A stretch of DNA of 64,000 bases from IMG/VR virus record IMGVR_UViG_3300042890_003920; one strand, 5' to 3'. Positions 1 to 64,000 of the stretch are shown one piece after another (position 1 is the first letter of the stretch; every line of letters starts with the position of its first letter). Made by a program: the position numbers and the translations under genes. Source of the DNA: a virus. Taxonomy: Duplodnaviria; Heunggongvirae; Uroviricota; Caudoviricetes. The notes beneath the pieces are model-generated. The model saw only the letters and a list, made by a program, of their open reading frames with translations, had not been told where the DNA came from and did not search any database.

Positions 1-160
1 TACCAGAAGTACCAGAGGTTCCAGCTATACCAGAAGTTCCAGAAGTACCAGAGTTTGATTGTGTTAAACCAGCTAACTGATCTTCTAAATAGTGAAAGTT
101 GTTATCCATTTGAGCAACTGATAATGCTCCGTCTTGTTCTGATCTATATGTAATACCCAT
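1..160 (-). CDS. collagen-like repeat fibre protein, N-terminal part (gene runs off window start)
   Basis: minus-strand translation MGITYRSEQDGALSVAQMDNNFHYLEDQLAGLT followed by Gly-Thr-Ser triplet repeats; 95 bp at 66..160 near-identical to 1981..2075. Confidence 0.6.
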   Translation of the reverse strand, partial: MGITYRSEQDGALSVAQMDNNFHYLEDQLAGLTQSNSGTSGTSGIAGTSGTSG

Positions 161-266
161 TTTTTATATTTTTTTTATACTACTCTTTTATTTTGATATA
201 AATAAATGTAGCTCTCTGTGAAACAGTGTATAAAATCTGTACGTTTTTTATACACCTTTAACAAAT

Positions 267-2075
267 TTAGTTATATACTCTTATTTCGATTGGAGTTCTT
301 AATATTAAATCGTCTGCACCAGTACTACTCTGATTAGTTGCTATATATATATCATTAGAAGTAGTGTCTTCATTATCAACATAAAAGTCATAATCATTGA
401 TAGCCCAATGATTTTTACAAAAGAACACTACGGTTTTTAATAAAGGAAATCCACCAGTACTACTTAAAAAATATAAACCGGGAGAGTCTCTATTCCAAAC
501 GGGAGTAAAACCTAAAGTATTTTCTAACACAGAGGCTGTTGGTGATGCTGTACCACTCTGTGTTAATATAGCGGTATAAACTTTATATTTTGGTGCATAA
601 GCCGTAGTTTGAACCGAATTATCTGGGAATGTTATACTTCCAGTTGTACCAAATACCCAGTTTTCAGGTCCATCATTATCACCAGTTTGTATAGTAACAG
701 TTCCATTATCAGCAATCACTCTACCACTCTGATAACGAATTATTTCTATATCTATTCCAGTTATAGCCAAACTCGCAGTTGGTGCATTCTGGTCCACGGT
801 TAAAACTATTGGGTTTGACTGGACCTTATTCGTGATATTTAGGCTTACTGCTGTAGTTGGATCGTAAAACACTGTAAATATGTCTGTTGCTACTTGATAA
901 CCGTTTATGAAATTTACTAGAGTTGAATCTGGATTAGTAATAGTTATCAGATTGCCAGACCATGTAGCAGAATCATAGTTAGATCCTACAGAGCAACTTG
1001 CAGAATCTTGAGTGTATAAATTCTTTGAATTTATTTGTACTGTTTTACTAGTGTCACTAACTTTTAAGTTATTATCTTCACCACCAATGAATAGATCAGT
1101 TGCACTATCATCGATAGGACCACCTGCACGAATATGTATATGATTAGGACTTCCTTCAGTAGGATCTAATATAATGTATTGGTCAGTTTCTAAAGAAGAA
1201 TCTGGTTTTAATACTATTATTGGACCAAGACCAAGATTGACTGATTCTATTTGACTACCATTAGAATTTATAGCACCAGTAATATTCACATCACCATCTA
1301 CATCTAAAGCTACTGATGGATTGGTTGTTCCTATACCTATCTTACCATCATTAGTAATTCTCATTCTTTCATCACCATCAGTTTGCACGATTACGTTTCC
1401 TCCCGCGGTGCCTCCACCTCCTGCGTTTATAACGATATTACCACCAGTATTAGCTCCGTAACCAGATTCAATGTATACTTCACCACCATAACCATTATTA
1501 CTTTGTCCTGCATATATTTCAACAAAACCACCATCACCTGTATCTGTGTATCCACCTCTTATCTTAACTGTACCTCCTTCTGAGATACCTTCTCCTGCAT
1601 CAACTTTAATATCTCCACCATTTTGTCCTTTACCGGCCCATAGGTAAATGTCTCCACCTTCGCCACTGTAGGTAAGTCCATTTTGATAACTATCACCACC
1701 AGATATGACTAATCTTTCAACGGTCGGAGCAGATCCTGTTCCATCTTGAGTTGATATGATTTTTTGGTATACACTTCCTTTTTCAAATTGAAGGTTATCT
1801 CCGCTTCCTGTTCTTTGGTTACCTGGTAAGAATGGAAAACTAATTGCACCGGTTGTACCAAACCCTGCAGGTCCTGTAGCACCTTGTGGTCCAGTAGGTC
1901 CTTGAGGTCCTGTAGCACCATTTATACCAGAAGGTCCTGTAGCACCGGCAGGTCCAGTAGCACCAGAACCAGAGTTTGTTAAACCAGCTAACTGATCTTC
2001 TAAATAGTGAAAGTTGTTATCCATTTGAGCAACTGATAATGCACCGTCTTGTTCTGATCTATATGTAATACCCAT
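267..2075 (-). CDS. collagen-like (GxxGxxG) repeat fibre/tail-fibre-like protein, 602 aa
   Basis: long ORF; collagen triplet repeats GATGPAGATGPSGINGATGPQGPTGPQG near N-terminus then Gly/Thr/Asn-rich beta-rich body. Confidence 0.7.
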   Translation of the reverse strand: MGITYRSEQDGALSVAQMDNNFHYLEDQLAGLTNSGSGATGPAGATGPSGINGATGPQGPTGPQGATGPAGFGTTGAISFPFLPGNQRTGSGDNLQFEKGSVYQKIISTQDGTGSAPTVERLVISGGDSYQNGLTYSGEGGDIYLWAGKGQNGGDIKVDAGEGISEGGTVKIRGGYTDTGDGGFVEIYAGQSNNGYGGEVYIESGYGANTGGNIVINAGGGGTAGGNVIVQTDGDERMRITNDGKIGIGTTNPSVALDVDGDVNITGAINSNGSQIESVNLGLGPIIVLKPDSSLETDQYIILDPTEGSPNHIHIRAGGPIDDSATDLFIGGEDNNLKVSDTSKTVQINSKNLYTQDSASCSVGSNYDSATWSGNLITITNPDSTLVNFINGYQVATDIFTVFYDPTTAVSLNITNKVQSNPIVLTVDQNAPTASLAITGIDIEIIRYQSGRVIADNGTVTIQTGDNDGPENWVFGTTGSITFPDNSVQTTAYAPKYKVYTAILTQSGTASPTASVLENTLGFTPVWNRDSPGLYFLSSTGGFPLLKTVVFFCKNHWAINDYDFYVDNEDTTSNDIYIATNQSSTGADDLILRTPIEIRVYN

Positions 2076-2123
2076 GATTTATATTTATGTTTTTTTATAT
2101 ACTATATATTTAATATAAATATT

Positions 2124-2153
2124 AAAAAAACCCACTATTAAGCGGGTTTGTTT
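2124..2153 (-). terminator. rho-independent terminator after 2154..2705
   Basis: aaaccc..gggttt hairpin followed on minus strand by T-run. Confidence 0.5.
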
Positions 2154-2705
2154 TTATTTAACGGCTACTATTTCAAAGTAACCGTTATGATCAATTGAAC
2201 CAACATCAGCAACTCTAGCTTCTTCACCTTTATCTAAACGACAATAAATTCCTACTTCACCTTTCAACTGAGTAGTATTATAATAATTATTAGTCGGTAT
2301 ATCTTGATATTCTGTTCCATATGAAGAATAGATACCTATTTCACCAGCTTCTTTATTGTATTTTATAAAATAATTATTTGTTGGTATATCCTGACTACGA
2401 CTTCTATAATCTTCAATGTCTTTTGGATCGTAATTCTTGAATAGTAGGTAGTATTCACCATGTTTCATTTCCAAACCTTTAGCTTCTTTATGTGATAAAG
2501 AAGGAGTTGATGCTAAATCTATCCAACTACCGAAATAAAACCAGTTATCTCTTGGCGGCGTTAAAGCAATTGCCGATTTAATATAATTATCCCAAAATTT
2601 ATCATAACCACTCTGAGTAAATTTAACAACAATTTTATCAGGGTTGTTTTTCGTATTTTCATAATTATATTCATTAAACTCCTCAAATAATTTTACGTAT
2701 TTCAT
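2154..2705 (-). CDS. hypothetical protein with family-A-like N-terminus (MKYVKLFEEF)
   Basis: ORF 183 aa; N-terminal motif shared with 2756..3160 and family A. Confidence 0.6.
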   Translation of the reverse strand: MKYVKLFEEFNEYNYENTKNNPDKIVVKFTQSGYDKFWDNYIKSAIALTPPRDNWFYFGSWIDLASTPSLSHKEAKGLEMKHGEYYLLFKNYDPKDIEDYRSRSQDIPTNNYFIKYNKEAGEIGIYSSYGTEYQDIPTNNYYNTTQLKGEVGIYCRLDKGEEARVADVGSIDHNGYFEIVAVK

Positions 2706-2755
2706 AATCTTTTATATTTTTTTATATTAAGCGGTATTTCATAATTTTTTTAATT

Positions 2756-3160
2756 CTAATTGAAGATCAAACCATTTAATGTAGAAGGATCCACTTTACA
2801 ATCTCTTTCATCGAATGCCATAAGAATTTTATCACCTTCGTGTAATACACCGATAAGTTTATCATCCATTCCTTGATCAATAAGTTCTACTACAGAGAAT
2901 TTCTTCTCACCATTTACATATTGTTTCCAAAATGTTTCAGCTCTTGGTCTAGTTAATCCAAATCCTGTCTCGTACGATGGATTACCATAAAGACACCATA
3001 ACACTGGTTTATTATTTTCTTCAATCCATTCAGAAACAGTTAGACAAAAATCACCATGTTCTTCTGGTCCAAATGTATGTGTAGAAAACATCTTACCATT
3101 TGGGTTTTGATACTTAACTTCTTCATTAGTGAAGTTTTCAAATAATTTTACGTATTTCAT
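2756..3160 (-). CDS. hypothetical protein, paralog of 2154..2705 (MKYVKLFENF)
   Basis: ORF 134 aa; shared N-terminus; TAATATATAC-like motif about 25 nt upstream. Confidence 0.6.
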   Translation of the reverse strand: MKYVKLFENFTNEEVKYQNPNGKMFSTHTFGPEEHGDFCLTVSEWIEENNKPVLWCLYGNPSYETGFGLTRPRAETFWKQYVNGEKKFSVVELIDQGMDDKLIGVLHEGDKILMAFDERDCKVDPSTLNGLIFN

Positions 3161-3437
3161 AATTGTTTATTTTTTTTTCTTATAGTATATATTATTTAAT
3201 TTCTACTATATTTTTATTCTTTAACACAATAAATTGAGATAGGATAAAGCCAGTGACATTTAGTGGAGATAGAGTATAACATATCACCACCTAACATCTT
3301 TGTCATCTTGTGAATCAAGAGAATATTTTTTATAGTATATATATTATAGAAATTAAAATTTATTGATAAAAAGTGTGAATTATATAAAAATCGTTTTTTT
3401 TAATAAATATATACTTTTATAAAAAATAATTAAAATT

Positions 3438-3941
3438 ATGAAACACATTAAAGAATTTAATCAAATCAACGAAGGTAAAGGTGATTGGATAAGAACAATA
3501 CAAACACTTTTTGATAAATCTGACGTAGGATCTTTTTCTGGTGATGAAATGGATTTCGAAATGTTTCAGAAATGGGATAATTTATTACCATATCTTGATC
3601 AATATGGTGAAATAAATAACTCTAAGCCTTTAGGTCCTATTGAAGAAACTATTAGACATTTTGAAAATAAACAATTAAAGAAAGAATTTATTCCAATGCA
3701 AGATATTTCAAAAGAAGAGAAGGAAATCAAAAAGAGAGAAGGCACTCCAAAAGTTTATACTGCCTTCGGAGAACATGAATGGAATTTAGATAGTTATAAT
3801 AAAGAATATCAAGATGGTGTTAAAAAACTTAGAAAAGCTTGGATGAGTTTCTTAAAAGAGGCGGGTACATTTGCGGGAAAGGCTCATTTTGATATTGATA
3901 TTGAACCTGGTAGAAAAGTTATTGGAGTACCCAGAAAGTAA
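3438..3941 (+). CDS. hypothetical protein with MKHIKEFNQ N-terminus (family-A relative)
   Basis: ORF 167 aa; promoter-like aaatatatac motif upstream. Confidence 0.6.
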   Translation: MKHIKEFNQINEGKGDWIRTIQTLFDKSDVGSFSGDEMDFEMFQKWDNLLPYLDQYGEINNSKPLGPIEETIRHFENKQLKKEFIPMQDISKEEKEIKKREGTPKVYTAFGEHEWNLDSYNKEYQDGVKKLRKAWMSFLKEAGTFAGKAHFDIDIEPGRKVIGVPRK

Positions 3942-4042
3942 GATTTGAACCATTAAAATCATCATTGACACAAATTTAGATGCTGATTACAAATTCGTAG
4001 TTCTAAATAGAAACTAAAATAATAAATTATACAAACAAAATA

Positions 4043-4070
4043 AAAAAACCAGTTAAAGACTGGTTTTTTT
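4043..4070. terminator. bidirectional rho-independent terminator
   Basis: perfect hairpin accagt-ttaaag-actggt flanked by A-run and T-run between convergent genes. Confidence 0.8.
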
Positions 4071-4269
4071 ATTCTACCTTCTTTTCTATTCTATTTGTTT
4101 TCGTATTAAATAACATATCACCACCTATAATCTCATACGCTATCCCATTTATAACCTTTGTTTTACCGTGGTCTTTATGTGAACGTATTGTTTTGAGTAA
4201 GGTTGAATTATCTTCACAGAAAACTCTGTGAGGTGCTTTTCTAGTAGTAGTTGCCATTAGTTTATACAA
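4069..4269 (-). CDS. hypothetical small protein
   Basis: ORF 66 aa, first of a minus-strand block. Confidence 0.45.
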   Translation of the reverse strand: MYKLMATTTRKAPHRVFCEDNSTLLKTIRSHKDHGKTKVINGIAYEIIGGDMLFNTKTNRIEKKVE

Positions 4270-4457
4270 ACAGCATTTACATCTTCATCACCTTCTTGGA
4301 ACTCCATATCTTCATAGTAACCTTTGGATGGTGTATAATGAACTTCTTGGAACCCATTACCTTCATCATCACGTGAGTAGATAACATCCATATCTAATGT
4401 TTCTGGGTTTGCTTCGGCAAACTTTTGTAATTGTTCGATATATTCTCTTAGTTTCAT
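4257..4457 (-). CDS. hypothetical small acidic protein
   Basis: ORF 66 aa. Confidence 0.45.
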   Translation of the reverse strand: MKLREYIEQLQKFAEANPETLDMDVIYSRDDEGNGFQEVHYTPSKGYYEDMEFQEGDEDVNAVCIN

Positions 4458-4828
4458 TTTATATTTAATTGTTTTAGTTTATCTTCTCTTATTTCTGCAA
4501 TTGATCTAGTATGTAATAACATTTCTTTTTTAATCTTCCAATGCCAATATTGTGTATAAGGATCAAAAAACGGTATGAAGTCTTTATGTATGTAACCATT
4601 GGTTAGTTTAATAGTTTCATCTTGTTTAAAGTATAAAACTGCACCAGGTTTATCTTTAGATGTGAATGTAATGAATATTTCATTATTACTACTCAATATA
4701 TAATCTTTATTCTTTATAACAAGATAGGTTTCTTTATAATACTTATACTTTGGATAGTAAGTTAAGAATGAAGCAAGCCAAAATATACTTATTACTACCA
4801 GTAATACTGAAGTCAAGATTAGTATCAT
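4454..4828 (-). CDS. membrane-anchored hypothetical protein with family-B-like C-terminal tail (AEIREDKLKQLNIK)
   Basis: N-terminal TM helix; C-terminal RE.KL..L motif; ATGA overlap with upstream gene. Confidence 0.55.
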   Translation of the reverse strand: MILILTSVLLVVISIFWLASFLTYYPKYKYYKETYLVIKNKDYILSSNNEIFITFTSKDKPGAVLYFKQDETIKLTNGYIHKDFIPFFDPYTQYWHWKIKKEMLLHTRSIAEIREDKLKQLNIK

Positions 4829-5121
4829 TATATTTTAGGATAAACTCTTGATTTAGAAACTTCAATAACCATCTTAACTTTATCTTCTGTAACTTCAAGA
4901 ATTTCACCATTTATACTACCAGACATAACAGGAGTATAAACTAGGTCACCTTGCTTCATAGTAGGTGTATATTCTTTTCTTTTCTTTTCAGTTTGTAATG
5001 TTCTGTAAGCCGCATAAACTATAAATGAACCTAAGAAGGCTAATAGTAATAATAGAATTAGATTTGTATATAAGATTGCATCTTGCATTGCTAAATCAGT
5101 AACCGGTAGTTTTGCGTTCAT
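4828..5121 (-). CDS. hypothetical membrane protein
   Basis: ORF 97 aa with central hydrophobic segment. Confidence 0.5.
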   Translation of the reverse strand: MNAKLPVTDLAMQDAILYTNLILLLLLAFLGSFIVYAAYRTLQTEKKRKEYTPTMKQGDLVYTPVMSGSINGEILEVTEDKVKMVIEVSKSRVYPKI

Positions 5122-5122
5122 A

Positions 5123-5578
5123 TTATATTTCTAGTTTAATGTATTTCGAATCTTCTTTATAATCAATGAACGTAATGTCGGTCACCTCATCTTCAATACT
5201 ATCTTTTATCTTTTGTTTGGTTTCTTCTGAGATTGTGAATAGTTTCATTACTGATTTATAGATAGACCCAAAAGTCTGTTGTCTACTTTTTATATCATAT
5301 ACTTCTACTAAGCCATCCTTATAGTCATACGAGAACCATAATCCTTCCACCCATACACTCTGTTCTCTTTTTATATTTAGTGTCTTATCTAACGCTATAT
5401 CTCTCCAATATGATATAGTCAATGAGTCTACTATTGGTTTAATCCAAGTTAGTAAATTTCTATCATCTACTTCATCCTCTGGAAAGTTTACCCAATATGA
5501 TTTACCATCAGGTCTTTCGATGGTAGCTCTTCTTTCGTCCGTATTATGACCTGAGTATCTACAAGGTTGTTTTGTCAT
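5123..5578 (-). CDS. hypothetical protein (start moved to MTKQPCRYSG)
   Basis: host-type -7 box TATCTTTG (plus 5583..5590) sits between ORF-track start and this Met; the transcript would be near-leaderless. Confidence 0.5.
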   Translation of the reverse strand: MTKQPCRYSGHNTDERRATIERPDGKSYWVNFPEDEVDDRNLLTWIKPIVDSLTISYWRDIALDKTLNIKREQSVWVEGLWFSYDYKDGLVEVYDIKSRQQTFGSIYKSVMKLFTISEETKQKIKDSIEDEVTDITFIDYKEDSKYIKLEI

Positions 5579-5582
5579 ATTA

Positions 5583-5590
5583 CAAAGATA
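5583..5590 (-). promoter_or_regulatory. Bacteroidota sigmaA-type -7 box (TATCTTTG)
   Basis: reverse complement of caaagata immediately upstream of ATG at 5576..5578. Confidence 0.5.
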
Positions 5591-5594
5591 CAAT

Positions 5595-6245
5595 TTATAT
5601 TTCAGTCTCACAAGAAGACATCACTTCATTTATCTTCTTTTCTCTACTATCTGCAATTATCTGATAGATATAATCGGTAAGACCTTCTTGTTTAAGAGTA
5701 TCTATATTATTGAAAACACTTCTACTTTCTACATAATCTTCTATGAAGAATGGTTGATTCTGTTTTAACCAATCAATCCAAGCCCTTTGACTATTAATAT
5801 CAATATTTGGTTTATCCCATTCTTGTTGAATAACTTCACAGTTATCGAATGATGGTAAATGACCGATATATGAACCTATCAATTTAATATTTATTTTTAG
5901 ATGATCGTTATTTCTTGGATCAAACTGGTAAGAATTTATTAGTTTATCTTTGAGTGTTTTACCAACTAAAGTAAATTTTATCTGACCTTCGTGATAGATA
6001 CAAAGAGCTATCTTTGTGTTTTGTAGTTTTGATGGATAATTTCCCTGAGCTAACGCACCACCTTGATACAATCCTTCTTGATAAGCTTTGGTTTTTAAAG
6101 CCGTTTTTAGATGATTCTGTGGTGTATCATAGATTACTTTACCACCAATATAAAAACCTCTTAGTTCTTCTACTGGTGAGAATGAGCCGTCTTTTTTAAT
6201 GATTGGTAGTATTTTTATTATGTCACCGTCTTTTAGTTTGTACAT
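5595..6245 (-). CDS. hypothetical protein, 216 aa
   Basis: long ORF. Confidence 0.55.
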   Translation of the reverse strand: MYKLKDGDIIKILPIIKKDGSFSPVEELRGFYIGGKVIYDTPQNHLKTALKTKAYQEGLYQGGALAQGNYPSKLQNTKIALCIYHEGQIKFTLVGKTLKDKLINSYQFDPRNNDHLKINIKLIGSYIGHLPSFDNCEVIQQEWDKPNIDINSQRAWIDWLKQNQPFFIEDYVESRSVFNNIDTLKQEGLTDYIYQIIADSREKKINEVMSSCETEI

Positions 6246-6254
6246 GATTTTAAC

Positions 6255-6551
6255 TTAATTAAAGCAGATATAATTACCTACATAATATCTATTAAAAGTT
6301 TGAGGATCGATATAAACCGTTATAAATGTACCATTCTGATTTATATCAAATGAATATTGAGTGTTTCCATTATTTCTTTTAGAAGCGATTAAGCCACAAC
6401 CATAATATCTTTCAGTATAATTTGGATATAAAAATCCAATATTGTAATAAACTGGATTTATATAATTTGGAATTTGATAATTTGGAATTGGTTCTACAAC
6501 ACATCCACTTAATGTAAATGATAGTACAATTGCTAATATAATTTTTTTCAT
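6255..6551 (-). CDS. lipoprotein (signal peptide MKKIILAIVLSFTLSGC)
   Basis: lipobox-like LSGC, Tyr/Asn-rich mature part. Confidence 0.55.
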   Translation of the reverse strand: MKKIILAIVLSFTLSGCVVEPIPNYQIPNYINPVYYNIGFLYPNYTERYYGCGLIASKRNNGNTQYSFDINQNGTFITVYIDPQTFNRYYVGNYICFN

Positions 6552-6555
6552 AGTT

Positions 6556-6783
6556 TTATTTTTTTAGTTTTTTTATTTCAATTATAAATATGTATTTGAA
6601 TGCTGCCCACATCCAAAATACGGTAGCAGAGGTAACTACTAGATTTATGAACAATTGTTTTATCGAGAAACCTTGTTGGTATATATACCACCATCCACAT
6701 ATACTATTAACGATTAGTGATAGCATACATAAAATCATAAATGTTATATAAATAACATCACCAGGTGTTGGTTTTACTTTCAT
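6556..6783 (-). CDS. small membrane protein (2 TM)
   Basis: ORF 75 aa, two hydrophobic helices. Confidence 0.5.
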   Translation of the reverse strand: MKVKPTPGDVIYITFMILCMLSLIVNSICGWWYIYQQGFSIKQLFINLVVTSATVFWMWAAFKYIFIIEIKKLKK

Positions 6784-7067
6784 ATTAAATCGTTTTTATA
6801 TATCTCTACTGCTCTTTCTAAGATTCTTTTCAACTCTTTTTTATCCATTCTTGGGTCTTCAATATCAAAATCAACATTAAATGCAAATTTAGGTCGTTGT
6901 TCTACTATTTTATCACCAAAGAGCCAATATTTTTTATACACTTCTTCGGTATATCCAAAATAAAAGTTGTACCCTTTAAAGATGGCTGTTGATGCGGCAT
7001 CATTACTATGAGTGTAATGTTTTGAATAAAAATATTCTTCACCTAAAATTATTATACTTTTCATCAT
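6780..7067 (-). CDS. hypothetical protein
   Basis: ORF 95 aa, ATGA overlap. Confidence 0.5.
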   Translation of the reverse strand: MMKSIIILGEEYFYSKHYTHSNDAASTAIFKGYNFYFGYTEEVYKKYWLFGDKIVEQRPKFAFNVDFDIEDPRMDKKELKRILERAVEIYKNDLI

Positions 7068-7286
7068 TTATATCAATTTATTTAATTTTTTATCTCTTTC
7101 TACTTCTAAGGTAGCATCTTCAAATTGTCCCAATAAAAGATAGTATGAATCATTATCATAGTTATCATTGACTTTAACAATTAAATTAGCATCAAACTTT
7201 GAAGTACCAATATAGTCGATTACTTTATATACTTCACCTTCACTTAATCGGTAACCATCCTTTTTTATACATCTTACCCACTTCAT
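7068..7286 (-). CDS. family-B small protein (MKWVRCIKKDGY...ERDKKLNKLI)
   Basis: N-terminal MKxVxC motif, G.VYKV, C-terminal R.KKLNKLI tail. Confidence 0.6.
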   Translation of the reverse strand: MKWVRCIKKDGYRLSEGEVYKVIDYIGTSKFDANLIVKVNDNYDNDSYYLLLGQFEDATLEVERDKKLNKLI

Positions 7287-7675
7287 AACTCTCCTTTGTT
7301 TTTTAATTCTCTATATGTTTCATGTTCTACAAACTTACCCTCAACTTTATATCCCCACTGTCTCTTTGGTTTTGTCACGAAGAAAAGTGTATAAACAACT
7401 GGACTTAGCAGTTCTAGTATCTTATGATAGTCTTCACCGTTTCTTATATTGATATGACCAGGTGTTTGAAGATAAACACCCGTTTGTGTCAGTTCTTTAT
7501 AAGAACCTTTTAAAACGATTGATTTAAAGTCCCAAGGGTGGTTATGAAGATGTTTATCAGCATCGGCTTTATAAATAGCGTGTAACCAGATAGAACCCCA
7601 ACGTGTTTTAAGGATTTCCCAACGTTTGAAGTGTAGTTCACCGGTTTTCGACTTTATTTCTTTGATTAGTTTCAT
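7283..7675 (-). CDS. hypothetical protein
   Basis: ORF 130 aa. Confidence 0.5.
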   Translation of the reverse strand: MKLIKEIKSKTGELHFKRWEILKTRWGSIWLHAIYKADADKHLHNHPWDFKSIVLKGSYKELTQTGVYLQTPGHINIRNGEDYHKILELLSPVVYTLFFVTKPKRQWGYKVEGKFVEHETYRELKNKGEL

Positions 7676-7786
7676 ATTACATTAATAGTATTGTTAATAC
7701 AAGTATTATACCGAGTATTACTCTTGCTATAGACCAATACTTAGCTTCTTTGGCATTTTTCTTTGCGGTTTCTTCAAATGGATTCA

Positions 7787-8113
7787 TTACTTAGATTTTT
7801 TAATCACTATGATGGAATCATTCTCAGATATAACTGATTCTACATTGATAGTTGTTGGTGTTCCCTTATTTACAAGTATTACTGATTGTTGGTGTTTACC
7901 TGATTGATAAGTTGTAGAAACAACTTGGTTATTTAGAATACCTACTTTTACATATTCATTATCACCACAAGATACTCTATAGACTTTAAGTCCTTTTAGT
8001 TCTGCTGGTAAGGTTGGTTCGTCACCAGTTAGTCTTTGACTGGTTACACCTTTATCTTCACAGGAAATTGTTAGTAGTGCGATACAGAATAGGATTGTTA
8101 AGATTTTTTTCAT
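7787..8113 (-). CDS. lipoprotein (MKKILTILFCIALLTISCEDKG)
   Basis: Bacteroidota-type lipoprotein signal peptide. Confidence 0.55.
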   Translation of the reverse strand: MKKILTILFCIALLTISCEDKGVTSQRLTGDEPTLPAELKGLKVYRVSCGDNEYVKVGILNNQVVSTTYQSGKHQQSVILVNKGTPTTINVESVISENDSIIVIKKSK

Positions 8114-8135
8114 TGTTATTTAGTTTATTTTTTAT

Positions 8136-8480
8136 TTATGAGAAATGTGAGAAGATGAATAGGGTTGGTTCTGTTGTAGGGTATATACCAAATAATTCAA
8201 CATATTTGGATTTAACCTTTTCTGCATCACAAGAAGCAATGTCAAGGTTTACAAAGTCCCAACCTTCGTATTCATCATTACAGTGTTGTACATTAAGTCC
8301 AAAGACGTTATACCTACCACACATTCCATCTGTGATTAAAGCAAAGTCTTCTCCTTCAAATCCACACATAATGGATTCAAATTTTTCATGGTAAAGGTCA
8401 ATTTTATTACCTTCATTATCAAGTATTTCATATGGTAGTTTCCAACCATATACAATATAATCACTTCTGTCTATTCCCAT
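8136..8480 (-). CDS. hypothetical Cys-rich protein
   Basis: ORF 114 aa. Confidence 0.45.
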   Translation of the reverse strand: MGIDRSDYIVYGWKLPYEILDNEGNKIDLYHEKFESIMCGFEGEDFALITDGMCGRYNVFGLNVQHCNDEYEGWDFVNLDIASCDAEKVKSKYVELFGIYPTTEPTLFIFSHFS

Positions 8481-8481
8481 A

Positions 8482-8790
8482 TTAGTTAAGGTTTTGTAGT
8501 TGTAGTTGTAATCTTTCGATTTGTTGAGTAATCAATCTTCTTTGAGCTTCTCTTTGAGCTAAACGAATAGAATCCCATTGTGTTGGTATTTTAGTAGATA
8601 CTTTTGTTTCTGTATCAAAGATATAAGCACTTAGTATACCACAAGATGTTGTTGTAGCTGAGAATTTCTCGATAGCTTCGTTTATAGTAATTTCACTATT
8701 GCTATCACGTGTTTCTATAATACACATATCATCCTCGGTTAAAGGGACGTTAAATCTGTTGTAAGCACTGTTTAAAACTAATCTTCTCAT
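8482..8790 (-). CDS. hypothetical protein (start moved to MRRLVLNS)
   Basis: ORF-track start is a non-ATG codon; ATG at 8788..8790 lies about 13 nt downstream of -7 box TATCTTTG (8809..8816). Confidence 0.45.
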   Translation of the reverse strand: MRRLVLNSAYNRFNVPLTEDDMCIIETRDSNSEITINEAIEKFSATTTSCGILSAYIFDTETKVSTKIPTQWDSIRLAQREAQRRLITQQIERLQLQLQNLN

Positions 8791-8876
8791 TTCATTTTCA
8801 TTTAAGTACAAAGATAAACAAATTTTATGTAAAAAGATATTTTGGAAATGATATTTTTATTTAATATATACATAAT

Positions 8877-9293
8877 ATGAAGATAAAGAGAATAGGTGAA
8901 TTCAATACCACAAATATCAAGACAAAACAATATAAAGACTATCTTTTAGTCATAGGTAAAAGTTCAGACATATTCGACTATTTTGGAGTTGAAGAACTAC
9001 ACGGGTTAAAAAGATCTGAATGCTACGATACACCAGATGATGCATACATTGCCGGGCTTTGTAATCAATTCCCTGATGATCCATCAAAGCAGTTCTTATT
9101 CATAAATGAGATAAGAATTGGAAGAAGCTACAAAGACGTTCTTTTGATAATGCATGAGGCAATGCATCTATCATTGGAAGTACATGGATATAACCTACAA
9201 GGTGATACAGAAGAAGTAGCAATTACATATGGGGAAAATGTGGCTACAGAGATATGTGAATATCTAAAGTCGATAGGAATATTGAAGATATGA
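8877..9293 (+). CDS. putative zinc metallopeptidase-like protein (HEAMH motif)
   Basis: HExxH in LLIMHEAMHLSLEVHGYN; TAATATATACATAAT motif ends 2 nt before ATG. Confidence 0.4.
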   Translation: MKIKRIGEFNTTNIKTKQYKDYLLVIGKSSDIFDYFGVEELHGLKRSECYDTPDDAYIAGLCNQFPDDPSKQFLFINEIRIGRSYKDVLLIMHEAMHLSLEVHGYNLQGDTEEVAITYGENVATEICEYLKSIGILKI

Positions 9294-9296
9294 TAG

Positions 9297-9337
9297 AAAA
9301 AAAAGAGAGGGTCTTAATAAGACCCTCTCTTTTATTA
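9297..9337. terminator. bidirectional rho-independent terminator
   Basis: gagagggtc-ttaataa-gaccctctc hairpin with A-run and T-run between convergent genes. Confidence 0.8.
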
Positions 9338-10165
9338 TTTTAATCCTTTTATGACAGTTGTTCCTGCACCAAAGACGTTGTTATTACCATAACGTGATAC
9401 ACCTTTATCAGCCCACTTCTCTTCAATCTCAAGTTCTTTCAATCTCAAGATTGCTGGTTGAGACATAAGTGCTTTAGCTTTCGTATCATACTCAGCTGTT
9501 TCAAAACGTCCTCTAGCTGCTTCTACTGTAGATGCTGCGATATTTGTTTCATAAGCTTTCAATTTCTCTGCTTTCAAGTTAAGTTGCTCTTGTTCTTGTT
9601 TAGCGATAATAGCTGAAGCAATAGCAGATGGTAAATCAACATCGGTAACTTCGGCAAATGCAACGTGAATATTTTCTTTAGCTAGTGAAGTTCTAATACT
9701 TGTTTCGATTTCACTTTCAACGTTTTCACGTTTAGCTCCATATATTTGTTCGTATCCATATCTACCGATAGCATCTTTAATAGCTCCGGATGATTGTACA
9801 TCAATTACACTGGCTTCATAGCCTGGTCCGTGTTTAAGGTGGACAGATGGTGATTTACCTCGTAGTAAAGCGGCAGATACGGTTACAGATACGGTTACTT
9901 CGGTTCCGTCTTTATCAAGTACTTTGGCGGTGTACTTATAAGATTTATATTGTACATTATAGGTAATCATTTCTTTCCAAGGAAGGTATGGTGTATACCC
10001 TTCACTATAGGTCATGGTTTTATCGATACCGCCGCCGAAGCTATCGAAGAGGAAACCTTCTTCTCCGGGTTTGATTGTTTTACCACTAAAGGCAAAGATT
10101 AAGAATGTGATTACAAGACCGAGTCCTGCTAAAATTTTTACAATTGTAGAAAAGTTTAAGTTCAT
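9335..10165 (-). CDS. SPFH/band-7 (stomatin/prohibitin-like) membrane protein
   Basis: N-terminal TM helix, SPFH-like core, C-terminal coiled-coil/Ala-rich region; operon with small membrane partner. Confidence 0.7.
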   Translation of the reverse strand: MNLNFSTIVKILAGLGLVITFLIFAFSGKTIKPGEEGFLFDSFGGGIDKTMTYSEGYTPYLPWKEMITYNVQYKSYKYTAKVLDKDGTEVTVSVTVSAALLRGKSPSVHLKHGPGYEASVIDVQSSGAIKDAIGRYGYEQIYGAKRENVESEIETSIRTSLAKENIHVAFAEVTDVDLPSAIASAIIAKQEQEQLNLKAEKLKAYETNIAASTVEAARGRFETAEYDTKAKALMSQPAILRLKELEIEEKWADKGVSRYGNNNVFGAGTTVIKGLK

Positions 10166-10380
10166 TATTTTTTTGTTTTTTTTGTTATTAAATATTGTTG
10201 AAAGTCAGGATATTTGAAGATTGCCCATATGGAACCTAATGTTCCTAAAATTCCTATGATTTTAAGAGGTCTGGCGAGTCTTAGCATTTCGATTGATAGA
10301 AATAATAGGAAAGCTACTATTACCATATAAGCCATAAAGACAAAGATGTTGTCACGTGCTGATTTAAAGTATTTGTTCAT
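10165..10380 (-). CDS. small 2-TM membrane protein, likely SPFH partner (NfeD-like role)
   Basis: ATGA overlap with SPFH gene; host-type -7 box at 10399..10406. Confidence 0.5.
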   Translation of the reverse strand: MNKYFKSARDNIFVFMAYMVIVAFLLFLSIEMLRLARPLKIIGILGTLGSIWAIFKYPDFQQYLITKKTKK

Positions 10381-10398
10381 ATTTTTTAATTTGTTTTA

Positions 10399-10406
10399 CA
10401 AAGATA
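10399..10406 (-). promoter_or_regulatory. sigmaA-type -7 box TATCTTTG
   Basis: about 12 nt upstream of ATG 10380. Confidence 0.5.
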
Positions 10407-10431
10407 GGTATAAAAATTGAATAACCTAACT

Positions 10432-10818
10432 TTACTCTAATATTTTATTTAATTGTTTATCTCTATATAATTCAATAGAGAATAATTGTTTTATATTTTC
10501 TTTTGTTAGTTCGATATATTGTTTACCTTCCTTAAGCATTGCTCTATCTTTTATTCTTCTTAAAGCTTCTTTAACATCTACTGATAATGATAATGTAGAA
10601 TTATCAACACCTTCTTTTAATACTGGTTCTTGCCATACAGGATGAGTATAAACTTTATAGTTATCTATATCAAATGAGAGTTTAAGTGTTTCGAGTGATA
10701 TAATAGGTTCTGTTGAAAGACTTATATTTTGGTGGAGTTTTTCTAGGTCTTGATCTTTCGTTTCTAGATTGATAGTATATGGAAGTTGCATCATTGTTAT
10801 GATTGCGTCTATTGTCAT
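10432..10818 (-). CDS. hypothetical protein with family-B tail (ELYRDKQLNKILE)
   Basis: C-terminal motif. Confidence 0.55.
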   Translation of the reverse strand: MTIDAIITMMQLPYTINLETKDQDLEKLHQNISLSTEPIISLETLKLSFDIDNYKVYTHPVWQEPVLKEGVDNSTLSLSVDVKEALRRIKDRAMLKEGKQYIELTKENIKQLFSIELYRDKQLNKILE

Positions 10819-11006
10819 AGTATTTGATTTAGTTTATCTTCTCTTAATTCTTGTACAGTAGCAAAGTTTACTTTGTGATACCGAGAAGAGTTCCAAGGTA
10901 TATCAGTATGGTTTTCTAATTGGAATGATTGTGAGGAGGAAAGTATTACCTTATACCATTCTCCTTTTATCAGAAATCTTGAACCTCTTACACACAGAAC
11001 TTTCAT
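10815..11006 (-). CDS. family-B small protein (MKVLCVRGS...LREDKLNQIL)
   Basis: MKVxCV start, G.WYKV, C-terminal tail. Confidence 0.6.
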   Translation of the reverse strand: MKVLCVRGSRFLIKGEWYKVILSSSQSFQLENHTDIPWNSSRYHKVNFATVQELREDKLNQIL

Positions 11007-11022
11007 ATGGTTTATTTATTTG

Positions 11023-11122
11023 TAGTCAGGACAGGATTCGAACCTGTATGTAACTTTATGTTTCCACTCCGTCTATAGTTACTACGGTATACTTAGCGTC
11101 TTACCAATTCCGCCACCTGACT
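11023..11122 (-). tRNA. tRNA (class-II-like, isotype undetermined; D-arm resembles tRNA-Leu)
   Basis: 7-bp acceptor AGTCAGG/CCTGACT, D-arm GCG-GAATTGGTAAGA-CGC, T-arm ACAGG-TTCGAAT-CCTGT; about 99 nt with a non-canonical anticodon/variable region; own -7 box at 11187..11194. Confidence 0.65.
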
Positions 11123-11186
11123 AAAAATGAGAGTTCCATACTTCCGGGAAGTCACTCACAACCCACCTGCTTCTTTGTTTACTTTA

Positions 11187-11194
11187 CAAAGATA
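11187..11194 (-). promoter_or_regulatory. sigmaA-type -7 box TATCTTTG upstream of tRNA
   Basis: motif about 58 nt upstream of mature 5' end; leader contains cttccgggaag palindrome. Confidence 0.45.
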
Positions 11195-11208
11195 TGATAT
11201 ATATTTGA

Positions 11209-11442
11209 TTATATAATCTTATTTATTTGTTGTTCTCTCCATTTATCTAATTCCATAAAGTATTTCATCATGTAAGCATAGTACTGGTTATTATCATCAG
11301 TAATCCATACTGCTATATCACCATCTAAAGAAAATATCTTATCTACGGTATAAACTTTCTGTAGGGTTAGACCATCTATTTTAACACCATCAGGATAATG
11401 TTTGTTGATGGCTATATTATTTATACAAATGATTTGGTTCAT
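11209..11442 (-). CDS. family-B small protein (…LDKWREQQINKII)
   Basis: C-terminal tail motif. Confidence 0.55.
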   Translation of the reverse strand: MNQIICINNIAINKHYPDGVKIDGLTLQKVYTVDKIFSLDGDIAVWITDDNNQYYAYMMKYFMELDKWREQQINKII

Positions 11443-11450
11443 TATGGTAA

Positions 11451-11666
11451 CTATATTCCTATTTGTTTTAATTTTTGTAATCGATTATTAAGTTTTATTT
11501 GGTCTTCGTGTATTTCTAGTTCAGATTCAACGAATGGGAAATTAGAGTTCTCGACATAAACAAATAAAGCATCTATATTAGTTATAATACGTCTTGTGCC
11601 GGGAATACTTTTAATCTTTACTATATCACCAACATTCATATTAGTCAATGTTTTGAAATTCTTCAA
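11451..11666 (-). CDS. hypothetical small protein (tail …NNRLQKLKQIGI)
   Basis: ORF 71 aa; weaker family-B tail. Confidence 0.5.
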   Translation of the reverse strand: MKNFKTLTNMNVGDIVKIKSIPGTRRIITNIDALFVYVENSNFPFVESELEIHEDQIKLNNRLQKLKQIGI

Positions 11667-11952
11667 CTGCTAAGTTATATGCGTCTTGTAGATTTTTATC
11701 TGCAGGTCTATTGATAGTTTTGATTAGTTTTAATACTTGACTATGTTTTAACAAACCTTGTTTGATTTGATTATCAGTAGGGTTGTGGTATCTATTTACA
11801 ACCTTTAACAGAGACTTAAACTGTTCTGCTAATGAAGTAGCAGTATGTGCCAGTTTTAGTTCTTCTAAAGCTTTATTATAAGTAAAGTTAGTTGCTTTGA
11901 AGTTATTCATTTCTTCTTTATGTATTTCTTGTAATTCTTTGATAGATGTCAT
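11641..11952 (-). CDS. hypothetical helical protein
   Basis: ORF 103 aa; -7 box TATCTTTG at 11972..11979. Confidence 0.5.
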   Translation of the reverse strand: MTSIKELQEIHKEEMNNFKATNFTYNKALEELKLAHTATSLAEQFKSLLKVVNRYHNPTDNQIKQGLLKHSQVLKLIKTINRPADKNLQDAYNLAVEEFQNID

Positions 11953-12009
11953 ATGTCGTTATTTAATACAACAAAGATATGGATATTATTTTATAATATA
12001 TACATTATT

Positions 12010-12456
12010 ATGAAACATTTAAAAAAATTTAATGAAAGTTTAGAACCAGTTGAGATCGATGAGTTAAAAGACTTCTGTGAGACATCACTCGCTTATCTAT
12101 TAGATGATGGGTATCAAGTTAGTGTATATGAATCAAGATTTAAAGATGTATCTGTAAGAGATAAAGTAAAGTATCCTGAGAAAGAACATACAATTGTAAG
12201 TTTGGGTTTAAAAGGAAAAATGGGTTATAGGTTATTCGATTGGAATGATATAAAAGATTATTACATACCATTTCTTCAAATGTTAGTAAGAAGATATGAA
12301 TTACTACCTTTCGGAATGTATGATAAGATTTGTTATTTTAATACCGAAGGTGGTTTTAGATATTTATCATTAGATCAAGTTATAAATGATAGGGTTGGCT
12401 CAGAACTTGGTAGTCGTTTGTGGGGAATAAATATAATGATAGTAGATAAGATATGA
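12010..12456 (+). CDS. family-A protein (MKHLKKFNES…DFCETSLAYLLDDG…WNDIKDYYIPFL)
   Basis: true start at ATGAAACAT directly after TAATATATACATTATT motif; ORF-track N-extension rejected. Confidence 0.7.
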   Translation: MKHLKKFNESLEPVEIDELKDFCETSLAYLLDDGYQVSVYESRFKDVSVRDKVKYPEKEHTIVSLGLKGKMGYRLFDWNDIKDYYIPFLQMLVRRYELLPFGMYDKICYFNTEGGFRYLSLDQVINDRVGSELGSRLWGINIMIVDKI

Positions 12457-12893
12457 AACATTTGAAAAGATATAATGAAAGTTTACAACCTAATGAGGTT
12501 GACGAGTTAAAAGACTTCTGTGAGACTTCATTGGCTTATCTATTAGATGATGGATATAATGTTGATGTTTCTATAAGAAATTCAGTAGGGTATCCAGGAA
12601 ATAATCAAGTAATCGTAAGTTTGGGTTTACCTACATATAGTGAAAGTGGTTTACTGGATTATAAAAGGTTCCATTGGAATGATGTAAAAGATTATTACAT
12701 ACCATTTCTTCAAATCTTAGTAAGAAGATATGAGTTGCTGCCTTATAGAGGTGAGGGTTATGTTTATTTTAATGGTGAGATGGGATTTGACTATTTCTCA
12801 TTAGATGAAGTAATAGATGATACGGTCAGTGGTATGAATCACATTGGTAGTAGTTTATGGGGTATAAATATAAAAATAGTAGATAAGATATAA
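12453..12893 (+). CDS. family-A protein, recent tandem duplicate of previous
   Basis: high nucleotide identity of first about 100 bp to 12010..; ATGA overlap. Confidence 0.7.
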   Translation: MKHLKRYNESLQPNEVDELKDFCETSLAYLLDDGYNVDVSIRNSVGYPGNNQVIVSLGLPTYSESGLLDYKRFHWNDVKDYYIPFLQILVRRYELLPYRGEGYVYFNGEMGFDYFSLDEVIDDTVSGMNHIGSSLWGINIKIVDKI

Positions 12894-12958
12894 ACTATCT
12901 CCTTGAGACATATACACCCAGACTCAAACTTTTTAAAAATAATTTTAATATATACATT

Positions 12959-13735
12959 ATGAAATACTGTAGAAAACAAAGTGTAAGTTCAGGAAGAACT
13001 TTACGCTATATTAAAAGTTTTAATCAAACACTTGAGAACTACTCAACTGTTGCCAATACATTTAGAGGATTACGACCATCTATTAAAAATCTTGCCATAT
13101 TAACCGCACAGAACCCACATGGTGAGCAACATTCAAATGAGTTTAACAAATCTGCGAACCAAGAACTTGAAGAGGTTCTATCTAAAGCTAAATTAGGTTA
13201 TAAAAAGGTTAAAGGTTCGTATGTTCAAAAAGAGAAATCATTTATTGTTTTTAATATACCTTATGCAGTAGCTATAGAAATTGGTACAAGATTTAAACAA
13301 GATAGTATTATCTATGGTGAGATTAACGATAAACAAAGTTATGATGATGATGAATCAATGTTATTTAAAATTATAGGAACTGATCAAAGTAAGCCAGAAG
13401 AATATAAGAAAGTTTTGGCAGAAACTAGTGTTTTTGTTAGTAGAGATAATGCGGATGATTTTTATAGTGAGATTAAAGGTAGGAAATTTATATTACCATT
13501 TTATGATGTGATTGATCAATCTGATGATCCTACGATACTTAATATAAAAAAGGATTATACTGGAAGTAAATGGAAAGGTGGTAAAGCGGAACCTACATCA
13601 ACAACAACTTATCGACTTCCTGATTGGTTATTAAAATGGCAGCAAGATCAAAGGATAAAAGAACATGAGGAAAAACATTCAATGTACAATAAATCCAAAA
13701 AACCTTTCATTAGAAAGGTAACTGGTGATAACTAA
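12959..13735 (+). CDS. hypothetical protein, 258 aa
   Basis: ORF preceded by aattttaatatatacatt motif. Confidence 0.55.
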   Translation: MKYCRKQSVSSGRTLRYIKSFNQTLENYSTVANTFRGLRPSIKNLAILTAQNPHGEQHSNEFNKSANQELEEVLSKAKLGYKKVKGSYVQKEKSFIVFNIPYAVAIEIGTRFKQDSIIYGEINDKQSYDDDESMLFKIIGTDQSKPEEYKKVLAETSVFVSRDNADDFYSEIKGRKFILPFYDVIDQSDDPTILNIKKDYTGSKWKGGKAEPTSTTTYRLPDWLLKWQQDQRIKEHEEKHSMYNKSKKPFIRKVTGDN

Positions 13736-13749
13736 AAGTAAAGTATAAT

Positions 13750-15000
13750 ATGATACAATCTATAATAGGAACAAGTTTTACCGGAGGTTATAATCCACCT
13801 TTACCATTTGACATAACTGCTAACTGGAGTTTGACAACACCTGCTGTTGTAGATGAGGTATCTTTTAAAACTTTTCTAGAAAGTGGTGAAGATGGAGATG
13901 ATGAGACAAATGAGTTAACAGGTGTAGTCATTACTGACTTCTTACTTGAAGGAAACAGGTTAACTTGTAATCTTTCTGCTAGTGGTTATAATTTTTACCT
14001 TAGTTATACAGAAGTTTCAGTTGTAAATAGTATAGGTAATATTGTAGGATTAGAAAATTTGAATTTAAGTGTTAATCAAATAACATCATTCGATCCCTCT
14101 ATTGCATTACCTAGTTCATTACTTAGTTTAGCTTTAGGTGTCAATCAAATAACATCATTCGATCCCTCTATTGCTTTACCTAGCAGTTTACAACAATTAA
14201 GTTTAAGTGATAATCAATTAACATCATTTGATCCCTCTATTACTTTGCCTAGCAGTTTACAACAATTAAGTTTAAGTGATAATCAATTAACATCATTTGA
14301 TCCCTCTATTGCTTTACCTAATTCATTGTTAGAATTAAGTTTAAGTTATAATCAAGTATCGATGAACTTTACCCCAAGTTTACCATTACCCAGTTCATTA
14401 CAATATTTAAGCTTGGATAATTCTAATATAGTTACATTTGATCCAGCATATGATTTGCCTAGCAGTTTACAACAATTAAGTTTAAGTGATAATCAAATAG
14501 TGAATTTTACTCCAAGTAACTCGCTTGGGGGTGGATTACAATATTTAGATTTAAGTGATAATCAAATAGTAACATTTGATCCTGTTGCAGCATTACCAAG
14601 TTCATTACAATCAATATTCTTAAACCGCAATCAAATTGTGACATTTGATCCCACTATAGCTTTACCTACTGGATTAACAAGTTTAGATTTAACTGGTAAT
14701 CAAATTGTGACATTTGATCCCACTATAGCTTTACCTACTGGATTATTATACTTACAATTAGCGGATAATCAAATTGTTACATTTGATCCTAGCATTACGT
14801 TACCAAATTCATTAATTGTTTTAAATTTAGTTAATAATCAAATGACAACAGCTGGTTATACTGCATCTGAACCATGGGCAAATGCTATGTCTGTGATTCC
14901 TGGGAGAGGTAGTGTATATTTTGGTGCTAATCCAAATTCTGTAAGTGGAACAAATCTTGGAACAATATTACAATCTAAAGGTTGGAGTGTAAACGTATAA
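13750..15000 (+). CDS. leucine-rich-repeat protein (about 24-aa LRR units, L..L.LS.NQITSFDPS)
   Basis: about ten tandem LRR units encoded by 72-bp DNA repeats 14070..14830; N-terminus MIQSIIGTSFTGGYNP shared with next gene. Confidence 0.65.
   Translation: MIQSIIGTSFTGGYNPPLPFDITANWSLTTPAVVDEVSFKTFLESGEDGDDETNELTGVVITDFLLEGNRLTCNLSASGYNFYLSYTEVSVVNSIGNIVGLENLNLSVNQITSFDPSIALPSSLLSLALGVNQITSFDPSIALPSSLQQLSLSDNQLTSFDPSITLPSSLQQLSLSDNQLTSFDPSIALPNSLLELSLSYNQVSMNFTPSLPLPSSLQYLSLDNSNIVTFDPAYDLPSSLQQLSLSDNQIVNFTPSNSLGGGLQYLDLSDNQIVTFDPVAALPSSLQSIFLNRNQIVTFDPTIALPTGLTSLDLTGNQIVTFDPTIALPTGLLYLQLADNQIVTFDPSITLPNSLIVLNLVNNQMTTAGYTASEPWANAMSVIPGRGSVYFGANPNSVSGTNLGTILQSKGWSVNV
14070..14830 (+). repeat. 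tandem about 72-bp coding repeats (LRR units)
   Basis: repeated …aatcaaataacatcattcgatccctctattgctttacctag… blocks. Confidence 0.7.
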
Positions 15001-15014
15001 AAATAAAGTATAAT

Positions 15015-15752
15015 ATGATACAATCTATAATAGGAACAAGTTTTACAGGAGGTTATAATCCACAAGGTCCATCATTTAGACTTATGTTTACAGATATAAG
15101 TTTTGCTAATACCCTAGTAGGGGATGCGTCAAATGTTAATGATTGGAATACATATTTAGATTTACCTCTTTTGGGTACACCTTTCACTAGTGTAAACGTT
15201 AGTGGTGATGAAGTGTCTTTGTATGGCGGAGTAGGTATTACATTAAAAACTTCTGCATTTACTATTAATCTAAAAAAAAATGAAGTTCCTTATTTAGTTT
15301 CTGTAGATGATGAAAGTGGAGTGATTGTGGAATTACAAGAAGAAACTTTTTCAAGTCAATCATTATTAACAACTGTATCTTTACCACAACTAATTACTGC
15401 AGATATTTTCTGTTTTAATGGTTGTGACAATTTAGCCATTATTAATTTACCACAGTTAACAACTGCAGGTGTTGGCTGTTTTAATACTTGTGACAATTTA
15501 GCCATTATTAATTTACCACAGTTAACAACTGCAGGTGCTGGATGCTTTGCTGGTTGTAGTTTAACAACAGTAACATTACCTCTCTGTACAAACTTAGGTG
15601 GCGGTGTTTTAAATGATAATGTGTTTTCAGACATAATTGGAAACACAATTTCTTTAACTATACCTGAGTCTTTAATGACTTGTAATTCAGGAAATCCAGA
15701 TGGTGATATTCAATACTTGCAGGCAAATAACACAGTAACAATAATAAGTTAG
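15015..15752 (+). CDS. BspA-type LRR protein, N-terminal paralog of 13750..15000
   Basis: identical first 16 aa and upstream aaagtataat; internal repeat LPQLTTAG.GCF..CDNLAIINLPQLTTAG. Confidence 0.6.
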   Translation: MIQSIIGTSFTGGYNPQGPSFRLMFTDISFANTLVGDASNVNDWNTYLDLPLLGTPFTSVNVSGDEVSLYGGVGITLKTSAFTINLKKNEVPYLVSVDDESGVIVELQEETFSSQSLLTTVSLPQLITADIFCFNGCDNLAIINLPQLTTAGVGCFNTCDNLAIINLPQLTTAGAGCFAGCSLTTVTLPLCTNLGGGVLNDNVFSDIIGNTISLTIPESLMTCNSGNPDGDIQYLQANNTVTIIS

Positions 15753-15757
15753 ATTCA

Positions 15758-15825
15758 TTTAACAGAACTCTTGTAGTTCTTCTTTGAAGGTGTCACCTAC
15801 TAAATGGTTTTAAATGTTTCATATA
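15758..15825 (-). pseudogene. remnant of the 5' end of a family-A gene
   Basis: sequence cagaactcttgtagttcttctttgaaggtgtcacctac…aaatgtttcat almost identical to 17342..17406 (start of 16870..17406), followed by a stop. Confidence 0.55.
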
Positions 15826-16824
15826 TTATCGTTTACCTTTGAATGATTCAAATGTTTTAATCCATTTTTTATTAGAAGTTTTTTCCATAGTTAAATCAGG
15901 ATTACCTAAGATTCTTTTTATAATCTCAAACGCTTCTTCTTTAGTTTTACCAGCTATTTCTTTATTTATTTGACCAATCTGTGGACCTTTTGCACCATAT
16001 TTCATAATGTCTTGTGCAGTGAATAAAACAGGAGCTTTCTCTGCTTTAATCTCAACTAATTCTGATTTTTTGAATTGGTCTTTCAATGGGCATTCTTCAT
16101 CCCATTTATCATAAGATGGATTATCCCATTTTAAAGATTCTGCATTAAAGTCATTACCCATATTATCCATTTTAGAAAATACACATAACTTATAAAAAGA
16201 TTTAGCTTTTTCATTATTATCAACACCAGGAGCATCCGCGAATATTTTAAATCTTGTGTTTGGATTTAATTCACCACCTTCTGATGGTCCACCAGTCACA
16301 CTTGCCAACCAACCTTTAATAACCATATGTTTTGCACATATATAAACAACTAACTCATTCGCACCACCTGCAGAAGCTGACTCGGCACCTGCTTTATCAT
16401 GACCTAAAGAAGTTGGCCATCCCATCTTATTAAAAGAAACAGTATCAAACTTGGCTATATCGTGATAAAGTGCTGCAGTAATCAAATCTTGATCATTAGT
16501 TTCAATTCCTCTACTCATAACTATCTTAATATGAACTAAAGAGTTTCTTTCTGGATGCCACTTAGGATTTTCATTTATATAAACATTTCTAAGTAATTGT
16601 TTTTTTAAATCTGTGCCTAAACCACCAATAAGTGAATCACACTGATCAAAAGCACCTTTATACTTATTCTCTAGTTCCATACTAACTTGTTTTTCGGTTC
16701 TCATAGATTCTGATTTGCCTAAAGCTTCATCAACTATTGTTTGTTGTACATCATTCAAAGAAACACCTTCAAGTGGATCGACATTCCACTGATCTTTTAT
16801 TGTTTTTGCATTATCACTTTCCAT
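15826..16824 (-). CDS. HD-domain phosphohydrolase
   Basis: H…HD…H…D signature (VHIKIV…AALYHDIAKF…SLGHDKAG). Confidence 0.6.
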   Translation of the reverse strand: MESDNAKTIKDQWNVDPLEGVSLNDVQQTIVDEALGKSESMRTEKQVSMELENKYKGAFDQCDSLIGGLGTDLKKQLLRNVYINENPKWHPERNSLVHIKIVMSRGIETNDQDLITAALYHDIAKFDTVSFNKMGWPTSLGHDKAGAESASAGGANELVVYICAKHMVIKGWLASVTGGPSEGGELNPNTRFKIFADAPGVDNNEKAKSFYKLCVFSKMDNMGNDFNAESLKWDNPSYDKWDEECPLKDQFKKSELVEIKAEKAPVLFTAQDIMKYGAKGPQIGQINKEIAGKTKEEAFEIIKRILGNPDLTMEKTSNKKWIKTFESFKGKR

Positions 16825-16869
16825 AAAATATTATTTTTTTTATTGTTCTTTTTTCTAATAGACTATATA

Positions 16870-17406
16870 TTATTTAAAGAATGATTTTAATTTGGTTAGA
16901 ACAGATTTATTTTCTTGTTTATATCCATCTATTATAAATTCAAACTCTGTTATATAAGATTCTAAAACATCATCAGTATCAGTATCATAATAAAGACCTG
17001 ATTTTATATCATCATTGATTAGTTTATTTACTTGGTAAAATAATTCTGTTTTACGATGAGGCCAGTGTTGTCTAGCAGCTTCTAAGTCACGTGTTACTTC
17101 TATTATGACATCTTTTTTATTTTTACGAGTATGTCCCATTTGTCTAGCATATTGTTTAAGTTCATATTGATTAGTAAGTCTGGTTAAGAATGGTATCATA
17201 TGGTCTTTTATATCGGACCATAATCTAGGATTCTCATTTAATTCTAGTGTAAGTTTGAAACTTAAACCTAAACCACTTCTAACTAACGTTATAGAAATAT
17301 TTAATTCTTCATCTAATAGATAAGCTAGATTCATTTCACAGAAGTCTTGTAGTTCTTCTTTGAAGGTGTCACCTACTGCTTCATTGAATGGTTTAATATG
17401 TTTCAT
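16870..17406 (-). CDS. family-A protein (MKHIKPFNEA…DFCEMNLAYLLDEE…WSDIKDHMIPFL)
   Basis: family motifs. Confidence 0.65.
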   Translation of the reverse strand: MKHIKPFNEAVGDTFKEELQDFCEMNLAYLLDEELNISITLVRSGLGLSFKLTLELNENPRLWSDIKDHMIPFLTRLTNQYELKQYARQMGHTRKNKKDVIIEVTRDLEAARQHWPHRKTELFYQVNKLINDDIKSGLYYDTDTDDVLESYITEFEFIIDGYKQENKSVLTKLKSFFK

Positions 17407-17408
17407 AT

Positions 17409-18635
17409 TTAGAGAATGAATTTATTTACAATACTAGATATTTGACTGGCTCCATTTTTACATATATCATGGTGTTCTACTCCTGGTATAACTGTTAAAG
17501 ATGTTTTATCATTAGGAAAATTACCTTTGTCATCTTTTTCAGCTTGTTCCTTAGTAAGTACACCTGAGTCTGTTTTACCAGCTCTAATAATTAAACACTC
17601 AACACTATCATCTAACTTTTCTATTTCTTTTGGATCTCTCTGTAATGATCCAACCATACCAATCGCTTGACTGTGTAAGAAATCTATATTATATTTTCTA
17701 TCTCCATTTTCTATATCACAATAGTAGTTCTTTTTATCTGATGAATCAAATTTATCTTCTACTATCCAAACATTATTAGGATTTTTAATACCTGATGAAG
17801 TAATAATTGATTTGATGTATTCAATAGATGTTTTACCATCATTTGTTGGTATTTCTTCTTGCTTCACACCTTTTTTCCAAACTGATGATGGATTAGTTTT
17901 ACTAGGATAATGTTTACCTACTCTTTCTGTGAATGGTTCATCTATGAATTCAATTACAAGTTCTTTTGTTGCTCTCCATTTTTCATAATCTGATTGTAAT
18001 TTGAATTCAAAATCTGATAGTTTTGCTTTACTAAAATCAAAATCTGATGGATTTTTTTTATGTACTTCTGGTTTATATGTATATTTGAATTGAATAATTT
18101 CGTCTTTTGTTGGATTAGTTTGAGAATCTTTTTCATAAAAAGGAAAGGTAACACAATTATACCTTCTCATTGTGTTATTTTTCATTGTTGTACTTACATA
18201 TTTATCAGGTGCTATTGCATTAGGAGCGGCAGCATCTATACATATAAATTTACCTTTGAAATCTGATCCTAATTCTTTAATTATCCAAAATCCAAAAGTT
18301 GTACCCATTGAAAATCCTAGAATAGATAAATTAGGATATGATTTTAATTGTTTTGCGATTTCCTTACATCTATCTTTACCATTATCTTTAACGTTCTCAT
18401 CATATGAAAATGTTATTAAGTTAAATGTTTCTTTTAACAGAGAAGCAAGTACCTCGTAATCATCTATTGGATTACCACCACCACCTGGAATTAAAAGAAG
18501 TGTTGGTTTATTTTTATCATTATCTGATTCTATTGGATAAGGTTGAATAATAAATTTCTCAGGTGATAATTTTTCTTTATTATCTTCTAATATAAGTCTA
18601 AATTGTTTATATAACTTTAAGTGTTTCATAATCAT
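17409..18635 (-). CDS. alpha/beta-hydrolase-fold protein with family-A N-terminus (MIMKHLKLYKQF)
   Basis: GFSMG nucleophile-elbow motif, LLLIPGGGGN; 408 aa. Confidence 0.55.
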   Translation of the reverse strand: MIMKHLKLYKQFRLILEDNKEKLSPEKFIIQPYPIESDNDKNKPTLLLIPGGGGNPIDDYEVLASLLKETFNLITFSYDENVKDNGKDRCKEIAKQLKSYPNLSILGFSMGTTFGFWIIKELGSDFKGKFICIDAAAPNAIAPDKYVSTTMKNNTMRRYNCVTFPFYEKDSQTNPTKDEIIQFKYTYKPEVHKKNPSDFDFSKAKLSDFEFKLQSDYEKWRATKELVIEFIDEPFTERVGKHYPSKTNPSSVWKKGVKQEEIPTNDGKTSIEYIKSIITSSGIKNPNNVWIVEDKFDSSDKKNYYCDIENGDRKYNIDFLHSQAIGMVGSLQRDPKEIEKLDDSVECLIIRAGKTDSGVLTKEQAEKDDKGNFPNDKTSLTVIPGVEHHDICKNGASQISSIVNKFIL

Positions 18636-18643
18636 TAATTTTT

Positions 18644-18868
18644 TTATTCTAATTCATCAAGAAATTTTTTATAGTCAAACTTAATCTTCTCTTTTTTGAA
18701 TTGTTTAACCATATCATTGGCTATCTCTATTCTATTTTCTTTATCTTTGACTTTCTTTAGTATATCAATTATACCTGATACCATTTGGTAATAGTTATTA
18801 TTACCAAGCTCTGCTTTTATTTCAGATTTAGATTCTTTTACTTGTGAGTATGTTTTTAAATGTTTCAT
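18644..18868 (-). CDS. small protein with MKHLKTYSQ N-terminus
   Basis: ORF 74 aa; phage-type motif taatttaatatataaact upstream. Confidence 0.5.
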   Translation of the reverse strand: MKHLKTYSQVKESKSEIKAELGNNNYYQMVSGIIDILKKVKDKENRIEIANDMVKQFKKEKIKFDYKKFLDELE

Positions 18869-18878
18869 AGTTTATATA

Positions 18879-20207
18879 TTAAATTATATAAGAGGTAGGA
18901 TTTAAACTTCCGTAACTTCCATACCCTAAATCAGATATTAAGTCAACTCTATCAGTAAAATCATTATACTTTATTTTTATTAGTTTAGTTGTAGGGTTTG
19001 GTATTTTATTAGGATCTATATCCCAAGATCCTGTTGCATATGTATTAGTTGGTGCCTCACCATTAAGATAAATATATCCATCTGAAAAAATTGAATTATC
19101 ATCTGTTATTAATGTATCTATTGGAATGGATTCTTCGATAGCTAACGTATCAATATTCATTCGCACTAAACTTCTATGTGAAGTAGTAGTACCCATTATA
19201 GCATTACTTATTATTAACTTATCATTATAAACTCCCATCCAGTGTGGCAAAGGTATAAATGATGGAGTTCCTGCATTTATAGTTTGACTATAAATTTGTC
19301 TTTTTCTAATACCATCTAATCCCCATACTTCCATTCCCATTTGACTAAATCCTGAACCGCCGGCAGCATTATTAACAATAGGTATGTAAATCTCATCATT
19401 ATAAATTAAATATGAGGAAAAAGTTCTTACTCTTCTAGATGGAACTGATAAGGTTCCAGTTATTAGTAATTCACTATATGTTCCAAGTGTTAAATCCATT
19501 TTTAAAATAATACCATTGGAAGTAGTTAATGATGGCATTATATATACATAATCTTTATAAGCTATAATATCAGTTGTTTGTTTATTCAAATATTTAGCGG
19601 GTAAAGTAAGTGTGATAATATTATCAATATTACCAGAATCTATTCTAGCGACAGTAGTTGTGGCAGATCTTGATGCTAAATAAAGGTAACCTTTATAGAA
19701 ACACATACCGTGTACTAGATTTATATTAGATGTTATAAGTTTATATTCAATTTTATCAAACTGAAGAATAAGACCATTTTTTAATTTACAATTTGTTAAT
19801 TTTAAAAAGTAAGTATCTGAAGGTCCAAAATTACCACATAAATAAAAATCAGAACCATTTCTAACAATTTCATTACTGTTTCTAACATTTATACTTGGAT
19901 CCAAATAACTTTCTAAATCTATTCTACGAAAAGAATCTGTATAATATAATAGCTCACTGCTATTTACTAAAGTAGATATATAAAAGTCTTCTGGTATATC
20001 TTTAAATATACCTCCCCCTGAGTTACTACTCGCGACTGCATTATTAGCCATTTGTAAAGAGTTTTCATAAATCTTGAGTCTTCTAAGATGTTCTTCTTTT
20101 TGTTTTTGTTGAATTTCTAACGCATCTACTAAATATTTTGTTTCTTTTAAATCTCTCTCCCTCTTTTCTTCTTCAATTTTCATAAGAATCTCTTCAATTG
20201 ATTTCAT
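18879..20207 (-). CDS. hypothetical protein, N-terminal coiled coil and beta-rich body, 442 aa
   Basis: long ORF; ttttaatatatacat motif about 15 nt upstream. Confidence 0.55.
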   Translation of the reverse strand: MKSIEEILMKIEEEKRERDLKETKYLVDALEIQQKQKEEHLRRLKIYENSLQMANNAVASSNSGGGIFKDIPEDFYISTLVNSSELLYYTDSFRRIDLESYLDPSINVRNSNEIVRNGSDFYLCGNFGPSDTYFLKLTNCKLKNGLILQFDKIEYKLITSNINLVHGMCFYKGYLYLASRSATTTVARIDSGNIDNIITLTLPAKYLNKQTTDIIAYKDYVYIMPSLTTSNGIILKMDLTLGTYSELLITGTLSVPSRRVRTFSSYLIYNDEIYIPIVNNAAGGSGFSQMGMEVWGLDGIRKRQIYSQTINAGTPSFIPLPHWMGVYNDKLIISNAIMGTTTSHRSLVRMNIDTLAIEESIPIDTLITDDNSIFSDGYIYLNGEAPTNTYATGSWDIDPNKIPNPTTKLIKIKYNDFTDRVDLISDLGYGSYGSLNPTSYII

Positions 20208-20286
20208 AAATAAAAAACTTTTTATGTATATATTAAAATAAAATCAGTATAAATGATTTTAAATATCTTATTTTTATATATACTTT

Positions 20287-20901
20287 ATGAAATACTTAAA
20301 ATCATTTAATGAAGGTTCTACTACGACTGATGTAGATTATTATAAATCCGCTATACATTACTTCAATAATAATTTGAATAATGATAGAGCATTAGAATAT
20401 ATCAATAAAGCCATTGAGTTATCAGATAGAAAAAGTAATCCATACTATTTCGCTTTAAAACAAATGATTGAGGAAAAAGGACCTGAACCAAAGTTTGAAA
20501 GTAATGAGCAACAGATAGAAGCTTTAAAAGATTTATGTGATACTAATCTAGCTTATCTAAAAGATGATAATTTCATTGTAAGGGTTGTTCCTTCTAGACC
20601 TGATAGTTTCTATATATTTATTGGATCAGATGGATTTAATCCAAGTGGTGAAAGATATTATTTTAGTTGGTTATCTGTAAAGAATCATTTAATACCATTC
20701 TTTCATTACCTACTAAAAGATTTTAAGATACAAGATAATCCAAAGGGTACTAATAACAGAGGTGTATCATTTGTTAGTTATGGTACTTTTAATGATACTA
20801 ATGAGTATGTTAAGGTTGATCAAATCTTAAATGATGAGATAGAAGATGATAAACAAATAGCGGGTATATCTATTTATATTAAGTCGGAATACTTTATTTA
20901 A
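20287..20901 (+). CDS. divergent family-A protein (MKYLKSFNEG … LKDLCDTNLAYLKDD … LSVKNHLIPFF)
   Basis: family motifs with an inserted segment. Confidence 0.6.
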   Translation: MKYLKSFNEGSTTTDVDYYKSAIHYFNNNLNNDRALEYINKAIELSDRKSNPYYFALKQMIEEKGPEPKFESNEQQIEALKDLCDTNLAYLKDDNFIVRVVPSRPDSFYIFIGSDGFNPSGERYYFSWLSVKNHLIPFFHYLLKDFKIQDNPKGTNNRGVSFVSYGTFNDTNEYVKVDQILNDEIEDDKQIAGISIYIKSEYFI

Positions 20902-20938
20902 TATAATTATTTAATATATAAAAGAAAAAATAATAAAA

Positions 20939-21394
20939 ATGGAAAATATGTCAAGAAAAGAAATGTGTAATATGTTATGTAATATGGGACACGATATGCG
21001 AGATCTAGAAGTTTGTTCAAATGAAGAACTAGCACAAATGTGTAGTGGTATGAACCACGATATGGATAAAGAAATAGTGGAAAATCAATCATCCAGAATC
21101 ATTAAAAGTTTTAAAGACTTTAGAAAAACATTCGAAGAATTAAGTCCAGAGATTTATAAAAGAGCCGCTGCTGGTTTTAGAAAAAGAGATGAAAAAGATA
21201 GATCTCAACGTAAAATGTTAGGTATGTCGGATGAATATGAAGAAGACTTTCTTTTAGATAAAGAAGGTAATCTAGTTGAGGACGAAAAAGGCAATTTTAT
21301 TAGAAAGGCTGATGCTTCAGCAAAGAACTTAGAAGATCATGCCAAAGAAAGAGAAGGAAGAACCATAACTTGGGCAAATCAATCTACGAAATGA
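20939..21394 (+). CDS. hypothetical acidic protein, 151 aa
   Basis: ORF followed by terminator. Confidence 0.5.
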   Translation: MENMSRKEMCNMLCNMGHDMRDLEVCSNEELAQMCSGMNHDMDKEIVENQSSRIIKSFKDFRKTFEELSPEIYKRAAAGFRKRDEKDRSQRKMLGMSDEYEEDFLLDKEGNLVEDEKGNFIRKADASAKNLEDHAKEREGRTITWANQSTK

Positions 21395-21411
21395 CTTTAG
21401 ATAATTAGAAA

Positions 21412-21441
21412 AGAAGTGTGGTGAAAACTACACTTCTTTTA
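21412..21441 (+). terminator. rho-independent terminator
   Basis: 8-bp stem agaagtgt/acacttct followed by T-run. Confidence 0.55.
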
Positions 21442-21610
21442 TTATACCTACATAGTAACCTTTAAAGCTACTTTCTTCAATAAGGTTCTCTGTAACTAAC
21501 CTTTCTATTTGTTGTTTAGTTGATTGCATATCCTCTTTGGTGATATAAGAACTTATATAAGTTATATGGGTTGGTAGCTTTAAATGTTTTATTAGAACTT
21601 CATCTTTCAT
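21428..21610 (-). CDS. hypothetical small protein
   Basis: ORF 60 aa overlapping rpiB stop. Confidence 0.35.
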   Translation of the reverse strand: MKDEVLIKHLKLPTHITYISSYITKEDMQSTKQQIERLVTENLIEESSFKGYYVGIIKEV

Positions 21611-22038
21611 TATCTATCAATCTTAGCAATTCTATCTAAATGTCTTCCACCTTCAAATCCTGTATTGATGAATTCATCTACACATTCAAACGCAGTTTCA
21701 TCAGAGATATATCTTGCTGGTAAAGTAAGTATATTCGCATCATTATGTAATCTAGCCATATTAGCTATCTCTGCGCTCCAACAAACCGCTGATCTAACAC
21801 CAGACCATTTATTGGCGGTCATACTGATACCATTACCGGAACCACAGATTAGGATACCGAAGTCACAATTTTGATTGGTAACATCATTGGCAACTGCGTG
21901 AGCGAAGTCTGGATAGTCACATCGTTCTTCTGAGTGACAACCAAAGTCATTTACTTCGATATTTTTGGTGGTTAGATATTGTTTAACCTTTTCTTTAAGT
22001 TCGTATGCTGCGTGGTCGCAACCGATAGATATTTTCAT
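21610..22038 (-). CDS. rpiB: ribose-5-phosphate isomerase B (RpiB/LacAB family)
   Basis: MKISIGCDHAAYELKEKV…GILICGSGNGISMTANKW… typical RpiB signature, 142 aa. Confidence 0.85.
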   Translation of the reverse strand: MKISIGCDHAAYELKEKVKQYLTTKNIEVNDFGCHSEERCDYPDFAHAVANDVTNQNCDFGILICGSGNGISMTANKWSGVRSAVCWSAEIANMARLHNDANILTLPARYISDETAFECVDEFINTGFEGGRHLDRIAKIDR

Positions 22039-22068
22039 AGTGGTTTTTATTTATTATAGAATCTTATA

Positions 22069-22257
22069 TTATTCTAATTCTATTTGTTTATTTTTTCTTC
22101 TATCAGCTTTTCTTCTAGCTACTTTCGCTTTGGCTCTTGCTTTTCTAGCATTACCATAACGTTCACCTCTTTCTTCTTGCCACGTTGCTTCGCCTCGGTC
22201 GGCGTTTAAACTGATGGTGTAACCAGTTCGTGTCGATAGTTTTGATACTTTTTTCAT
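22069..22257 (-). CDS. small highly basic protein (Arg/Lys-rich C-terminus)
   Basis: ORF 62 aa. Confidence 0.4.
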   Translation of the reverse strand: MKKVSKLSTRTGYTISLNADRGEATWQEERGERYGNARKARAKAKVARRKADRRKNKQIELE

Positions 22258-22493
22258 ATTCCCAATTCTTTTAACTTGTTATCTCTTGACATTGATTTTG
22301 TGATAAACATATTTTTCTTGTAGTAAACTTTCATATCACCTAAGTCGGTTCTAATGAAAAGGTGTTTACTTTCTACACCATTATAAACAAAACCTCCAAA
22401 CTCATAAGACTTACCTTTGGTTAGTTCCTTTACTTTGCCTTGACCTGGTATATTTCGGTAGAAGTCTCTTACTGGTATTACTATATCTATCAT
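22254..22493 (-). CDS. small protein with family-B-like tail (…SRDNKLKELGI)
   Basis: C-terminal motif. Confidence 0.5.
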   Translation of the reverse strand: MIDIVIPVRDFYRNIPGQGKVKELTKGKSYEFGGFVYNGVESKHLFIRTDLGDMKVYYKKNMFITKSMSRDNKLKELGI

Positions 22494-22498
22494 ATTCT

Positions 22499-23218
22499 TT
22501 ACTTTTTAAATTCAAATTGTATTAAACCCCAATCAACTTCAAGGCCGTTTGCGGTAGATTTTATTCCTAATATATCACGAATCCCATCATAAATAATATT
22601 TTCATTGACTTTATCTAACCCAAAGAAATAAGAAAAGAAACAAAGCATCTCAGATTTATCTTTAAATACAAACGGATACTGGTTATATTGTGTTCTTATA
22701 ATCTTTTGTTGTAATAATGGAAATTCATTAAATGAATCTTCTGTAAAGAAAATTCCATTATGACCTAATGAATTATATTCATTAACAAATTCATTTAAAA
22801 AAATATCAACTGCGGTATCTTTTTTTACATCAGAGAAGATAAATGAACCATTTGCTTTCAAAACTCTCAAACATTCGTTCACAAATTTAGGAACATCATT
22901 CAAATGATGTAAACCACTTAAAGAAAGAACTAAGTCAAATGAATTATCCGAATATGAAAATTGTGTAGGATCTACAAGTTGTATATTTTCATTTGTAAAA
23001 CCTTCTGAAAAGTCTGCCGAGATAAGTTCAATATTGTTAGGAAGATATTTTTTTAAATACCCACCACCAGATGGAATATCTAAAACGTTCTTAATGTTTG
23101 AAAAATCGGTACTACCGATTAAACTTTCAAATTCATAAGAACGAACATCTGGATATTTCTGCATCGCCCAGTGATAATCATTTGCTCTTTTTTCAAAAAT
23201 CTTTTGGTAGTCGTTCAT
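22499..23218 (-). CDS. class I SAM-dependent methyltransferase
   Basis: motif I VLDIPSGGGY, 239 aa. Confidence 0.6.
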   Translation of the reverse strand: MNDYQKIFEKRANDYHWAMQKYPDVRSYEFESLIGSTDFSNIKNVLDIPSGGGYLKKYLPNNIELISADFSEGFTNENIQLVDPTQFSYSDNSFDLVLSLSGLHHLNDVPKFVNECLRVLKANGSFIFSDVKKDTAVDIFLNEFVNEYNSLGHNGIFFTEDSFNEFPLLQQKIIRTQYNQYPFVFKDKSEMLCFFSYFFGLDKVNENIIYDGIRDILGIKSTANGLEVDWGLIQFEFKK

Positions 23219-24109
23219 TTACTTATTTATAAAATTTTTCATTTTCCAAGCTTCCAATGTATTTAGAATCAATCCCGATATAGTCATTGGTCCAACACCT
23301 CCAGGTACTGGAGTTATTCTAGCTTTCTTTACAATTTCTTCATAGTCACAATCACCTACTAGTTTACCATTATCTAGTTTATTGATACCAACATCAATCA
23401 CAACTGCACCTTCTTTAATCATATCTGCTGTTACTAAATTAGGTTTACCAACTGCTACAATAACAATATCTGCTTTTAAACACTCTTCATTTAGAAGCAA
23501 CTTAGGTGTATTTATATCACACGTGGTTACTGTTGATCTTCCAATGTTAAAATCATTAGATAACATAATAGAGATAGGTTTACCAACGTGATTTGATTTC
23601 CCTATAACAACGACATGTTTTCCTTTTGTTTCAATTTGGTAATACTCTAGAAGTTTCAGAATACCATAAGCGGTGGCGGGTCTCATTGATTTTTGACCTA
23701 AACACATTTTACCAAAGTTAAGTGGATGAAAACCATCAATATCTTTGTAAGCACTTATTTCATTGATAATTGGTTCAGGTCGGATATGATTAGGTAGTGG
23801 TAGTTGAACTATGAATCCATCGTGGTGAGATTTATTTAGATTTTTGACTTCTAGTAATAAATCATACTCGGATATAGTTTCATCAAATCTAATTAGGTTG
23901 TAGTTGATGTTAGCGGATTCACAAGCTTTTAATTTGGCTTTGACATATGATTCGGATGCGGGGTTATTACCGACAAGAATGATTGCTATACTAGGTTTAG
24001 CAATTTTATATCCTAATCTGATTTTAGATTCATTTATATGTTCGTCAACTGACTCTTTAATTTGGTTGATAATTTTATCTGCTACTAGTTTGCCGTTTAA
24101 TCTATTCAT
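23219..24109 (-). CDS. folD: bifunctional methylenetetrahydrofolate dehydrogenase/methenyl-THF cyclohydrolase FolD
   Basis: PSIAIILVGNNPASESYVKAK…GFHP.N.GK…VVVIGKSNHVGKP…PVPGGVGPMT signature, 296 aa. Confidence 0.85.
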   Translation of the reverse strand: MNRLNGKLVADKIINQIKESVDEHINESKIRLGYKIAKPSIAIILVGNNPASESYVKAKLKACESANINYNLIRFDETISEYDLLLEVKNLNKSHHDGFIVQLPLPNHIRPEPIINEISAYKDIDGFHPLNFGKMCLGQKSMRPATAYGILKLLEYYQIETKGKHVVVIGKSNHVGKPISIMLSNDFNIGRSTVTTCDINTPKLLLNEECLKADIVIVAVGKPNLVTADMIKEGAVVIDVGINKLDNGKLVGDCDYEEIVKKARITPVPGGVGPMTISGLILNTLEAWKMKNFINK

Positions 24110-24338
24110 TATTTAATAGTTGATTTAATTTTTGTTCTCTTATATTTTGTATAGTCATAAAGTAGGTAATTATTTTACCACTTTCATAACCATAAAGTGA
24201 AGGCCAACCTCTCACACCACGATCATTTAGAATGTCTAGGTTAAAACCAGTTAAATCACTTATTAGTTGGTATTTCTTACCTTTAGTAAAGTTAGCAAAT
24301 CTGTGATCAACACATACTACCCAATCACCTTTTTTCAT
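24102..24338 (-). CDS. family-B small protein (tail IREQKLNQLLNNE)
   Basis: member 1 of a 9-gene head-to-tail array. Confidence 0.6.
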   Translation of the reverse strand: MKKGDWVVCVDHRFANFTKGKKYQLISDLTGFNLDILNDRGVRGWPSLYGYESGKIITYFMTIQNIREQKLNQLLNNE

Positions 24339-24562
24339 ATCAATTTATCTAATTGTTGTTCTCTCCACTGTTCTATGGTAAGAAAGTATTTTCTATCTAA
24401 AGCATATTCTGTACCTTCTTTAACAAAGAAGTATCTAGTTTTTAGAAATGGTTCAGAATCTTCTGAGTAATCATTTCTAGATTTTTCAGTTACATCAATC
24501 CATTCACCTAACTTAATACGAAGAGTTCTTAAATGAGTATTTGATACACATATTACTTTCAT
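24335..24562 (-). CDS. family-B small protein (MKVICVSNT…EQWREQQLDKLI)
   Basis: array member. Confidence 0.6.
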   Translation of the reverse strand: MKVICVSNTHLRTLRIKLGEWIDVTEKSRNDYSEDSEPFLKTRYFFVKEGTEYALDRKYFLTIEQWREQQLDKLI

Positions 24563-24906
24563 ATACCTAGTTTATTTAATTTCTTCTCTCTTGTCTTATC
24601 TATACGATTCAGAAAATCTGGTATATCAGGAACTTCGTGATATTCCCACCACTCTGAACCATCATACTCACCTCTTGTTGTCCAAGTACCGTCTTCATAC
24701 CAAATCATACCATCTAGTTCTTGGCCACCATACCCGTTATTATACTCTCTATCTATATCAGATAAAAACTGATTATATTCATCTTCGGTGTATCCGGTTG
24801 TAAGTGAGAACCTTTCATCTTCATAATCTAACTCTATATAAGCACATTTGATTACTTTACTTTTGGTGTGTCTAACAAACTCTTCTTTTGCATTTATTAT
24901 AGCCAT
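24559..24906 (-). CDS. family-B-tail protein (…TREKKLNKLGI)
   Basis: array member. Confidence 0.55.
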   Translation of the reverse strand: MAIINAKEEFVRHTKSKVIKCAYIELDYEDERFSLTTGYTEDEYNQFLSDIDREYNNGYGGQELDGMIWYEDGTWTTRGEYDGSEWWEYHEVPDIPDFLNRIDKTREKKLNKLGI

Positions 24907-24907
24907 A

Positions 24908-25153
24908 TTATATTCCCAGTTTTTCTAATTGGTTATTTCTCCATTTTTGTTTGTAATCTTCTGCCTTGACAAAATATCCAGGTGGTATCCATCTTTGTTC
25001 TTCCTCAACCCAATTTGAGAAAGTTTCCCAATTATCTATATCAGTTTGCATTACTAATCCAGATAATGTATATTCTTTACCTATTACTAGTAATGGTTCG
25101 CTTCTTTTATAATTATTTATTACGATAGTATTTGATACACATATTACTTTCAT
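24908..25153 (-). CDS. family-B small protein (MKVICVSNT…KWRNNQLEKLGI)
   Basis: array member. Confidence 0.6.
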   Translation of the reverse strand: MKVICVSNTIVINNYKRSEPLLVIGKEYTLSGLVMQTDIDNWETFSNWVEEEQRWIPPGYFVKAEDYKQKWRNNQLEKLGI

Positions 25154-25377
25154 ATACCTAGTTTATCTAATTTATCTTGTCTATCTTGTTGAATATCTGC
25201 TTCAATAAATTCACCTGTGTGGTTTATAAAGATGTTACACGTATTCGAGAAACCTTTATCACAATTGTGTTTAACCCCATAGAAGTTTTTACCAATATGA
25301 AATACAACACCTTTTACGTTATAGATTTCGGATATCCTTTTGGTTATGATTACGTTATCTCCTATTTTAAAATTCAT
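25150..25377 (-). CDS. family-B-tail protein (…DRQDKLDKLGI)
   Basis: array member. Confidence 0.55.
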   Translation of the reverse strand: MNFKIGDNVIITKRISEIYNVKGVVFHIGKNFYGVKHNCDKGFSNTCNIFINHTGEFIEADIQQDRQDKLDKLGI

Positions 25378-25615
25378 CTAATAGTTCTTCTAATTGTTTA
25401 TTTCTCCATTCTGGTAAAGATATGAAATCTTGTTGTAATACAGTAACCGCATAATTTTTACCATCAATAAAATCTATTACAATATTTATCTTATCTCCGC
25501 TCAGTTGATAATAAACAGGTTGTAATCGTGCTACTTCAAATTGGTCACCTATATTGAAATAATAATCTAAATGGTTGAATGAATACAAACATTCTTTAAT
25601 ACATACTACTTTCAT
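25367..25615 (-). CDS. family-B small protein (MKVVCIKE…EWRNKQLEELL)
   Basis: array member. Confidence 0.6.
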   Translation of the reverse strand: MKVVCIKECLYSFNHLDYYFNIGDQFEVARLQPVYYQLSGDKINIVIDFIDGKNYAVTVLQQDFISLPEWRNKQLEELLDEF

Positions 25616-25970
25616 CTAATATACTATTTAATTTATTATCTCTTAGTATTTGTGTAAAGTTTACAAAAGTATAATCATCCCAATCACCATAGACATCATA
25701 GTCCCTATTAGACCTAGAATATAGTTGGTATTCAAATCTTACACCAAATTCCATACTTATTATTCTTTTCCTTACTAAAATGATAGAACTATGTTTCGTG
25801 GATAGAAATTGAGTATATTTTTCAAACATATCTTCTTCTTCACTTTCTTTCCAATCCATCTTCTGATAAGTAATGCCTTCTTGTTTACTTATCTCGATAA
25901 ATTGTTTTATATGTTCGAATGTATCACATATAAATGCGGTATTACCGTTTTCTATTATTTCTTTAATCAT
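25596..25970 (-). CDS. family-B-tail protein (…LRDNKLNSILDES)
   Basis: array member. Confidence 0.55.
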   Translation of the reverse strand: MIKEIIENGNTAFICDTFEHIKQFIEISKQEGITYQKMDWKESEEEDMFEKYTQFLSTKHSSIILVRKRIISMEFGVRFEYQLYSRSNRDYDVYGDWDDYTFVNFTQILRDNKLNSILDESSMY

Positions 25971-26181
25971 TTAAAATCTGATTTATTTTATTATCTCTTA
26001 ATTGTTGAATTGTAATAAAGCTTTCTTTCCGAAACTGACTTTGTATATTATTATCTGCAATAAGTAAATATCCATGTTCATTGATGGATTCCACCTCATA
26101 TATTTCACCTACTGTTAGAAATCTATAGTGTATAGTATTCGGATTTTCATTTGCCGCAGTTGATATACATTTAACTTTCAT
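25963..26181 (-). CDS. family-B small protein (MKVKCIST…LRDNKINQILND)
   Basis: array member. Confidence 0.6.
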   Translation of the reverse strand: MKVKCISTAANENPNTIHYRFLTVGEIYEVESINEHGYLLIADNNIQSQFRKESFITIQQLRDNKINQILND

Positions 26182-26392
26182 TTAAAATCTGATTTATTTT
26201 ATTCTCTCTTACCTCTGCGGTCGCATCTTCGAACCATGTATGAATATCATATGTACATTCAAAATCTGCATCATTTGTTAGTATGATATAGGTAAGATTA
26301 CTCCAATCTGATGTCCAGTAACGTTTGACCTCATATACTTTTTGATACGTTAGATTGACTGCCAATGGATTCACACACTTAACCCAGTTCAT
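26171..26392 (-). CDS. family-B small protein (MNWVKCVN…VRENKINQILNES)
   Basis: array member. Confidence 0.6.
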   Translation of the reverse strand: MNWVKCVNPLAVNLTYQKVYEVKRYWTSDWSNLTYIILTNDADFECTYDIHTWFEDATAEVRENKINQILNES

Positions 26393-26616
26393 TACAATCG
26401 TCTTAGTTCAAAGATTTCATCTTCAAAGGTTTTATCTAAATAATCTTGGGCTTCTTGCTCTGAGTCGTCTTCTAATGATAAACCTAATAGTTCAATTTGT
26501 TTTGGTTCATTATCAATGATTTCGTATATGGTAACAAGTTTGCTACCGGTACATTCTAGTACATCGTCTCCGTAATCTTCTACGGCGATGTCTACTACAT
26601 AGTAAAATTTTCTCAT
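26392..26616 (-). CDS. small acidic protein
   Basis: ORF 74 aa. Confidence 0.45.
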   Translation of the reverse strand: MRKFYYVVDIAVEDYGDDVLECTGSKLVTIYEIIDNEPKQIELLGLSLEDDSEQEAQDYLDKTFEDEIFELRRL

Positions 26617-26617
26617 A

Positions 26618-26890
26618 TTAGTTTTCTTCTGTTTGTTCTACTTCTTCTACATAAACATCGATTTCATCACCATCATCACCTTGATAGTCTAATTCATACT
26701 TATATGAATCTTTGACGTAGGTTCCTGGGAAATGTTCTGATTCTGGACTGAATCTAGCTAATCTAGACCAATCTTCTGTTGCTTCATAGATTTCTTCTTC
26801 TAAGTCTTCTAATGCCAAGTCTGATTCGATTTCTAGTTCAACTCTAACCTGTGCGGTTACATACTGGTTTAAATAAATTTTGTACTTCAT
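26618..26890 (-). CDS. small very acidic protein
   Basis: ORF 90 aa. Confidence 0.45.
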   Translation of the reverse strand: MKYKIYLNQYVTAQVRVELEIESDLALEDLEEEIYEATEDWSRLARFSPESEHFPGTYVKDSYKYELDYQGDDGDEIDVYVEEVEQTEEN

Positions 26891-26891
26891 A

Positions 26892-27164
26892 TTATTGTTT
26901 TAGTGTTATTTTTCGTATATCTGGTTTAACAAAACATAAGTCAATACCTTTATTTTGAATTATTTGTTTTAATTGATCTTCATTCCAATGATTAAGTTGA
27001 ATAGAAGGTGCTGCAATGTTATGTATCGGTGTTAAAACACTGACATCACCTTCGTCTTCACCTACTGGTGTAAAGAATATATAATCATTTTCTGATACGT
27101 CAAATTGTTCCATTACTAGATTCAATTTATCAATCAGTTGTTTTATTGTTAAAGGTTGTATCAT
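26892..27164 (-). CDS. hypothetical protein
   Basis: ORF 90 aa. Confidence 0.45.
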   Translation of the reverse strand: MIQPLTIKQLIDKLNLVMEQFDVSENDYIFFTPVGEDEGDVSVLTPIHNIAAPSIQLNHWNEDQLKQIIQNKGIDLCFVKPDIRKITLKQ

Positions 27165-27180
27165 AATTTATTTGTTTTAA

Positions 27181-27360
27181 AAATCCTCACTGATTGAATC
27201 TAATCTAGATGTCGTATTTACTTTATCCACCTTTTGATTGATAGATTCACATGCAGTTAGATATCCTTTAATTTCTTCTTCTGACCAACCTTCAAATGAT
27301 TGTTCTTTTAAAGTTTTGATATATCGTTTTATCTCTTCAAAATAATAGTTGTTCATATTT
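27181..27360 (-). CDS. hypothetical small protein (MNNYYFEEIKRYIK…, 59 aa; below ORF-track cutoff)
   Basis: uninterrupted ORF filling an otherwise empty gap in the minus-strand operon. Confidence 0.4.
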
Positions 27361-27362
27361 TT

Positions 27363-27788
27363 TTATAATTGAATTGGTAATAAGTGTTCTGGTAAGTATT
27401 GTTCTGGACAAACGATTGTATAACTATCTATATTGTATTCATACTTTAATAGGTAGTTTATATCTTCCGCCTTCTTATCATGATAATTGATTATCACATA
27501 AGGAATCTTAACTTTATTATCAAGTTTGATACGTATCTTCTGAAAGTCCATTTGTAAGTATCTATATTCTCCATCAACGGCTCCCATCGCTTTGACATCA
27601 GTAGTGGTATAAGTACCAGAACTAGCGGATCCTGCAATCAAAAAGAATGATGCTGATGAATAGGTTTCCTTTGTCTCACTTTTGACAAGTTGACGTAAAG
27701 GAATTTTTTTTGTATGTCTATCTGTATAAGGTTGACCACACGAAGTTAAAAGCACTATGGCTACAAGTAAAAGGATTAGTTTTTTCAT
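27363..27788 (-). CDS. lipoprotein (MKKLILLLVAIVLLTSCGQ)
   Basis: lipoprotein signal peptide. Confidence 0.55.
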   Translation of the reverse strand: MKKLILLLVAIVLLTSCGQPYTDRHTKKIPLRQLVKSETKETYSSASFFLIAGSASSGTYTTTDVKAMGAVDGEYRYLQMDFQKIRIKLDNKVKIPYVIINYHDKKAEDINYLLKYEYNIDSYTIVCPEQYLPEHLLPIQL

Positions 27789-27799
27789 ATTTATTTTAT

Positions 27800-28093
27800 T
27801 TATTTAAGTTGAATCATTGCTATACCTCTGGAGTCATTATACAGAAGTATTTCCTTACCATCTTGTAAGGTTACTTTGTACAATCCAATACTACGACCAT
27901 TGGTATGTAATTCACCAGTGATGTATTCGATACTTTTAGCTTTATGATTTTTTGTGGTTACTTCTATAGGTTCAGTTGGTTTATCTGGTGCGAATAGATC
28001 ACAAGATGTTGCGGTGATAGCAAGTAATAATAAGATTATTTTTTTCATATTTAGTAATTTATTTAATTTTTTATTTAATTTAATTCCCAACAT
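27800..28093 (-). CDS. lipoprotein (…LLLLAITATSCD)
   Basis: signal peptide with lipobox. Confidence 0.5.
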   Translation of the reverse strand: MLGIKLNKKLNKLLNMKKIILLLLAITATSCDLFAPDKPTEPIEVTTKNHKAKSIEYITGELHTNGRSIGLYKVTLQDGKEILLYNDSRGIAMIQLK

Positions 28094-28461
28094 AAGTCAG
28101 ATAAAAGTTTATCTCTTTCATCTATCGACTGTATGATTTCTAGTTTATGTTGTTCTGATTTTTCACCATTATCTTTCCAACAAGTTTCTTGGTCGAAATC
28201 ATTTAATGTAGCTGATCTAACTAACTCGTTATAATCTTCATCACGTAGATAACCTTTTAGTGGCATTAAACGACCTACACATGTATTCCATGTTAGTTTT
28301 CTACCATCATAGGTGATCCAATACAAATCGTGTTCGTCTTCACCTATCGCTACTAATCTTTCGATTTTATGGCTTTGAGTGATTACGAACTGGCCTTTTA
28401 GTGATTCAAACTCTTGTTTTACTCTTTCTTCTGGTGTCATATTATATTTTTTCGTGTTCAA
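28075..28461 (-). CDS. hypothetical protein
   Basis: ORF 128 aa. Confidence 0.5.
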   Translation of the reverse strand: MNTKKYNMTPEERVKQEFESLKGQFVITQSHKIERLVAIGEDEHDLYWITYDGRKLTWNTCVGRLMPLKGYLRDEDYNELVRSATLNDFDQETCWKDNGEKSEQHKLEIIQSIDERDKLLSDLCWELN

Positions 28462-28813
28462 TTAGTCTAGAGGCAGTAGCATAATTTGTTGCTAAAGGTA
28501 TATCATAAACATTACATAGTCTCATAAGCATGTGAATATCTACTGAATGTGGATGTGAAAACATTGGATCTATAAAGAATAGAACCATATCAATTTTACC
28601 TTCTACGATAAGAGTCGCGATTTGTGCGTCTCCACCTAATGGTCCCGACTTCAAACATTCGACTTCTAAACCACCTGCGTGTATGATATGTGAACCGGTT
28701 GTACCGGTTGCGAATAATTTTACATCTTTTTGTTTAAAGAATTTTAATCGTTTCATAACGAAAGCGACCATATCGGCTTTCTTATTATCGTGTGCAATGA
28801 TTGCTATGTTCAT
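28442..28813 (-). CDS. mgsA: methylglyoxal synthase
   Basis: IAIIAHD.KK…LFATGTTG…LKSGPLGGD.QI..LI.EGKID…FF.DP…PH..D…L.RLC.V..IP.ATN signature; -7 box TAACTTTG at 28834..28841. Confidence 0.8.
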   Translation of the reverse strand: MNIAIIAHDNKKADMVAFVMKRLKFFKQKDVKLFATGTTGSHIIHAGGLEVECLKSGPLGGDAQIATLIVEGKIDMVLFFIDPMFSHPHSVDIHMLMRLCNVYDIPLATNYATASRLIEHEKI

Positions 28814-28833
28814 ATTATATCTTTTTATTTATA

Positions 28834-28841
28834 CAAAGTTA
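28834..28841 (-). promoter_or_regulatory. sigmaA-type -7 box TAACTTTG upstream of mgsA operon
   Basis: about 15 nt upstream of ATG. Confidence 0.45.
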
Positions 28842-28861
28842 CGTATAAAGATTTATATAAC

Positions 28862-29182
28862 CTAATATAAATCTTCCGAGTATAAAGTCGTCTTTAACTC
28901 TTCAGTCTGACCTGCCATAAAAGCTATTTGACCTGCTTCTTTTCTATCAACAAATCTATTAGTATTGGTTAAGAACCCTTGTTCGTATTCACCAACACCA
29001 TCAACCGCGTTTGTGACACTTCTTAGTCCAGTTAAAGAAGCCATAGTCCACATACATTGACCGTGACGATGGCCTAGAACAACTAAGCCTTTATCACAGT
29101 TTTTTGGTAGAACTTGAGGTATTTCTTTCTTTAAAGGGATTTCTTTGTACCAGATAGCGGCACATAGTATGTACTCTTTCAT
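28862..29182 (-). CDS. hypothetical protein
   Basis: ORF 106 aa. Confidence 0.5.
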   Translation of the reverse strand: MKEYILCAAIWYKEIPLKKEIPQVLPKNCDKGLVVLGHRHGQCMWTMASLTGLRSVTNAVDGVGEYEQGFLTNTNRFVDRKEAGQIAFMAGQTEELKTTLYSEDLY

Positions 29183-29757
29183 TAAGCTATATTTAATTCG
29201 TTAAGTTTCATTTCTCTTAGAACTTCTAAGTTTATTGATAATGGTTCATTCTTTGAAGCATATCTTTTATTATGTTTAATAAGATACTCTTCAATTGTTA
29301 TTTCATTATCTCCCATATCACTAGGGGATATACCATAAGGAATTACTAGTTTATCACCTAACATGTATGAACTAATATAATTCATTTTAAGGTCCCAATC
29401 TTTTATCATGGTGTAAACCTTTTGGTAGTTAAGAAAAGCATTGAATAGTACTTCCCATTTAGAGACTAATTCTTTTTTAATAATACGCTGGGCTATATCA
29501 TCTGTTATAGGATAAACTTTATAAGCAAAAACTTGATTATCATATTTAGATGAATAGTGTCTAGGTGTATTTATGATGTCGTGTTCAAAGTAGTAGTATT
29601 GGTTACCTTGTTTAGTTAAACCATCTCTTATATGGTCGGAAGATCTTGGATAATCTTCGTGTTTTACAAAAGCGATAGCCGTTTCATCGGTGATTACATC
29701 GATGAAAGGTTCGCATTTAGTTAAGGTTTTTATGGATTTATCTCTTATTACTATCAT
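29182..29757 (-). CDS. hypothetical protein with tail EVLREMKLNELNIA (start probably at MKMIVIRD)
   Basis: ORF; N-terminal extension would overlap upstream gene. Confidence 0.45.
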   Translation of the reverse strand: MIVIRDKSIKTLTKCEPFIDVITDETAIAFVKHEDYPRSSDHIRDGLTKQGNQYYYFEHDIINTPRHYSSKYDNQVFAYKVYPITDDIAQRIIKKELVSKWEVLFNAFLNYQKVYTMIKDWDLKMNYISSYMLGDKLVIPYGISPSDMGDNEITIEEYLIKHNKRYASKNEPLSINLEVLREMKLNELNIA

Positions 29758-29941
29758 TTTCATATTTTTTTCTACCCACACATTTTGTTTTTTCTTTTGT
29801 GTCCCATAGGTCACCTCGTTTATCTTGAGGTATCATATGACAATTATGTGCTTTATCATATTTCTTTGAGTGTTCGATAATCATATCATTGAATTTATTT
29901 CTAACAACCCACGGACATTCTTTACAGGGAGTCTTACACAT
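29738..29941 (-). CDS. small Cys/His-rich (zinc-binding-like) protein
   Basis: CKTPCKEC…HNCHM…C pattern. Confidence 0.45.
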   Translation of the reverse strand: MCKTPCKECPWVVRNKFNDMIIEHSKKYDKAHNCHMIPQDKRGDLWDTKEKTKCVGRKKYENDSNKR

Positions 29942-30033
29942 TATTTACGTTTGATTAAAGATAAAAGGTCTGATAAAATTGGTACAACTAAAAAACATAT
30001 AATTAGTGCGATACCTGCGGCTGAGTCTGTCAT
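29941..30033 (-). CDS. 30-aa hydrophobic peptide MTDSAAGIALIICFLVVPILSDLLSLIKRK
   Basis: -7 box TATCTTTG (30048..30055) about 8 nt upstream of its ATG; TAATG overlap with next gene. Confidence 0.4.
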   Translation of the reverse strand: MTDSAAGIALIICFLVVPILSDLLSLIKRK

Positions 30034-30094
30034 ATAATTTCTTTTCACAAAGATAGTAAAAATAATTATAAAATAAAAATATGTATTGACTAAC

Positions 30095-30805
30095 TTAGGT
30101 ATTATTATTGATAATAAATTTAGAGCATTCTAATAAAAAATTCATATCCCAAATACTTTTAAACATATTTATACTATGCCATACTAATTGAATATTATCT
30201 AACTCATAAGTTCCTCCATTCTTTTTGGGATTTATTCTATCTATTGATGGTAATTTTGGACTTCCATTTTTTAATTCAAAGTCCTGTCCAGTTATTGCAC
30301 ATTTATAATTTTGTTTTTCTAGGACAGACATTAAATCATTTATGGAAAAATAATCCTTTCTATTTCTTTTATTCATTAGTGATTGGAAATATTTTTCAAA
30401 TGAAGAGTATCTATTTAGGTTCAAATTATATTTATTCAAATAGTAATAATCTTTTTTCTGATCTAATGCACAATCAGTACAATATTTATGTCCCCATTTA
30501 AAGGATGATTCTAGTTTATATTCCTCACATCGATAACATAGAAAATCTCCATTTAAACACTTTAACTCTTTTAAAACTCTTTTATTTTTATTTCTGACAA
30601 TCTCTATTCCTTTTTCGACAACTTGGTCTATAGCATCAAATGCGTCATTCCAACTTGGGAAAAATGCAACATGTTTTCCGTCGAATACTAACTGATAAGG
30701 ATTTTTTGAATATTGTTTACAGTTTGCTATTGTAAGTTTACTAATACCTAAATCTTTTTTCTTTTGAAAAAGTATTTTAGTTTCGTTTGTCCATTTCTTT
30801 CCCAT
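30095..30805 (-). CDS. HNH-family homing-endonuclease-like protein
   Basis: C-terminal …SIDRINPKKNGGTYELDNIQLVWHSINMFK HNH-type motif plus Cys-rich N-terminal half. Confidence 0.55.
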   Translation of the reverse strand: MGKKWTNETKILFQKKKDLGISKLTIANCKQYSKNPYQLVFDGKHVAFFPSWNDAFDAIDQVVEKGIEIVRNKNKRVLKELKCLNGDFLCYRCEEYKLESSFKWGHKYCTDCALDQKKDYYYLNKYNLNLNRYSSFEKYFQSLMNKRNRKDYFSINDLMSVLEKQNYKCAITGQDFELKNGSPKLPSIDRINPKKNGGTYELDNIQLVWHSINMFKSIWDMNFLLECSKFIINNNT

Positions 30806-30886
30806 ATATATTGTTTTTAATTTTATATATTATTTCTCACAATACCTATACTGATTTTTATTGAAAAAAAAATTTATATATACTTA

Positions 30887-31471
30887 ATGAAACATTTGAA
30901 AACATTTGATGAGATTACCGAATCTTATAATAAACCAAGAGCTGGTGGTAAGAAACGCTGGTCGGTCAAATATAAGAAGTCAATAAATTGCTCTAATGCA
31001 AAGGGGTTTTCTCAAAAGCAGTATTGTAAGAGGAAAAGAAAAGGTGGTTCTTATAAGAATGAGTCTGTTGAATCTGTGATGGGTGGTTTAATTCAAAAAG
31101 TTGGTAAGGTTATTGAAGGTGTTGATGAATTGTGTGAACAACATTTAGTTTACTTACAGGATGATGGGTTTAAATATTTCATTGATATAAATGAAGATCT
31201 AAACAGTGATTTATATAATCAAGGTGATGTTATCTTTATTTTAGAGAGAAATCGAGAAGAATTTTCTTGGGATCAGGTCAAGGATAGGTTTATACCATTT
31301 TTGATTATGTTGAAAAGGGATTTCAAACCGTTATCAGATATTGAATTCGCTTTGGGTACTAACTGGAGGTATGCGACTAATAATGAGAAGTTTGAAATAA
31401 ATCTTCTTATAAATGATGCTATTGATTCGTATAGTAACATAGTAGAAATAATTATAAAGATAAACGTATAA
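30887..31471 (+). CDS. family-A protein with basic insert (MKHLKTFDEI … CEQHLVYLQDDG … FSWDQVKDRFIPFL)
   Basis: family motifs; atatatactta motif upstream. Confidence 0.6.
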   Translation: MKHLKTFDEITESYNKPRAGGKKRWSVKYKKSINCSNAKGFSQKQYCKRKRKGGSYKNESVESVMGGLIQKVGKVIEGVDELCEQHLVYLQDDGFKYFIDINEDLNSDLYNQGDVIFILERNREEFSWDQVKDRFIPFLIMLKRDFKPLSDIEFALGTNWRYATNNEKFEINLLINDAIDSYSNIVEIIIKINV

Positions 31472-31472
31472 T

Positions 31473-31982
31473 TTATATATCTAATTTTACTTGATTTTTC
31501 TTTACCTTTATAATAACACCAATACTTATCAAATCTGGATCTGGTGTCCACTTATAATATATATGATCCTTCCAATAACCTTCTGAATCAAATACATCAT
31601 CATTAATGACTCTGGCATAACTGAAATTTTTACTAACATTTACAAATGAATAATCGTTCTTTTGACGGTATCTAAATCTAACACTTGGTTCACGTGAATC
31701 TACATCACCATCGAAAAAAGTACCTATATCATATCTATTAGATAATAATTGTAAGAAAGGAATATAATAATCCTTTACATCATCCCATTTAAAAAACTCT
31801 CTACCATTATTCTTTGCTAAAAAAATACCAAACTGTCCCGTAGTTGCCCTTGCACGTGGATCGTCACCGCCCCTAATAGTAACGTTGAAGCTCTCATCCA
31901 TTAGATAAGCTAATGATGATTCACAGAAGTCTTGTAGGTCTTCTTGGGTTACTCCCTCGTTAAATCTTTTCAAATGTTTCAT
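31473..31982 (-). CDS. family-A protein (MKHLKRFNEG…DFCESSLAYLMDES)
   Basis: family motifs. Confidence 0.65.
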   Translation of the reverse strand: MKHLKRFNEGVTQEDLQDFCESSLAYLMDESFNVTIRGGDDPRARATTGQFGIFLAKNNGREFFKWDDVKDYYIPFLQLLSNRYDIGTFFDGDVDSREPSVRFRYRQKNDYSFVNVSKNFSYARVINDDVFDSEGYWKDHIYYKWTPDPDLISIGVIIKVKKNQVKLDI

Positions 31983-32374
31983 TTTAGAAAGAATACTATT
32001 TTTTCGACAATCTTTTCTTGTGGAAGATTTTCTAATTCATCATATGAAAGATAAAGTTCTTTGCTATAATTACCCACAAAATTTCGATTTGAAACTTGTA
32101 CTATAATGAATTTATCAGAACCATCTTCTAAACTATTTATTTCATAAACATTATTAAATCTATGTAAGAATGGTATAATCTGATCTTTGATTTCTGACCA
32201 CGGTCTACCGTGTCCATTAGATTGGTAAAGGTATAGTGTAACAAATAAATCTGATCGGTCATTATCAATTCTAACTTCTAATCCTTCATCCATTAGATAA
32301 GCTAGATGGGTTTCACAATAATCTTTTAGATCATATTCGTTTATACTTTCATTAAATCTTTTCAAATATCTCAT
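31979..32374 (-). CDS. family-A protein (MRYLKRFNES…DYCETHLAYLMDEG)
   Basis: family motifs. Confidence 0.65.
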   Translation of the reverse strand: MRYLKRFNESINEYDLKDYCETHLAYLMDEGLEVRIDNDRSDLFVTLYLYQSNGHGRPWSEIKDQIIPFLHRFNNVYEINSLEDGSDKFIIVQVSNRNFVGNYSKELYLSYDELENLPQEKIVEKIVFFLK

Positions 32375-32438
32375 AAACTATATATAAATAAAAGTGATTT
32401 AATTTTTTAATATATACATTATAAAAATAATATACATT

Positions 32439-32648
32439 ATGAAAAACTTACTAATCTTTGAAGACTTTAAAGAGGTTCTTATTGTAGAGAAAAATGTGCC
32501 GACAAATTCTGAATTGTGGAATACTTGTAAAGCTTGGGCTAAGTCGAAGTATGATGTATGGCCATCTGCGTATGCTTGTGGTGCTGCTGCAAAAAGATAT
32601 AAGGCTAAAGGTGGTAAGTGGAAAAAAGCTAAAAAGAAAAAGAAATAA
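32439..32648 (+). CDS. small protein with Lys-rich tail (MKNLLIFEDF…KKAKKKKK)
   Basis: two tandem copies of taatatatacattat motif upstream. Confidence 0.5.
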   Translation: MKNLLIFEDFKEVLIVEKNVPTNSELWNTCKAWAKSKYDVWPSAYACGAAAKRYKAKGGKWKKAKKKKK

Positions 32649-32941
32649 TGGAACATATATTATTATTTGAACAATTTATTTTAGAGGAAAAGAAAACTAA
32701 AGGTGGTTTAGACAAATGGTTTAAAGAAAAATGGGTAGATATATCTAAAACCAATGCTGATGGTTCACACCCACCTTGTGGTCGTGATGATGCTGACAAA
32801 GGTGGTTATCCAAAATGTAGAAAGGTTAGAGTTGCTGCAAGGATGTCTGCAAAAGAGAAAAAAGCATCTGTTGCAAGAAAGAGAAAAGTAGAGAAAACCG
32901 GTTCGAAAGGTGAAGGTAGAAAACCAAACTATGCAAAATAA
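32648..32941 (+). CDS. small protein with basic tail (MEHILLFEQF…)
   Basis: paralogous N-terminus to previous; ATGA-type coupling. Confidence 0.5.
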   Translation: MEHILLFEQFILEEKKTKGGLDKWFKEKWVDISKTNADGSHPPCGRDDADKGGYPKCRKVRVAARMSAKEKKASVARKRKVEKTGSKGEGRKPNYAK

Positions 32942-33024
32942 TACAAAAGTGATATAATATTTTATATCACTTTTTTTATACATTATATTTATCAACAAAG
33001 TTATACTCAAATTATATAACGTGT

Positions 33025-34128
33025 ATGAATAAATTAGATAAACAATACACAGACTTGCTACTAGACATTTTACATAATGGTCAAGCAAAAGGTGATAGAA
33101 CCGGTACAGGAACAATCTCAGTATTCGGTAGACAGATCAGACATGATATGAAGGATGGTTTTCCTTTACTAACAACCAAAAAGATGCCATTCAAAACAAT
33201 CGTAACAGAATTGTTATGGTTTTTAAATGGTGATACTAATATAAAGTATCTAGTTGATAATGGTTGTAACATTTGGAATGGTGATGCTTATAAAAACTAT
33301 GTCACAAAATTCAAAGAGTATTGGAGTGGAAAAGGATATGATGTACCTACAATGGAAACCTTCGTCGATAGAATTAAGAATCAACAAGGATTTTCTGAAG
33401 AGAATGGTCAGCTAGGTCCAATTTACGGAGCTCAGTGGAGATCTTGGAGAGTTGGTAAGGGAATTGAAACTACATTAAAAACTGAAGATGGTGAATCTAT
33501 ATATGAGGCAGGTTCAATGTATATTGACCAAATTGCAAACCTAATCAAAGATTTAAAAACAAATCCAGATTCTAGACGATTGATGGTTTCTGCTTGGAAT
33601 GTGGGAGAATTGGAGAATATGGTTTTACCACCTTGTCATTATGGATTTCAAGTTTATACCAGAGAGTTAGATGCAGAGACTAGATATAACATCTGGTTTA
33701 ATAACAATTATGAAACAGGTATGGAAAGATTCTTTGATCCTAACAAACTACCTGATTATGATAATACATATTATATACCGACACCTACCAGAGCAATCTC
33801 ACTTATGTGGAATCAACGTTCAGTAGATACATTCTTAGGATTGCCATTTAATATAGCTTCTTATGCTCTTTTATTAGAGATTATTGCAAGAGAAGTGAAT
33901 ATGGTGCCGGATCAATTGATTGGAAATTTAGGTGATGTTCATTTATATTCTAATCATATTGAACAAGCTAAGGAACAGATTGCGAGAAAAGGATTGGATT
34001 TACCTAGTATAATTATAAATAAAGTTATGAAGAAAGCAGATGATTCATTACCTTTATACAATATAACTGACTTTAAATTAAATGATTATAAGTCACACGA
34101 AACAATTAAAGCAAAATTAAGTAATTAA
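33025..34128 (+). CDS. thyA: thymidylate synthase (ThyA, long 367-aa form)
   Basis: DRTGTGT…, LPPCHY.FQ.Y, …FLGLPFNIASYALL…, two insertions relative to 264-aa enzymes. Confidence 0.85.
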   Translation: MNKLDKQYTDLLLDILHNGQAKGDRTGTGTISVFGRQIRHDMKDGFPLLTTKKMPFKTIVTELLWFLNGDTNIKYLVDNGCNIWNGDAYKNYVTKFKEYWSGKGYDVPTMETFVDRIKNQQGFSEENGQLGPIYGAQWRSWRVGKGIETTLKTEDGESIYEAGSMYIDQIANLIKDLKTNPDSRRLMVSAWNVGELENMVLPPCHYGFQVYTRELDAETRYNIWFNNNYETGMERFFDPNKLPDYDNTYYIPTPTRAISLMWNQRSVDTFLGLPFNIASYALLLEIIAREVNMVPDQLIGNLGDVHLYSNHIEQAKEQIARKGLDLPSIIINKVMKKADDSLPLYNITDFKLNDYKSHETIKAKLSN

Positions 34129-34131
34129 GAT

Positions 34132-34671
34132 ATGGCAAACATTATGACAACTTATGTTAAGGTAGGTAACCTTAATGAAGAAACCCACAAAAGATTTGTG
34201 GATCTATTTGAAGATACAGAGGATTTACTATCACACTTCAATAAAATATATTCTACTGAATTTTCAGACTATGATGAATTAGATAGAGATTGGATGGTAG
34301 AAAACATTGGATCTAAATGGATATCTATAGAATGTGACGACGATTTATCTTATAATGATAGTATGGATTTAGTTTTAGAAACAGCTTGGTCAGTACCAAC
34401 TGAATACCTTCAAAAGGTGGTTGAATTTATTGGTGATGATGTTGTTGTATATGGAACTTATGAGGATGAATCTTATGATCCAATCGGTGCATTCGTATAT
34501 GCAGTTGATTATGATGATATTGAGGATTATGAAGAGGTTGAATTAGAGCGTATTCATGAAGATGATGATTATATGGAATCGATGTATGATGAATTATACC
34601 AACTTCGTGATTCTTTATATGAATCATATCTTGAAGTAATTTATGAGAGAGCAAACGAAGAACAAATATGA
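34132..34671 (+). CDS. highly acidic hypothetical protein
   Basis: ORF 179 aa. Confidence 0.5.
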   Translation: MANIMTTYVKVGNLNEETHKRFVDLFEDTEDLLSHFNKIYSTEFSDYDELDRDWMVENIGSKWISIECDDDLSYNDSMDLVLETAWSVPTEYLQKVVEFIGDDVVVYGTYEDESYDPIGAFVYAVDYDDIEDYEEVELERIHEDDDYMESMYDELYQLRDSLYESYLEVIYERANEEQI

Positions 34672-35171
34672 AAAGAATACTAACAACACTTTTACTAATA
34701 GTTTCAATAGTATGTACCGCTCAAACACCAGTAACTCTCGTATTTGACAATGGTATGACTGTGGTAAATGGATTTGTAGATGATGGTGTTCAGATTATTC
34801 TACCACCGAAATATAACTTCTTTATGTATGGTGAGAGAAACATTATGGGTATTGAACAGTTTGATTCGATTGAACAATATAGATTAGTTGAGAAGGAGTT
34901 TCGGTATATGTATCAAGCTAGATTATATGGAGATACAGAAGTATCGATAGAGATTCAAGATCATCCAATGTTTGAATATTGTACTGTGATTTACTTCTTT
35001 TATGAGTCTGGCATGTCTACTAATGGTATAACAAATATGTGGACTTCGATGGGTAATGGGGATCATCATATTATTATAACGACTTATGAAGGTATTTACT
35101 ATAAAGCTTTTATAAGAATAAAAGATGGATGTTTGGTAGAACAAAGAGAGTTACCGATATATCATGAGTAA
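34668..35171 (+). CDS. secreted hypothetical protein (signal peptide)
   Basis: MKRILTTLLLIVSIVCTAQ. Confidence 0.5.
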   Translation: MKRILTTLLLIVSIVCTAQTPVTLVFDNGMTVVNGFVDDGVQIILPPKYNFFMYGERNIMGIEQFDSIEQYRLVEKEFRYMYQARLYGDTEVSIEIQDHPMFEYCTVIYFFYESGMSTNGITNMWTSMGNGDHHIIITTYEGIYYKAFIRIKDGCLVEQRELPIYHE

Positions 35172-35536
35172 TTATATTTGTAGTGTTGATTTAGTAACTG
35201 ATAATCCAACGGTTATTATTACGTCAACACCTTATGGAAGTAATTGGTCAAGTTTTATAGGCTTCCATTTCAAATTAAGACGTATAGAAAAGATTAGACG
35301 AATTTTCAATGGGTAAAAATAAATGGAGAAATATATTTCGAGCTAGATTAAGAAAGCATAAAATTAGAAGGATATTCTCTATGGGAATACCTGAATACTG
35401 GCAAAATATTTAAAAGAAATGTATCAAAAAACATCAGGAAAATGGAATCCAATTACTAGACATAGTATATTACGATCAAATGTAAGAAAGATTAAGATAA
35501 TGAATATCTTTATGAATATAAAAAAATAAAAAATAA

Positions 35537-35965
35537 ATGAAAAAGGAAATACAATTAAGATCAATACTAGATGATGAAGGTCATTTAGCTAGTCCACAAT
35601 TACCATCTGATATTAAAAATTATCTAATAGATATTGATGGTACTATTACAGATGATGTACCTAATGAAGAGCATGAACGTATGTCAGTAGTTATACCTTA
35701 CTCTGATTCTGTAGAAACATTAAATAGATGGTATGATGAAGGACATGTTATCACATTCTTTACTTCTAGAACAGAAGAGCATAGAGACATAACTGAGGCT
35801 TGGTTAAACAAGTGGGGTTATAAGTATCATGGATTACTAATGAATAAACCAAGAGGTGGTAACTATCATTGGGTAGATAATCATATTGTAAAGGGAACTA
35901 GATACGAGGGTGTTTGGAGTGATCTTGTTAGAGAAGAAAGAACGATAGAAGTTTTCCCATCATAA
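35537..35965 (+). CDS. HAD-superfamily phosphatase-like protein
   Basis: motif I DIDGTIT. Confidence 0.45.
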   Translation: MKKEIQLRSILDDEGHLASPQLPSDIKNYLIDIDGTITDDVPNEEHERMSVVIPYSDSVETLNRWYDEGHVITFFTSRTEEHRDITEAWLNKWGYKYHGLLMNKPRGGNYHWVDNHIVKGTRYEGVWSDLVREERTIEVFPS

Positions 35966-35995
35966 GTAATTAAACAATTAAAAATAATAATAAAT

Positions 35996-36325
35996 ATGAA
36001 AAAACATTTTAGAGCGACTGAATATTTTACTATTTACGCAGCAACAGAACCAATTGAATTAGACAGTGATTTATTCCCAGAGTTTGAGGGAACAACTGAA
36101 CAGGAATTTTTTGACTACATATCAGAGAATTATAATGACTTAGCAGAGGATGAATCTTTACCAGAAGAAGTAAGAAATTCTCTTTGGACACTTATTGAAG
36201 GTGAGAAGTTTGATTACTTTAATTCATCATATAAAGGTTATGAAGGTGATATTCAAATGGGTAAACCAAATGAAACTTGGCATAAGACTGGTGGATTTGA
36301 AGTTGAACTTACAACTGGATACTAA
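35996..36325 (+). CDS. acidic family-C protein (ATEYFT.Y…EPIEL)
   Basis: paralog of 39783..40043 and 40046..40339. Confidence 0.5.
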   Translation: MKKHFRATEYFTIYAATEPIELDSDLFPEFEGTTEQEFFDYISENYNDLAEDESLPEEVRNSLWTLIEGEKFDYFNSSYKGYEGDIQMGKPNETWHKTGGFEVELTTGY

Positions 36326-36583
36326 TTGAATCTCGACAATATACAAAAGGTTATCTGTATAAAAAATACACGTGAGATTGATGGTGAGATATTTGTAGAA
36401 AATAGATTACAGGTTGGTAAGATATATGATATGCAACGTATTTTATATACTGATGATAACTCCTGGGACTTATGGAATTGTTATATACATGATGGAGAGG
36501 TTTTTATAGTACCTTTAGATTTTTTTGAGTATTTAGAACAGTGGAGAGATAAACAATTAAATATTTTATTAAATAGCAAATGA
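36326..36583 (+). CDS. family-B small protein (…LEQWRDKQLNILLNSK)
   Basis: tail motif. Confidence 0.55.
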   Translation: MNLDNIQKVICIKNTREIDGEIFVENRLQVGKIYDMQRILYTDDNSWDLWNCYIHDGEVFIVPLDFFEYLEQWRDKQLNILLNSK

Positions 36584-36789
36584 GAAAAATAATAACATTA
36601 CTTGCCATTTTACTTCTTTTTAGTTGTAAAACAGCAGAAGAAAGAATATACAAACATAGTTATACTGATTCTTGGTATTATACAGACAGCGGAGAAAGAT
36701 ACCAAGTATACCAAACTTCTATGGGTAATAAGTATATTTTAGTTATAAACAAGAAACAAACAAAAACTATTAGAAAATACATAAAATGA
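36580..36789 (+). CDS. lipoprotein (MRKIITLLAILLLFSCK)
   Basis: signal peptide with lipobox. Confidence 0.5.
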   Translation: MRKIITLLAILLLFSCKTAEERIYKHSYTDSWYYTDSGERYQVYQTSMGNKYILVINKKQTKTIRKYIK

Positions 36790-36940
36790 GTAACCCGGCA
36801 AGACAAATTCGTAAGAGATTTAGTGATGAAGTAATCAGTAAGTTATTAGAATTGAAATGGTGGGATAAAACTGAGTCTGAGATAAATGATATATCTGATA
36901 TTCTTTGCTCTGATGATATACAAAAATTAAATAAATTATA

Positions 36941-37522
36941 ATGAAAAGAACAGATATTATAAATAAACTTGTTGTAAAATATAACTACAAATCATATTTA
37001 GAGGTTGGTACTCAAGATCCATCATCTAACTTTGATCTAATAAATATAGAACATAAGGTTTCTATTGACCCATTTCCTAGAGGTGCAGTTACTTTTGTTG
37101 GAACATCTGATGAATATTTTGATTCAATTACTAAGGATGTAAAGTATGATATTATTTTTATTGATGGTTTACATCATTCAGAACAAGTATTAAAAGATAT
37201 TGAAAATTCATTAAATCATTTATCTGATAATGGAACAATTGTTTGTCATGATTGTTTACCAACAACTGAAAAGATGCAATATAGAGAAGATCACGGTGAA
37301 GAATGGACTGGTGATGTTTGGAAAGCAATTGCCGAATTAAGAGTTGTACGAACTGATTTAGATATAAAGGTAGTAGATAGTGATTATGGTTGTGGTATAA
37401 TTAGAAGAGGTACTAATATACCATATCAAACATCTGAGGATTATAAAACATATTCTCACTTTTCATTAAATAGAAATCATTTAATGAATGTTATCTCAAC
37501 CAATGATTTATTAAAAATATGA
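36941..37522 (+). CDS. putative SAM-dependent methyltransferase (TylF/CmcI-like fold)
   Basis: …YLEVGTQDP…IIFIDGLHHSEQ…DNGTIVCHD…. Confidence 0.4.
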   Translation: MKRTDIINKLVVKYNYKSYLEVGTQDPSSNFDLINIEHKVSIDPFPRGAVTFVGTSDEYFDSITKDVKYDIIFIDGLHHSEQVLKDIENSLNHLSDNGTIVCHDCLPTTEKMQYREDHGEEWTGDVWKAIAELRVVRTDLDIKVVDSDYGCGIIRRGTNIPYQTSEDYKTYSHFSLNRNHLMNVISTNDLLKI

Positions 37523-37699
37523 TAAAATTTGATTTAGACTTAGGACAGAAAGATTGGACTGAAAAAGATTGGATAGAACTTGATTCACGTATGAGAGCTA
37601 TCCGAAGAATGATGAAGATAAAAGATATATTTGAACATGACTGATTAAAATTTAATAGAAGATTCTAAATTTTTAGAGTCTTTTTTTTATATATAAGTA

Positions 37700-38110
37700 A
37701 TGAAGTATTTAAAAAGTATTTTTGAGTCTAGGAGTGAAAAAGATCTTACTGAGTTACAAGATACTTGTGAGATGTATCTAGCTTATTTAATTGATAATGG
37801 ATTTCATGTTGAGATACAAGATTTTGATATAATAGATATAGACATTAGAAATGATTTAGATGCTAATGAGGAAGAAACTTTTAAATGGTCGGACGTAAAG
37901 GATCATGTGATACCTTTAATAACTTTATTTAAGAATGATCATTTTAGATATAAATTAAAAGAGACTGTTTTATTCTATAAGGGTAAGCCAGATGATATGG
38001 TGAGTATTTCTAATTTTAATTCTGGTAGACGCCACATAGGATTAGATGAGAATTTAGAATCAATAAAAGAAGATCAAGAAATAATTTGCTTAACAATAAG
38101 AGTTCGATAG
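37700..38110 (+). CDS. family-A protein
   Basis: MKYLKSIFES…DTCEMYLAYLIDNG…WSDVKDHVIPLI. Confidence 0.65.
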   Translation: MKYLKSIFESRSEKDLTELQDTCEMYLAYLIDNGFHVEIQDFDIIDIDIRNDLDANEEETFKWSDVKDHVIPLITLFKNDHFRYKLKETVLFYKGKPDDMVSISNFNSGRRHIGLDENLESIKEDQEIICLTIRVR

Positions 38111-38111
38111 T

Positions 38112-38558
38112 ATGAGATATTTAAGAAAATTTGAGAATTTACAGGATAGATTTACCACTGATGAATTGTCTGAAATAAGGAATAAGTGTGAGATGTATCT
38201 GGCTTATTTAGTTGATAATGGATTTGATATTGATATAGATAATACAGAAAGTACTCATAGTTGTATAGATATAACACAATCTAATACACTGGATGCTAAA
38301 CTACATTTTACTGAAACTGGTGATGGTGTATCTTGGTCAGAAATAAAGGATAATATTATTCCTTTAATTTCTTTATTTATGAAAGGTGACTTTGATTGTC
38401 AATTATTAAATATAGAATTTTTCTTTTGGAGAAAAAGACCTATACTAGTGGAAGCTGAAGATTTTGAGGATTTTATTAATGATAGACCTCATTCATTTTC
38501 ATTGAAAGATTTAGAAGGTAATGGTATATCGTGTATAACATTAGAAATAAAGAAATAA
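38112..38558 (+). CDS. family-A protein
   Basis: MRYLRKFENL…NKCEMYLAYLVDNG…WSEIKDNIIPLI. Confidence 0.65.
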   Translation: MRYLRKFENLQDRFTTDELSEIRNKCEMYLAYLVDNGFDIDIDNTESTHSCIDITQSNTLDAKLHFTETGDGVSWSEIKDNIIPLISLFMKGDFDCQLLNIEFFFWRKRPILVEAEDFEDFINDRPHSFSLKDLEGNGISCITLEIKK

Positions 38559-38560
38559 GT

Positions 38561-39031
38561 ATGAGATATTTAAAAAAATTTTTTGAGAGTTTTGAAGAAA
38601 ATGTATTACAAGACTTCTGTGAAACCCATCTAGCTTATTTGTTAGATGAAGGATATGAATTATATATTGGTGATGAACGTGGTAAGAAAACAATCAGTAT
38701 AACTATACCGAGTGATGTAAGTGATGAAGATGGTGAGTATGATACTGGTGAATTTGAATGGAATAATGTTAAAGATCATTACATAACATTTTTAACACAT
38801 TTGAATAATAAGTATAACGTTGTTCCTTATTTTGATCAAAACTCTTTTGTAGCGTACGATTGGTTTACGAGAGATGAAAAAGATGTCGTCGAATTTTTTA
38901 CTAACTCTGCCGGAGTGAAGCCAGGAGAAGAACAATATAGACATTATTATTCAGTACAAGAAGTACTTGATGATAAACCTTCAGAATTAGATAGTTGTTT
39001 ATATGAAATAACTGTAAAGGTGCAATTATAA
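38561..39031 (+). CDS. family-A protein (start MRYLKKFFES)
   Basis: family motifs; ORF-track N-extension rejected. Confidence 0.65.
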   Translation: MRYLKKFFESFEENVLQDFCETHLAYLLDEGYELYIGDERGKKTISITIPSDVSDEDGEYDTGEFEWNNVKDHYITFLTHLNNKYNVVPYFDQNSFVAYDWFTRDEKDVVEFFTNSAGVKPGEEQYRHYYSVQEVLDDKPSELDSCLYEITVKVQL

Positions 39032-39682
39032 TATTGGTTTATAAACGGTATTTACAAATACCATTTTTTCGTTACTATTGTATATTAGTTGTTTATAAGG
39101 TTCATAATTGATTGATTTCATAAAGTTATTATAATCTACTGCTCTCGTATCTATCTCTAGTACTATGATAGGTTTGTCTCTTTCTATAAGCTCTTTAGCA
39201 CCTTTTAAAGCATTAAACTCATATCCTTCGAGGTCTAAATGTATTAAATCGATTTTTTCAATAAGAAAATCATCTAATTTGATCATATCTATTCTAATAC
39301 CTTCTCCGATTTCACTTCGAGGTCCCATTTCTAATCCTGATTCATCGATATGTTTTAGACTACTTTTACAATTACTTTCACCTAAAGCTTGTTTATATAA
39401 GCTAACATTGGTTAAATTATTTAGTACTATTGTTTGTAAAGTACATTTGTGCATTAAAGGATTAGGCTCAAAAACAAATACTCGATTACAATCTTTTAGT
39501 GCTGGTAGAAAATCACCAAATCCGGAACCTGCGTGTATAACATTTCCACCAATTGATTTTATGTATTCGATTGTAGTTTCTTCGTGAACACCACCGTCTA
39601 TAATAGTTTGAGCGGTATATGTGTATTTGATTTCTTCGGGTATTACGTATACTCCGTATTTATTCTGTGCTTTTAACATCAT
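39026..39682 (-). CDS. FkbM-family methyltransferase
   Basis: …NVIHAGSGFGDF…VFVFEPNP…IHLDLEGYEFNALKGAKELI…. Confidence 0.65.
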   Translation of the reverse strand: MMLKAQNKYGVYVIPEEIKYTYTAQTIIDGGVHEETTIEYIKSIGGNVIHAGSGFGDFLPALKDCNRVFVFEPNPLMHKCTLQTIVLNNLTNVSLYKQALGESNCKSSLKHIDESGLEMGPRSEIGEGIRIDMIKLDDFLIEKIDLIHLDLEGYEFNALKGAKELIERDKPIIVLEIDTRAVDYNNFMKSINYEPYKQLIYNSNEKMVFVNTVYKPIL

Positions 39683-39690
39683 ATTATTTG

Positions 39691-39772
39691 ATATTGGGAT
39701 AGGACTCGAACCTACAACGATACAACCTTTGAAAGGATGACATGCCTTTTTGCCATTACGTACTACCCAATA
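39691..39772 (-). tRNA. tRNA-like element (perfect acceptor and T-arm; other arms non-canonical)
   Basis: acceptor TATTGGG/CCCAATA, T-arm GTAGG-TTCGAGT-CCTAT; one fold places UCA in the anticodon position. Confidence 0.45.
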
Positions 39773-39782
39773 ATTGTTCTAT

Positions 39783-40043
39783 TTAATCAGTAAGAACTTC
39801 TGTTTCATCACCAGTGATTTTGTTTTTAACAATCTCTTGATCCATTAATTCATCCCATAGTGAATAGTAGTTATCAGTATCTTCTCCTTCTTTATACATA
39901 TCAGAAGAATTCCATTTGATGTAATCTTTTGCTTCTTCTTCGGACATTCCTTTTAATTCATGGTAGTCCTCAGTATTGATTATAAGTTCATCCCTTACTA
40001 TATAAGTGGTGAAGTATTCTGTTGCTTGTGCTTTAATTTCCAT
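39783..40043 (-). CDS. acidic family-C protein
   Basis: ATEYFTTYIVRDELIINTEDYHELKGMSEEEAKDY. Confidence 0.5.
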   Translation of the reverse strand: MEIKAQATEYFTTYIVRDELIINTEDYHELKGMSEEEAKDYIKWNSSDMYKEGEDTDNYYSLWDELMDQEIVKNKITGDETEVLTD

Positions 40044-40045
40044 TA

Positions 40046-40339
40046 TTAGAACATTTCTAATTGAGCATTGATTTCTTGAGTCTCATTTGTGATTTTATCT
40101 CTACGGATATCTTGATCATTAAGTTCATCTGCCAATGAATCATACATATCTGGATTTGTTGATGGCATTTCCCATGCATTAGACTCAACATAGTCAATTG
40201 CTTCTTCTGCACTCATACCTTCCAATTCTGGATAATCTTCAATGTTTAATTCAATAGGTTCTCTAGTGATAGATGTTTCGTAATACTCAGTTGCGAATAC
40301 TGCGATTGTTTTCTGGGTTGTTTCTGTTTGTTCTGACAT
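40046..40339 (-). CDS. acidic family-C protein
   Basis: ATEYYETSITREPIELNIEDYPELEGMSAEEAIDY. Confidence 0.5.
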   Translation of the reverse strand: MSEQTETTQKTIAVFATEYYETSITREPIELNIEDYPELEGMSAEEAIDYVESNAWEMPSTNPDMYDSLADELNDQDIRRDKITNETQEINAQLEMF

Positions 40340-40541
40340 AATTTATATTTGTTTTAATTGTTACGTTGTTTAGATTTCGTGTATAGGTTTTCAGATTTCT
40401 TTTGAAGAGAACCGTCACGAACCGCCATTTCGGCAATGAGTTTAGAAAATTTATTTGTTGTTAGTAGAAGACCTGAGCCAGACACTATGAAACCTAACTT
40501 TCTGAAAATGTAATTTATCATTATATTATATTGTTGAAAAT

Positions 40542-40748
40542 TTATTTGTTTAGTAAATCATTTAATAATTTATCTCTTTTTTCTTCAATTGGTTCAAAAC
40601 GATCTTTAGTGAACCAAAAGTTTCTACCTAAATCATCAATTATTCGGTAGCCAATCGTATCTATATCAGTTAGTTGATAGTAAGCATCTATTCTTAATCC
40701 TTTTAATCTACCTACACCATCATGATCTTTAATACATTTAACTTTCAT
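40542..40748 (-). CDS. family-B small protein (MKVKCIKDHDG…EEKRDKLLNDLLNK)
   Basis: family motifs. Confidence 0.6.
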   Translation of the reverse strand: MKVKCIKDHDGVGRLKGLRIDAYYQLTDIDTIGYRIIDDLGRNFWFTKDRFEPIEEKRDKLLNDLLNK

Positions 40749-40753
40749 TGGAC

Positions 40754-42214
40754 TTATCTTTTTATTTTATAAGTTGTTATTGTATCGTTACTTATTGATT
40801 TTACAATATAGATACCTTGTTGTAGATCATCTATATTATCTCCGACAAAAACACCCGACATATCAAATATCTTTACAGAATTTACTTTAGCAGCAACAGT
40901 GTTTACTACAACAGTTTGAAATAAATCATTATATCCTTTAGTTGGTACCCAAGTATTTATGTTGGCAAATTGTATAGCATAATTTACATTTGTACTATTT
41001 GGATCTGGTATATGAAGGTAAAGCTTGTAAGTACCGATTGGTAGATTATAGTTTAGTGGTACACTAATTGTTTTAGTAGTGCCTTCTAACCATTGATTGG
41101 GACTACTGACTTCAAATTTATATTCTGTTCCTAATGTATTTTGAAAAATCAAAAAAACTTTTCTTGTTTTGAAAACATTGGCCCAACCAGTATTCTTAAT
41201 ATTTACTGTTAAAACATTATTAGTTATATTAGAATTGACCAATTCATATCTATATCCTAATTTCTTTTGTATTTCAGTAAAACATCCATTAGTTTGCCAG
41301 TTTGATATAACTGTTGGGAAATAATCTTTATTGATAAGACTCCAATTATATCTATTTAGTTCTATCATAGCGTTAGCACAATCTGTTCTTGGAGCGTTAA
41401 CCATATTTGATTCCCCACTTACCGGATTGTTTACTGTATTGGTTTGCCAATATGTTACATCAGCAGCAGATGGTGTACCATATTTTGAACTAACATTGAA
41501 TGTACCACTATCACCCCATGTTCCTAAGAAGCTGTCATTGTAAAATCCAATTCTGCCTACAAAAGTATTTCCATACATTTTTTGTTTAGCAAAAACATAT
41601 CTAACTTGTAACGGAATAGAAGAATCAAATGAACTAATCATTGAATCCATTACTTTTTTTCTATTATTCCATTGTGTAGTTGTCAATACTGTAAAATTAC
41701 CATCCCCAAATTCTGATGATCCAGTGTAGTACCATTCACCATACCTACCTATAAACCCAGCTTGTATACTAACAATGACATCTTTATTAGCATTTATTAC
41801 TGGTGATAATTGTTGTATATGTGCTAGAATTTGATTTTTGGTTGGTTGATATACTGTAGCTGAACTAGACGTATATGTAAATCTAACAATCACTTTAGCA
41901 CCCGCTGCTCTGATTCTATTAAAATCAGTTTGCATGTTAGCTAGGTATGTAGAAGTAATTGGAGTACCAGTAATGAAAGGTCTCAAAAAGAATTGTCTTT
42001 GTATTACGGTTATGTTTTCGGTAGTTCGGTAACCTTCTAAAGTTGATTGGTTTATTAGGTTATATCCACCAGATGAACCAGTAGATGTGTAATGGTAGAA
42101 TCCTACTTCAGGATTGTTGATTACTAGATTTGATGTAAGATAAGTTACATTTTGTGAGTTGATTACATTGAATGTAATTAGGAATAATATTATTCCAAAG
42201 ATTTTAGATTTCAT
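40754..42214 (-). CDS. secreted DUF4832/DUF4874-like (glycoside-hydrolase-like) protein with T9SS C-terminal sorting domain
   Basis: signal peptide MKSKIFGIILFLITFNVINSQ; C-terminus …VKIFDMSGVFVGDN…GIYIVKS…TYKIKR resembles Bacteroidota type-A CTD. Confidence 0.55.
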   Translation of the reverse strand: MKSKIFGIILFLITFNVINSQNVTYLTSNLVINNPEVGFYHYTSTGSSGGYNLINQSTLEGYRTTENITVIQRQFFLRPFITGTPITSTYLANMQTDFNRIRAAGAKVIVRFTYTSSSATVYQPTKNQILAHIQQLSPVINANKDVIVSIQAGFIGRYGEWYYTGSSEFGDGNFTVLTTTQWNNRKKVMDSMISSFDSSIPLQVRYVFAKQKMYGNTFVGRIGFYNDSFLGTWGDSGTFNVSSKYGTPSAADVTYWQTNTVNNPVSGESNMVNAPRTDCANAMIELNRYNWSLINKDYFPTVISNWQTNGCFTEIQKKLGYRYELVNSNITNNVLTVNIKNTGWANVFKTRKVFLIFQNTLGTEYKFEVSSPNQWLEGTTKTISVPLNYNLPIGTYKLYLHIPDPNSTNVNYAIQFANINTWVPTKGYNDLFQTVVVNTVAAKVNSVKIFDMSGVFVGDNIDDLQQGIYIVKSISNDTITTYKIKR

Positions 42215-42257
42215 TTTTATTGGATATTTTTATAATTGTTTAACAATCAAATATATA

Positions 42258-42641
42258 TTATTTTTCTATCAGTTTCAATTCAATGAAATCTATTGGCTCG
42301 GTAATTGATGTCTTACTGAATGACTTTAAATCAAAGTAAAGTGTTTTTACTAAACTACCTTGTTTGTGTGAGTAGATTGTTATTAAAACCGGTTCAGTTT
42401 CTACTTCAAATTCTACTATAAAATTTTGAAGGAAACTAACCAATCTATCTTTATAAGTATTTAAGTTATATGGTTTATAAACATAGGTTTCCGTACCAGG
42501 ACTATTATCAATAATACGTATAAGGTGTTGTGTGTATGGCTCGGGATTTGTATAACGATTTGAATTATTAGTCATAGTTAGATCGTTCAGATCATAATAA
42601 TCTAAAAATTCTTTACTAAACGAAATTATTTCTTTTAACAT
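42258..42641 (-). CDS. hypothetical protein
   Basis: ORF 127 aa. Confidence 0.5.
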   Translation of the reverse strand: MLKEIISFSKEFLDYYDLNDLTMTNNSNRYTNPEPYTQHLIRIIDNSPGTETYVYKPYNLNTYKDRLVSFLQNFIVEFEVETEPVLITIYSHKQGSLVKTLYFDLKSFSKTSITEPIDFIELKLIEK

Positions 42642-42886
42642 ATTTTCTTTTTATCTAACATTTTTCTAAGATTGGTCTTCCATTGTTCTACTGTAATAAA
42701 TCTATTTGTACTATACATATAAAATTCACCAGTATCATCTTTGACCTTCAAAAGATTATATGAATGTTCATTAATAAAGGGTTTTGCCTCATACTTCTTA
42801 CCTTTGGTAAGTCTATCTGATGGATTTATACAAACGAGTATCATTATAATAGTGTACATAATAAGATAAATACTAACCAACCCCAA
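42635..42886 (-). CDS. hypothetical small membrane protein
   Basis: ORF 83 aa. Confidence 0.4.
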   Translation of the reverse strand: MGLVSIYLIMYTIIMILVCINPSDRLTKGKKYEAKPFINEHSYNLLKVKDDTGEFYMYSTNRFITVEQWKTNLRKMLDKKKIC

Positions 42887-42992
42887 CCGTCCAAGTCATT
42901 ACAAGCCAATATTACTATACCTGCAACTAATGCAATTTGTAGTAAAGTTTTATTATCGTAGTTTTTATTTGACATAGTTTATTTATTTTTTA

Positions 42993-43000
42993 CAAAGATA
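42993..43000 (-). promoter_or_regulatory. sigmaA-type -7 box TATCTTTG
   Basis: about 17 nt upstream of ATG at 42973..42975 of a 43-aa hydrophobic peptide ORF (42847..42975). Confidence 0.4.
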
Positions 43001-43013
43001 GAAATTTAATTTA

Positions 43014-43196
43014 TTAAAACCAATAATCTTGTTTCATTTTTATAAGTCCGGTAGAGTGAGTGAGTTCTATTCTGCCGAGTAATCGATTTATTTTTCTCAT
43101 ACGGTCATAGGTCTTTAAGTTCATACTTGCTCTAACAAGTTGTCCTTTTCTTAATCCTCCACTAAATTCAGTATTTCTAAACGGATTTCTAAACAT
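43014..43196 (-). CDS. hypothetical small basic protein
   Basis: ORF 60 aa. Confidence 0.4.
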   Translation of the reverse strand: MFRNPFRNTEFSGGLRKGQLVRASMNLKTYDRMRKINRLLGRIELTHSTGLIKMKQDYWF

Positions 43197-43404
43197 CTTT
43201 GATTACTTTTTTTATTTTTGTTCTACGAGTTGCAGATCTCCATTGTGATTTTACTTGGTTATAATCTGATTCTGTAATTTCCATAGATATAGAACCGCCA
43301 CATATACCAGAAGTTCTATATGATGCAGGTAAAGTACACATTGCACTATCCCAATTTACTGCGACTGATCCACCACATCTACTACATTGATAGTATTTAT
43401 CCAT
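43189..43404 (-). CDS. small zinc-ribbon-like protein
   Basis: CSRCGG…C…C spacing. Confidence 0.45.
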   Translation of the reverse strand: MDKYYQCSRCGGSVAVNWDSAMCTLPASYRTSGICGGSISMEITESDYNQVKSQWRSATRRTKIKKVIKDV

Positions 43405-43666
43405 TTAATATATTCTCTAAATTATAATCTCTCCATTGTTGTTTTGTCATAAATACTTTCGTTTGGTATACATCTTTATTACCACCTCTATCATTAGATA
43501 AGTTACTGTAAAAGTAATTGTCTATTTTTAATGTATGTAGATAACTATGTGATACTTCACCTTTATACCATTTATGTAAGGTTAGAAATCCTTCATATCC
43601 AGTATTATCAACACATATTAAATCTATCCTCTTTTGATCCATCTTAACCATATAAAGGTTGTCCAC
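43397..43666 (-). CDS. family-B-tail protein (…QQWRDYNLENILNG)
   Basis: tail motif. Confidence 0.5.
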   Translation of the reverse strand: MDNLYMVKMDQKRIDLICVDNTGYEGFLTLHKWYKGEVSHSYLHTLKIDNYFYSNLSNDRGGNKDVYQTKVFMTKQQWRDYNLENILNG

Positions 43667-43705
43667 GTTAGTAACCAGGTAATGAATTGTTTTTTAATTG
43701 ACATA

Positions 43706-44377
43706 TTATCTTAAATCAAATAATATAATTTCGGATTCAGTTGAGGTAACAATTTCTATTTTATCTTCTTCGATAAAGCTTAGTCCATCACCTTCAATCA
43801 AAGGTATGTTATTTATTATTACTTCACCTGAAATAACATATAGGTAATACTTACGAGTATTATTAAGTTCAAATGAAAAGTCTTGTGTGAATATACCTGA
43901 TAAAAATCTTGCGTCTTGTTTTATAGGTAATTTTTCGGTAACATCACAAAACTTATTAAGTTTATCTTCTCTGGTAAACTGATACCATTCGTGTATTGGT
44001 TCGGTATCAAGTTGATTAGGTCTAACCCATAATTGAAGATACCTATTAGGTTTATCTGATGCGTTTCCTTCGGTATGTTTTATTCCACTACCTGTGCTCA
44101 TTCTTTGTATAGAACCCGCTGGTATATCTAAAGTATTTCCATGACTATCAGTATGACGACAAACACCTTCTACTACATAACCGAATATTTCCATATTCTT
44201 ATGTTCGTGTATTGGAACGTGACCACCGGGTTGTACTCGATCATCATTGATTGTTTGTAAGTCACTAAAGTTCATATAACGAGCATCGTAGTAAGCAGGG
44301 AAACTGAATGTTCTATACGAATTGATCCAATCTGCTTTACGATTTCCTCTTGTATGTGCAGGTCTATGTATTATCAT
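43706..44377 (-). CDS. pirin-family cupin protein
   Basis: H.H…E…YV.EG…H.DS.GN…Q.M..G.GI.H.E.N.S…LQLWV.P pattern. Confidence 0.65.
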   Translation of the reverse strand: MIIHRPAHTRGNRKADWINSYRTFSFPAYYDARYMNFSDLQTINDDRVQPGGHVPIHEHKNMEIFGYVVEGVCRHTDSHGNTLDIPAGSIQRMSTGSGIKHTEGNASDKPNRYLQLWVRPNQLDTEPIHEWYQFTREDKLNKFCDVTEKLPIKQDARFLSGIFTQDFSFELNNTRKYYLYVISGEVIINNIPLIEGDGLSFIEEDKIEIVTSTESEIILFDLR

Positions 44378-44592
44378 TATAGAATTGGGAAGCTACCATT
44401 AGCTTCAGTCATTTGTTTTTTTAATTGGTTGAATGATTCTACCAATTCGTTTTTGATAAAAACATCACCTAGTCCAGAAAATTGAGATTCATTTCTAAAT
44501 TCTGAATCTGGAAATTGATCAAGGAATCCTTGTTCTGAAATTTGTTGAAATGTTGATTTCATTGTTTTACCTACTTTTACTAACTCGCTCAT
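44377..44592 (-). CDS. hypothetical protein
   Basis: ORF 71 aa. Confidence 0.45.
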   Translation of the reverse strand: MSELVKVGKTMKSTFQQISEQGFLDQFPDSEFRNESQFSGLGDVFIKNELVESFNQLKKQMTEANGSFPIL

Positions 44593-44598
44593 AATTTT

Positions 44599-44868
44599 TT
44601 ATTTAGTTATTATATTTAATTTTATCTCTCTTGTTTCCTGTAATGAAATGTTTATATAAGCCCACCCATCAATTATATCTACCGGAACTTTTGTACCCAT
44701 TGATTTAATTGCTTTATCAACTTTAAATTCTATGATAACATCTTGTTTATCTGCGTTTATATATATAAATTCTTTTACTACTATTTCATATAAACGTATG
44801 TTATCAGATGAGTATACACCATAGTATTTACCATCTGGAACATCTAATTTATTTAATGATTTAGTCAT
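44599..44868 (-). CDS. hypothetical protein
   Basis: ORF 89 aa. Confidence 0.45.
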   Translation of the reverse strand: MTKSLNKLDVPDGKYYGVYSSDNIRLYEIVVKEFIYINADKQDVIIEFKVDKAIKSMGTKVPVDIIDGWAYINISLQETREIKLNIITK

Positions 44869-45083
44869 TATTGTTTAAAGTATTTACTACGTGCCAAAAT
44901 ATTTCCACTAATTGCTGATACAAAACCTATTGTATAGATAAACCAATTAGGATATCTAAATCCATAGTAATGACCTGTATCGATGTCATACGTCATAATA
45001 CTTAAAAGTAATGGTGATGTTAGTATAATATAGATACCAACTGTTAGTGCAAAAACTAACTTTAATGTTTTAAAATTTGTCAT
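44868..45083 (-). CDS. small membrane protein (start MTNFKTLK)
   Basis: -7 box TATCTTTG at 45103..45110 lies downstream of the ORF-track start, so the start is moved. Confidence 0.45.
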   Translation of the reverse strand: MTNFKTLKLVFALTVGIYIILTSPLLLSIMTYDIDTGHYYGFRYPNWFIYTIGFVSAISGNILARSKYFKQ

Positions 45084-45190
45084 ATTAAATAATTTAATCC
45101 TCCAAAGATACAATAAATATTTATTTTATTTAAAAAATATAGTTTTATATTTTATAATAATAATATATAATAAAAAAATAAGTAATTTTT

Positions 45191-47590
45191 ATGAACATTG
45201 TAAAATACTCAGAGTTTCAATATATCAATGAAGAAGGTGGATGGGAAACTATAAAATATGGTTTATCCAAACTTGGTCGTTATAAAGCCAATGGTAAAAT
45301 ACGTGGTAAAGGTGAAACTGATAGAAAAGCTAAAGAAGAAATAGATGAAATAATGAAAGATACTGCAAATGCAGTTATAAAATCTACTTTTGAACAAGTA
45401 AAAAAAGTAGCACCGGAATTTCCTAATGATAGAAAGAGAGCTGTTTTTTTAGAAGGTATTATATTATATGGTCAATTATATGATTCTATTGTTGCTGGTG
45501 CTAATAAAAAGCCAGATGAGAAGGGGTATTTAGATCCAAATATTGCAAATAAACTTATCGAAAATCTAAGAGTAGTTGTTAAAAAAGCGTTAGATACTGA
45601 TTTAAAAGCTGTTTATTCAGTTATGGATTCTAAAGAAAATATTGATTTAGAAAAAGAGGAATTGATTTTTGAAAGATTATTTGCACAACAAGATGAAGAA
45701 GTAAATGAAGAGTTTCTTAAAGGTATTACTAAGTTTAAGGATAAGATGATGGATAAGATGTTTGGTAAAAAAGATGGTGATTCTGAAAAAAGAGTTTCTG
45801 GAACTAGACAATCTGCTAAATTTCAAACTGCTGGTGATGATAAGACTGTTGATAGTGAAAGAATGAAAACTCTAGCATCTAACAAGTTACCTTTAATATT
45901 GGCTGGTGCTGGTGCTGCATTAGGAGCATTAGGTTGGATGGCTCAAACAGAATGGTTTAAAGTTTGGTTACAAAGTATAATAGGTACTACTAAAATTGTA
46001 CAAACCGCTGCGATAACTAAAGATATTGCAGGTAATGCCCCTAAAGAAGGATTTGTTCATTGGGCTAGTCAGCTTGGTGGTCAGGAAATTAAAACGGGTG
46101 CTGATATGCAAGGATTTATCAACAAATTTGGAGCAGAAAATGTTAGTCACATGTTTGATAATAATGGTGGAGGAGATGCTATGGGTCAAGTACAGAAACT
46201 ACAACAAATGGTTAGTTCTGATCCACAGGCTAGTATGGGAGACATATTCAACAAAGCGGATCAAACTTTTGGTGATGCAACAGGTGGACAAAATTTATTT
46301 AGTGTAGATGCGTCAGCAAAATTCTTCGCAACTATTATTGTAAAACAAGGAGTAAAATTTGCAGTAAAAACTGGTGCAGGAGTTGTTGCTGCGGCTGTAG
46401 GATTAGGTCCTATTTTAGCAGCAGTTGGTGTTGGACTAATTACTGGTGGTTTAGTTGTTAAACTTTTGAGAGAAAAAGGATTGAGACAATCAAGAGCAAA
46501 AACTCTTAATGATTTACTTCAATCTTTAAAATTGGTTAAGATTACTTCTGTTAATAGTGATGATGTAAATAAAGGTGATGATGCAAGTAAAGATGATGAT
46601 GCAAGTAAAGATGATGCAAATAAAGGTGATGATAAGGTAGTTGATAGTTCTTCAATTTATAAAATAATGATTAAAAACTTAACAGCACTTAATAGTATGC
46701 TTATAACATATAAAGGAGTTACTCTTGAAGGTGAAGATGATGGTACTAGAAAAGGTGGAGATAATATACCTAAAAGTGATGAAACTGGACTTAAAGTTGG
46801 AAAAGAATATATTTATACTAACAAAGATGGTCAAAAGAAAAGAGTTAAGTTGATTTCTTTGAAAACAAATACACGTCCTGGTGGAGATAAGAAATGGTTA
46901 ACAAGAGACGATGAGAATATAGGACCATTGGCAGATGATAAAGTAGCTGTTTTATTTAAAGATAAACAAGGTGAATTTACAGTTTCGTCTCCAAAGATGG
47001 CTGTTCCTACAAAAAGTTTACAACCAGTTAAGGTTGCTACAACAGAGAGTTTCTTATTTGAAAAACAGTTTACTAAGGGACCAAGAAGATCAGTTGTTAA
47101 TAAAGATGAAGCTTATTTAACACAAGCGGTTCAAAACGTAAGAAAATCTATAAAATCTATTACAGATGAAAAAGATAAAGGTATTGCGATAACAGCAAAC
47201 TTTATTCAAGATATATTAGATGTTAAGATGTCTTCTGATTCAAAAAAACCAATTAAAGATTTATACAAAGAGATATATGAATATCTTTATGGTAAAAAAT
47301 CTCAAACTTTAGGAGAATTTGGTCCTCTTTATAAGGAAAGTATAAATTACTTATTACCTAAAACTTCTCAAAATACACAAGGTGGAAAATTACAAGTTGT
47401 TGCAGAGAAGATTGCTAGACTTTCAAAAAGAACATTACAATTTGAAGGACAAGGATTCTATAGTGGAATAGGAGAGTTTGGTGAAGATCTAAGAGATTTT
47501 AATGAAACACTTAAACAGATTATGGATTATTATAAAAATAATGGAAACACAAATGAAAGTAGAATAGTTTCATTTACAAACTTTAAATAA
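45191..47590 (+). CDS. large hypothetical protein with TM/Gly-Ala-rich segments and KDDDAS tandem repeats (virion or membrane protein?)
   Basis: 799-aa ORF; strong terminator follows. Confidence 0.6.
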   Translation: MNIVKYSEFQYINEEGGWETIKYGLSKLGRYKANGKIRGKGETDRKAKEEIDEIMKDTANAVIKSTFEQVKKVAPEFPNDRKRAVFLEGIILYGQLYDSIVAGANKKPDEKGYLDPNIANKLIENLRVVVKKALDTDLKAVYSVMDSKENIDLEKEELIFERLFAQQDEEVNEEFLKGITKFKDKMMDKMFGKKDGDSEKRVSGTRQSAKFQTAGDDKTVDSERMKTLASNKLPLILAGAGAALGALGWMAQTEWFKVWLQSIIGTTKIVQTAAITKDIAGNAPKEGFVHWASQLGGQEIKTGADMQGFINKFGAENVSHMFDNNGGGDAMGQVQKLQQMVSSDPQASMGDIFNKADQTFGDATGGQNLFSVDASAKFFATIIVKQGVKFAVKTGAGVVAAAVGLGPILAAVGVGLITGGLVVKLLREKGLRQSRAKTLNDLLQSLKLVKITSVNSDDVNKGDDASKDDDASKDDANKGDDKVVDSSSIYKIMIKNLTALNSMLITYKGVTLEGEDDGTRKGGDNIPKSDETGLKVGKEYIYTNKDGQKKRVKLISLKTNTRPGGDKKWLTRDDENIGPLADDKVAVLFKDKQGEFTVSSPKMAVPTKSLQPVKVATTESFLFEKQFTKGPRRSVVNKDEAYLTQAVQNVRKSIKSITDEKDKGIAITANFIQDILDVKMSSDSKKPIKDLYKEIYEYLYGKKSQTLGEFGPLYKESINYLLPKTSQNTQGGKLQVVAEKIARLSKRTLQFEGQGFYSGIGEFGEDLRDFNETLKQIMDYYKNNGNTNESRIVSFTNFK
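46562..46636 (+). repeat. 18-bp imperfect tandem repeat encoding KDDDASKDDDASKDDANKGDD
   Basis: seen directly. Confidence 0.7.
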
Positions 47591-47591
47591 T

Positions 47592-47622
47592 AAAAAAGCC
47601 TCGAAATATCGAGGCTTTTTTT
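47592..47622. terminator. bidirectional rho-independent terminator
   Basis: gcctcg-aaatat-cgaggc hairpin with A-run and T-run. Confidence 0.85.
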
Positions 47623-47983
47623 ATTGTATATAATGTATTCTTGTTATTTTTATTGTTACATCGGTTGCTCCTTTAACTAAACAACCCATTGTAACTTGTA
47701 CTTCTTTACCGGGTTCAATTGGTTTACTTGTATCTATTGTAAATGTATTACCTGAACTCCACTGCTCATCTTTTTTTATTTCTTTAACATCACCAAACTT
47801 ATCAACAAAAGTTGCAGTCCATTCGATTGCATCAATTGTTTTATTAGAGTTATTCTTCATTGTGGCATGATAACCAATTACTCTACCGAAACTTCTTTGA
47901 GTAGAGATTTTAATTACTTCAATCTGTGCGAATGATGTAAGCGAAAATAATAATGTGAATAGTAAGTATTTAATTGATTTCAT
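47621..47983 (-). CDS. secreted hypothetical protein
   Basis: signal peptide; -7 box TATCTTTG at 48004..48011. Confidence 0.55.
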   Translation of the reverse strand: MKSIKYLLFTLLFSLTSFAQIEVIKISTQRSFGRVIGYHATMKNNSNKTIDAIEWTATFVDKFGDVKEIKKDEQWSSGNTFTIDTSKPIEPGKEVQVTMGCLVKGATDVTIKITRIHYIQ

Positions 47984-48038
47984 ATTTGTTAGTTTTTAGA
48001 TTACAAAGATAAGTAAATAATTTATATAAAAAAAATTA

Positions 48039-48296
48039 TTATTGAATTCTTATAAAATCTCCTTCTTGTAAACTCTGATCTTGTATATCATCAACATGTA
48101 TCATTTTATCTTTTTTAAAGACTACTACTCTGTCACTATCTGGATTTATTGGATTTACCATATCACCTTTTAGCTTAACAACTATACCTGTATTTTCTTC
48201 AAGTATAAGTGAGAGTGTTCTTCCAAAAATTAAAGCAGAGTTTAACCAATCTTTTGGTGTATCTGGTTCATCACTATTTGGTCTTGTATAATTCAT
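48039..48296 (-). CDS. hypothetical protein
   Basis: ORF 85 aa. Confidence 0.45.
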   Translation of the reverse strand: MNYTRPNSDEPDTPKDWLNSALIFGRTLSLILEENTGIVVKLKGDMVNPINPDSDRVVVFKKDKMIHVDDIQDQSLQEGDFIRIQ

Positions 48297-48305
48297 TTTA
48301 TATTT

Positions 48306-48464
48306 ATATTATTGTTCCCATTCCTAACCATTGTTCTTTATCACAATGTTTACACTTATGTAAGTTAGTGAAGCTGATCTGTTCTCCTTTTCCCGGAATT
48401 GGAGTTATTGGACGTATGTTCTTCCAATTATGAAATCCAAAAAAACATTTTATTTTATTTATCA
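48306..48464 (-). CDS. 52-aa Cys/His-rich small protein (MINKIKCFFGFHNW…HKCKHCDKEQW)
   Basis: open frame in an otherwise unannotated gap. Confidence 0.35.
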
Positions 48465-48466
48465 TA

Positions 48467-48637
48467 TTATTTTTTTTTATTGGTTAAAGGTATTAAAATT
48501 TCGTAATAATGGTAAAATATGTCATTATCTACTGCATAATGTGATAGTTTTATCTCACCACGAACTATTCTATTACTTATTTCTATACGTTTTTCTATGT
48601 TAGCACTACTTTCTAATCTTATATACTTCAATACCAT
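48467..48637 (-). CDS. hypothetical small protein (start MVLKYIRLES)
   Basis: -7 box TATATTTG (48664..48671) about 20 nt upstream; longer ORF-track form would cover the divergent promoter region. Confidence 0.4.
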   Translation of the reverse strand: MVLKYIRLESSANIEKRIEISNRIVRGEIKLSHYAVDNDIFYHYYEILIPLTNKKK

Positions 48638-48720
48638 ATTAGTTGATTTTATATTTATAAATGCAAATATACAAAAAATAATATTTTTTTTAATATATAC
48701 ATTATAAAAAAAAGTAAAAA

Positions 48721-50202
48721 ATGATATACCCAGGAACCTTCTCTTTAACACTTAGAGAAACAGAAGAAACAAGATTATCCGTTAAGCAAATGGATGACAA
48801 TTTAAAATTTTTAAACAACTTAGCTGATTCAGGTGGAAGTGGAACATCTGGTTCTTCTGGAACATCTGGTTCTTCTGGAACATCTGGTTCTTCTGGAACA
48901 TCTGGAGAACAAGGAATTCAAGGAGTTCAAGGTAATCAAGGTGGGCAAGGTATTGAAGGTCCAGTTGGTGTTTCGGGTTTAACTTGGCAAGGTTCTTGGA
49001 GTAATAACTCTTTATATGATATGAATGATGCTGTCGGTTATGCGTCAGCTTCTTGGTGGTGTGTTGCGACAGTTAGTTCAACAGCATCTGTAATAGCACC
49101 AGATTTAGATATAACAAATATAAATTGGACATTATTGGCCGCTCAAGGATCTCAAGGCCCAATGGGTGCACAAGGTGTTCAAGGACCAACAGGACCTCAA
49201 GGTATTCAAGGACCAACAGGACCTGGAGGATCTTCTACACAAACTTATGGTATAATGTCTCTTAATACAAACAATCCGAATGGAGAAACACTTGCGTATG
49301 ATATAAATAGAATTACTGCATTGGTAACTTGTCCAGTACGTTTACCAGCTTCAGCTCCAATAGGAAAAGAAATAAGTGTTTTTTCAGAAGTAAGTAGTGC
49401 TAGTGTAACAATATTCGGTGATAGTGTATTAAGTCTACCATTTCCATTCTTAATGGGTTCTGCAAATCAACAAACAGGTGCATTTTCAATTTTTGCTGGG
49501 GAGTCCTACGTATTTACTAGTTTGGGAAATGGTTTATGGAAAGTTAATAGCATATCTAAAACTATAATGTCTGGCTCTTCTGCTAGAACAAATGCCACAA
49601 GTACCACGATAAATGCAACAAATGTGTCTGTTTTGAATATAAATAATTCAGAAGGAAATATATTATCTAAAGATTCACTGAGATTTAGAAGAGACAATGG
49701 CTCTGGAACTAATAAATATATTGATTTATTAGTTCCTACTAACATTACTAATGATAGAACTATTACATTTCCAGACGCTACAGGTACTGTTGCTTTGACA
49801 AGTGCTATAGTTACTAAATCTGTGAAAGTAACGTTATCTTCTGCTGATTTATTAGGTTTAAATACAACTCCAAAAGTAATAATACCTGCGGTCTCAGGAA
49901 AGATTATAATTCCAACTCATATGTATCAAAATTATACATACAATAGTGCAAGTTATAATGTAAGTTCAAACGCTACTATTGGTTACCAAGGATTCAGTCC
50001 TCTATCACAAGTCGCATATGCACAAGTTGGTCTTACAATTACACCGTCTACAGATTCTTTTGCTATTAATGCACTATTTATGAGTTGGGTAACTTCTCAA
50101 TCATTAGTTAACACAAACATAACATTAGTATCTTCTACTGCAATAACATCCGGTAATGGTACACTGGATGTTTATGTGACATATTTTGAAATCGATGCAT
50201 AA
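48721..50202 (+). CDS. collagen-like repeat fibre protein, 493 aa
   Basis: GSSGTSGSSGTSG… and GEQGIQGVQGNQGGQGIEGPVG triplets; N-terminus related to 267..2075. Confidence 0.7.
   Translation: MIYPGTFSLTLRETEETRLSVKQMDDNLKFLNNLADSGGSGTSGSSGTSGSSGTSGSSGTSGEQGIQGVQGNQGGQGIEGPVGVSGLTWQGSWSNNSLYDMNDAVGYASASWWCVATVSSTASVIAPDLDITNINWTLLAAQGSQGPMGAQGVQGPTGPQGIQGPTGPGGSSTQTYGIMSLNTNNPNGETLAYDINRITALVTCPVRLPASAPIGKEISVFSEVSSASVTIFGDSVLSLPFPFLMGSANQQTGAFSIFAGESYVFTSLGNGLWKVNSISKTIMSGSSARTNATSTTINATNVSVLNINNSEGNILSKDSLRFRRDNGSGTNKYIDLLVPTNITNDRTITFPDATGTVALTSAIVTKSVKVTLSSADLLGLNTTPKVIIPAVSGKIIIPTHMYQNYTYNSASYNVSSNATIGYQGFSPLSQVAYAQVGLTITPSTDSFAINALFMSWVTSQSLVNTNITLVSSTAITSGNGTLDVYVTYFEIDA
48841..48906 (+). 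repeat. perfect 18-bp microsatellite (ggaacatctggttcttct) x3.6 in collagen-like gene
   Basis: seen directly. Confidence 0.9.
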
Positions 50203-50222
50203 TTTCCAACATCATAATAAAT

Positions 50223-50251
50223 AAAAAAGAGACTTAAAAGTCTCTTTTTTA
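50223..50251. terminator. bidirectional rho-independent terminator
   Basis: agagac-ttaaaa-gtctct hairpin flanked by A-run and T-run. Confidence 0.8.
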
Positions 50252-50512
50252 TTTTATAAATTGTACTAGTAATGTTGGTACACAACCTAACATTGTCCAA
50301 ACCCAATCCATAAAATCTGGAGTTGAACCTGGTGTATATTTATCATGTAGTTCTTTTAATGCAGCAATCACTGCTACTACAATCAAAGAGTATAAAACTG
50401 GTTCGATATGTAGTAATGTAAATAAAACACATGATAGTGAATAAATTACCGCACCATATGCAAAATGGTTTGCTTTGTCTTCTACGATAACCGGTAATGG
50501 TAGTCTTTTCAT
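50249..50512 (-). CDS. small membrane protein
   Basis: -7 box TATCTTTG at 50530..50537. Confidence 0.5.
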   Translation of the reverse strand: MKRLPLPVIVEDKANHFAYGAVIYSLSCVLFTLLHIEPVLYSLIVVAVIAALKELHDKYTPGSTPDFMDWVWTMLGCVPTLLVQFIK

Positions 50513-50578
50513 ATTTTTGATTTGATTTACAAAGATACTAATTAAGATTTATAAAATCTATTTTTAATATATAATTTT

Positions 50579-51019
50579 ATGAAATATTTAAAACCATTTA
50601 ATGAATCACTTAAAGAAGAAACTGAATTGTTACAGGAGTTCTGTGATCTTAACTTGGCTTATCTTGTTGATGACGGTTTTAAAACTACAATAGAATCTGA
50701 TAATTATTCAAAAAGTCTTTACTTTACTAAAAACTATGATGGTAGGTTGTATTATAGTGATACATTCGAGTGGGATGAAATCAAGAATACGTTTATTCCT
50801 TTTCTGACATTATTAGAAAGAAGATATGGTGAGTACTATAAATTAGGTGAAAGTAGATTTAGATTACTTACGATAACGTATATTGAGTTTAATGATGCCG
50901 GTGAGAGAAATGGATTAAACACTGACAATATTTCATTAGATGATATAATAGATGTCAATGATGGTAATGTAGGTATTGATTCAATCGTATGTATAAAAAT
51001 TACATTAAGAAAGAAATGA
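50579..51019 (+). CDS. family-A protein
   Basis: MKYLKPFNES…EFCDLNLAYLVDDG…FEWDEIKNTFIPFL. Confidence 0.65.
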   Translation: MKYLKPFNESLKEETELLQEFCDLNLAYLVDDGFKTTIESDNYSKSLYFTKNYDGRLYYSDTFEWDEIKNTFIPFLTLLERRYGEYYKLGESRFRLLTITYIEFNDAGERNGLNTDNISLDDIIDVNDGNVGIDSIVCIKITLRKK

Positions 51020-51438
51020 TGTATTTAAAACGTTTTAATGAAGCTTCTTTCTTACCAAAAGACATAAGTGAACTGCAATATTTTTGTGAGAATTATTTAG
51101 CTTATTTACTGGATGAAGGATTTGGTATTCGTGTTAGACATGGTTCTCGTGAAGATAGAGCTCGTATAGAGTTTTATAAAGATGATGTACACTTTCCAGT
51201 TCCTTTTAACTGGAATGATGTTAAAGATCATTATATTCCTTTTTATCAAATGCTATCTAAAGAATATGAGATTAGTACAATGAGAAATTGTTCTGTTAAG
51301 TTTGAATATAGAAAACCTGCTAAACAATTATGGGAAACAGAAGCAAAATGGTTCACAGAAGAAGAAATAATAAATGATGAAGTAGGTGACTTGGGTAGTT
51401 ATGTTGGAGTCATTTCAATTTTCTTAGACAATAATTAA
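51016..51438 (+). CDS. family-A protein (start MMYLKRFNEAS)
   Basis: ATGATG overlap with previous stop; family motifs. Confidence 0.65.
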   Translation: MMYLKRFNEASFLPKDISELQYFCENYLAYLLDEGFGIRVRHGSREDRARIEFYKDDVHFPVPFNWNDVKDHYIPFYQMLSKEYEISTMRNCSVKFEYRKPAKQLWETEAKWFTEEEIINDEVGDLGSYVGVISIFLDNN

Positions 51439-51447
51439 ATATAGATT

Positions 51448-51621
51448 ATGAAATACTTAAAAAGTTTTAATGAAATGATTGAAGTACCAATCAAAGTTGG
51501 TGACACTGTTCTTTCGGGAAAATTCAAGAACAAGAAAGTCGTTGTTAAAAAGATTTCTAAAAATAAAAAAGGTGACATCACTATAAATGATAAACCATTA
51601 TTAAGATTTAGAATAATATAA
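51448..51621 (+). CDS. 57-aa protein with family-A N-terminus (MKYLKSFNEM) and KOW-like GDTV…KKVVVKKI segment
   Basis: short ORF below track cutoff. Confidence 0.4.
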   Translation: MKYLKSFNEMIEVPIKVGDTVLSGKFKNKKVVVKKISKNKKGDITINDKPLLRFRII

Positions 51622-51822
51622 TTATAAACTTAGTAACTTATCTATTTGTTTCTTTCTAAACTCTGAAATTGATATAAATTGTTCACGTCTTCCGATTACA
51701 CGTGGTCTTGAATCCCAACCATAAACATAAACATGAGTAGTGTACTCAGATGAGGCAGCATCGTATTTTTTACCGGTTCTTATATCAACTACTTTAAATG
51801 TTTGTCTCATATTACTCATCAA
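51622..51822 (-). CDS. family-B-tail small protein (…FRKKQIDKLLSL)
   Basis: tail motif. Confidence 0.5.
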   Translation of the reverse strand: MMSNMRQTFKVVDIRTGKKYDAASSEYTTHVYVYGWDSRPRVIGRREQFISISEFRKKQIDKLLSL

Positions 51823-52039
51823 GTATTATATTTAATTTATCCTCTCTTGCTTGTTGTATTGATATAAATCTCTGTGGTCCATAAAGACCAGGGTTTCCAA
51901 CATCATTTTTAATAGTTATCACACCATCATACTTAACCGCAAAAACTTCATATTGTTTTCCGATGGTTAGTGCTGGTTGATAATGAGTATCAGTGTTATT
52001 GATACAAACTATAAAATCTCCTTTATTGAACATATACAA
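51812..52039 (-). CDS. family-B small protein (…AREDKLNIILDE)
   Basis: tail motif. Confidence 0.55.
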   Translation of the reverse strand: MYMFNKGDFIVCINNTDTHYQPALTIGKQYEVFAVKYDGVITIKNDVGNPGLYGPQRFISIQQAREDKLNIILDE

Positions 52040-52048
52040 ATATACAAA

Positions 52049-52288
52049 TTAAATTCCTAATTCATTTAATTTTTTTTCACGTACTTCTTGTAAATCCTGG
52101 AATTGACTTGTATTTAAAGAAGCTGGATAATCATTTACTTTTCTATATTTATCATCATCACATTTCATGATAAAAGATTTATGTGGTTTAAAATATGAAT
52201 CATAAATAGTAGGACCTGCTTCTAGATCATAAATTTGACCAGCCGTTATAAAGTATCCGGGTAAAGTTTCTATAGCGACTAGTCTCAT
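52049..52288 (-). CDS. family-B small protein (…VREKKLNELGI)
   Basis: tail motif. Confidence 0.55.
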   Translation of the reverse strand: MRLVAIETLPGYFITAGQIYDLEAGPTIYDSYFKPHKSFIMKCDDDKYRKVNDYPASLNTSQFQDLQEVREKKLNELGI

Positions 52289-52292
52289 TTAT

Positions 52293-52481
52293 TTATTTTT
52301 TAGATGGTGTTACATGTAATTTGTACATACTTCCGTTGTAAACGATATAGCTTTGTTCAACTACATTAGTTTTTACCCATACTTGGGTTGTTCCTTCTTG
52401 ACCTTCAAATGGTTTTGTTGTCAATTTTTCGTCTGTGATTTTAATAGTTCCTTTCATATGTATTATACAAAAATACGACAA
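52293..52481 (-). CDS. hypothetical small protein
   Basis: ORF 62 aa. Confidence 0.4.
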   Translation of the reverse strand: MSYFCIIHMKGTIKITDEKLTTKPFEGQEGTTQVWVKTNVVEQSYIVYNGSMYKLHVTPSKK

Positions 52482-52517
52482 TTAGTTTTACTAAAAAATA
52501 TTTTTTATATATACTAA

Positions 52518-52937
52518 ATGAAGTACTTGAAAACATTTAACGAAGGTTTATCCGATTTAACTTATTTAGAGATTTTAGATTTTTGTGAAGAAAACTTAGC
52601 TTATTTAATGGATGATGGTTTTAATGTTAGTGTACAGTCTGATAGATTTATGGATGAAATAGATTGGGAAGTAAGATTGAGAAATGATGAGAATCTTAAA
52701 TGGGATTATATTGAAAATCATTTAGTTCCGTTTTTTATACATTTAGATAAAGAATTTGAACTATGTAATATATCCAGTACTCATTCAGAATTAGAATTTT
52801 TTGTACGAGAATATGGTATAAATCACGGTTATAAGTGGCTTTCTATAAAAGATTTACTAAATCATGAAGGTGATTATGATAAATTAGTCGGTAATGTAGT
52901 AGAAAGTATAACATTTTATATAAAAAGTAGAAAATAA
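52518..52937 (+). CDS. family-A protein
   Basis: MKYLKTFNEG…DFCEENLAYLMDDG…LKWDYIENHLVPFF. Confidence 0.65.
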   Translation: MKYLKTFNEGLSDLTYLEILDFCEENLAYLMDDGFNVSVQSDRFMDEIDWEVRLRNDENLKWDYIENHLVPFFIHLDKEFELCNISSTHSELEFFVREYGINHGYKWLSIKDLLNHEGDYDKLVGNVVESITFYIKSRK

Positions 52938-53362
52938 TGAGATATATTAAGACATTTGAAGCAGATAATTGGTGGGTTGATAAGGTTGATAAAACTGAAT
53001 TAAAATCATTTGCGGAGTCATATTTAGCATATTTAATGGACGAAGGTTTTGTAATAGGTATAAATTTAGATCGTCATGAAGATGATGCTGCGGTTGATTT
53101 ACATTTAACTAATCCAGATAATACGATATATGAGAACGATATACCTTTTTTATGGGAAGATATAAAAGATCATTTTATTCCGTTTATGACAATGTTTAGT
53201 AAGAAATATAGTTTTTCTGTTTTGAAGTTATATGCTTCTCCTGGTTCTGAGGTTAGATCATTTAGATCGGGAACTGATAGTTTATTCCGTTTATTATCCG
53301 ATAGATTTGAAGTTGAAGAAGAGTTAAGAGAAATAGAAATAAGTAATATAAGAAGAGTATAA
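52937..53362 (+). CDS. family-A protein
   Basis: MRYIKTFEAD…FAESYLAYLMDEG…WEDIKDHFIPFM. Confidence 0.6.
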   Translation: MRYIKTFEADNWWVDKVDKTELKSFAESYLAYLMDEGFVIGINLDRHEDDAAVDLHLTNPDNTIYENDIPFLWEDIKDHFIPFMTMFSKKYSFSVLKLYASPGSEVRSFRSGTDSLFRLLSDRFEVEEELREIEISNIRRV

Positions 53363-53823
53363 TGAAATATTTAAAAAGATTTAACGAGTCTCGTCATGAA
53401 ATACTTACCAATCCTAAAAGATTTACTTTTGAATTTCAGGAAGGGTTAAAAGATTTCTGTGAAACACATTTAGCTTATTTAGTTGATGATGGTTATTCAA
53501 TTAAGGTTGCTACTAATACTATGTCATTAAAAAGATTTGATGAACAAAATGATAATCAAATTTATGCTAGTTTAGTTGATTGTGGTGAAGAGATTGTTGA
53601 TACTATAGATGATCCACGTAACTTTAATTGGGATAATATAAAAAATAGTTTCATACCATTTATCCAACACTTATCTAAACAATATAATATAGGTAAAATT
53701 TATGTGTATGGATATTCACAGAATGGTGAGGAAATGTTATCTTATACTTATACACTACAACAAGTATTAGATGATGATAATATTGCACCAGTAATTTACT
53801 CTATATTTTTAAGGATTGACTAA
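53362..53823 (+). CDS. family-A protein
   Basis: MKYLKRFNES…DFCETHLAYLVDDG…FNWDNIKNSFIPFI. Confidence 0.65.
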   Translation: MKYLKRFNESRHEILTNPKRFTFEFQEGLKDFCETHLAYLVDDGYSIKVATNTMSLKRFDEQNDNQIYASLVDCGEEIVDTIDDPRNFNWDNIKNSFIPFIQHLSKQYNIGKIYVYGYSQNGEEMLSYTYTLQQVLDDDNIAPVIYSIFLRID

Positions 53824-53991
53824 CAATCCTTTTTTTATTTATATAATTTATGTATATTTGTAAATTATGAAAGAAGAAAGTAAAACTTGGATAGAAGTAA
53901 AGCAATCACAACTTGATCTATTAAATAAAAAATTTGGTATTGCATTAAAGTTAGTTAAAAGAAAACAAGCTATTAGAAAATTATTTGGAAT

Positions 53992-54207
53992 ATGAAGTAT
54001 GTAAAGTGTTTATATGTTGAAATTGGTTCAAGACTAACGGTAAATAAAATCTATGAAGTATTTAATCACCTTGTAATTGGTGATGATAGTTATGTTGAAA
54101 TTATAGATAATACTGGTGATAGATCTACGTATTTAGTAAATAAAGATTGGTTTGAAGATGCGAGTGCAGAAATAAGAGATAAGAAATTAAATGATTTAGG
54201 AATATGA
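53992..54207 (+). CDS. family-B small protein (MKYVKCLYVE…IRDKKLNDLGI)
   Basis: family motifs. Confidence 0.6.
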   Translation: MKYVKCLYVEIGSRLTVNKIYEVFNHLVIGDDSYVEIIDNTGDRSTYLVNKDWFEDASAEIRDKKLNDLGI

Positions 54208-54521
54208 AATTAAGTACTACAAACCAAACAATCAAAGATGATTTACAATCATTTGTAGATGGAACTTATGATGGTATTTTAACACCAGAACAATTAAAAA
54301 TGGCACTTGAATTATCATTCTTATTTAATCATATTACTACTGATATAGATACAATTATATTCGAGTATGATACTTTTAAAGTAAAGGTTTCTGGTGTTCA
54401 TGACTTACCTTTTGAGTACTCAGAGGAAACGGTTATACATACTATAATAAAAGAAGAAGGTTTTAAATCCGCATTAAAACAATTTATTAGAGATAATAGA
54501 ATTACAAAATTATTACAATGA
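54204..54521 (+). CDS. hypothetical protein (tail …RDNRITKLLQ)
   Basis: ORF 105 aa. Confidence 0.5.
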   Translation: MKLSTTNQTIKDDLQSFVDGTYDGILTPEQLKMALELSFLFNHITTDIDTIIFEYDTFKVKVSGVHDLPFEYSEETVIHTIIKEEGFKSALKQFIRDNRITKLLQ

Positions 54522-54778
54522 TATTATCAAGAGATCAAAATTATAAAGTAGGAGACTTAGTAAATAACACTAGTGTTCATATGAATGAGCAAGCAATTGT
54601 TTTAAAAGTTCATGAGAATGAAGGTTTCTATAGTAGATGTTTAATTGAGTATCAACATTCACTAACAGTTCAAGGAAGAAAAGTTCAAAGTTGGGTCAGT
54701 GCTAAAGATTTAAGATATGATTTACAATTTTTAAGAGATAAAAAGTTAGAAGTAATTTTACAATCTACATCCTTATGA
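54518..54778 (+). CDS. family-B-tail protein (…LRDKKLEVILQST)
   Basis: tail motif. Confidence 0.5.
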   Translation: MILSRDQNYKVGDLVNNTSVHMNEQAIVLKVHENEGFYSRCLIEYQHSLTVQGRKVQSWVSAKDLRYDLQFLRDKKLEVILQSTSL

Positions 54779-54954
54779 AACTATGTAAGATAACTGGACA
54801 CTTTTGGAAACACAACTATGAACTTATAAAAAAGGATGATCCTATTTTAACAGAGGTTAGAATTTGTAGCTTCTGTAAAAGAAAAGATATTATAGTTGAA
54901 CCAACTCTAGCAGATAAACGAGATATGAAGTTAAGACAATTAGGAATAAAGTAA
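54775..54954 (+). CDS. 59-aa CxxC…CxxC protein with family-B tail (…RDMKLRQLGIK)
   Basis: ATGA overlap with previous gene; below track cutoff. Confidence 0.4.
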   Translation: MKLCKITGHFWKHNYELIKKDDPILTEVRICSFCKRKDIIVEPTLADKRDMKLRQLGIK

Positions 54955-54981
54955 TTGGTTTACTATTTTACTAACTCGTAT

Positions 54982-55332
54982 TTAATAGAAAAAGTCGTCA
55001 AGGGTTGATTTTTTATTATAGTACTCTTTCTCTAACCTTTGTTGTTCTAATAGTTGTTGTATTTTTTTATTCTCAACTATACTAGCAACTTTCTTGTCAC
55101 GTACCAATACGGTGGTCGTATAACAATCTTTATCAATTTTATGACTTCTTCCTACAACCGAATAAGTTTCTTCACCTAAAGTGATTATTTCGTCGTTATT
55201 AGGTATTGGTATTGGATAATCAGATTCAATTTCAGTAACTATATCTTGTGAAACTAAATCTAATTTATAATCTCTGATTTCATCTTTCTCAAGTCCGTTA
55301 TAATCAAACTCTATTTGTAATTTATATTTCAT
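54982..55332 (-). CDS. hypothetical protein
   Basis: ORF 116 aa. Confidence 0.5.
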   Translation of the reverse strand: MKYKLQIEFDYNGLEKDEIRDYKLDLVSQDIVTEIESDYPIPIPNNDEIITLGEETYSVVGRSHKIDKDCYTTTVLVRDKKVASIVENKKIQQLLEQQRLEKEYYNKKSTLDDFFY

Positions 55333-55834
55333 ATAGTAATTGTCTTAATTTTAATTCTCTTAGTAATTTTGTATCTCCTTTTCTTTTAATGTAAGAAACT
55401 ATTTCTTTATTTATTTCTTGTTCGGTTTTTTCAACTTTAAGCCAATCAGATTCTCTTTCATATCCGATACTTGTTTTAAATATATCATCATGAAAACAAT
55501 TTAGATTTACTGTAATTGTTGGTAAACCATCACCTTTAAACTTATAGTCATTGTCAAGAAATCTTCTTTCACTACCATAGTAACTTTCATCGATTTCATA
55601 TCCCCAACCTTGTAGAAATGAGAATACTCTTTCAAAGAATTGTGATTTTGTTCTGTTGTATTGTTTACTTACTTTTACTTCACCAGTTAAAAATTCCATA
55701 CCAGATGTACGAACTTTATCAAACTTTGAGAAACGTACATTAGGATCTTCGGCAGATTCTGATTTATCAATCATATTCTTTATCCCAAGTTTATCATATA
55801 TTTCTTTGATAGTAAGTATTCCTTTATCTTCCAT
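55322..55834 (-). CDS. hypothetical protein
   Basis: ORF 170 aa. Confidence 0.5.
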   Translation of the reverse strand: MEDKGILTIKEIYDKLGIKNMIDKSESAEDPNVRFSKFDKVRTSGMEFLTGEVKVSKQYNRTKSQFFERVFSFLQGWGYEIDESYYGSERRFLDNDYKFKGDGLPTITVNLNCFHDDIFKTSIGYERESDWLKVEKTEQEINKEIVSYIKRKGDTKLLRELKLRQLLYEI

Positions 55835-56298
55835 TATCCTAATAAAAATTTTAATTTTTCATTACGTTCAACCATTACTTTGAATTGTGGATTTTTAAAT
55901 ACCCATTCTCCAAATACTTTTGCAGGAATTCTTTTAACTCTGCAATTATCATCTTCACTATGTACCCAAGCCCCAGTTGTAGTAGCAGTACGTTGATTTC
56001 TATCCCACGATCTATGGAATACTTTTACGGTAACCGACTTTTTATTTTTTCTGATAACACGAACTTTATCATTTGGATGTAATCCACCTTCGTATCTACC
56101 TTTGTTATTGAATTCTATTACTTCATCTTTGTTGATATTCTCAACAACAATTTCAAAGATAGCTTGTTTCTTTTCAGCTTCTCTTGCTTTATTTTCCGTT
56201 TGTAACTGAATAATTTCTCTTTCTAAACTTTTTATAGTTCTGAATCGGGCTCTAATTTGTTCTTGTGTTTCGTTATACTTAACAATTACTTCTCTCAT
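55834..56298 (-). CDS. hypothetical protein
   Basis: ORF 154 aa, ATGA overlap. Confidence 0.5.
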   Translation of the reverse strand: MREVIVKYNETQEQIRARFRTIKSLEREIIQLQTENKAREAEKKQAIFEIVVENINKDEVIEFNNKGRYEGGLHPNDKVRVIRKNKKSVTVKVFHRSWDRNQRTATTTGAWVHSEDDNCRVKRIPAKVFGEWVFKNPQFKVMVERNEKLKFLLG

Positions 56299-56307
56299 AT
56301 TGAATTT

Positions 56308-56607
56308 TTATAGTATTTTGTTTATTTGTTGTTCTCTCCAGTCTTCTACTTTCATAAATAGATTTGCTGGTAACCATCCTTGTTTTGATGGTCCACCATT
56401 GCCACGAAAATCTTTTAAGATAACTGCATCTATAAGTTCATTTGTTTCTATATCAATAAAAACCTTACCTATCATATTTTCTACATCATAGATTGTACCA
56501 GGTGTTAGCCAGTCAAATGTGAATGGAGTTCTATCGTTATATAACGCTTTCCCGTTAGAATGGAACTCTACATCAGATATATTTGATATACAAATCATTT
56601 GTAACAT
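56308..56607 (-). CDS. family-B small protein (MLQMICISN…VEDWREQQINKIL)
   Basis: family motifs. Confidence 0.6.
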   Translation of the reverse strand: MLQMICISNISDVEFHSNGKALYNDRTPFTFDWLTPGTIYDVENMIGKVFIDIETNELIDAVILKDFRGNGGPSKQGWLPANLFMKVEDWREQQINKIL

Positions 56608-56679
56608 ATTAGTGAAATTTTTTATAAAGATATAAAAAGATTATCAATGTAACAAATAATTTTTTTTAATATATAATCT

Positions 56680-57369
56680 ATGACATTAAATGAAAAAGAT
56701 AAACAAAGATTGTTATTATTCTTAGAAGACAATGAATTAGACTATACTCCAATTGATAATGGTATAATTCGTTTTCATCTTATTGCTGAGGATGGTATGA
56801 CTTTTTATGTAATAAACAACGAAGATGAGTATTTAATCACCAAATATAACAAGGATAAAGACAGACCAGGGTCAGTTCCATACGAAAACTATCAATTTAA
56901 GACACTTTCAGAGGTTTTAGAGCAATTAAAGTTCTATGACAATAATTTACCTAAAGTATACTGGGAACCTACATTAGAGTCAATACAAATAGGTTTTGAT
57001 AAAGATAATCATATAGAGGATTGGTATTCATCATTTATTAAAGATGATTGTTATAAAGTTGAAGAAGATGATCAATATAAATACTTTTCTTATACAAATG
57101 AAGGTTATAAACCAGAATTGATTTCACCATTTAATACTTTACACGAAGTAAGTGCTTTTAATGATTTGCAATTAGAAAAGATTGATAAGTTATACTTTGA
57201 AGTACATCCAATTTCTTGTGTAAAGAAAAGGGAAAGTTATTTAGTAAAGTTATTATGTAATAATGATAACATTTTCAAAGAGTATATAAACTATAAAGTT
57301 TATAAAGAAAAGGGATTAAAACTAATGTTGAATACTTTATTCAATGATATGGAAAAATATAAATTATAA
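56680..57369 (+). CDS. hypothetical protein, 229 aa
   Basis: ORF; ttaatatataatct motif upstream. Confidence 0.55.
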   Translation: MTLNEKDKQRLLLFLEDNELDYTPIDNGIIRFHLIAEDGMTFYVINNEDEYLITKYNKDKDRPGSVPYENYQFKTLSEVLEQLKFYDNNLPKVYWEPTLESIQIGFDKDNHIEDWYSSFIKDDCYKVEEDDQYKYFSYTNEGYKPELISPFNTLHEVSAFNDLQLEKIDKLYFEVHPISCVKKRESYLVKLLCNNDNIFKEYINYKVYKEKGLKLMLNTLFNDMEKYKL

Positions 57370-57866
57370 TGAAGTATTTAAAAACATTTGAAACAATTGA
57401 CTTTAATGACATTTTTAGTTTAAATGGATCAAGAGCTAAAAGAGAAGAACTTAAAGATTTCTGTGAGACATATTTGGCTTATCTTATGGATGATAGTATA
57501 AAAGAATTGAAAGTTGGTAAACCAACACTATTACAAACTGAAAAATATGTTTGTTATAATGTTGAGATATACTTTAATAAAAGTGTACACTGGAACCAAA
57601 TTAAAGATCAATTTATACCTTTTCTTCAAATGATTCAAAAAGAATATGTTTTTAGAGAAGATAATATAGGAAGAATGTGTTCTATTGCATGGAGAGTAGA
57701 AGATAGTTTGGTTACAATACCTAAACAATATACTTTAAAAGAATTATTAGAAGATAAAATAGAAACTAATTTTACTTTTGAGTTAGGTTCTGATCGCAAA
57801 GCATCTATACAGGGTAATGTTGGTTCAATAAAATTAGATATATTAGAAGAAGTTAGTAAAGGCTAA
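57369..57866 (+). CDS. family-A protein
   Basis: MKYLKTFETI…DFCETYLAYLMDDS…VHWNQIKDQFIPFL. Confidence 0.65.
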   Translation: MKYLKTFETIDFNDIFSLNGSRAKREELKDFCETYLAYLMDDSIKELKVGKPTLLQTEKYVCYNVEIYFNKSVHWNQIKDQFIPFLQMIQKEYVFREDNIGRMCSIAWRVEDSLVTIPKQYTLKELLEDKIETNFTFELGSDRKASIQGNVGSIKLDILEEVSKG

Positions 57867-57873
57867 CTTCTTC

Positions 57874-58188
57874 TTAGATTTCTTTCAAACCATTAAAAAC
57901 AATTTTTTTATAATCACAATCAATAAAAGCTCTTTTCACTTTATCACCTTGACCACCTCTCCATTGATTTTCATTAAACCATTGTGCAAACTTAACAAGT
58001 TGTGTTCTGGTTATAAGTCCAAACTCTTCTGGATATTCCAAAATATATTTTTGTGAAAATTCTCTTGGCTCAGGAATAAGTTCTAATGTTTGAGACCAAC
58101 GAGAAGTGTTATTTTCATCGTGCCATAGATAACCATTATCTTTTTTAGTTCCTTGTGCGTCGTATTTTTTACCTGTAATTATATTCAT
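57874..58188 (-). CDS. hypothetical protein (start MNIITGKKYD)
   Basis: -7 box TATATTTG at 58208..58215 preceded by TTTG; ORF-track start lies upstream of the promoter. Confidence 0.45.
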   Translation of the reverse strand: MNIITGKKYDAQGTKKDNGYLWHDENNTSRWSQTLELIPEPREFSQKYILEYPEEFGLITRTQLVKFAQWFNENQWRGGQGDKVKRAFIDCDYKKIVFNGLKEI

Positions 58189-58268
58189 ACTTTTAATTTT
58201 AGAACTACAAATATACAAACTTATTTTAAAGTGTGAAAATATAAAAGTATAATTTAATATATACTTTT

Positions 58269-58604
58269 ATGAAACACTTAAAACAATTTGAAAGTTACTT
58301 TGATAAAGACTCTCTATGGACTGAGGCGGATGGAGATGTAATCTTAAACGCATTTGATAATGAAACAATCACTGATGCAACAAAAGAAATAGAAACTAAA
58401 CCTGCTTATCGTTCAAATGGTGACCAAGTTGAAACAACATTTACATTTAAAATAGATGGTAGATCAATCTTTGTTCAGTATATAGAGTATCCTAATAGAG
58501 ATCCACATATTGTTATTAGAATAGGTGGTTATTTTACTACTATACCAACAGATAGTGAATACCGTACAGAGATTTTAAAAAGGTGTATGGATACTATAAA
58601 ATAA
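58269..58604 (+). CDS. small protein with MKHLKQFESY N-terminus
   Basis: taatttaatatatactttt motif abuts ATG. Confidence 0.55.
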   Translation: MKHLKQFESYFDKDSLWTEADGDVILNAFDNETITDATKEIETKPAYRSNGDQVETTFTFKIDGRSIFVQYIEYPNRDPHIVIRIGGYFTTIPTDSEYRTEILKRCMDTIK

Positions 58605-58606
58605 AT

Positions 58607-58635
58607 AAAAACCACTCATATGAGTGGTTTTTTTA
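58607..58635 (+). terminator. rho-independent terminator
   Basis: accactca-ta-tgagtggt hairpin followed by T-run. Confidence 0.8.
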
Positions 58636-58787
58636 TTATACTAATTCTGCTTTTAACTTTGAAAGAACAATTTCATTTTGTTTAATTCTTCTAAGTTTTT
58701 TAACTTGGTTAGCTCTGTTCTTTTTAGGTTTCCCTTCTTTTTTTGATTTTGACATAATGAGTGAGTAATTTTTTTTATATTTAATTG

Positions 58788-59522
58788 TTAGACTAAATCT
58801 CGTAGTATGATTGACTTCTTTGCTAATGGTTCTTTATAAACCATTCTTAAAGTAATTCTTTTAAAATTTTGATTTATAAATGTTGGTGATTGCCATTGTG
58901 TTATGGTACTAATAAATGTGAAATATTGTGAAAATACTTCAGACATTTTTTCAAGCATTGTTTGTAATTCATTTTGACTATGATCTGTTTTATACTTAAA
59001 TGAAAAAATAAACTGATTTACATATTGATTGGATCCACCTTGTAAAATACCAGATTCTCTGGTTCTATGAATTGCTTGTTCAAAACTCCATTCATTTACA
59101 TCTAATCCTAATGTTCTAAATAAATTTATTTTACTAATTACAATTGATGATGGATTTACTTTAAACACTGTTGTATTTGTATTAAACCAAAATGTAATCA
59201 TCACTGATGTATCACTGTTATTCCAAATCTTAGTAGATGTTTGTAATCCTTCTTTCATGTTAGTAAGTTGATTACAACCAGTTATAATGTTTTCTAATAG
59301 TGTATAGTAAGTAATTATTTTATTAGAGAAGTCGTGTATATCTAAACTAGTATCTGGTAGTATTCTAGGAAAACTAACTAGTACAATTCCACCAGTTTTT
59401 TTCTCGATTACTATATTTGGATATTCATCTATTTGATATGCAAATACTAATTGTATATCTTCTATTAGTTCTGCTAATGGATCAACACGTTTTTTTGCTT
59501 CAAAAATCTTTAAATATTTCAT
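58788..59522 (-). CDS. hypothetical protein with MKYLKIFEAK N-terminus, 244 aa
   Basis: ORF. Confidence 0.55.
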   Translation of the reverse strand: MKYLKIFEAKKRVDPLAELIEDIQLVFAYQIDEYPNIVIEKKTGGIVLVSFPRILPDTSLDIHDFSNKIITYYTLLENIITGCNQLTNMKEGLQTSTKIWNNSDTSVMITFWFNTNTTVFKVNPSSIVISKINLFRTLGLDVNEWSFEQAIHRTRESGILQGGSNQYVNQFIFSFKYKTDHSQNELQTMLEKMSEVFSQYFTFISTITQWQSPTFINQNFKRITLRMVYKEPLAKKSIILRDLV

Positions 59523-59573
59523 ATTTTTTATATATTATTTTATAGAAATACTTTTTTAAATAAAAAATCCTGA

Positions 59574-59786
59574 TTACTCAGGATTTATAATGCTATCTAT
59601 TTTCTTATCTCTTACTTCTGCCTTTCTTAAACTTGCGTAGTAATCATATTTATTTTTGAAACCTAACTCTTCTAAAAGTAATCTTTCGTGTTTGTAAAAG
59701 TCATCTTGTGTTAAAACTCCTAATGTTTTACAAAAATGATTATAATCATCTAAATCATCATAATATGCGCTTCTCGAATCTCCCAT
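59574..59786 (-). CDS. small protein with family-B-like tail (…EVRDKKIDSIINPE)
   Basis: tail motif. Confidence 0.5.
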   Translation of the reverse strand: MGDSRSAYYDDLDDYNHFCKTLGVLTQDDFYKHERLLLEELGFKNKYDYYASLRKAEVRDKKIDSIINPE

Positions 59787-59824
59787 AATTTTATATTTTA
59801 TTTCTTTATTATAAGAAAAAAATG

Positions 59825-59832
59825 TATCTTTG
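59825..59832 (+). promoter_or_regulatory. plus-strand sigmaA-type -7 box TATCTTTG
   Basis: upstream of 59871..60347. Confidence 0.4.
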
Positions 59833-59870
59833 TTTCTTAAAACAATTAAGAATATAATAATATAATTGTA

Positions 59871-60347
59871 ATGATATTAAAATGTGTAACTGATAAATTT
59901 CCAGATCGTGTAACACGTGGTAAGTTATATCCGGTAGTGTTTACAGATGTATGGGGAAATAAACTACCACAGATAATTCAAAAGGGTTATTGTAGTATTA
60001 TCGATGATAATAAAAAAATAGCAACTGTTGATTTAGGAAAAAAGGAATACTTTATTGATTTAGAAGAGTGGAGAGAACAACAAATAAAAATAATAATAAA
60101 AAATAGTATGAGTCATTTAGAAGGTTACAATCAGTATTTAGTAAGTAATGCAAACACATTACTTAATTATATAAAGGAAAACAATGTTGAATATAACATA
60201 TCAAGTTTAGTTGAGTTGATAGATAATATAAATAACTCACTTGGAGATAAGTTAGATTTTTATGCTGAGCAGTTGGATAGGACTATTGCAATGGCACAGC
60301 TCGACTTTGGATACGTTCATAACAGAGAGCATAATTCAGTTCACTAA
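59871..60347 (+). CDS. protein with internal family-B motif (…DLEEWREQQIKIII…) plus C-terminal extension
   Basis: ORF 158 aa. Confidence 0.55.
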   Translation: MILKCVTDKFPDRVTRGKLYPVVFTDVWGNKLPQIIQKGYCSIIDDNKKIATVDLGKKEYFIDLEEWREQQIKIIIKNSMSHLEGYNQYLVSNANTLLNYIKENNVEYNISSLVELIDNINNSLGDKLDFYAEQLDRTIAMAQLDFGYVHNREHNSVH

Positions 60348-60382
60348 AAAAATACCACTCATTTGAGTGGTATTTTTTTTTA
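60346..60382 (+). terminator. rho-independent terminator (near-copy of 58607..58635 hairpin)
   Basis: ataccactca-ttt-tgagtggtat followed by T-run. Confidence 0.8.
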
Positions 60383-60393
60383 ATATATAGTAT

Positions 60394-60843
60394 ATGATAT
60401 ATATAAAACTCTTTGATAATTTTAATCCAAATCACTATATTATAAGTTCTGATAAAATAGACGAAAGTTTATTGAATGGAATTGATGCAATACTTGCACC
60501 TATCGGTGATGATGGTTACAAGTACAATCATTTTATTTATGATAAAGACAAAGTTCATAATGATAATAGAAGATTAGAGATAAGTATTTATGTAGAAGGT
60601 GAAGATACTTTTACGGAAAAATCTAATATTATTATCGGTTCTGAAATAAAAGAAGCGGTACTTACTTTACTTGATTTCTTGAAAAGAAGAACTGGGAATG
60701 AAGCAAGTATTTATGTTTGGGATCATAATGATTATCAATTCATTGATATGAAAGATACTGATACACACGGTCTTGAAGATCTTGATGATTTAAGAGAGGA
60801 ATATGCGGAAACAGATTCTATGAAAATAGTTGTATTATTATGA
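60394..60843 (+). CDS. hypothetical acidic protein
   Basis: ORF 149 aa; ttaatatatagtat motif abuts ATG. Confidence 0.5.
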   Translation: MIYIKLFDNFNPNHYIISSDKIDESLLNGIDAILAPIGDDGYKYNHFIYDKDKVHNDNRRLEISIYVEGEDTFTEKSNIIIGSEIKEAVLTLLDFLKRRTGNEASIYVWDHNDYQFIDMKDTDTHGLEDLDDLREEYAETDSMKIVVLL

Positions 60844-61250
60844 AGCATTTAAAAATATATGAAGCATTTGATGTTTTTAAAGACAAATTAGATGAATTAC
60901 AAGACTTTTGTGATACATATTTGGCTTATATGACAGATAAAGGTGTAGTTTTAACAGTTACTCCTAATAGTCGTTTATCTAGTACTATATTTGTACTTTC
61001 TGTTAGGTCTGTTGAAAGTAGAGATTTTGAATGGAATGACATAAAAGATTATTTCATACCATTTTTAGAAGTACTTACTAATAAAATTGGTCGTGGAAAC
61101 ATCATGACAAATTCTGATCCAAATCATGAATTTAAGTTTGTAAACAATAGAGGTGTATTTTATCGTAGTTTAGAAGATGTTATCGCTGATAAAGTTCCTA
61201 ATATTATGCCTTCAATAGAATCATTATCGTTCGCTATTAAGTATTATTGA
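60840..61250 (+). CDS. family-A protein
   Basis: MKHLKIYEAF…DFCDTYLAYMTDKG…FEWNDIKDYFIPFL. Confidence 0.65.
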   Translation: MKHLKIYEAFDVFKDKLDELQDFCDTYLAYMTDKGVVLTVTPNSRLSSTIFVLSVRSVESRDFEWNDIKDYFIPFLEVLTNKIGRGNIMTNSDPNHEFKFVNNRGVFYRSLEDVIADKVPNIMPSIESLSFAIKYY

Positions 61251-61532
61251 TAGTTTTTCATTTCTAATTTCTTGTAAGGCAAATGCTTCTAACCCTTCTA
61301 ATTCAACCAATTCAGGTGAATGTTTTATTCCTTTTTCATCTATTATAACTGTGAAGTGTGTACCATTTTTTTTGAATGTTATAAGTTTCATTGTACCATT
61401 CCAACCATATGATGATTTCACACCTAATTGTTTATCAACAAAATTTAATAAAATCGGTGAGGTTTCTTCGGTAAGCCAATTGTAAATTATCATATTAAAA
61501 TTTGTGTGATACTGGTATATTCTGACCAACAA
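61224..61532 (-). CDS. family-B-tail protein (…LQEIRNEKLSIILNSER)
   Basis: tail motif. Confidence 0.5.
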   Translation of the reverse strand: MLVRIYQYHTNFNMIIYNWLTEETSPILLNFVDKQLGVKSSYGWNGTMKLITFKKNGTHFTVIIDEKGIKHSPELVELEGLEAFALQEIRNEKLSIILNSER

Positions 61533-61953
61533 TTGCTAAAACACTTTTCTCAAATCTATTACCATCATTATCAATAAATATAACTTGATGAATACCTGGG
61601 GTTACTTTTACTTTCATTTTTGGTGTATCTCCTAACACTTTACCATCCAAAACCACTTTTGATGTTGGAGTTGAACTTATATTTAAGTAACCTGTTGGTT
61701 CTGATCTTAAATATTTTAGTAGAAGATTACCTATTCCCATAATAATTAGACCGAGTAGTCCAATCGCAATGGCACCAAGTACAATTACTAAATAAATTGC
61801 AACACCGATCCATAAAGGTGAAGTGACCCACCACCAAGACCAAGTCGCGACTTGTCCTACTCCACCTAGTTTAAGACCTAGAAATAAAAGAAAAAGTAAT
61901 CCAGCAAAGCTGATACCACTTGATTGTTGTTGTTTTGTTATAGTTTTCTTCAT
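61495..61953 (-). CDS. membrane protein (multiple TM helices)
   Basis: ORF 152 aa. Confidence 0.5.
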   Translation of the reverse strand: MKKTITKQQQSSGISFAGLLFLLFLGLKLGGVGQVATWSWWWVTSPLWIGVAIYLVIVLGAIAIGLLGLIIMGIGNLLLKYLRSEPTGYLNISSTPTSKVVLDGKVLGDTPKMKVKVTPGIHQVIFIDNDGNRFEKSVLAIVGQNIPVSHKF

Positions 61954-62001
61954 TTATATTTTATTTATTTTTTTGAAAAAGTTGAATTTAATATATACTT
62001 A

Positions 62002-62469
62002 ATGAAGTATTTAAAAAGATTTAATGAATCGGTAGATTTTGAAGAAAAGTTAAGAGATTTTTGTGAAACACATTTAGCTTACCTATTAGATGAGGGATTT
62101 GAAGTAGTTTTAAACGATTTAGATGAAACTTATGATTGTGAGATTACTATTAAAAGAGAAGATCAAAGAACATTTACTTGGGATGAAGTTAAAGATCATA
62201 TAGTTCCTTTTATAATACATCTTAACAAAGAATATGAATTATATAAAAGTGATGACTGTGATGATGATGAATATTTACCTGTAAAAGTTGGAGATGTTGG
62301 TTATATTCAATCTGAACTTTCTTCTTTATACGAACCATTCTCAATCGAAAATATTTCTGATGAGAGTTATGAACCATTCTTAGGTTACAAAATTGGACCT
62401 GATGAGTATAAAAATGATATGGGTACAAGATTATCTTCTATTGTTATTTACGCTGCTCTCGCAAACTAA
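62002..62469 (+). CDS. family-A protein (start MKYLKRFNES)
   Basis: family motifs; aatttaatatatactta abuts ATG; ORF-track N-extension rejected. Confidence 0.65.
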   Translation: MKYLKRFNESVDFEEKLRDFCETHLAYLLDEGFEVVLNDLDETYDCEITIKREDQRTFTWDEVKDHIVPFIIHLNKEYELYKSDDCDDDEYLPVKVGDVGYIQSELSSLYEPFSIENISDESYEPFLGYKIGPDEYKNDMGTRLSSIVIYAALAN

Positions 62470-62493
62470 TAATCTACTTTTCATATAATCTGT

Positions 62494-62706
62494 ATGAGTT
62501 ACGTTATAGATTTTGGTGGTACAATTATGGAAGTTCCCTTAACATTTTTCAAAAAAAACTTAGAATATAAAATAATTCGTCATGATCTTATTGGAGATAC
62601 GCACTTCATAAATTATGGTGGAATGACTATTTCTGTTCATAATAACATTTGGCAAAAAGTTCAAATAGATTTAAGAGATAGTAAAATAGATATTATATTA
62701 GAATAA
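62494..62706 (+). CDS. small protein with tail QIDLRDSKIDIILE
   Basis: ORF 70 aa. Confidence 0.45.
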   Translation: MSYVIDFGGTIMEVPLTFFKKNLEYKIIRHDLIGDTHFINYGGMTISVHNNIWQKVQIDLRDSKIDIILE

Positions 62707-62713
62707 TTTTTTA

Positions 62714-62721
62714 TATCTTTG
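62714..62721 (+). promoter_or_regulatory. plus-strand -7 box TATCTTTG giving near-leaderless start at 62727
   Basis: box ends 5 nt before ATG. Confidence 0.4.
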
Positions 62722-62726
62722 CGGTT

Positions 62727-62939
62727 ATGATAGTAGTATGTATAAATGAAAAATTAGCGGGGTTCACCTATGGTAGAATCTATCGTGTCACCGTCAAAGA
62801 TGATATTTACGGTTCAGGTTTACATTGGGTTATTTCAGATAGTGGTTTAGGTAAAGGAGTATTTTTAAGAAACTCTTTTATGACAATAAGTGAATGGAAA
62901 GCAGCAATAAAAAAAGAAAGTTATAATGATCTTATATGA
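62727..62939 (+). CDS. family-B-like small protein (MIVVCINEK…)
   Basis: MxVVCI start, G.IYRV. Confidence 0.5.
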   Translation: MIVVCINEKLAGFTYGRIYRVTVKDDIYGSGLHWVISDSGLGKGVFLRNSFMTISEWKAAIKKESYNDLI

Positions 62940-63327
62940 TATAGATAGTAATGAAATTATTAAAGTATTAAACTTTACTTATGATGAAGATTTTTCTAAC
63001 TACCGAAATTTGAGGAGAGCAGAAATGAAAAATATATCTTTTGATGTAGGTGAAGAATCTCATGAGTATATTAAGGATTGGTATTTAGAAAGTTTACCAG
63101 GTGGTAAACTACGTTTTGCTTCAGAATATAAACGTGATTTATATATTACTGATTTAAAAGATAAACAAATCAAACTAATAAATTGTTTTATCAAGTCTGT
63201 TGATGATAAAGATACATTTCTTACTGTTGGAATATATTGTGATAACTATATTATTGGTGATTCTACTACCTTCCCTGAATTAAAATCACTTTATCGAAAT
63301 GCGGTTTTATCTGTTTTAGGAATATAA
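62926..63327 (+). CDS. hypothetical protein
   Basis: ORF 133 aa. Confidence 0.5.
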   Translation: MILYDIDSNEIIKVLNFTYDEDFSNYRNLRRAEMKNISFDVGEESHEYIKDWYLESLPGGKLRFASEYKRDLYITDLKDKQIKLINCFIKSVDDKDTFLTVGIYCDNYIIGDSTTFPELKSLYRNAVLSVLGI

Positions 63328-63356
63328 AAAAAGAGAACTAATGTTCTCTTTTTTAT
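63326..63356. terminator. bidirectional rho-independent terminator
   Basis: agagaac-taat-gttctct hairpin with A-run and T-run. Confidence 0.8.
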
Positions 63357-63610
63357 TTTAATATATCATTGATTTTTTCGTCTCTTATTTGAGCTTCTGT
63401 TTTTAAGTATTCACTTTTATGTGGGCAAAGTCCTGTACCAAACTTAACTAAGTACCAACCATCAACATGATTTTGTTTTGCATCTATTAAAACATCATAT
63501 GATTGTCCTTCGATAAGAGAACAGTCTCCCCATACTCTATCAGTAAACTCAATAGATTCTACACAAATCATTTTAATAAATCTAGTCGGGTCTTTCGGAG
63601 CTTGCATCAT
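63353..63610 (-). CDS. family-B small protein (…AQIRDEKINDILK)
   Basis: MICVES…G.SYDV, tail motif. Confidence 0.55.
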   Translation of the reverse strand: MMQAPKDPTRFIKMICVESIEFTDRVWGDCSLIEGQSYDVLIDAKQNHVDGWYLVKFGTGLCPHKSEYLKTEAQIRDEKINDILK

Positions 63611-63613
63611 AAT

Positions 63614-63934
63614 TTACTTAATCAAAGTTATCTTACCATTTTTAATATTAAACTTTACAGTTCTAACATCATCTTTAATTTTTAAAAGATAATTACCATC
63701 TAAGTGCTGAGGTACAAAGTAATTAGTTACATAACAATCACCTTTTGTTTTTAAATCATATAATTCAAATTGTACTTTACCAATAGTTTCTATTGTAATT
63801 TCACTTTTCGGATTTAAGGTTTTTACAATAGATAGTGTTTTATTTTCTAATGTAATATCATACACTTGTTGTGCTGATAATGTAGTCGATAAGAATAAAA
63901 TTACTATCGATAAAAATTTAATTATTTTTTTCAT
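63614..63934 (-). CDS. secreted beta-rich protein (signal peptide; possible CTD-like domain)
   Basis: MKKIIKFLSIVILFLSTTLSAQQ. Confidence 0.5.
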   Translation of the reverse strand: MKKIIKFLSIVILFLSTTLSAQQVYDITLENKTLSIVKTLNPKSEITIETIGKVQFELYDLKTKGDCYVTNYFVPQHLDGNYLLKIKDDVRTVKFNIKNGKITLIK

Positions 63935-64000
63935 ACTTGTTTTTATTTTTATATATTATTTTTCTGTTTTTGTTTTATACCCATTTAATTTTTTTCGGAG

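Follow-up and report, generated by a model that had tools for sequence, protein, structure and literature searches.

Family A in the window

Why should dozens of genes in a single phage, many of them unrelated in the rest of their sequence, begin with the same ten or so codons? The question is raised by a 64,000-nucleotide stretch of DNA, here called the window, whose source is an uncultured low-GC jumbo phage with a genome of roughly 380-430 kb, and in which the shared opening peptide, or tag, is most often found on the members of one paralogous family, family A. An iterative HMM search covering every ORF of the window, plus every stop-to-stop segment 30 aa or longer, recovered exactly 19 members of this family, with E-values of about 2e-44 to 2e-26 (Table 1). 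A sequence-only reading of the same DNA had placed 18 copies, and each of these coordinates was correct, as was the assumption that the genes at 12010, 38561, 51016 and 62002 start inside longer mechanical ORFs. The remaining copy, at 58788, had been taken for a tagged gene with an unrelated body; the tag is indeed present, but the body is that of a divergent full member. Alignment A1 shows the three motif blocks that had been described and also the C-terminal beta-strand, which appears again, at residues 137-147, in an AlphaFold2 model of the 12010 product (pLDDT 84.7). The architecture of the family consists of an N-terminal tag of ~10 residues, a variable linker and a small alpha/beta domain of ~125 aa that is usually acidic, 17 of the 19 members having a pI of 4.2-5.6. 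Residues 1-12 of the model form a low-confidence coil ahead of the confident domain, and the tag is predicted to be disordered. Pairwise identity among the window copies ranges from 13 to 66% (median 29%), and together they occupy 9,144 bp, or 14.3% of the window. Since at least eight further members lie on a contig that reaches 10 kb beyond the left edge of the window, 19 copies is a lower bound, and the phage holds at least 19 and probably at least 27.

Table 1. Family A copies, tag-bearing genes outside the family and a promoter-like motif in the window
Position	Strand	Feature	HMM E-value, alignment
12010..12456	+	family A, 148 aa, first of tandem pair; AATATATAC 6 nt upstream of ATG	4e-40, A1
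12453..12893	+	family A, 146 aa, translationally coupled to the 12010 gene (ATGA overlap)	6e-42, A1
16870..17406	-	family A, 178 aa, C-terminal extension	3e-35
20287..20901	+	family A, 204 aa, ~65-aa insert between tag and core domain; TATATATAC 3 nt upstream	3e-35, A1
30887..31471	+	family A, 194 aa, basic ~50-aa insert after tag, pI 8.3	3e-32
31473..31982	-	family A, 169 aa	2e-39
31979..32374	-	family A, 131 aa; TATATATAG 3 nt upstream	2e-36
37700..38110	+	family A, 136 aa, first of tandem triplet	1e-34
38112..38558	+	family A, 148 aa, middle of triplet; missing in 94%-identical relative L131	1e-32
38561..39031	+	family A, 156 aa	7e-43
50579..51019	+	family A, 146 aa; dN/dS 0.03 against L005	2e-41
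51016..51438	+	family A, 140 aa	2e-44
52518..52937	+	family A, 139 aa, first of tandem triplet; TATATATAC 3 nt upstream	1e-41
52937..53362	+	family A, 141 aa	3e-32
53362..53823	+	family A, 153 aa; counterpart in L005-L007 is a 300-aa two-domain protein	5e-37
57369..57866	+	family A, 165 aa	6e-33
58788..59522	-	family A, divergent 19th member, 244 aa, pI 8.5; absent from L005 (indel)	5e-27
60840..61250	+	family A, 136 aa	5e-38
62002..62469	+	family A, 155 aa, most acidic copy, pI 4.2; AATATATAC 3 nt upstream	3e-36
2154..2705	-	non-family protein, 183 aa, tag variant MKYVKLFEEF	
2756..3160	-	non-family protein, 134 aa, tag variant MKYVKLFENF	
3438..3941	+	tagged non-family protein (MKHIKEFNQINEG), 167 aa	
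15793..15822	-	nine-codon leftover of a tagged gene, MKHLKPFSR*	
17409..18629	-	tagged protein, 406 aa, GFSMG motif, possibly alpha/beta hydrolase	
18644..18868	-	small tagged protein, 74 aa	
51448..51621	+	small basic tagged protein, 57 aa	
58269..58604	+	tagged protein, 111 aa; AATATATAC 4 nt upstream	
48692..48700	+	late-promoter-like motif AATATATAC, 20 nt upstream of the collagen-repeat tail-fibre gene at 48721	

The N-terminal tag as a separable module

The tag has the consensus M-[KR]-[HY]-[LIV]-[KR]-x-[FY]-(N)-E-[SAG], spans ~10 residues and opens all 19 family members and seven unrelated genes. Amino-acid composition predicts 0.02-0.04 tag-matching ORF starts in the window, against 25-27 observed. 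About 10 tag-only genes had been proposed, a number that does not stand; those at 2154, 2756, 3438, 17409, 18644, 51448 and 58269 are confirmed. The alpha/beta hydrolase proposed at 17409 is weakly supported, by a GFSMG nucleophile-elbow motif at residue 105 and a 15-bit carboxylesterase match in NCBIfam, the product having no match in Pfam. Beyond these genes, the segment M-[KR]-[HY]-[LIV]-[KR]-x-[FY] is conserved both in the 19 copies of the window and in 120 of the 120 homologs listed, and at least 40 unrelated proteins also have it; within the first 46 loci examined, ~90 non-family ORFs start with the tag, 42 of them distinct at a length of at least 100 aa.

The tag is a separable module. 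One portal-adjacent gene of the head operon has 10 tagged orthologs (MKHLRKFEEL followed by DYSTY...) and 10 untagged ones (M-NYSTY...), so that for at least one protein the tag is dispensable. Constraint falls on the peptide, that is, at the protein level: synonymous codon use within the tag (AAA/AAG, CAT/CAC, TAT/TAC, GAA/GAG) is similar to that of the gene bodies, and K/R swaps are present. Leu-4 is encoded by TTR codons only, and the tag codons are AT-rich, AAA being the commonest second codon. The tag is essentially phage-restricted, as the DNA pattern encoding it gave 39 matches in IMG/VR, whereas 596 Gb of bacterial and archaeal genomes yielded 2, both of them on very small MAG contigs. 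Tagged cargo includes ART-PolyVal (1.2e-12), a C39 peptidase-GNAT fusion, a methyltransferase, NFACT-R and a possible hydrolase, and on domain content it looks like a set of effectors.

Resemblance to the capsid-targeting signal of T4

The capsid-targeting signal of T4 is 10 aa long, with residues 4 and 7 required for targeting and residues 8 and 10 for processing, and gp21 cleaves after L/I-x-E (PMC9026906); its sequence is given as MKTYQEFIAE (PMC8442874). The hydrophobic positions of the tag are likewise 4 (L/I/V) and 7 (F/Y). Of 115 tagged proteins, 96 have their first Glu at residue 8 or 9, and hardly any have it earlier. This Glu has F, L or I two residues ahead of it (P3) and is followed by S, A or G. 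As a sequence motif, [FLIVY]-x-E is found within residues 6-13 of 95 of the 115, versus 31% of controls, and 67 of these 95 have S, A or G at P1'. The Glu and the hydrophobic residues do not constitute independent evidence, because they are parts of a single conserved motif. In two- and three-domain fusions [FILVMY]-x-E-[SAGTN] is kept in 37 of 42 internal linkers, compared with 13 of 42 for MKxLK, which suggests that the half of the tag bearing the putative processing site persists independently in linkers. The likeness to the T4 signal is a resemblance of pattern, and it is possible that the conserved N-E-S could have a structural role instead of forming a cleavage site.

The parallel with IPI, IPII, IPIII and Alt of T4 includes a peptide of ~10 residues that starts with MK, is hydrophobic at positions 4 and 7 (F7 is identical) and continues with a hydrophobic-x-Glu and then a small residue. 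In both systems one peptide is carried by otherwise unrelated proteins, the cargo includes an ADP-ribosyltransferase (T4 Alt is annotated as a capsid-packaged ADP-ribosyltransferase), and a late-type AT-rich promoter motif apparently drives the genes. However, the mature bodies have no sequence homology to IPI, IPII, IPIII or Alt, as judged by a search with one member of phage records that include T4, and most of family A is acidic, in contrast to the highly basic internal proteins of T4 (PMC8442874). In addition, tagged genes number dozens per genome and the paralogs at least 27, against ~4-5 signal-bearing proteins in T4, and the Glu is at 8 or 9 rather than 10.

The promoter-like motif of the window, (A/T)ATATATA(C/G), lies upstream of the family clusters and of both tail-fibre genes, with 23 matches compared with 12.6 expected, and none of 100 shuffles reached 23. 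In a related T4-like clade, 45 of 54 distinct regions upstream of the capsid gene contain ATATATAG, and this motif resembles the T4 late promoter TATAAATA (PMC1524935). At the first gene of most clusters the motif ends 3-5 nt short of the ATG; the T4 rule (motif at -13 to -6) would put the start of transcription at or inside the start codon, and its role at the family genes is therefore uncertain. Translationally coupled internal genes that do not have the motif still carry the tag.

Head-assembly genes and comparison with other phage systems

In related tag-bearing phages the portal, protease and capsid protein are of T4 type. A head module in which Portal_T4 (4.9e-57) and a Gp23 capsid protein (1.2e-26) accompany a prohead protease and a scaffold-like protein is present on at least 10 tag-bearing contigs of related lineages, up to 483 kb in length, and tagged genes are located within the portal-protease-capsid module. 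The protease matches Peptidase_S80 above cutoff and, more weakly, S77, the family of T4 gp21; its N-terminus, MKPVLIVENS, has I-V-E where T4 gp21 has L-I-E. The strongly family-bearing L027, L028/L031 and L035 of IMG/VR are not among the contigs on which a head module was seen, and portal, protease, scaffold and capsid genes of the window lineage were not found in the 64-kb window or in ~40 kb more of that lineage. What ties the window lineage to T4 machinery is therefore the identity of the tag, the shared promoter-like motif, a T4_Y16D homolog and one distant family A member that adjoins a T4-like large terminase.

Giant phages of the phiKZ/201phi2-1/SPN3US group resemble the present phage in possessing paralog families whose number varies among relatives, namely the PF12699 'family A' and, in SPN3US, a 'family B' of ~20 members. 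The seven members of our family A that were searched gave no match to PF12699, the inner-head family, or to any other Pfam family. In SPN3US the families of head-protein paralogs have 2-20 members, and the paralogs share N-terminal propeptides that bear a protease motif, x-x-Glu (PMC5694885). An N-terminal x-x-Glu motif together with an S80-type prohead protease, here in related contigs, is common to both. However, those propeptides are mostly longer than 100 aa, compared with ~10 aa here, and those families were defined by virion proteomics, whereas family A is defined here from sequence. A further comparison is offered by polyvalent proteins (Iyer et al., 2017), such as P1 DarB, for whose domains co-delivery with DNA has been proposed (PMC5512222). 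ART-PolyVal is present on at least one tagged protein, and effectors delivered with DNA to pre-empt defence would be the shared strategy; polyvalent proteins are giant multi-domain polypeptides, whereas the effectors proposed here would be many, small, single-domain and individually tagged.

A model for tagged proteins and its alternatives

The sequence-only reading had offered several functions, of which a targeting or packaging tag is the best supported, as the tag is modular, phage-restricted and T4-signal-like and co-occurs with T4-type head-assembly genes. The model that we favor, and to which we give an even chance, proposes that family A proteins are internal head proteins, made late, targeted by the tag, probably trimmed and then injected. 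By way of the tag, the protein would attach to the scaffolding core while the prohead assembles, as with the T4 capsid-targeting sequence, and a gp21/S80-type prohead protease, cutting after hydrophobic-x-Glu, would then take the tag off. The mature protein would remain in the head and enter the host along with the DNA, such that the paralogs and the unrelated proteins with the same tag may together make up a large capsid-delivered arsenal. Docking, cleavage, packaging, injection and an anti-defence activity of the bodies are what we infer, and an effector or anti-defence role for the bodies is plausible. A broader proposal is made more tentatively, at somewhat less than an even chance: that a portable 10-residue capsid-targeting tag marks a very large, unrecognised set of injected proteins in an uncultured, global, T4-related clade, many of whose members are jumbo phages; that this set comprises dozens of families and about one-sixth of the genes of the window; and that family A, with 1,482 clusters and 27 or more copies in each genome, is its largest cargo and a new fold-level anti-host class. 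If the tag is a capsid-targeting signal, a sequence rule could read the injected repertoire directly from metagenomic phage genomes, where until now virion proteomics of cultured phages has been needed. Large uncultured phages would then have taken the internal-protein strategy of T4 an order of magnitude further, the 1,482-cluster family and at least 40 other families would be candidate first-strike anti-defence effectors, and new short packaging tags might become available for engineered protein delivery by phages.

An alternate scenario, which we regard as unlikely, is that tagged proteins are not packaged and act in the cytoplasm of the infected cell, the tag being read, for example, by a chaperone of phage or host, by a protease of the ClpXP/ClpAP type (as an N-terminal degron governing protein lifetime) or by a localisation factor. 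A modular, disordered tag constrained at the protein level would agree with a short linear recognition motif of any kind; two tag-bearing loci encode authentic ClpP homologs (CLP_protease, 2.9e-55), and both the acidity of the bodies, set against the basic T4 internal proteins, and the occurrence of untagged orthologs agree with this scenario. However, it would leave unexplained the position-by-position likeness to the T4 signal (including the Glu and the small residue), the survival of x-N-E-S in internal linkers, the presence of tagged genes within the portal-protease-capsid operon, and the motif common to family, tail-fibre and capsid genes; further, no ClpP or chaperone gene was found in the window. 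Even if packaging is wrong, a conserved, phage-restricted 10-residue N-terminus common to many unrelated proteins would constitute an unexplained recognition signal.

Less probable again is that the common N-terminus is mainly a by-product of recombination, whereby a cassette of promoter, ATG and first codons was duplicated and new bodies were recombined behind it, the 5' end providing the homology. The acidic proteins would then be intracellular anti-defence decoys, possibly DNA mimics. This could account for shifts in copy number by unequal recombination of tandem copies (at 53362, at 38112 in L131 and at 12010/12453), for the restriction of Leu-4 to TTR codons, for the tight linkage of the promoter-like motif to the ATG and for the acidity of most members. 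It is highly improbable that the first codons are instead an RNA or translation-initiation element, for example of leaderless or near-leaderless late mRNAs, with no signal in the protein. The 3-5 nt spacing of motif and ATG at the first gene of most clusters would fit such an element, as would AT-rich tag codons and the prevalence of AAA as second codon. However, synonymous variation is as free in the tag as in the bodies, K/R swaps are conservative, coupled internal genes keep the tag without the motif, and it is particular residues (H/Y in position 3, F in position 7 and E in position 9), not base composition, that are conserved.

Distribution and evolution of family A

Family A has no PHROG or PDB relatives, no Pfam family scored above noise in searches with seven members, and tblastn with one member against 50,697 phage records, T4 included, returned zero matches; neither the family nor the tagged cargo was found in any cultured relative. 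Two homologs are named Rsd (regulator of sigma D) by JGI, a name that is rejected, as NF008723 reached 14.8 bits where the cutoff is 139; the all-helical fold of Rsd is also at odds with the alpha/beta model. Metagenomes contain 1,482 family A clusters at 50% identity, and other uncultured lineages have arrays that are similar or denser, one example being L138, with 15 copies within 20.8 kb. An expansion on this scale had been called unusual for a phage, which holds in part: head paralog families of giant phages reach 20, and the L138 array is denser. The further suggestion of a diversifying function is unsupported at the timescale examined, over which orthologous copies are under purifying selection, with dN/dS of 0.03-0.62 in related phages (neighbour median 0.17). 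The variable feature among these phages is instead copy number, with a fusion or deletion at 53362, loss of the 38112 gene in L131, and either one copy or two at 12010/12453.

Membership and properties of family A

An HMM built on seven copies and iterated over the window ORFs converges on exactly 19 members (E-values 5e-44 to 2e-26), which include all 18 copies listed in the sequence-only reading and one more, the gene starting at 58788. The family alignment has four conserved blocks, namely the N-terminal MK[HY]LKxFNE, a helix with L.DFCE..LAYL.D.G, the stretch W..[IV]KD..IPF and a C-terminal strand. Family members occupy 14% of the window and are acidic in 17 of the 19 cases (pI 4.2-5.6), and the copies are old, with pairwise identities of 13-66% (median 29%). 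Since at least eight more members lie in a tandem array beyond the window's left edge, the genome holds at least 27 copies. The AlphaFold2 model of a family protein is confident (pLDDT 84.7, pTM 0.80) and shows a two-layer alpha/beta domain, ahead of which 12 residues form a low-confidence coil. Searches of Pfam, PHROG, NCBIfam and PDB returned no relatives and no convincing fold match, and the family is missing from all 50,697 deposited phage genomes and from every curated library; the name given by JGI, 'regulator of sigma D', is spurious. Metagenomic homologs form 1,482 clusters at 50% identity (953 at E <= 1e-10), two- and three-domain fusions among them. Arrays in other lineages equal or exceed that of the window in density, as in the third-lineage contig L138 (72.9 kb), where 15 copies lie within 20.8 kb.

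The N-terminal tag

The most informative feature of the family is its N-terminal peptide of about ten residues, M[KR][HY][LIV][KR]x[FY](N)E[SAG], here called the tag. It begins 26 window genes, against a chance expectation of 0.02-0.04, and is kept in 120 of 120 among the family homologs listed. The DNA pattern encoding the tag, used to find related loci, matched 39 IMG/VR stretches on contigs of up to 483 kb. Across bacterial and archaeal genomes totalling 596 Gb, its matches were limited to two very small MAG contigs, both from one lake study: JBAXBM010000300.1 (1.6 kb, Omnitrophota), which carries a strong family member (E 4e-31), and JBAWYI010000139.1 (2.5 kb, Actinomycetes). Both are probably mis-binned phage fragments. 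No paper naming the tag together with phage was found in the literature.

Outside the family, the loci fetched contain about 90 tagged ORFs. These encode 42 or more distinct proteins, 100-824 aa in length, including an ART-PolyVal ADP-ribosyltransferase, a C39 peptidase fused to a GNAT acetyltransferase, a methyltransferase, a zinc-ribbon protein and an NFACT-R RNA-binding domain. A gene adjacent to the portal gene has ten tagged orthologs (MKHLRKFEEL followed by DYSTY...) as against ten untagged ones (M-NYSTY...); the tag is a discrete add-on. Synonymous codon use in the tag equals that of the gene bodies, K/R swaps are present, and copies within tandem arrays keep the tag without an upstream motif; the constraint acts at the protein level. 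A short ORF within the window (MKHLKPFSR*; see table) has the appearance of a tagged gene decayed to its 5' end. In one lineage, comprising the IMG/VR loci L017, L018, L034 and L037, many tagged proteins end in K[FY]N[IL] (KFNI, KYNI, KFNL or KYNL), which may constitute a second terminal signal.

Likeness to the T4 capsid-targeting sequence

In phage T4 the internal proteins open with a ten-residue signal, MKTYQEFIAE (PMC8442874). Targeting depends on its residues 4 and 7 and processing on residues 8 and 10, and the gp21 protease cleaves after L/I-x-E (PMC9026906). The internal proteins of T-even phages are described as diverse defence proteins whose only common feature is the targeting signal (PMC3012670). 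The tag likewise begins MK, has a hydrophobic residue at position 4 and F or Y at position 7. In 96 of 115 tagged proteins the first Glu falls at position 8 or 9, and an earlier Glu is very rare; the residue two places before this Glu (P3) is F, L or I, and the residue after it S, A or G. Judged from sequence, the layout of the tag is that of the T4 capsid-targeting sequence. In multi-domain family proteins, [FILVMY]-x-E-[SAGTN] is kept in 37 of 42 internal linkers (INES, LNES, VNES, LKES and ITEA are examples) and MKxLK in only 13, as predicted for a putative processing site, although N-E-S may have a structural role. Family A differs from the T4 internal proteins in being acidic.

Head-assembly genes associated with the tag

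The pooled large ORFs of tag-bearing loci include a Gp23 capsid protein, a T4-like large terminase and a baseplate wedge protein, and the loci also carry accessory genes typical of T4-like phages. A query with this capsid protein returned 80 head-module loci of a related T4-like clade, of which 7 lie on contigs already known as tag-bearing, and a probe made from the protease N-terminus reached at least three further tag-bearing contigs with a head module, including ones of 242 and 483 kb. In one such locus, L051, the order is Portal_T4 (4.9e-57), protease, scaffold-like protein, Gp23 capsid (1.2e-26) and a tagged NFACT-R gene. The protease of this locus scores 29.1 bits against Peptidase_S80 (cutoff 23.4) and 21.8 bits against S77, the T4 gp21 family, which is under the S77 cutoff of 27; the protease begins MKPVLIVENS in 76 loci, with I-V-E in place of the L-I-E of T4 gp21. 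Of the 80 loci, 38 contain strictly tagged ORFs, 53 in all; two of these genes are conserved parts of the head module, and a distant family member directly adjoins a T4-like terminase. Within this clade, small or homing-endonuclease-like genes lie on the opposite strand between the portal and protease genes, and the protease and scaffold-like protein are encoded separately or as a single ORF (see table). For the lineage of the window itself, no head genes were found off either window edge or around the family copies sampled on contigs of 180-433 kb, and BLASTP of the window proteins against the head-module loci gave only two non-family homologs.

A promoter-like motif shared with virion genes

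The motif (A/T)ATATATA(C/G) has 23 matches in the window against 12.6 expected, with none of 100 shuffles giving as many as 23; for the exact form AATATATAC the count is 10, where 3.0 would be expected. Of the 23 copies, about 16 stand in sense orientation shortly before a gene start, and what they precede includes both tail-fibre genes, seven family clusters and three further tagged genes. The motif is similar to the late promoter of T4, TATAAATA (PMC1524935). In the T4-like clade, 45 of 54 distinct regions upstream of the capsid gene have ATATATAG some 25-30 nt before it. Because the motif is common to both, the family appears to be co-expressed with virion genes. Before the tail-fibre genes it stands 20-27 nt from the ATG, and at each family or tagged cluster it ends only 3-5 nt from the ATG of the leading gene; if the T4 rule applied (motif at -13 to -6), the latter spacing would either leave the mRNAs leaderless, or nearly so, or place the transcription start within the start codon.

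Positions of features in the window and in the loci compared with it
Locus	Position	Strand	Feature
Window	2102-2110	-	(A/T)ATATATA(C/G)
Window	3185-3193	-	(A/T)ATATATA(C/G)
Window	3406-3414		(A/T)ATATATA(C/G)
Window	8863-8871		(A/T)ATATATA(C/G)
Window	11995-12003		(A/T)ATATATA(C/G)
Window	12947-12955		(A/T)ATATATA(C/G)
Window	20226-20234	-	(A/T)ATATATA(C/G)
Window	20275-20283		(A/T)ATATATA(C/G)
Window	30875-30883		(A/T)ATATATA(C/G)
Window	32378-32386	-	(A/T)ATATATA(C/G)
Window	48692-48700		(A/T)ATATATA(C/G)
Window	52506-52514		(A/T)ATATATA(C/G)
Window	58256-58264		(A/T)ATATATA(C/G)
Window	60382-60390		(A/T)ATATATA(C/G)
Window	61990-61998		(A/T)ATATATA(C/G)
Window	12959-16824		DUF3293, two LRR proteins and HD-domain gene; block missing from L002, where the flanking family genes adjoin
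Window	15793-15822	-	Nine-codon ORF MKHLKPFSR*, just downstream of the HD-domain gene
Window	28862-29182	-	106-aa protein, 88% identical to an L137 gene with the precomputed Pfam label T4_Y16D (T4-specific family)
Window	33025-34128	+	Thymidylate synthase, 367 aa
Window	58788..59522	-	19th family member
L017	8962-10029	+	Example from the K[FY]N[IL] lineage
L051	7665-9760		Separate protease and scaffold-like protein (233 and 465 aa)
L057	7639-9756		Protease and scaffold-like protein as a single ORF (705-708 aa)
L129	7631-9757		Protease and scaffold-like protein as a single ORF (705-708 aa)
L134	1-1788	-	Phage protein of >630 aa with Por_Secre_tail (T9SS C-terminal sorting) domain and faint cohesin match
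L138	4669-11762	+	Tandem run of 13 family genes, denser than in the window; sole interruption a Pterin_4a gene
L256	17260-21807	+	Tandem array of at least eight family members, one two-domain, 5-10 kb beyond the window's left edge

Selection and copy number

Against the related locus L005, dN/dS of the seven true orthologs is 0.03-0.62 (neighbour median 0.17); against the more distant L002 the values are 0.34-0.50 (neighbour median 0.21). Family orthologs are under purifying selection between related phages, and diversifying selection is rejected by these ratios at the timescale tested. Close relatives nevertheless differ in copy number: L005 is without the 58788 copy, in L005-L007 the 53362 copy has two domains, the 38112 copy is missing from the 94%-identical L131, and L002 has a single gene where the window has the 12010/12453 pair. 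With orthologs conserved in this way and copy number variable, the family expands by gene gain and loss, each copy being kept once gained, and does not behave as a hypervariable cassette. The block at 12959-16824 is an accessory-gene indel with family copies at its borders.

A model for the tagged proteins

Of the readings considered, the data best support a model in which family A and the other tagged proteins are predicted to be internal head proteins made late in infection. The tag would direct each protein to the head, where it would probably be trimmed after the tag Glu, and the internal proteins would then be delivered along with the DNA. Head-protein paralog families of 2-20 members in the giant phage SPN3US, some of which share N-terminal propeptides containing a protease motif (PMC5694885), offer a precedent for the scale of family A. 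We consider the model about equally likely to be right or wrong, because packaging and cleavage are predictions, because a head module of the window lineage itself was looked for and never found, and because only tag identity, the shared motif and the T4_Y16D homolog connect that lineage with T4-type phages. The acidity of the family, unlike T4 internal proteins, and a promoter-like motif so near the ATG of family genes that its role there is doubtful weigh in the same direction. Were the model correct, and we judge this evenly balanced, T4-style targeting of internal proteins would be the known element, and the much larger scale and the new cargo family the new ones.

Other explanations for the tag are each less probable. 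It may serve a different recognition function, which would equally accommodate constraint on the peptide and its presence on unrelated proteins, and which we regard as unlikely beside the T4-like layout and the tagged genes of the head module. Slightly less likely again is a by-product of duplication and recombination, with which the changes in copy number are in keeping. An RNA-level element, to which the motif so close to the start codons might speak, is highly improbable, as codon usage largely rejects a nucleotide-level explanation.

The phage, its relatives and its host

The window is 95% coding at about 30% GC, with approximately 143 non-overlapping ORFs. Identifiable genes encode thymidylate synthase, FolD, RpiB, several methyltransferases, an SPFH protein, LRR proteins, an HD-domain protein, a DUF4832/DUF4874 protein, an HNH/endonuclease VII-like protein and two collagen-repeat tail-fibre proteins; most remaining genes are unknowns, and head genes and tRNAs are absent from these 64 kb. 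Metagenomic contigs of 378, 415 and 433 kb share about 90-94% nucleotide identity with the window, which identifies the source as an uncultured jumbo phage, roughly 380-430 kb in size. No cultured relative was matched by tblastn of one family member and two tagged cargo proteins against 50,697 phage records, or by megablast of 10 kb of the window. The closest thymidylate synthases are those of Flavobacterium phages (62%); the best match is phage immuto, but this phage has a family A polymerase and a different gene content and was rejected as a relative. The T4_Y16D homolog is among the few links of the window lineage to T4-type phages. In L134, from a related family-bearing lineage, the T9SS sorting domain hints at a Bacteroidota host. 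The thymidylate synthase of the window matches its 266-position Pfam model end to end and contains an insertion of roughly 100 aa; its counterpart in the 433-kb relative L131 has 344 aa.

Follow-up and report, generated by a model that had tools for sequence, protein, structure and literature searches.

The window, by which we mean the whole 64,000-nucleotide stretch of DNA analysed here, comes most likely from a large, uncultured virus of Flavobacterium-like Bacteroidota. Its viral nature is based on its IMG/VR relatives and on its fibre-like genes; capsid, portal and terminase genes were not found in the 64 kb. Two leucine-rich repeat (LRR) genes follow one another in the same direction on the + strand, gene A (13750-15000, 416 aa) and gene B (15015-15752, 245 aa), flanked by a DUF3293 gene on the upstream side of A and by an HD-domain gene. 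Neither the ORFs nor their Pfam matches revealed a recognisable structural module around the two genes in the window. A scan for sigma-70 promoters and terminators gave signal no higher than background, megablast of the A/B region against 50,697 GenBank phage records returned no match, and tblastn of the window's 146-aa MKHLK paralogue and 799-aa ORF found no phage relatives.

Gene A opens with a 16-residue leader (MIQSIIGTSFTGGYNP, aa 1-16, 13750-13797, + strand), which is followed by an N-terminal cap domain (aa 17-100, 13798-14049, +) recognised by invariant alignment columns (FDITANW...FLESG...CNL) and predicted by AF2 to form strands and a helix at residues 20-99 with pLDDT >90. Eleven LRR units of the form LxxLxLxxNQIxxFDPxxxLPxx then span 14050-14811 (+), and a partial twelfth (14812-14997, +) merges into a C-terminal cap (NQMTTAGYTASEPWANAMSVIPGRG...GTNLGTILQSKGWSVNV) that is nearly invariant in 16 homologues. 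An earlier note on this DNA, made from the letters alone, had described about ten near-identical 24-aa units encoded by 72-bp repeats. In fact, the period is 69 bp/23 aa by both TRF and our repeat search: ten of the eleven units are of this length and only unit 5 has 72 bp (24 aa). Nor are the units near-identical, with a mean pairwise DNA identity of 66% (range 49-90%), and exact in-register repeats reach 63, 48, 43, 39 and 32 nt. The array matches LRR_4 (E 6e-31, 106 bits against a cut-off of 27) and LRR_8 (E 2e-25, 88.5 bits against 27). Structure prediction, which the earlier note had proposed as a check, bears this out: AF2 folds gene A into an LRR solenoid with one short strand per unit (pLDDT 88.3). 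Foldseek places YopM, SspH2 (both effectors) and Leptospira LRR proteins among its top matches (E 3e-8 to 2e-7). Variability peaks at LRR positions 2, 3, 5, 7 and 8, on the concave face (2.7-3.5 bits, against 0-0.5 for the scaffold).

Gene B carries the same leader, then an N-terminal domain of its own, BspA-type LRR units and a C-terminal cap (...NPDGDIQYLQANNTVTIIS). Given the conserved leader, we place its start at the ATG at 15015 and not at the TTG at 14982. Three of its units, of 66 bp/22 aa each, lie in tandem at 15380-15577 (+; TRF period 66, 87% matches; repeat families D3 and D5), and these coding repeats are absent from the earlier note. Pfam assigns gene B to the BspA-type LRR_5 class (E 9e-14, 51.9 bits against a cut-off of 27.7), so the earlier claim that the genes pass into two different LRR types is correct. 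AF2 folds gene B with a pLDDT of 88.4; its best fold matches are PcpA (4cp6), BACOVA_04585 (4fs7) and TpLRR (6mlx), all weak (E 2e-3 to 8e-3, TM 0.4).

The two genes had also been said to start with the same stretch of about 60 bp. The shared block is real and begins further upstream, as a 66-bp direct repeat (family D4) whose copies at 13733-13798 and 14998-15063 (both +) are identical at 64 of 66 positions (97%). Each copy runs from the TAA stop of the preceding gene (the upstream gene for copy 1, gene A for copy 2) through a 14-nt spacer ending in TATAAT (AAGTAAAGTATAAT in copy 1) to the ATG and on to codon 16, the end of the leader. Only these two copies occur within the window, where 0.00-0.02 matches would be expected by chance, and copy 2 shares 98.4% identity with the one leader in the close relative L035/L041. 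An assembly artefact was considered and rejected, because the A+B structure recurs in another sample and leader-B genes occur on their own in other sources. From the stop codon of copy 1, the homology reaches about 24 nt further upstream, into the 3' end of the DUF3293 gene (13709-13732, +; blastn of L036 4161-4254 against window 13709-13800, 91.6%). Set side by side, this DNA resembles the 3' terminus of the fibre-like gene in the related contigs L036 and L038 but is read in another frame, and it is probably a scar of recombination.

Leaders and cargos across the family

Past codon 16, genes A and B are unrelated. When the A- and B-family alignments are compared by hhalign, the leader columns alone match (probability 97.9%, E 4e-13) and the cargos give no match. 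At the nucleotide level the block is 92-98% identical between contexts, against about 75-85% in the adjacent cargo. The cargos fold confidently in AF2, while the leader looks disordered (pLDDT <50 at residues 1-14 in gene A and 1-15 in gene B).

LRR proteins had been called uncommon on phages, and among deposited records they are (2 and 1 of 50,697), but in metagenomes the family is common, with at least 292 and at least 297 homologues. There, the leader of the window heads at least six cargo architectures, recurring in L035-L038, P0010, P0123, P0205 and other contigs and also at a second locus. Its cargos on related contigs include Ig-like and LamG domains, A-type and BspA-type LRRs, and others without a known match. 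Thus, besides the single-cargo genes A and B, the leader precedes A+A'+B in P0001 (685 aa), Ig-like+LamG+A in P0010 and an Ig-like domain alone in L037 (126 aa), and L038 has three leader genes: one encodes 1,439 aa and four A-modules, another 349 aa with LamG, and the last 266 aa with a cargo of no assigned type. The boundary of the leader coincides with that of a module, in that every module of the multi-module proteins begins with LPFD(I/V)TANW; in the 1,439-aa protein the A-type N-cap opens each of the four modules, and the A-type C-cap closes every A-type module. Conversely, at least three further leader classes (MAK..KAYVRYDG..ECCN, MNIEE.RKQSIEQFA.. and MIQSIIGTSF itself) are each found on both A-type and B-type cargos.

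These counts are lower bounds: the A3 leader profile yielded 2 fragments and the leader HMM search 3 matches, and since leader-only searches returned so little, the census of cargos is incomplete. The exact leader DNA has one match in the JGI metagenomes, L037; a degenerate leader pattern had no match in IMG/VR, and among phages the 46-aa MAK..ECCN leader had only insignificant Klebsiella matches by tblastn. Judged from these alignments, the shared 5' end of A and B is best described as a family-wide N-terminal tag on exchangeable cargos and not as the remnant of a duplication. The earlier note had seen neither this tag nor the polymorphic split between A and B described below.

Variation among close relatives

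Compared with the window, L035/L041 is 94-99% identical in the flanks, about 85% identical in the A N-domain and at most about 84% identical in the LRR arrays. Moreover, the A|B split of the window is replaced in L035/L041 by a single fused A-A'-B ORF of 685 aa that has no second leader; in P0001 the fusion junction reads GWTVQGNVDLPPFRLMFTD, with neither stop nor leader at that point. The locus is a hypervariable island of divergence between conserved flanks.

Numbers of units differ as well. P0001 and P0246 show 100% identity along 685 aa save for one 22-aa/66-bp BspA unit, in the array that lies at 15380-15577 in gene B; both are short-read assemblies in which a tandem repeat could have collapsed, though 132 bp is below the k of 141. 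A clean indel of 116 aa (about five units) separates the orthologues in L001 and L002, while the protein downstream is 97% identical, and homologues with the same architecture are between 332 and 521 aa long. Just one further sample carries the exact A+B pair, which is identical in both, so that no length variation was seen in gene A itself. The earlier expectation that the repeats are recombination substrates with a variable number of units holds among close relatives: going by the indels, the coding repeats behave as such substrates, and unit number differs from one close relative to the next.

Three routes lead to this variation. Whole LRR units are gained or lost when 66- and 69-bp coding repeats recombine or slip against each other; whole modules are swapped among genes and loci by way of the conserved sequences of leader, caps and N-domain; and genes are split or fused by the presence or absence of the 66-bp cassette of stop, spacer, start and leader, which in the window stands between A and B. 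This variation was observed directly, whereas the docking mechanism that follows is one we infer. All three nested levels (repeat units, whole modules, and gene fission and fusion) are visible in metagenomes.

Proposed display on the virion and its rivals

How would such proteins be used? On L036, L037 and L038 the leader genes come straight after a gene for a protein of 1,365-1,446 aa, with up to three of them in tandem after the 1,446-aa form, and the N-terminus of this large protein carries a motif of the window's own collagen-like fibre proteins. The LamG cargo matches a PHROG whose annotation is baseplate wedge subunit (E 5e-9). No PDB relative of the 1,446-aa protein was found, and the neighbours of the family genes have no structural PHROG or Pfam annotation in the window, L038, L039, MaF61, L001, L006, L007 or the Flavobacterium degerlachei element. 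LRR solenoids are mostly monomers and classical receptor-binding proteins trimers; this speaks against a role as adhesins, and so does the setting of A and B in the window, between the DUF3293 and HD-domain genes.

On balance, we favour the reading that A and B come from a multigene family whose products are modular binding proteins, displayed on the virion as adhesins and docked there by the leader, and we give it a probability of about 0.55. Each protein would begin with a short N-terminal leader specific to the lineage (here MIQSIIGTSFTGG), continue through a flexible Gly/Pro linker and carry at least one self-contained cargo module. Four kinds of module were seen: A-type (N-cap, 23-aa LRRs, C-cap), B-type (N-domain, 22-aa BspA LRRs, C-cap), LamG lectin-like and Ig-like. 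The leader would act as a docking peptide that tethers all members to one common virion partner, probably the large fibre-like protein whose gene lies immediately upstream in the relatives. The concave faces of the LRRs would then bind ligands on the host surface, and the proteins would serve as accessory adhesins or receptor-binding modules; the part in adhesion or host range is thus a proposed one.

An explanation that we regard as unlikely takes the shared block to act chiefly as nucleic acid, a portable cassette for translation start and recombination made of stop, A-rich spacer, ATG and an unstructured 5' coding region. The peptide would then have no docking role, and the proteins would act unattached, inside the infected cell or once it has lysed. 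This would fit the higher identity of the block than of the adjacent cargo, the homology that runs on upstream of the stop in another frame, a perfect 12-13-bp hairpin behind the leader in L036 and L038 (z = -4.6) and the missing Shine-Dalgarno sequence, whose absence is the norm in Bacteroidota. However, RNA structure is not significant at the window copies (z = 0.1 and 0.7), and genes 2 and 3 of L038 keep the leader peptide despite different 5' untranslated sequences. In addition, leader classes of 45-50 aa with no relation to this one combine with cargos in the same manner, which points to a function at the level of the protein. Could the peptide instead direct the proteins into the capsid? 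The internal proteins of T4 are headed by a capsid targeting sequence (CTS), a short common N-terminal peptide on unrelated, tandem and hypervariable proteins (PMC3012670), and the A/B family shows the same formal pattern on its diverse tandem genes. Its cargos might accordingly be packaged and injected as effectors, for example binding host defence proteins, and their hypervariability would reflect an intracellular arms race. The unstructured leader, the setting of the window locus amid non-structural genes and the fold matches to YopM and SspH2 agree with this. The cleavage motif of the T4 prohead protease ends in Glu, and MIQSIIGTSFTGGYNP has no Glu and is followed by PLP or QGP, so that no protease site of the T4 type is visible. 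Moreover, the T4 cargos are small internal anti-restriction proteins from which the CTS is cut, whereas those of the A/B family are large, the biggest being a protein of 1,439 aa with four LRR modules, have lectin-like, Ig-like and BspA-like folds typical of extracellular binding, and in relatives are preceded by a fibre-like gene. We consider packaging for injection quite improbable.

Far less probable still, A and B would be ordinary paralogues left by a recent tandem duplication, conserved and non-variable structural LRR proteins whose common 5' end is a leftover. The genes do adjoin, the 66-bp repeat is 97% identical and the pair is the same in two samples, but their LRR classes differ without detectable homology between the cargos, and numbers of genes, modules and units vary among close relatives. 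The simple duplication remnant was rejected, given that the leader heads a wide range of further cargos, recurs at a second locus, and is all that hhalign matches. Secretion from infected cells by a Sec, lipoprotein or T9SS signal, to which we give hardly any credence, might be suggested by a nuclease with a T9SS Por_Secre_tail domain encoded on a related contig; the virus therefore uses host secretion for some proteins. A and B, in contrast, lack Por_Secre_tail and any other C-terminal sorting domain in Pfam. Their leader has no K/R and no hydrophobic core: gene A has neither K/R nor Cys in its first 30 residues and a maximal 15-aa Kyte-Doolittle mean of 0.38, and the first 30 residues of gene B contain a single Arg, at position 22 outside the leader, and no Cys. 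The signal peptide that the earlier note had wished to check was rejected on this composition and hydropathy.

Returning to docked adhesins, a bolder form would make the 13-16-aa leader a universal plug that docks any cargo on one virion socket of a very large Bacteroidota phage, and the 66-bp cassette a portable element that cuts multi-module polyproteins into subunits docked one by one, or joins them again; we put this forward tentatively and think it rather doubtful. If true, the phage population would keep reshuffling the number, kind and valency of its displayed binding modules, by a plug-and-play LRR display system so far undescribed for phages. Even a simple docking tag would make the family a small, natural case of a phage diversifying its binding, and would give phages of Flavobacterium-like bacteria an LRR-based receptor-binding repertoire. 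Such phages are important in lakes and aquaculture, and to our knowledge their host recognition is almost unstudied. A 13-residue tag that loads arbitrary cargo on a virion could also, if real, be useful for phage display or engineering. Should the proteins not be virion components, a clear repeat-number polymorphism in viral coding repeats would still stand, of narrower interest.

Relation to known systems

The A/B family would be a variant of the known design of phage receptor-binding proteins in which an anchor is joined to variable modules: its leader-cargo combinatorics and its island of divergence display a conserved N-terminus with a swappable, hypervariable distal part. A parallel in layout is offered by gp38 of T2/T6-type phages, a monomeric accessory adhesin whose gene lies directly downstream of the fibre gene, with a conserved N-terminal attachment part in few subtypes, a hypervariable C-terminal specificity part with glycine-rich elements, and a specificity that is changed by recombination within conserved segments (PMC3157838). 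The family shares with gp38 the two-part build, the position (in relatives of the window) after a fibre-like gene and recombination in conserved segments. It differs in that there is no relation in sequence or fold, its attachment part is just 13-16 aa, its cargos are LRR, LamG or Ig-like modules in up to four copies, several paralogues bear the same tag, and binding to the fibre is putative. The leader is also shorter than documented fibre anchors, a point that speaks against adhesins. A further precedent for the design is T5 pb1, whose anchor lies at residues 1-40 (PMC12750041).

In a large Chimalliviridae phage, Goslar, a paralogous family of DUF7941 'fibre cloud' proteins has a common N-terminal module followed by carbohydrate-binding, glycosidase or LRR/beta-helix domains, and a role in host recognition has been proposed (bioRxiv 10.64898/2026.04.21.720040). 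DUF7941 is, however, a folded domain confined to chimalliviruses, whereas the A/B tag is short and unstructured, and the host phylum differs. Genes A and B have no Pfam match to DUF7941, all their listed matches lying in the LRR regions.

Nearer in host is MaF61, a cultured Flavobacterium myovirus (PQ858689), in which three tandem genes (ORF174-176) share an N-domain and follow a 1,351-aa protein, and ORF176/ORF175 have LRRs and a C-terminal cap related to the gene A type (tblastn E 5e-12). Host group, LRR-plus-cap module, tandem genes, a shared N-terminal part and a position after a protein of >1,300 aa are thus common to both. The shared N-terminal part of MaF61 is nevertheless a domain of about 95 aa with an unrelated sequence, and identity in the LRR part is just about 30%. 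The record labels these products merely as 'putative leucine-rich repeat protein', and the paper does not address the LRR ORFs (PMC13269007).

The repeats of gene B, finally, score above the LRR_5 cut-off, and its best folds are the cell-surface and adhesin LRR proteins of the BspA/TpLRR/PcpA kind. Those are bacterial proteins with secretion signals and anchors, whereas gene B has the leader of a phage family and N- and C-terminal domains of its own, and its Foldseek E values are weak. One homologue of the family, P0028, is chromosomal and lies inside an integrase-bounded element with a GH108 lysin.

Two LRR genes behind one 66-bp block

Genes A (13750-15000, + strand, 416 aa) and B (15015-15752, + strand, 245 aa) begin with one and the same leader, which belongs to a longer direct repeat: a repeat search of the window showed 13733-13798 and 14998-15063 to be identical at 64 of 66 positions. 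Each copy leads from the TAA stop of the preceding gene through a 14-nt spacer ending in TATAAT to the ATG and 16 codons (MIQSIIGTSFTGGYNP). Patterns derived from this block hit only these two sites in 64 kb, against 0.00-0.02 expected in shuffled sequence. Beyond codon 16 the genes have no sequence in common, and in a Pfam scan gene A matches LRR_4 (E 6e-31) and LRR_8 while the hit in gene B, above the gathering score, is to the BspA-type LRR_5 (E 9e-14). The earlier note was thus right about a common 5' end leading into two LRR types, but its view of gene A as a string of near-identical 72-bp repeats has to be revised. Tandem Repeats Finder and a second repeat search give a period of 69 bp: the array holds 11 units of 23 aa (24 aa in unit 5 only), unit 12 merging into the C-terminal cap, and mean pairwise DNA identity between units is just 66% (range 49-90%). 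Exact in-register repeats of 63, 48, 43, 39 and 32 nt occur in this gene. The same searches found three 66-bp tandem units in gene B, which also carries nine consecutive A (15272-15280, codons L-K-K-N) where a relative, P0001, has LKNDE; this run is a possible slippage or frameshift hotspot.

AlphaFold2 models built with family alignments reach a pLDDT of 88.3 (A) and 88.4 (B), with values below 50 at residues 1-14 of A and 1-15 of B; the leader is therefore predicted to be unstructured by itself. The predicted A fold is a standard LRR solenoid capped at both termini; in the PDB it matches YopM, SspH2 and Leptospira LRR proteins best, and its matches in a viral structure library are generic giant-virus LRR proteins. 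The B model is weakly similar to PcpA, Bacteroides BACOVA_04585 and TpLRR.

A tag-plus-cargo family with autonomous modules

In related contigs the leader, almost unaltered in nucleotides, precedes very different cargos: an Ig-like domain only (126 aa, L037), Ig-like and LamG lectin-like domains with one A-type module (618 aa, P0010 of L036), or a stand-alone B-type cargo (about 200-330 aa, several sources, e.g. P0123 and P0133). Contig L038, from the sample that also yielded the window, has three leader genes in tandem, encoding an Ig-like domain and four complete A-type modules (1,439 aa), Ig-like and LamG domains (349 aa) and an unknown cargo (266 aa). These lie immediately 3' of a 1,446-aa gene with the N-terminal motif ..AEMDNNF.YL.., common to the collagen-like fibre proteins of the window. 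One 111,255-bp contig is on record with exact matches to the gene B protein and to part of the 1,439-aa protein. Its length is close to that of the window contig plus that of L038 (92,785 and 18,690 bp), and from these records we infer that a single genome has two leader loci with at least five such genes between them.

Among the 40 homologues read, A-type and B-type cargos are each found behind identical alternative leaders, of about 45 aa (MAK..KAYVRYDG.GRI..ECCN), of about 50 aa (MNIEE.RKQSIEQFA..GASGGG) or of the sequence MIQSIIGTSF. When profiles of the A-family and B-family alignments were compared with each other, only the leader columns aligned (probability 97.9%, E 4e-13) and none of the cargo columns. 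Every module of the multi-module proteins starts LPFD(I/V)TANW, and in gene A this type of start falls on the residue directly after the 16-aa leader. Because modules begin right behind it and leaders are shared across cargos, the leader is, judged from sequence, a separate, lineage-specific element attached to exchangeable cargo.

What follows the leader is a Gly run of varying length and a Pro-rich linker. Directly after the leader in L036 (4240-4275) and L038 (7197-7230), Gly codons (GGAGGTGG) pair with Pro codons (CCACCTCC) in a perfect 12-13 bp hairpin with loop TTATAAT (-28.8 kcal/mol, z = -4.6); in the two window copies this hairpin is degenerate (z = 0.1 and 0.7).

Common starts, with tags of other sequence, are also seen at IMG/VR loci of other lineages. 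Adjacent genes of L007, one with an LRR and one with a non-LRR cargo, both start MALVRNSI; the tandem LRR genes of L003-L006 have ..DIF(S/A)CF.I.CC.. in common; and in L001/L002 IGW..QNL...Q.NK occurs in the LRR gene as well as in a 1,295-aa gene. A Cys-Cys motif ends three leader classes. The collagen-like fibre genes of the window (1-169, - strand; 267-2075, - strand; 48721-50202, + strand) display the same phenomenon: the tandem pair at the window start has identical N-termini (MGITYRSEQDGALSVAQMDNNFHYLEDQLAGLT), and ..(A/K)QMD(N/D)N.. is common to this pair, the 48721-50202 gene and the 1,365-1,446-aa fibre-like genes of L036 and L038. A match to the Bdellovibrio fibre protein bd2133 (8OND, E 2e-5) covers residues 225-260 of the 602-aa protein.

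Three levels of structural variation and a variable concave face

Two contigs, L035 (ENA ERZ27280212) and L041 (ENA ERZ27280238, contig k141_468807, 433,174 bp), are syntenic with the window. Identity to them is 98-99% in the HD-domain gene, 93.8% in the block including the upstream DUF3293 region and 92-93% in the B module, falling to about 85% in the A N-domain; no segment of the LRR arrays exceeds about 84%. In both, one ORF runs from the leader through a four-LRR A module and a further A-type module into the B module, and its junction reads GWTVQGNVDLPPFRLMFTD where the window has a stop codon, a spacer and the second leader. The A/B split is thus a fission/fusion polymorphism among close relatives.

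Whole units also come and go. The ENA alleles P0001 (685 aa) and P0246 (707 aa), both from short-read assemblies, are identical at 685/685 aligned residues and differ solely by one 22-aa BspA unit; their DNA is 100% identical over 2,843 nt up to a 66-bp indel, with 10 mismatches in the next 850 nt. Gene B of the window has the longer form, with the unit absent from P0001. In another lineage, a clean gap of 116 aa within the LRR array separates the L001 orthologue from that of L002, the downstream protein being 97% identical. Homologues of the same architecture vary in length between 332 and 521 aa, and B-type homologues have one to at least seven units. These data support in kind the earlier note's expectation that unit number may vary, with the caveats that the exact gene A is unchanged in both samples containing it and that the 66-bp indel was seen in short-read assemblies.

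Across 84 units from 15 homologues, within-unit variability peaks at positions 2, 3, 5, 7 and 8 (2.7-3.5 bits, against 0-0.5 bits at scaffold positions), which are the x sites of LxxLxLxxN and line the concave face. We hold the tag-plus-module and hypervariability parts of our reading to be highly probable.

The DUF3293 gene ends in 24 nt (13709-13732) that match the 3' end of the L036/L038 fibre-like gene at 21 of 24 positions, with one gap and in a different frame. This stretch looks like a recombination scar joining the two leader loci, and the out-of-frame match suggests that the window locus was derived from the fibre locus via ectopic recombination.

A putative docking tag, its phage and host

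A conserved N-terminal anchor joined to an exchangeable distal binding module is a well-known design of phage receptor-binding proteins, and coding-repeat polymorphism is well known too. New here are a family of LRR-based cargos in Bacteroidota phages, a common tag that is very short, the stringing together of up to four LRR modules and a stop-start-leader cassette that splits or fuses modules; we found no published description of the A/B family in the literature.

We envision that the tag would act as a docking peptide holding each paralogue on a common virion partner, and that the modules would be adhesins, a reading that we favour slightly (probability about 0.55). It draws on cargo folds that are typical binding modules (LRR, BspA-LRR, LamG, Ig-like), on the leader genes lying immediately 3' of a fibre-like gene in relatives and on the variable Gly runs and Pro-rich linkers. 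A tandem parallel exists in MaF61, a cultured Flavobacterium myovirus (PQ858689; PMC13269007), in which ORF176, ORF175 and ORF174 have an N-terminal domain of about 95 aa in common and are preceded by a 1,351-aa protein, ORF176 and ORF175 bearing LRRs and a related cap. Known systems follow equal logic: the attachment domain of gp38 pairs with the gp37 tip (PMC3157838), residues 1-40 of T5 pb1 serve as anchor (PMC12750041), and phage Goslar has DUF7941-LRR proteins (bioRxiv 10.64898/2026.04.21.720040).

The leader could instead be a packaging signal like the T4 capsid targeting sequence, whose formal pattern it matches (PMC3012670), but large lectin-like cargos and a leader devoid of the Glu-type cleavage motif fit this poorly. 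A purely nucleic-acid-level role of the 66-bp block would agree with its high nucleotide conservation and with the perfect hairpin in L036/L038; yet the leader peptide is retained behind differing 5' untranslated sequences, and unrelated long leaders show the same behaviour. A secretion signal, raised in the earlier note as a signal peptide to look for, is contradicted by a leader without Sec or lipoprotein signal features. A duplication remnant is at odds with a leader found on many cargos and aligning alone in the profile comparison, and an assembly artefact with the recurrence of the identical A+B pair in a second sample, JGI 3300059473, on a contig of 5.4 kb.

The exact A protein is encoded on the 92,785-bp metagenomic contig of NCBI GCA_043533215.1 (JGI 3300042894). 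With a G+C of ~30% and no tRNA genes found, the window codes for ThyA, FolD, methyltransferases, a family of MKHLK-start paralogues and collagen-like proteins that match tail-fibre PHROGs via their collagen part; no close relative was found among deposited phages. Since no capsid, portal or terminase genes were recognised in the window, its viral assignment rests on the 33 IMG/VR loci with relatives of A or B, on the fibre-like genes of the window and its relatives and on the homologues in a cultured Flavobacterium myovirus. The host is likely a member of the Bacteroidota, because all chromosomal homologues are from Flavobacterium or other Bacteroidota and a type IX secretion tail is present on a nuclease of a syntenic relative. 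As the contig of that relative measures 433 kb, this may be a phage of Bacteroidota with a very large genome; the size would be either 111 kb or at least 433 kb.

The 22 kb of L041 seen contain an Endonuclease_1 plus Por_Secre_tail (type IX secretion) gene, a cyanophycin-synthetase-like gene and a PP-binding gene; L038 also has adenylosuccinate synthase and a HisRS-like gene. The chromosomal homologue P0028 sits within an integrase-bounded element of Flavobacterium degerlachei (L042, FNMV01000009.1, 144998-166785), next to a GH108/PG_binding_3 lysin, an ArdC-N/MPTase-PolyVal protein and a reverse transcriptase, neighbours without PHROG matches. The MKH(L/I)K-start paralogues lie at 11953-12456 (+), 12453-12893 (+), 16870-17406 (-), 17409-18635 (-) and 18644-18868 (-), and three members of the family continue ..FNE...E..DFCE..LAYLLD. 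The + strand pair immediately 5' of the DUF3293 gene is lacking from the syntenic position of L041; a related, inverted copy lies elsewhere in that contig.

Follow-up and report, generated by a model that had tools for sequence, protein, structure and literature searches.

T4-like cyanomyoviruses carry host-derived central-carbon genes, namely talC, zwf, gnd and CP12, and the pentose-phosphate genes of cyanophages are thought to channel carbon into ribose-5-phosphate and NADPH, which feed dNTP synthesis. In T4, the td and frd genes offer a second precedent, with a phage thymidylate synthase serving dTMP supply. Among huge phages, Al-Shayeb et al. (2020; PMC7162821) reported a manually curated 634-kb phage that was assigned to the Mahaphage clade and whose predicted host is one of the Bacteroidetes; methylglyoxal is not mentioned in that paper. 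Since the lengths match, we equate this genome with LR745206.1 (634,780 bp, 29% GC). As for methylglyoxal synthase (MgsA), viral genes have been mentioned in passing as AMGs in three virome surveys, on a 120-kb freshwater scaffold from Lake Baikal (PMC8066274), in the plastisphere (PMC12397222) and in a brine pool (PMC11252502). These mentions are single-line entries under propanoate or methane metabolism that give neither a phylogeny nor any account of selection, synteny or mechanism. Viral mgsA is already known from such listings, and its virus-specific branch has never been studied.

The window considered here, i.e., the whole 64,000-nucleotide stretch, carries mgsA together with rpiB, folD and thyA. 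Like the cyanophage set, these are host-derived central-carbon genes on a large phage; unlike it, they probably belong to a phage of Bacteroidota, the Calvin-cycle inhibitor is absent, and mgsA and folD are added. To our knowledge, neither mgsA nor folD is part of the cyanophage set. The rpiB gene itself is present in five Synechococcus phage records. The likeness to the Mahaphage huge phages lies in low GC (29–30%), a predicted Bacteroidetes host and very large genomes with many genes of nucleotide metabolism. LR745206.1 shares rpiB (67%), folD (72%) and thyA (50%) with the window, a likeness drawn from shared genes. Unlike the window, it gave no match to mgsA, and its copies of the three shared genes are dispersed over 450 kb, so that the set is not universal. 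The Lak megaphages possess a folD that is 48% identical to the window gene.

Viral context and probable host of the window

The window is 94% coding and comprises 140 ORFs, most of which are small. Could it be a piece of bacterial chromosome, a cellular contig binned wrongly or an assembly chimera, with enzymes that are ordinary housekeeping ones? Such a reading draws on the lack of any virion or packaging hallmark gene in 64 kb; capsid, portal and terminase genes were found neither in the window nor in the fetched flanks, and the viral assignment is therefore based on the relatives of the window, its gene content and its classification in IMG/VR. However, more than 90% of the ORFs match neither Pfam nor PHROG (the other 119 ORFs of the window match just nine Pfam and eight PHROG families), and no ribosomal, tRNA (count of zero) or other housekeeping gene was found within the 64 kb. 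Moreover, one orphan paralog family reaches 18 copies, the gene order is reproduced identically in independent assemblies, and the nearest bacterial MgsA is only 66% identical. Among the closest relatives are a metagenome scaffold of 305 kb, IMG/VR contigs reaching 483 kb and, at 634 kb, the curated phage LR745206.1. A chromosomal origin is thus largely refuted by the Pfam and PHROG content of the window, and we regard it as extremely improbable. Two collagen-repeat proteins match tail-fibre PHROGs, and the flanks of the metabolic genes are rich in orphans and phage-like. The virus-like context put forward in the original prediction is in keeping with the orphan-rich, densely coding window and its viral relatives, and the window is read here as viral and not as ordinary bacterial chromosome, flanking housekeeping genes having been searched for and not found.

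The phage genome is probably at least 300 kb in size, and its predicted host is probably a Bacteroidota bacterium. Three clues point to the latter: the nearest bacterial MgsA proteins belong to Saprospiraceae and Flavobacteriales (53–66% identity), the nearest cultured ThyA comes from a Flavobacterium phage, and Shine-Dalgarno-like motifs are present upstream of none of 71 window genes, compared with 5.6% at random positions and 2.3% at Bacteroidota loci.

Pentose, folate and thymidylate genes with their accompanying ORFs

The four identities and positions originally proposed for mgsA, rpiB, folD and thyA hold: all four ORFs are intact, match family models and keep their catalytic motifs. The rpiB gene (21610–22038, minus strand) codes for a 142-residue ribose-5-phosphate isomerase B matching PF02502 (E = 1.2e-58) and TIGR01120 (162.9 bits, cutoff 138.65), the protein being under cutoff for each of the LacA, LacB and actinobacterial RpiB models. 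Its CGSG, HND and GGRH motifs align with Thermotoga RpiB (1o1x), with the catalytic Cys and the His-Asn pair in place. In two relatives, the 305,553-bp scaffold (L175) and L176, rpiB copies with 82–87% identity adjoin mgsA. Directly downstream of the window rpiB lies a 60-aa ORF (21428–21610, minus strand), whose 79–80% identical copies again adjoin rpiB in L175 and L176.

The folD gene (23219–24109, minus strand) codes for a 296-residue bifunctional methylene-THF dehydrogenase/methenyl-THF cyclohydrolase with both expected domains, PF00763 (E = 2.6e-29) and PF02882 (E = 1.3e-60). It falls below cutoff on all 25 NCBIfam FolD equivalogs listed (cutoffs 333–559), the best score being 303.4 bits against 423, which reflects divergence and not the loss of a domain. 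The motifs YVxxKxKA, VQLPLP, DIDGFHP and PVPGGVGPMT align with FolD 3p2o, and the copies in L175 and L177 are 94% identical to that of the window. A 78-aa ORF (24102–24338, minus strand) adjoins folD and heads a tandem array of small paralogs; a weak homolog adjoins folD in LR745206.1 (L173) and in L169. On the other side, a class I SAM-dependent methyltransferase of 239 residues (22499–23218, minus strand; PF08241, E = 3.4e-13) starts one base past the folD stop. It has no equivalog match and was not found beside folD in L175.

The thyA gene (33025–34128, plus strand) codes for a long-form thymidylate synthase of 367 residues matching PF00303 (E = 1.5e-94) and TIGR03284 (325.6 bits, cutoff 108.35). 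The motifs DRTGTGT, SRRL, PPCH, QRSVD, FNIASY and GDVHLY are intact, including the catalytic Cys of PCH and the Asn (not Asp) of FNIASY that marks dUMP specificity. Unlike the T4 enzyme, this ThyA is long and bears insertions, located near residues 143–160 and 215–258 relative to solved structures, as in Flavobacterium phage immuto, its nearest cultured relative (62%). The original prediction had placed thyA in an unusual gene set; by itself, the gene is commonplace on phages (3,926 GenBank phage records). Further along, positions 35537–35965 (plus strand) code for a 142-residue HAD-superfamily phosphatase-like protein with weak, sub-cutoff Pfam matches (LNS2, HAD_PNKP and Acid_phosphat_B), and a copy with 89% identity lies 8 kb from mgsA in L175. 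This gene and that of the SAM methyltransferase are additional to those originally listed.

The pirin and the SPFH pair, also part of that list, were recovered by Pfam matches and translation. The SPFH/Band-7 protein (276 aa; 9335–10165, minus strand; PF01145, E = 2.1e-21) has 90–96% identical copies in L175 and L176, there about 4 kb from rpiB. Its membrane partner (71 aa; 10165–10380, minus strand), with two hydrophobic helices in the translation, has copies with 86–88% identity that again lie directly upstream of Band_7 in both relatives. The pirin-family bicupin (223 aa; 43706–44377, minus strand) matches PF02678 (E = 1.6e-23) and PF17954 (E = 3.4e-16), and its gene neighbourhood recurs in an independent assembly, L082.

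In L175, folD (94%), mgsA (92%), rpiB (82%) and gcvH lie inside 4 kb, with mgsA between folD and rpiB, and the SPFH (90%) and HAD (89%) genes are located inside 11 kb. We consider the metabolic set a lineage trait because these four genes are clustered in the 305-kb relative. On an IMG/VR contig (3300015608_005401), rpiB and mgsA are 7 kb apart.

The methylglyoxal synthase and its viral branch

The mgsA gene (28442–28813, minus strand) is an intact ORF coding for 123 residues. The domain search suggested in the original prediction supports the assignment with all three models above cutoff, namely PF02142 (E = 2e-15; 57.1 bits, cutoff 24.1) and, over the full length, the curated equivalogs TIGR00160 (156.8 bits, cutoff 146.9) and NF003559 (162.4 bits, cutoff 84). 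The viral protein shares fold, family and catalytic and phosphate-binding residues with the bacterial enzymes of E. coli (1b93) and B. subtilis (6f2c), and solved MGS structures are about 50% identical to it (E = 3e-32). For the E. coli enzyme, we take the catalytic residues to be Asp71/His98, His19, Asp20, Asp91 and Asp101, and the phosphate-binding ones Lys23, Thr45/47/48, Ser65 and Gly66. With the offset to E. coli numbering taken from the alignment with 1b93, all functional residues are present in the window protein (H8, D9, K12, T36, T38, T39, S56, G57, D62, D82, H89 and D92); ten of these 12, T39 and G57 being the exceptions, are listed as invariant in an 18-sequence alignment. Viral and Bacteroidota MgsA have the same length (120–125 aa for the viral proteins) and both lack the C-terminal tail of about 20 residues of the E. 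coli enzyme; this shortness is no phage innovation, since the Bacteroidota form is likewise short.

Viral copies differ from bacterial MgsA in being phage-encoded and in forming a separate clade in which N10 (beside the active-site His-Asp pair), R22 and Y111 are fixed, a signature carried by none of 79 bacterial sequences. These positions, absent from the sampled Bacteroidota enzymes, would suit an MgsA-like protein kept for a non-catalytic or other role, for example in contact with a regulator of the host (B. subtilis MgsA reportedly binds Crh) or acting on a different phosphorylated substrate. We hold this to be quite unlikely, considering that, of the 120 nearest proteins in the database, 115 retain every one of the 12 catalytic and phosphate-binding residues, that both curated equivalog cutoffs are exceeded, and that the crystallised enzymes are about 50% identical. 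The window protein is predicted to be a true MgsA and not a generic MGS-like domain.

With regard to distribution, the original prediction described methylglyoxal synthase as very rarely reported on phages. Seldom reported it is, with 22 matches in GenBank phage records, every one an unannotated fragment record, besides the three virome papers; it is not rare, however, being present on at least 124 IMG/VR contigs. In a neighbour-joining tree (119 alignment columns; input limited to the closest sequences, 80 of them viral and 80 bacterial), 51 distinct viral MgsA split from 79 bacterial ones with a bootstrap of 94/100, the sister group being Bacteroidota MgsA.

This tree bears on whether the metabolic genes might be recently captured passengers that serve no adaptive purpose in the phage. 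They do lie in a hyper-variable, orphan-rich region, with GC3 a little higher than the mean of the window (+1.6 sd for rpiB, +1.25 sd for mgsA). Yet mgsA stays within about 1.6 sd of the window genes in GC3 and codon fit, the viral clade is monophyletic with identities spread from 59% to 97%, and the median dN/dS of viral mgsA is 0.106 (270 pairs); between the window and L001, all 12 changes in mgsA are synonymous. Furthermore, the set is retained at 82–94% identity in L175, despite the small ORFs there being largely turned over. The passenger reading is largely refuted, and we give it very little credence. The dN/dS value, the monophyletic clade and the ameliorated codon use together argue that mgsA is kept by selection in viruses and is not contamination. 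Viral mgsA forms an old, virus-specific branch under strong purifying selection, and the recent host acquisition that was to be checked by codon usage and GC did not hold up.

Genes neighbouring viral mgsA include T4-type RNA ligases 1 and 2, a phosphoesterase, a helicase and NAMPT, among others. Across the mgsA loci, no conserved neighbour was found, and at most of them neither rpiB nor folD lies within 10 kb. In the window, a T4 Y16D-like ORF (106 aa; 28862–29182, minus strand; phrog_839, E = 2.4e-21; precomputed match to PF26092, T4_Y16D) lies 48 nt upstream of mgsA. A phrog_839 gene occurs at 10 other mgsA loci; it is no fixed partner since the distance varies.

Methylglyoxal is a growth-arresting electrophile, and MgsA might serve as a toxin generator, flooding the cell so that growth and macromolecular synthesis of the host stop or co-infecting competitors are harmed. 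The intact catalytic residues would allow this, and mgsA behaves as a free-standing cassette, as do many host-takeover genes. Nevertheless, methylglyoxal also modifies guanine and arginine of phage DNA and proteins, and the 25 Pfam families most frequent beside viral mgsA include no glyoxalase, DJ-1 or other protein that would give protection. The position between folD and rpiB in L175 fits a metabolic grouping rather than a warfare one. We therefore judge toxin production unlikely, and the weapon against competitors that had been envisaged finds no support, no immunity or detoxification partner being linked to viral mgsA. The sequence lends direct support neither to a toxin role nor to a metabolic role of MgsA.

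Proposed role of the gene set

The enzymes correspond to EC 4.2.3.3, 5.3.1.6, 1.5.1.5/3.5.4.9 and 2.1.1.45, whose biochemistry is established, and the pathway roles proposed here follow from this biochemistry and from the cyanophage pentose-phosphate precedent. RpiB would raise ribose-5-phosphate for PRPP. FolD, joined by GcvH in relatives, would interconvert the one-carbon folates on which purine and thymidylate synthesis draw, and ThyA would yield dTMP. Synthesis of dTMP from formyl/methenyl-THF by FolD and ThyA, as first proposed, is biochemically possible since FolD is reversible; neither DHFR nor SHMT, which would close the thymidylate cycle, was found in the window, a further difference from T4 with regard to DHFR.

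MgsA would convert dihydroxyacetone phosphate into methylglyoxal and inorganic phosphate, opening the known methylglyoxal bypass. We infer that it acts as a phosphate-releasing triose-phosphate bypass, which would free phosphate from sugar phosphates and keep carbon flowing while nucleotides drain phosphate and ADP. The toxicity of methylglyoxal would be of minor weight, the infected cell being bound to lyse anyway.

During infection, the set would thus likely provide more nucleotide precursors for the replication of a very large genome. On balance, we favour the view that the window represents a fast-changing accessory region of a huge uncultivated phage, in which a set of host-derived metabolic genes conserved within the lineage, rpiB, folD, mgsA and thyA along with the SPFH pair, the HAD phosphatase and the pirin, would boost the supply of nucleotide precursors.

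Metabolic genes and their probable viral setting

The ORF map and family models placed intact rpiB, folD, mgsA, thyA, pirin and SPFH genes at exactly the coordinates of the original prediction. The minus strand carries rpiB (21610-22038), which matches PF02502 (E=1.2e-58) and TIGR01120 (162.9 bits versus a cutoff of 138.65), folD (23219-24109), with its two domains PF00763 and PF02882, and mgsA (28442-28813), recognised by PF02142 and by the equivalogs TIGR00160 (156.8 versus 146.9) and NF003559 (162.4 versus 84). On the plus strand, thyA (33025-34128) matches PF00303 (E=1.5e-94) and TIGR03284 (325.6 versus 108). The family matches of pirin (43706-44377) and SPFH (9335-10165) were also confirmed, and a 71-aa ORF with two hydrophobic helices overlaps the SPFH start. 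Two genes had been missed on the first reading, namely, a SAM methyltransferase (22499-23218) starting one base past the folD stop, and a HAD-type phosphatase (35537-35965). Two more methyltransferase-family ORFs were noticed, a Methyltransf_21 protein (39026-39682) and a DNA methyltransferase-like protein (36941-37522).

Alignment to solved structures revealed catalytic residues in place in the products of rpiB, folD, mgsA and thyA. In MgsA, the functional residues are H8, D9, K12, T36, T38, T39, S56, G57, D62, D82, H89 and D92, equivalent to H19, D20, K23, T45, T47, T48, S65, G66, D71, D91, H98 and D101 of the E. coli enzyme (offset from the structure alignment), the roles of which are known from the literature. 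FolD is divergent and reaches none of the NCBIfam FolD equivalog cutoffs (best 303 versus 423), but retains both domains and all usual motifs. At 367 aa, ThyA represents a long form, with extra segments near residues 143-160 and 215-258 relative to all solved structures, additional to the L. casei-type insert; this long form is common to Flavobacterium phage immuto (423-aa CDS, 62% identity) and uncultured phages of 634-642 kb.

The context appears to be viral, as had been proposed, and not that of an ordinary chromosome. The window has 30% GC, is about 94% coding, and contains 140 ORFs, mostly shorter than 150 aa, and no tRNA. A bulk scan of 119 ORFs matched no more than 9 Pfam and 8 PHROG families, so that more than 90% are orphans, and no ribosomal or housekeeping gene was found. 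Protein-level relatives are all viral, with homologues of rpiB in IMG/VR contigs of up to 483 kb and those of folD in contigs of 176-476 kb, and the local gene order is reproduced in independent assemblies. No DNA-level near-identity to GenBank phages was detected, nor did a 799-aa orphan or the SPFH protein have a tblastn match in them. Two collagen-repeat proteins match tail-fibre PHROGs, mainly via their repeats. The viral assignment is weakest in one respect: capsid, portal and terminase genes were found neither in the window nor in any retrieved flank. Likewise, the largest ORFs of the mgsA-bearing IMG/VR loci encode a DNA transfer protein, NAMPT and a helicase, with no capsid or terminase among them. 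Frequent neighbours of viral mgsA include T4-type RNA ligases 1 and 2, a phosphoesterase, a DinG-like helicase, NAMPT, Hsp70 and sugar-nucleotide enzymes. One of the 119 ORFs matches phrog_4786, annotated as cysteine dioxygenase (E=1.2e-27).

Two orphan families stand out. The first has 18 members of about 130-200 aa, often in tandem and dispersed through the window (11953-12893, 16870-17406, 20287-20901, 30887-32374, 37700-39031, 50579-51438, 52518-53823, 57369-57866, 60840-61250 and 61924-62469), with an MK(Y/H)LKxFNE N-terminus and LxDFCETxLAYLxDxGF and FxWxxIKDxxIPF motifs. Neither Pfam nor PHROG has a match to this family, and three IMG/VR contigs (79-191 kb) encode weak relatives; its motif pattern was too degenerate to serve as an IMG/VR lineage marker (3 loci confirmed). 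The second comprises about ten minus-strand ORFs, each of roughly 75 aa, arrayed in tandem between folD and mgsA (22254-22493 and 24102-26392), sharing the C-terminal motif R-x-x-(K/Q)-(L/I)-x-x-(L/I)-(G/L)-(I/N), as in REKKLNKLGI and RDNKINQILND, which is also present at the C-terminus of the 29182-29814 product. Their N-terminal halves look SH3/KOW-like, with one weak KOW match, and weak homologues adjoin folD in the uncultured phage record LR745206.1 and at a further locus (L169).

An old viral clade of methylglyoxal synthase

What is known of phage auxiliary metabolic genes comes mainly from cyanophages, where they concern photosynthesis, the pentose-phosphate pathway and phosphate uptake, and huge phages carry many metabolic genes. 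With regard to GenBank phage records, thyA is commonplace (3,926 records), and rpiB (32) and folD (55, Lak megaphages included) are uncommon. For mgsA, the 22 matches all fall in unannotated fragment records (for example, 'Listeria phage LM' contigs or faecal 'Bacteriophage sp.' contigs) and are probably host-DNA carry-over rather than phage genes. Most rpiB and folD matches have the same appearance: like those of mgsA, they fall in short records that lack annotation and bear the names 'Listeria phage LM...', 'Enterococcus phage...' or 'Bacteriophage sp.' (OR848172.1, OR846812.1, MT835682.1 and similar). In the literature, viral mgsA is present solely as catalogue entries in three virome surveys, and the huge-phage paper makes no mention of methylglyoxal (PMC7162821). 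However, at least 124 IMG/VR contigs carry the gene, several of them 270-373 kb in length. The expectation that it is very rarely reported on phages thus holds for the reports and not for the gene itself, which is recurrent in uncultivated large phages.

In a neighbour-joining tree rooted on two Firmicutes structure sequences, MgsA sequences, all distinct, separate cleanly into 51 viral and 79 bacterial ones, and the viral clade has a bootstrap of 94/100 on a taxon subsample. Residues N10, R22 and Y111 are near-fixed in viral MgsA and absent from all 79 bacterial sequences; this signature recurs in 102 of the 120 closest database proteins, and all twelve functional residues are retained in 115. 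Over 270 viral pairs, mgsA has a median dN/dS of 0.106 (maximum 0.40), and all 12 nucleotide differences between the window and L001, an independent assembly encoding an identical protein, are synonymous. The metabolic genes also resemble the other window genes in composition, deviating from them by no more than about 1.6 sd in GC3 and codon fit. Viral mgsA is an old, selected viral gene. A recent acquisition from a host, which the proposed comparison of codon usage and GC was meant to reveal, is therefore unsupported, given the viral clade, its three signature residues, the low dN/dS and the window-like codon use. A non-catalytic role for an MgsA-like protein is highly improbable because the functional residues are conserved.

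Two candidate viral features of mgsA were discarded. The protein is short (123 aa versus 152 in E. coli), but a phage-specific C-terminal truncation removing the E. coli allosteric tail is ruled out, since Bacteroidota MgsA are equally short (120-136 aa). A Bacteroidota-type -7 promoter (TAnnTTTG) lies 28 nt upstream of mgsA in the window; as a general feature it was rejected, occurring at 1 of 52 viral loci versus 4% expected.

Gene grouping in relatives, and the probable host

The nearest relative found is L175, a 305,553-bp metagenome scaffold, with identities of 94% for folD, 92% for mgsA, 90% for SPFH, 89% for HAD and 82% for rpiB. Within 4 kb, folD is followed by three small genes and mgsA, then by two small genes and rpiB, and lastly by one small gene and gcvH; SPFH, its partner and the HAD gene lie within 11 kb. 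Parts of the arrangement are repeated in two further relatives, L176 and L177. The lone glycine-cleavage H gene gcvH (PF01597) lies just downstream of rpiB in L175 (11571-11951) and L176 (2042-2422) and has no match in the window, where the same metabolic genes extend over 26 kb and are interleaved with orphans different from those of L175. In the IMG/VR contig 3300015608_005401, rpiB and mgsA are 7 kb apart. Taken together, the compact cluster, its partial repeats and this contig indicate that the combination is a conserved lineage trait, while the small ORFs turn over.

The set is not universal. In most viral mgsA loci, neither rpiB nor folD is found within 10 kb. LR745206.1 (634,780 bp, 29% GC) encodes rpiB (67%), folD (72%) and thyA (50%) hundreds of kb apart, and no mgsA match was found in it. 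A 634-kb genome, manually curated and placed in the Mahaphage clade, was described by Al-Shayeb et al., its predicted host being a member of the Bacteroidetes (PMC7162821). A 57-aa ORF of the window (51448-51621, plus strand), 30 kb from rpiB, is 75-80% identical to an ORF located less than 1 kb from rpiB in six IMG/VR loci and LR745206.1.

The immediate neighbours of viral mgsA differ among 48 distinct loci, and no conserved partner was found, be it a glyoxalase or a T4 Y16D-like ORF. The distance of the T4 Y16D-like gene from viral mgsA ranges from 49 to about 9,000 nt, on either side, and no glyoxalase is present among 25 listed of the 57 Pfam families neighbouring it. Flanks of L001 and the window illustrate rapid neighbour turnover: in L001, two DoxX_2 membrane proteins lie upstream (99-772), with no T4 Y16D-like ORF there. 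That MgsA acts as a toxin generator arresting the host is improbable, and no partner gene supports it; the suggestion of a weapon against co-infecting competitors likewise finds none beside viral mgsA.

A Bacteroidota host is indicated in three ways. Among bacterial MgsA, the closest belong to Saprospiraceae and Flavobacteriales (53-66% identity), and the closest cultured ThyA is that of phage immuto. Shine-Dalgarno-like motifs precede the start codons of only 3 of 140 ORFs and none of the 71 larger ones, compared with 5.6% of random positions, and Bacteroidota loci are equally poor in them (2.3%). Two leucine-rich-repeat proteins (LRR_4/LRR_8 and BspA-type LRR_5) and a 486-aa DUF4874+DUF4832 protein (13750-15752, plus strand, and 40754-42214, minus strand) have the look of surface or glycan-related proteins of a kind typical of Bacteroidota, in this case within a phage context; an LRR_5 protein also adjoins the cluster in L175 and L177.

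Possible roles in phage replication

The metabolic enzymes are intact, selected and linked. From pathway knowledge, RpiB would supply ribose-5-phosphate, FolD, with GcvH in the relatives, would supply and interconvert one-carbon folates, and ThyA would yield dTMP, a supply logic that is the same as for the cyanophage pentose-phosphate genes and T4 td. Chemically, dTMP could be made from formyl/methenyl-THF as proposed, but no DHFR was seen in the window. The observation of a metabolic gene set is confirmed, and its interpretation supported in part.

The methylglyoxal bypass frees Pi from dihydroxyacetone phosphate and keeps carbon moving under phosphate scarcity. We tentatively favour the reading that MgsA opens this bypass for the phage and would thus release Pi from dihydroxyacetone phosphate, which fits a phage having to make hundreds of kilobases of DNA per virion. 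It is possible, if rather unlikely, that an ancient MgsA adapted to phages is common to Bacteroidota huge phages and other large aquatic phages and, with rpiB, folD and gcvH, forms a viral strategy unrecognised before. The bypass would be opened, triose phosphates stripped of their phosphate and the host perhaps arrested, thereby paying for the replication of 300-600 kb genomes. In that case, N10, R22 and Y111 would serve to adjust regulation, perhaps through relief from phosphate inhibition.

The set represents a better-characterised addition to viral auxiliary metabolic genes, of which the virus-specific MgsA clade is the most interesting part. Many large uncultivated phages have long kept, under selection, a glycolytic-bypass enzyme best known as a toxin producer, and in one lineage its gene lies in a physical group with those for ribose-phosphate and one-carbon enzymes. 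Should phosphate release prove false, a well-bounded catalogue entry and a host prediction for a dark-matter phage would still stand. Should it be true, an intracellular phosphate-recycling route would be added to the viral phosphate strategies (pstS, phoH), and the 123-residue MgsA would offer a simple, clonable handle on how huge phages provision very large genomes.
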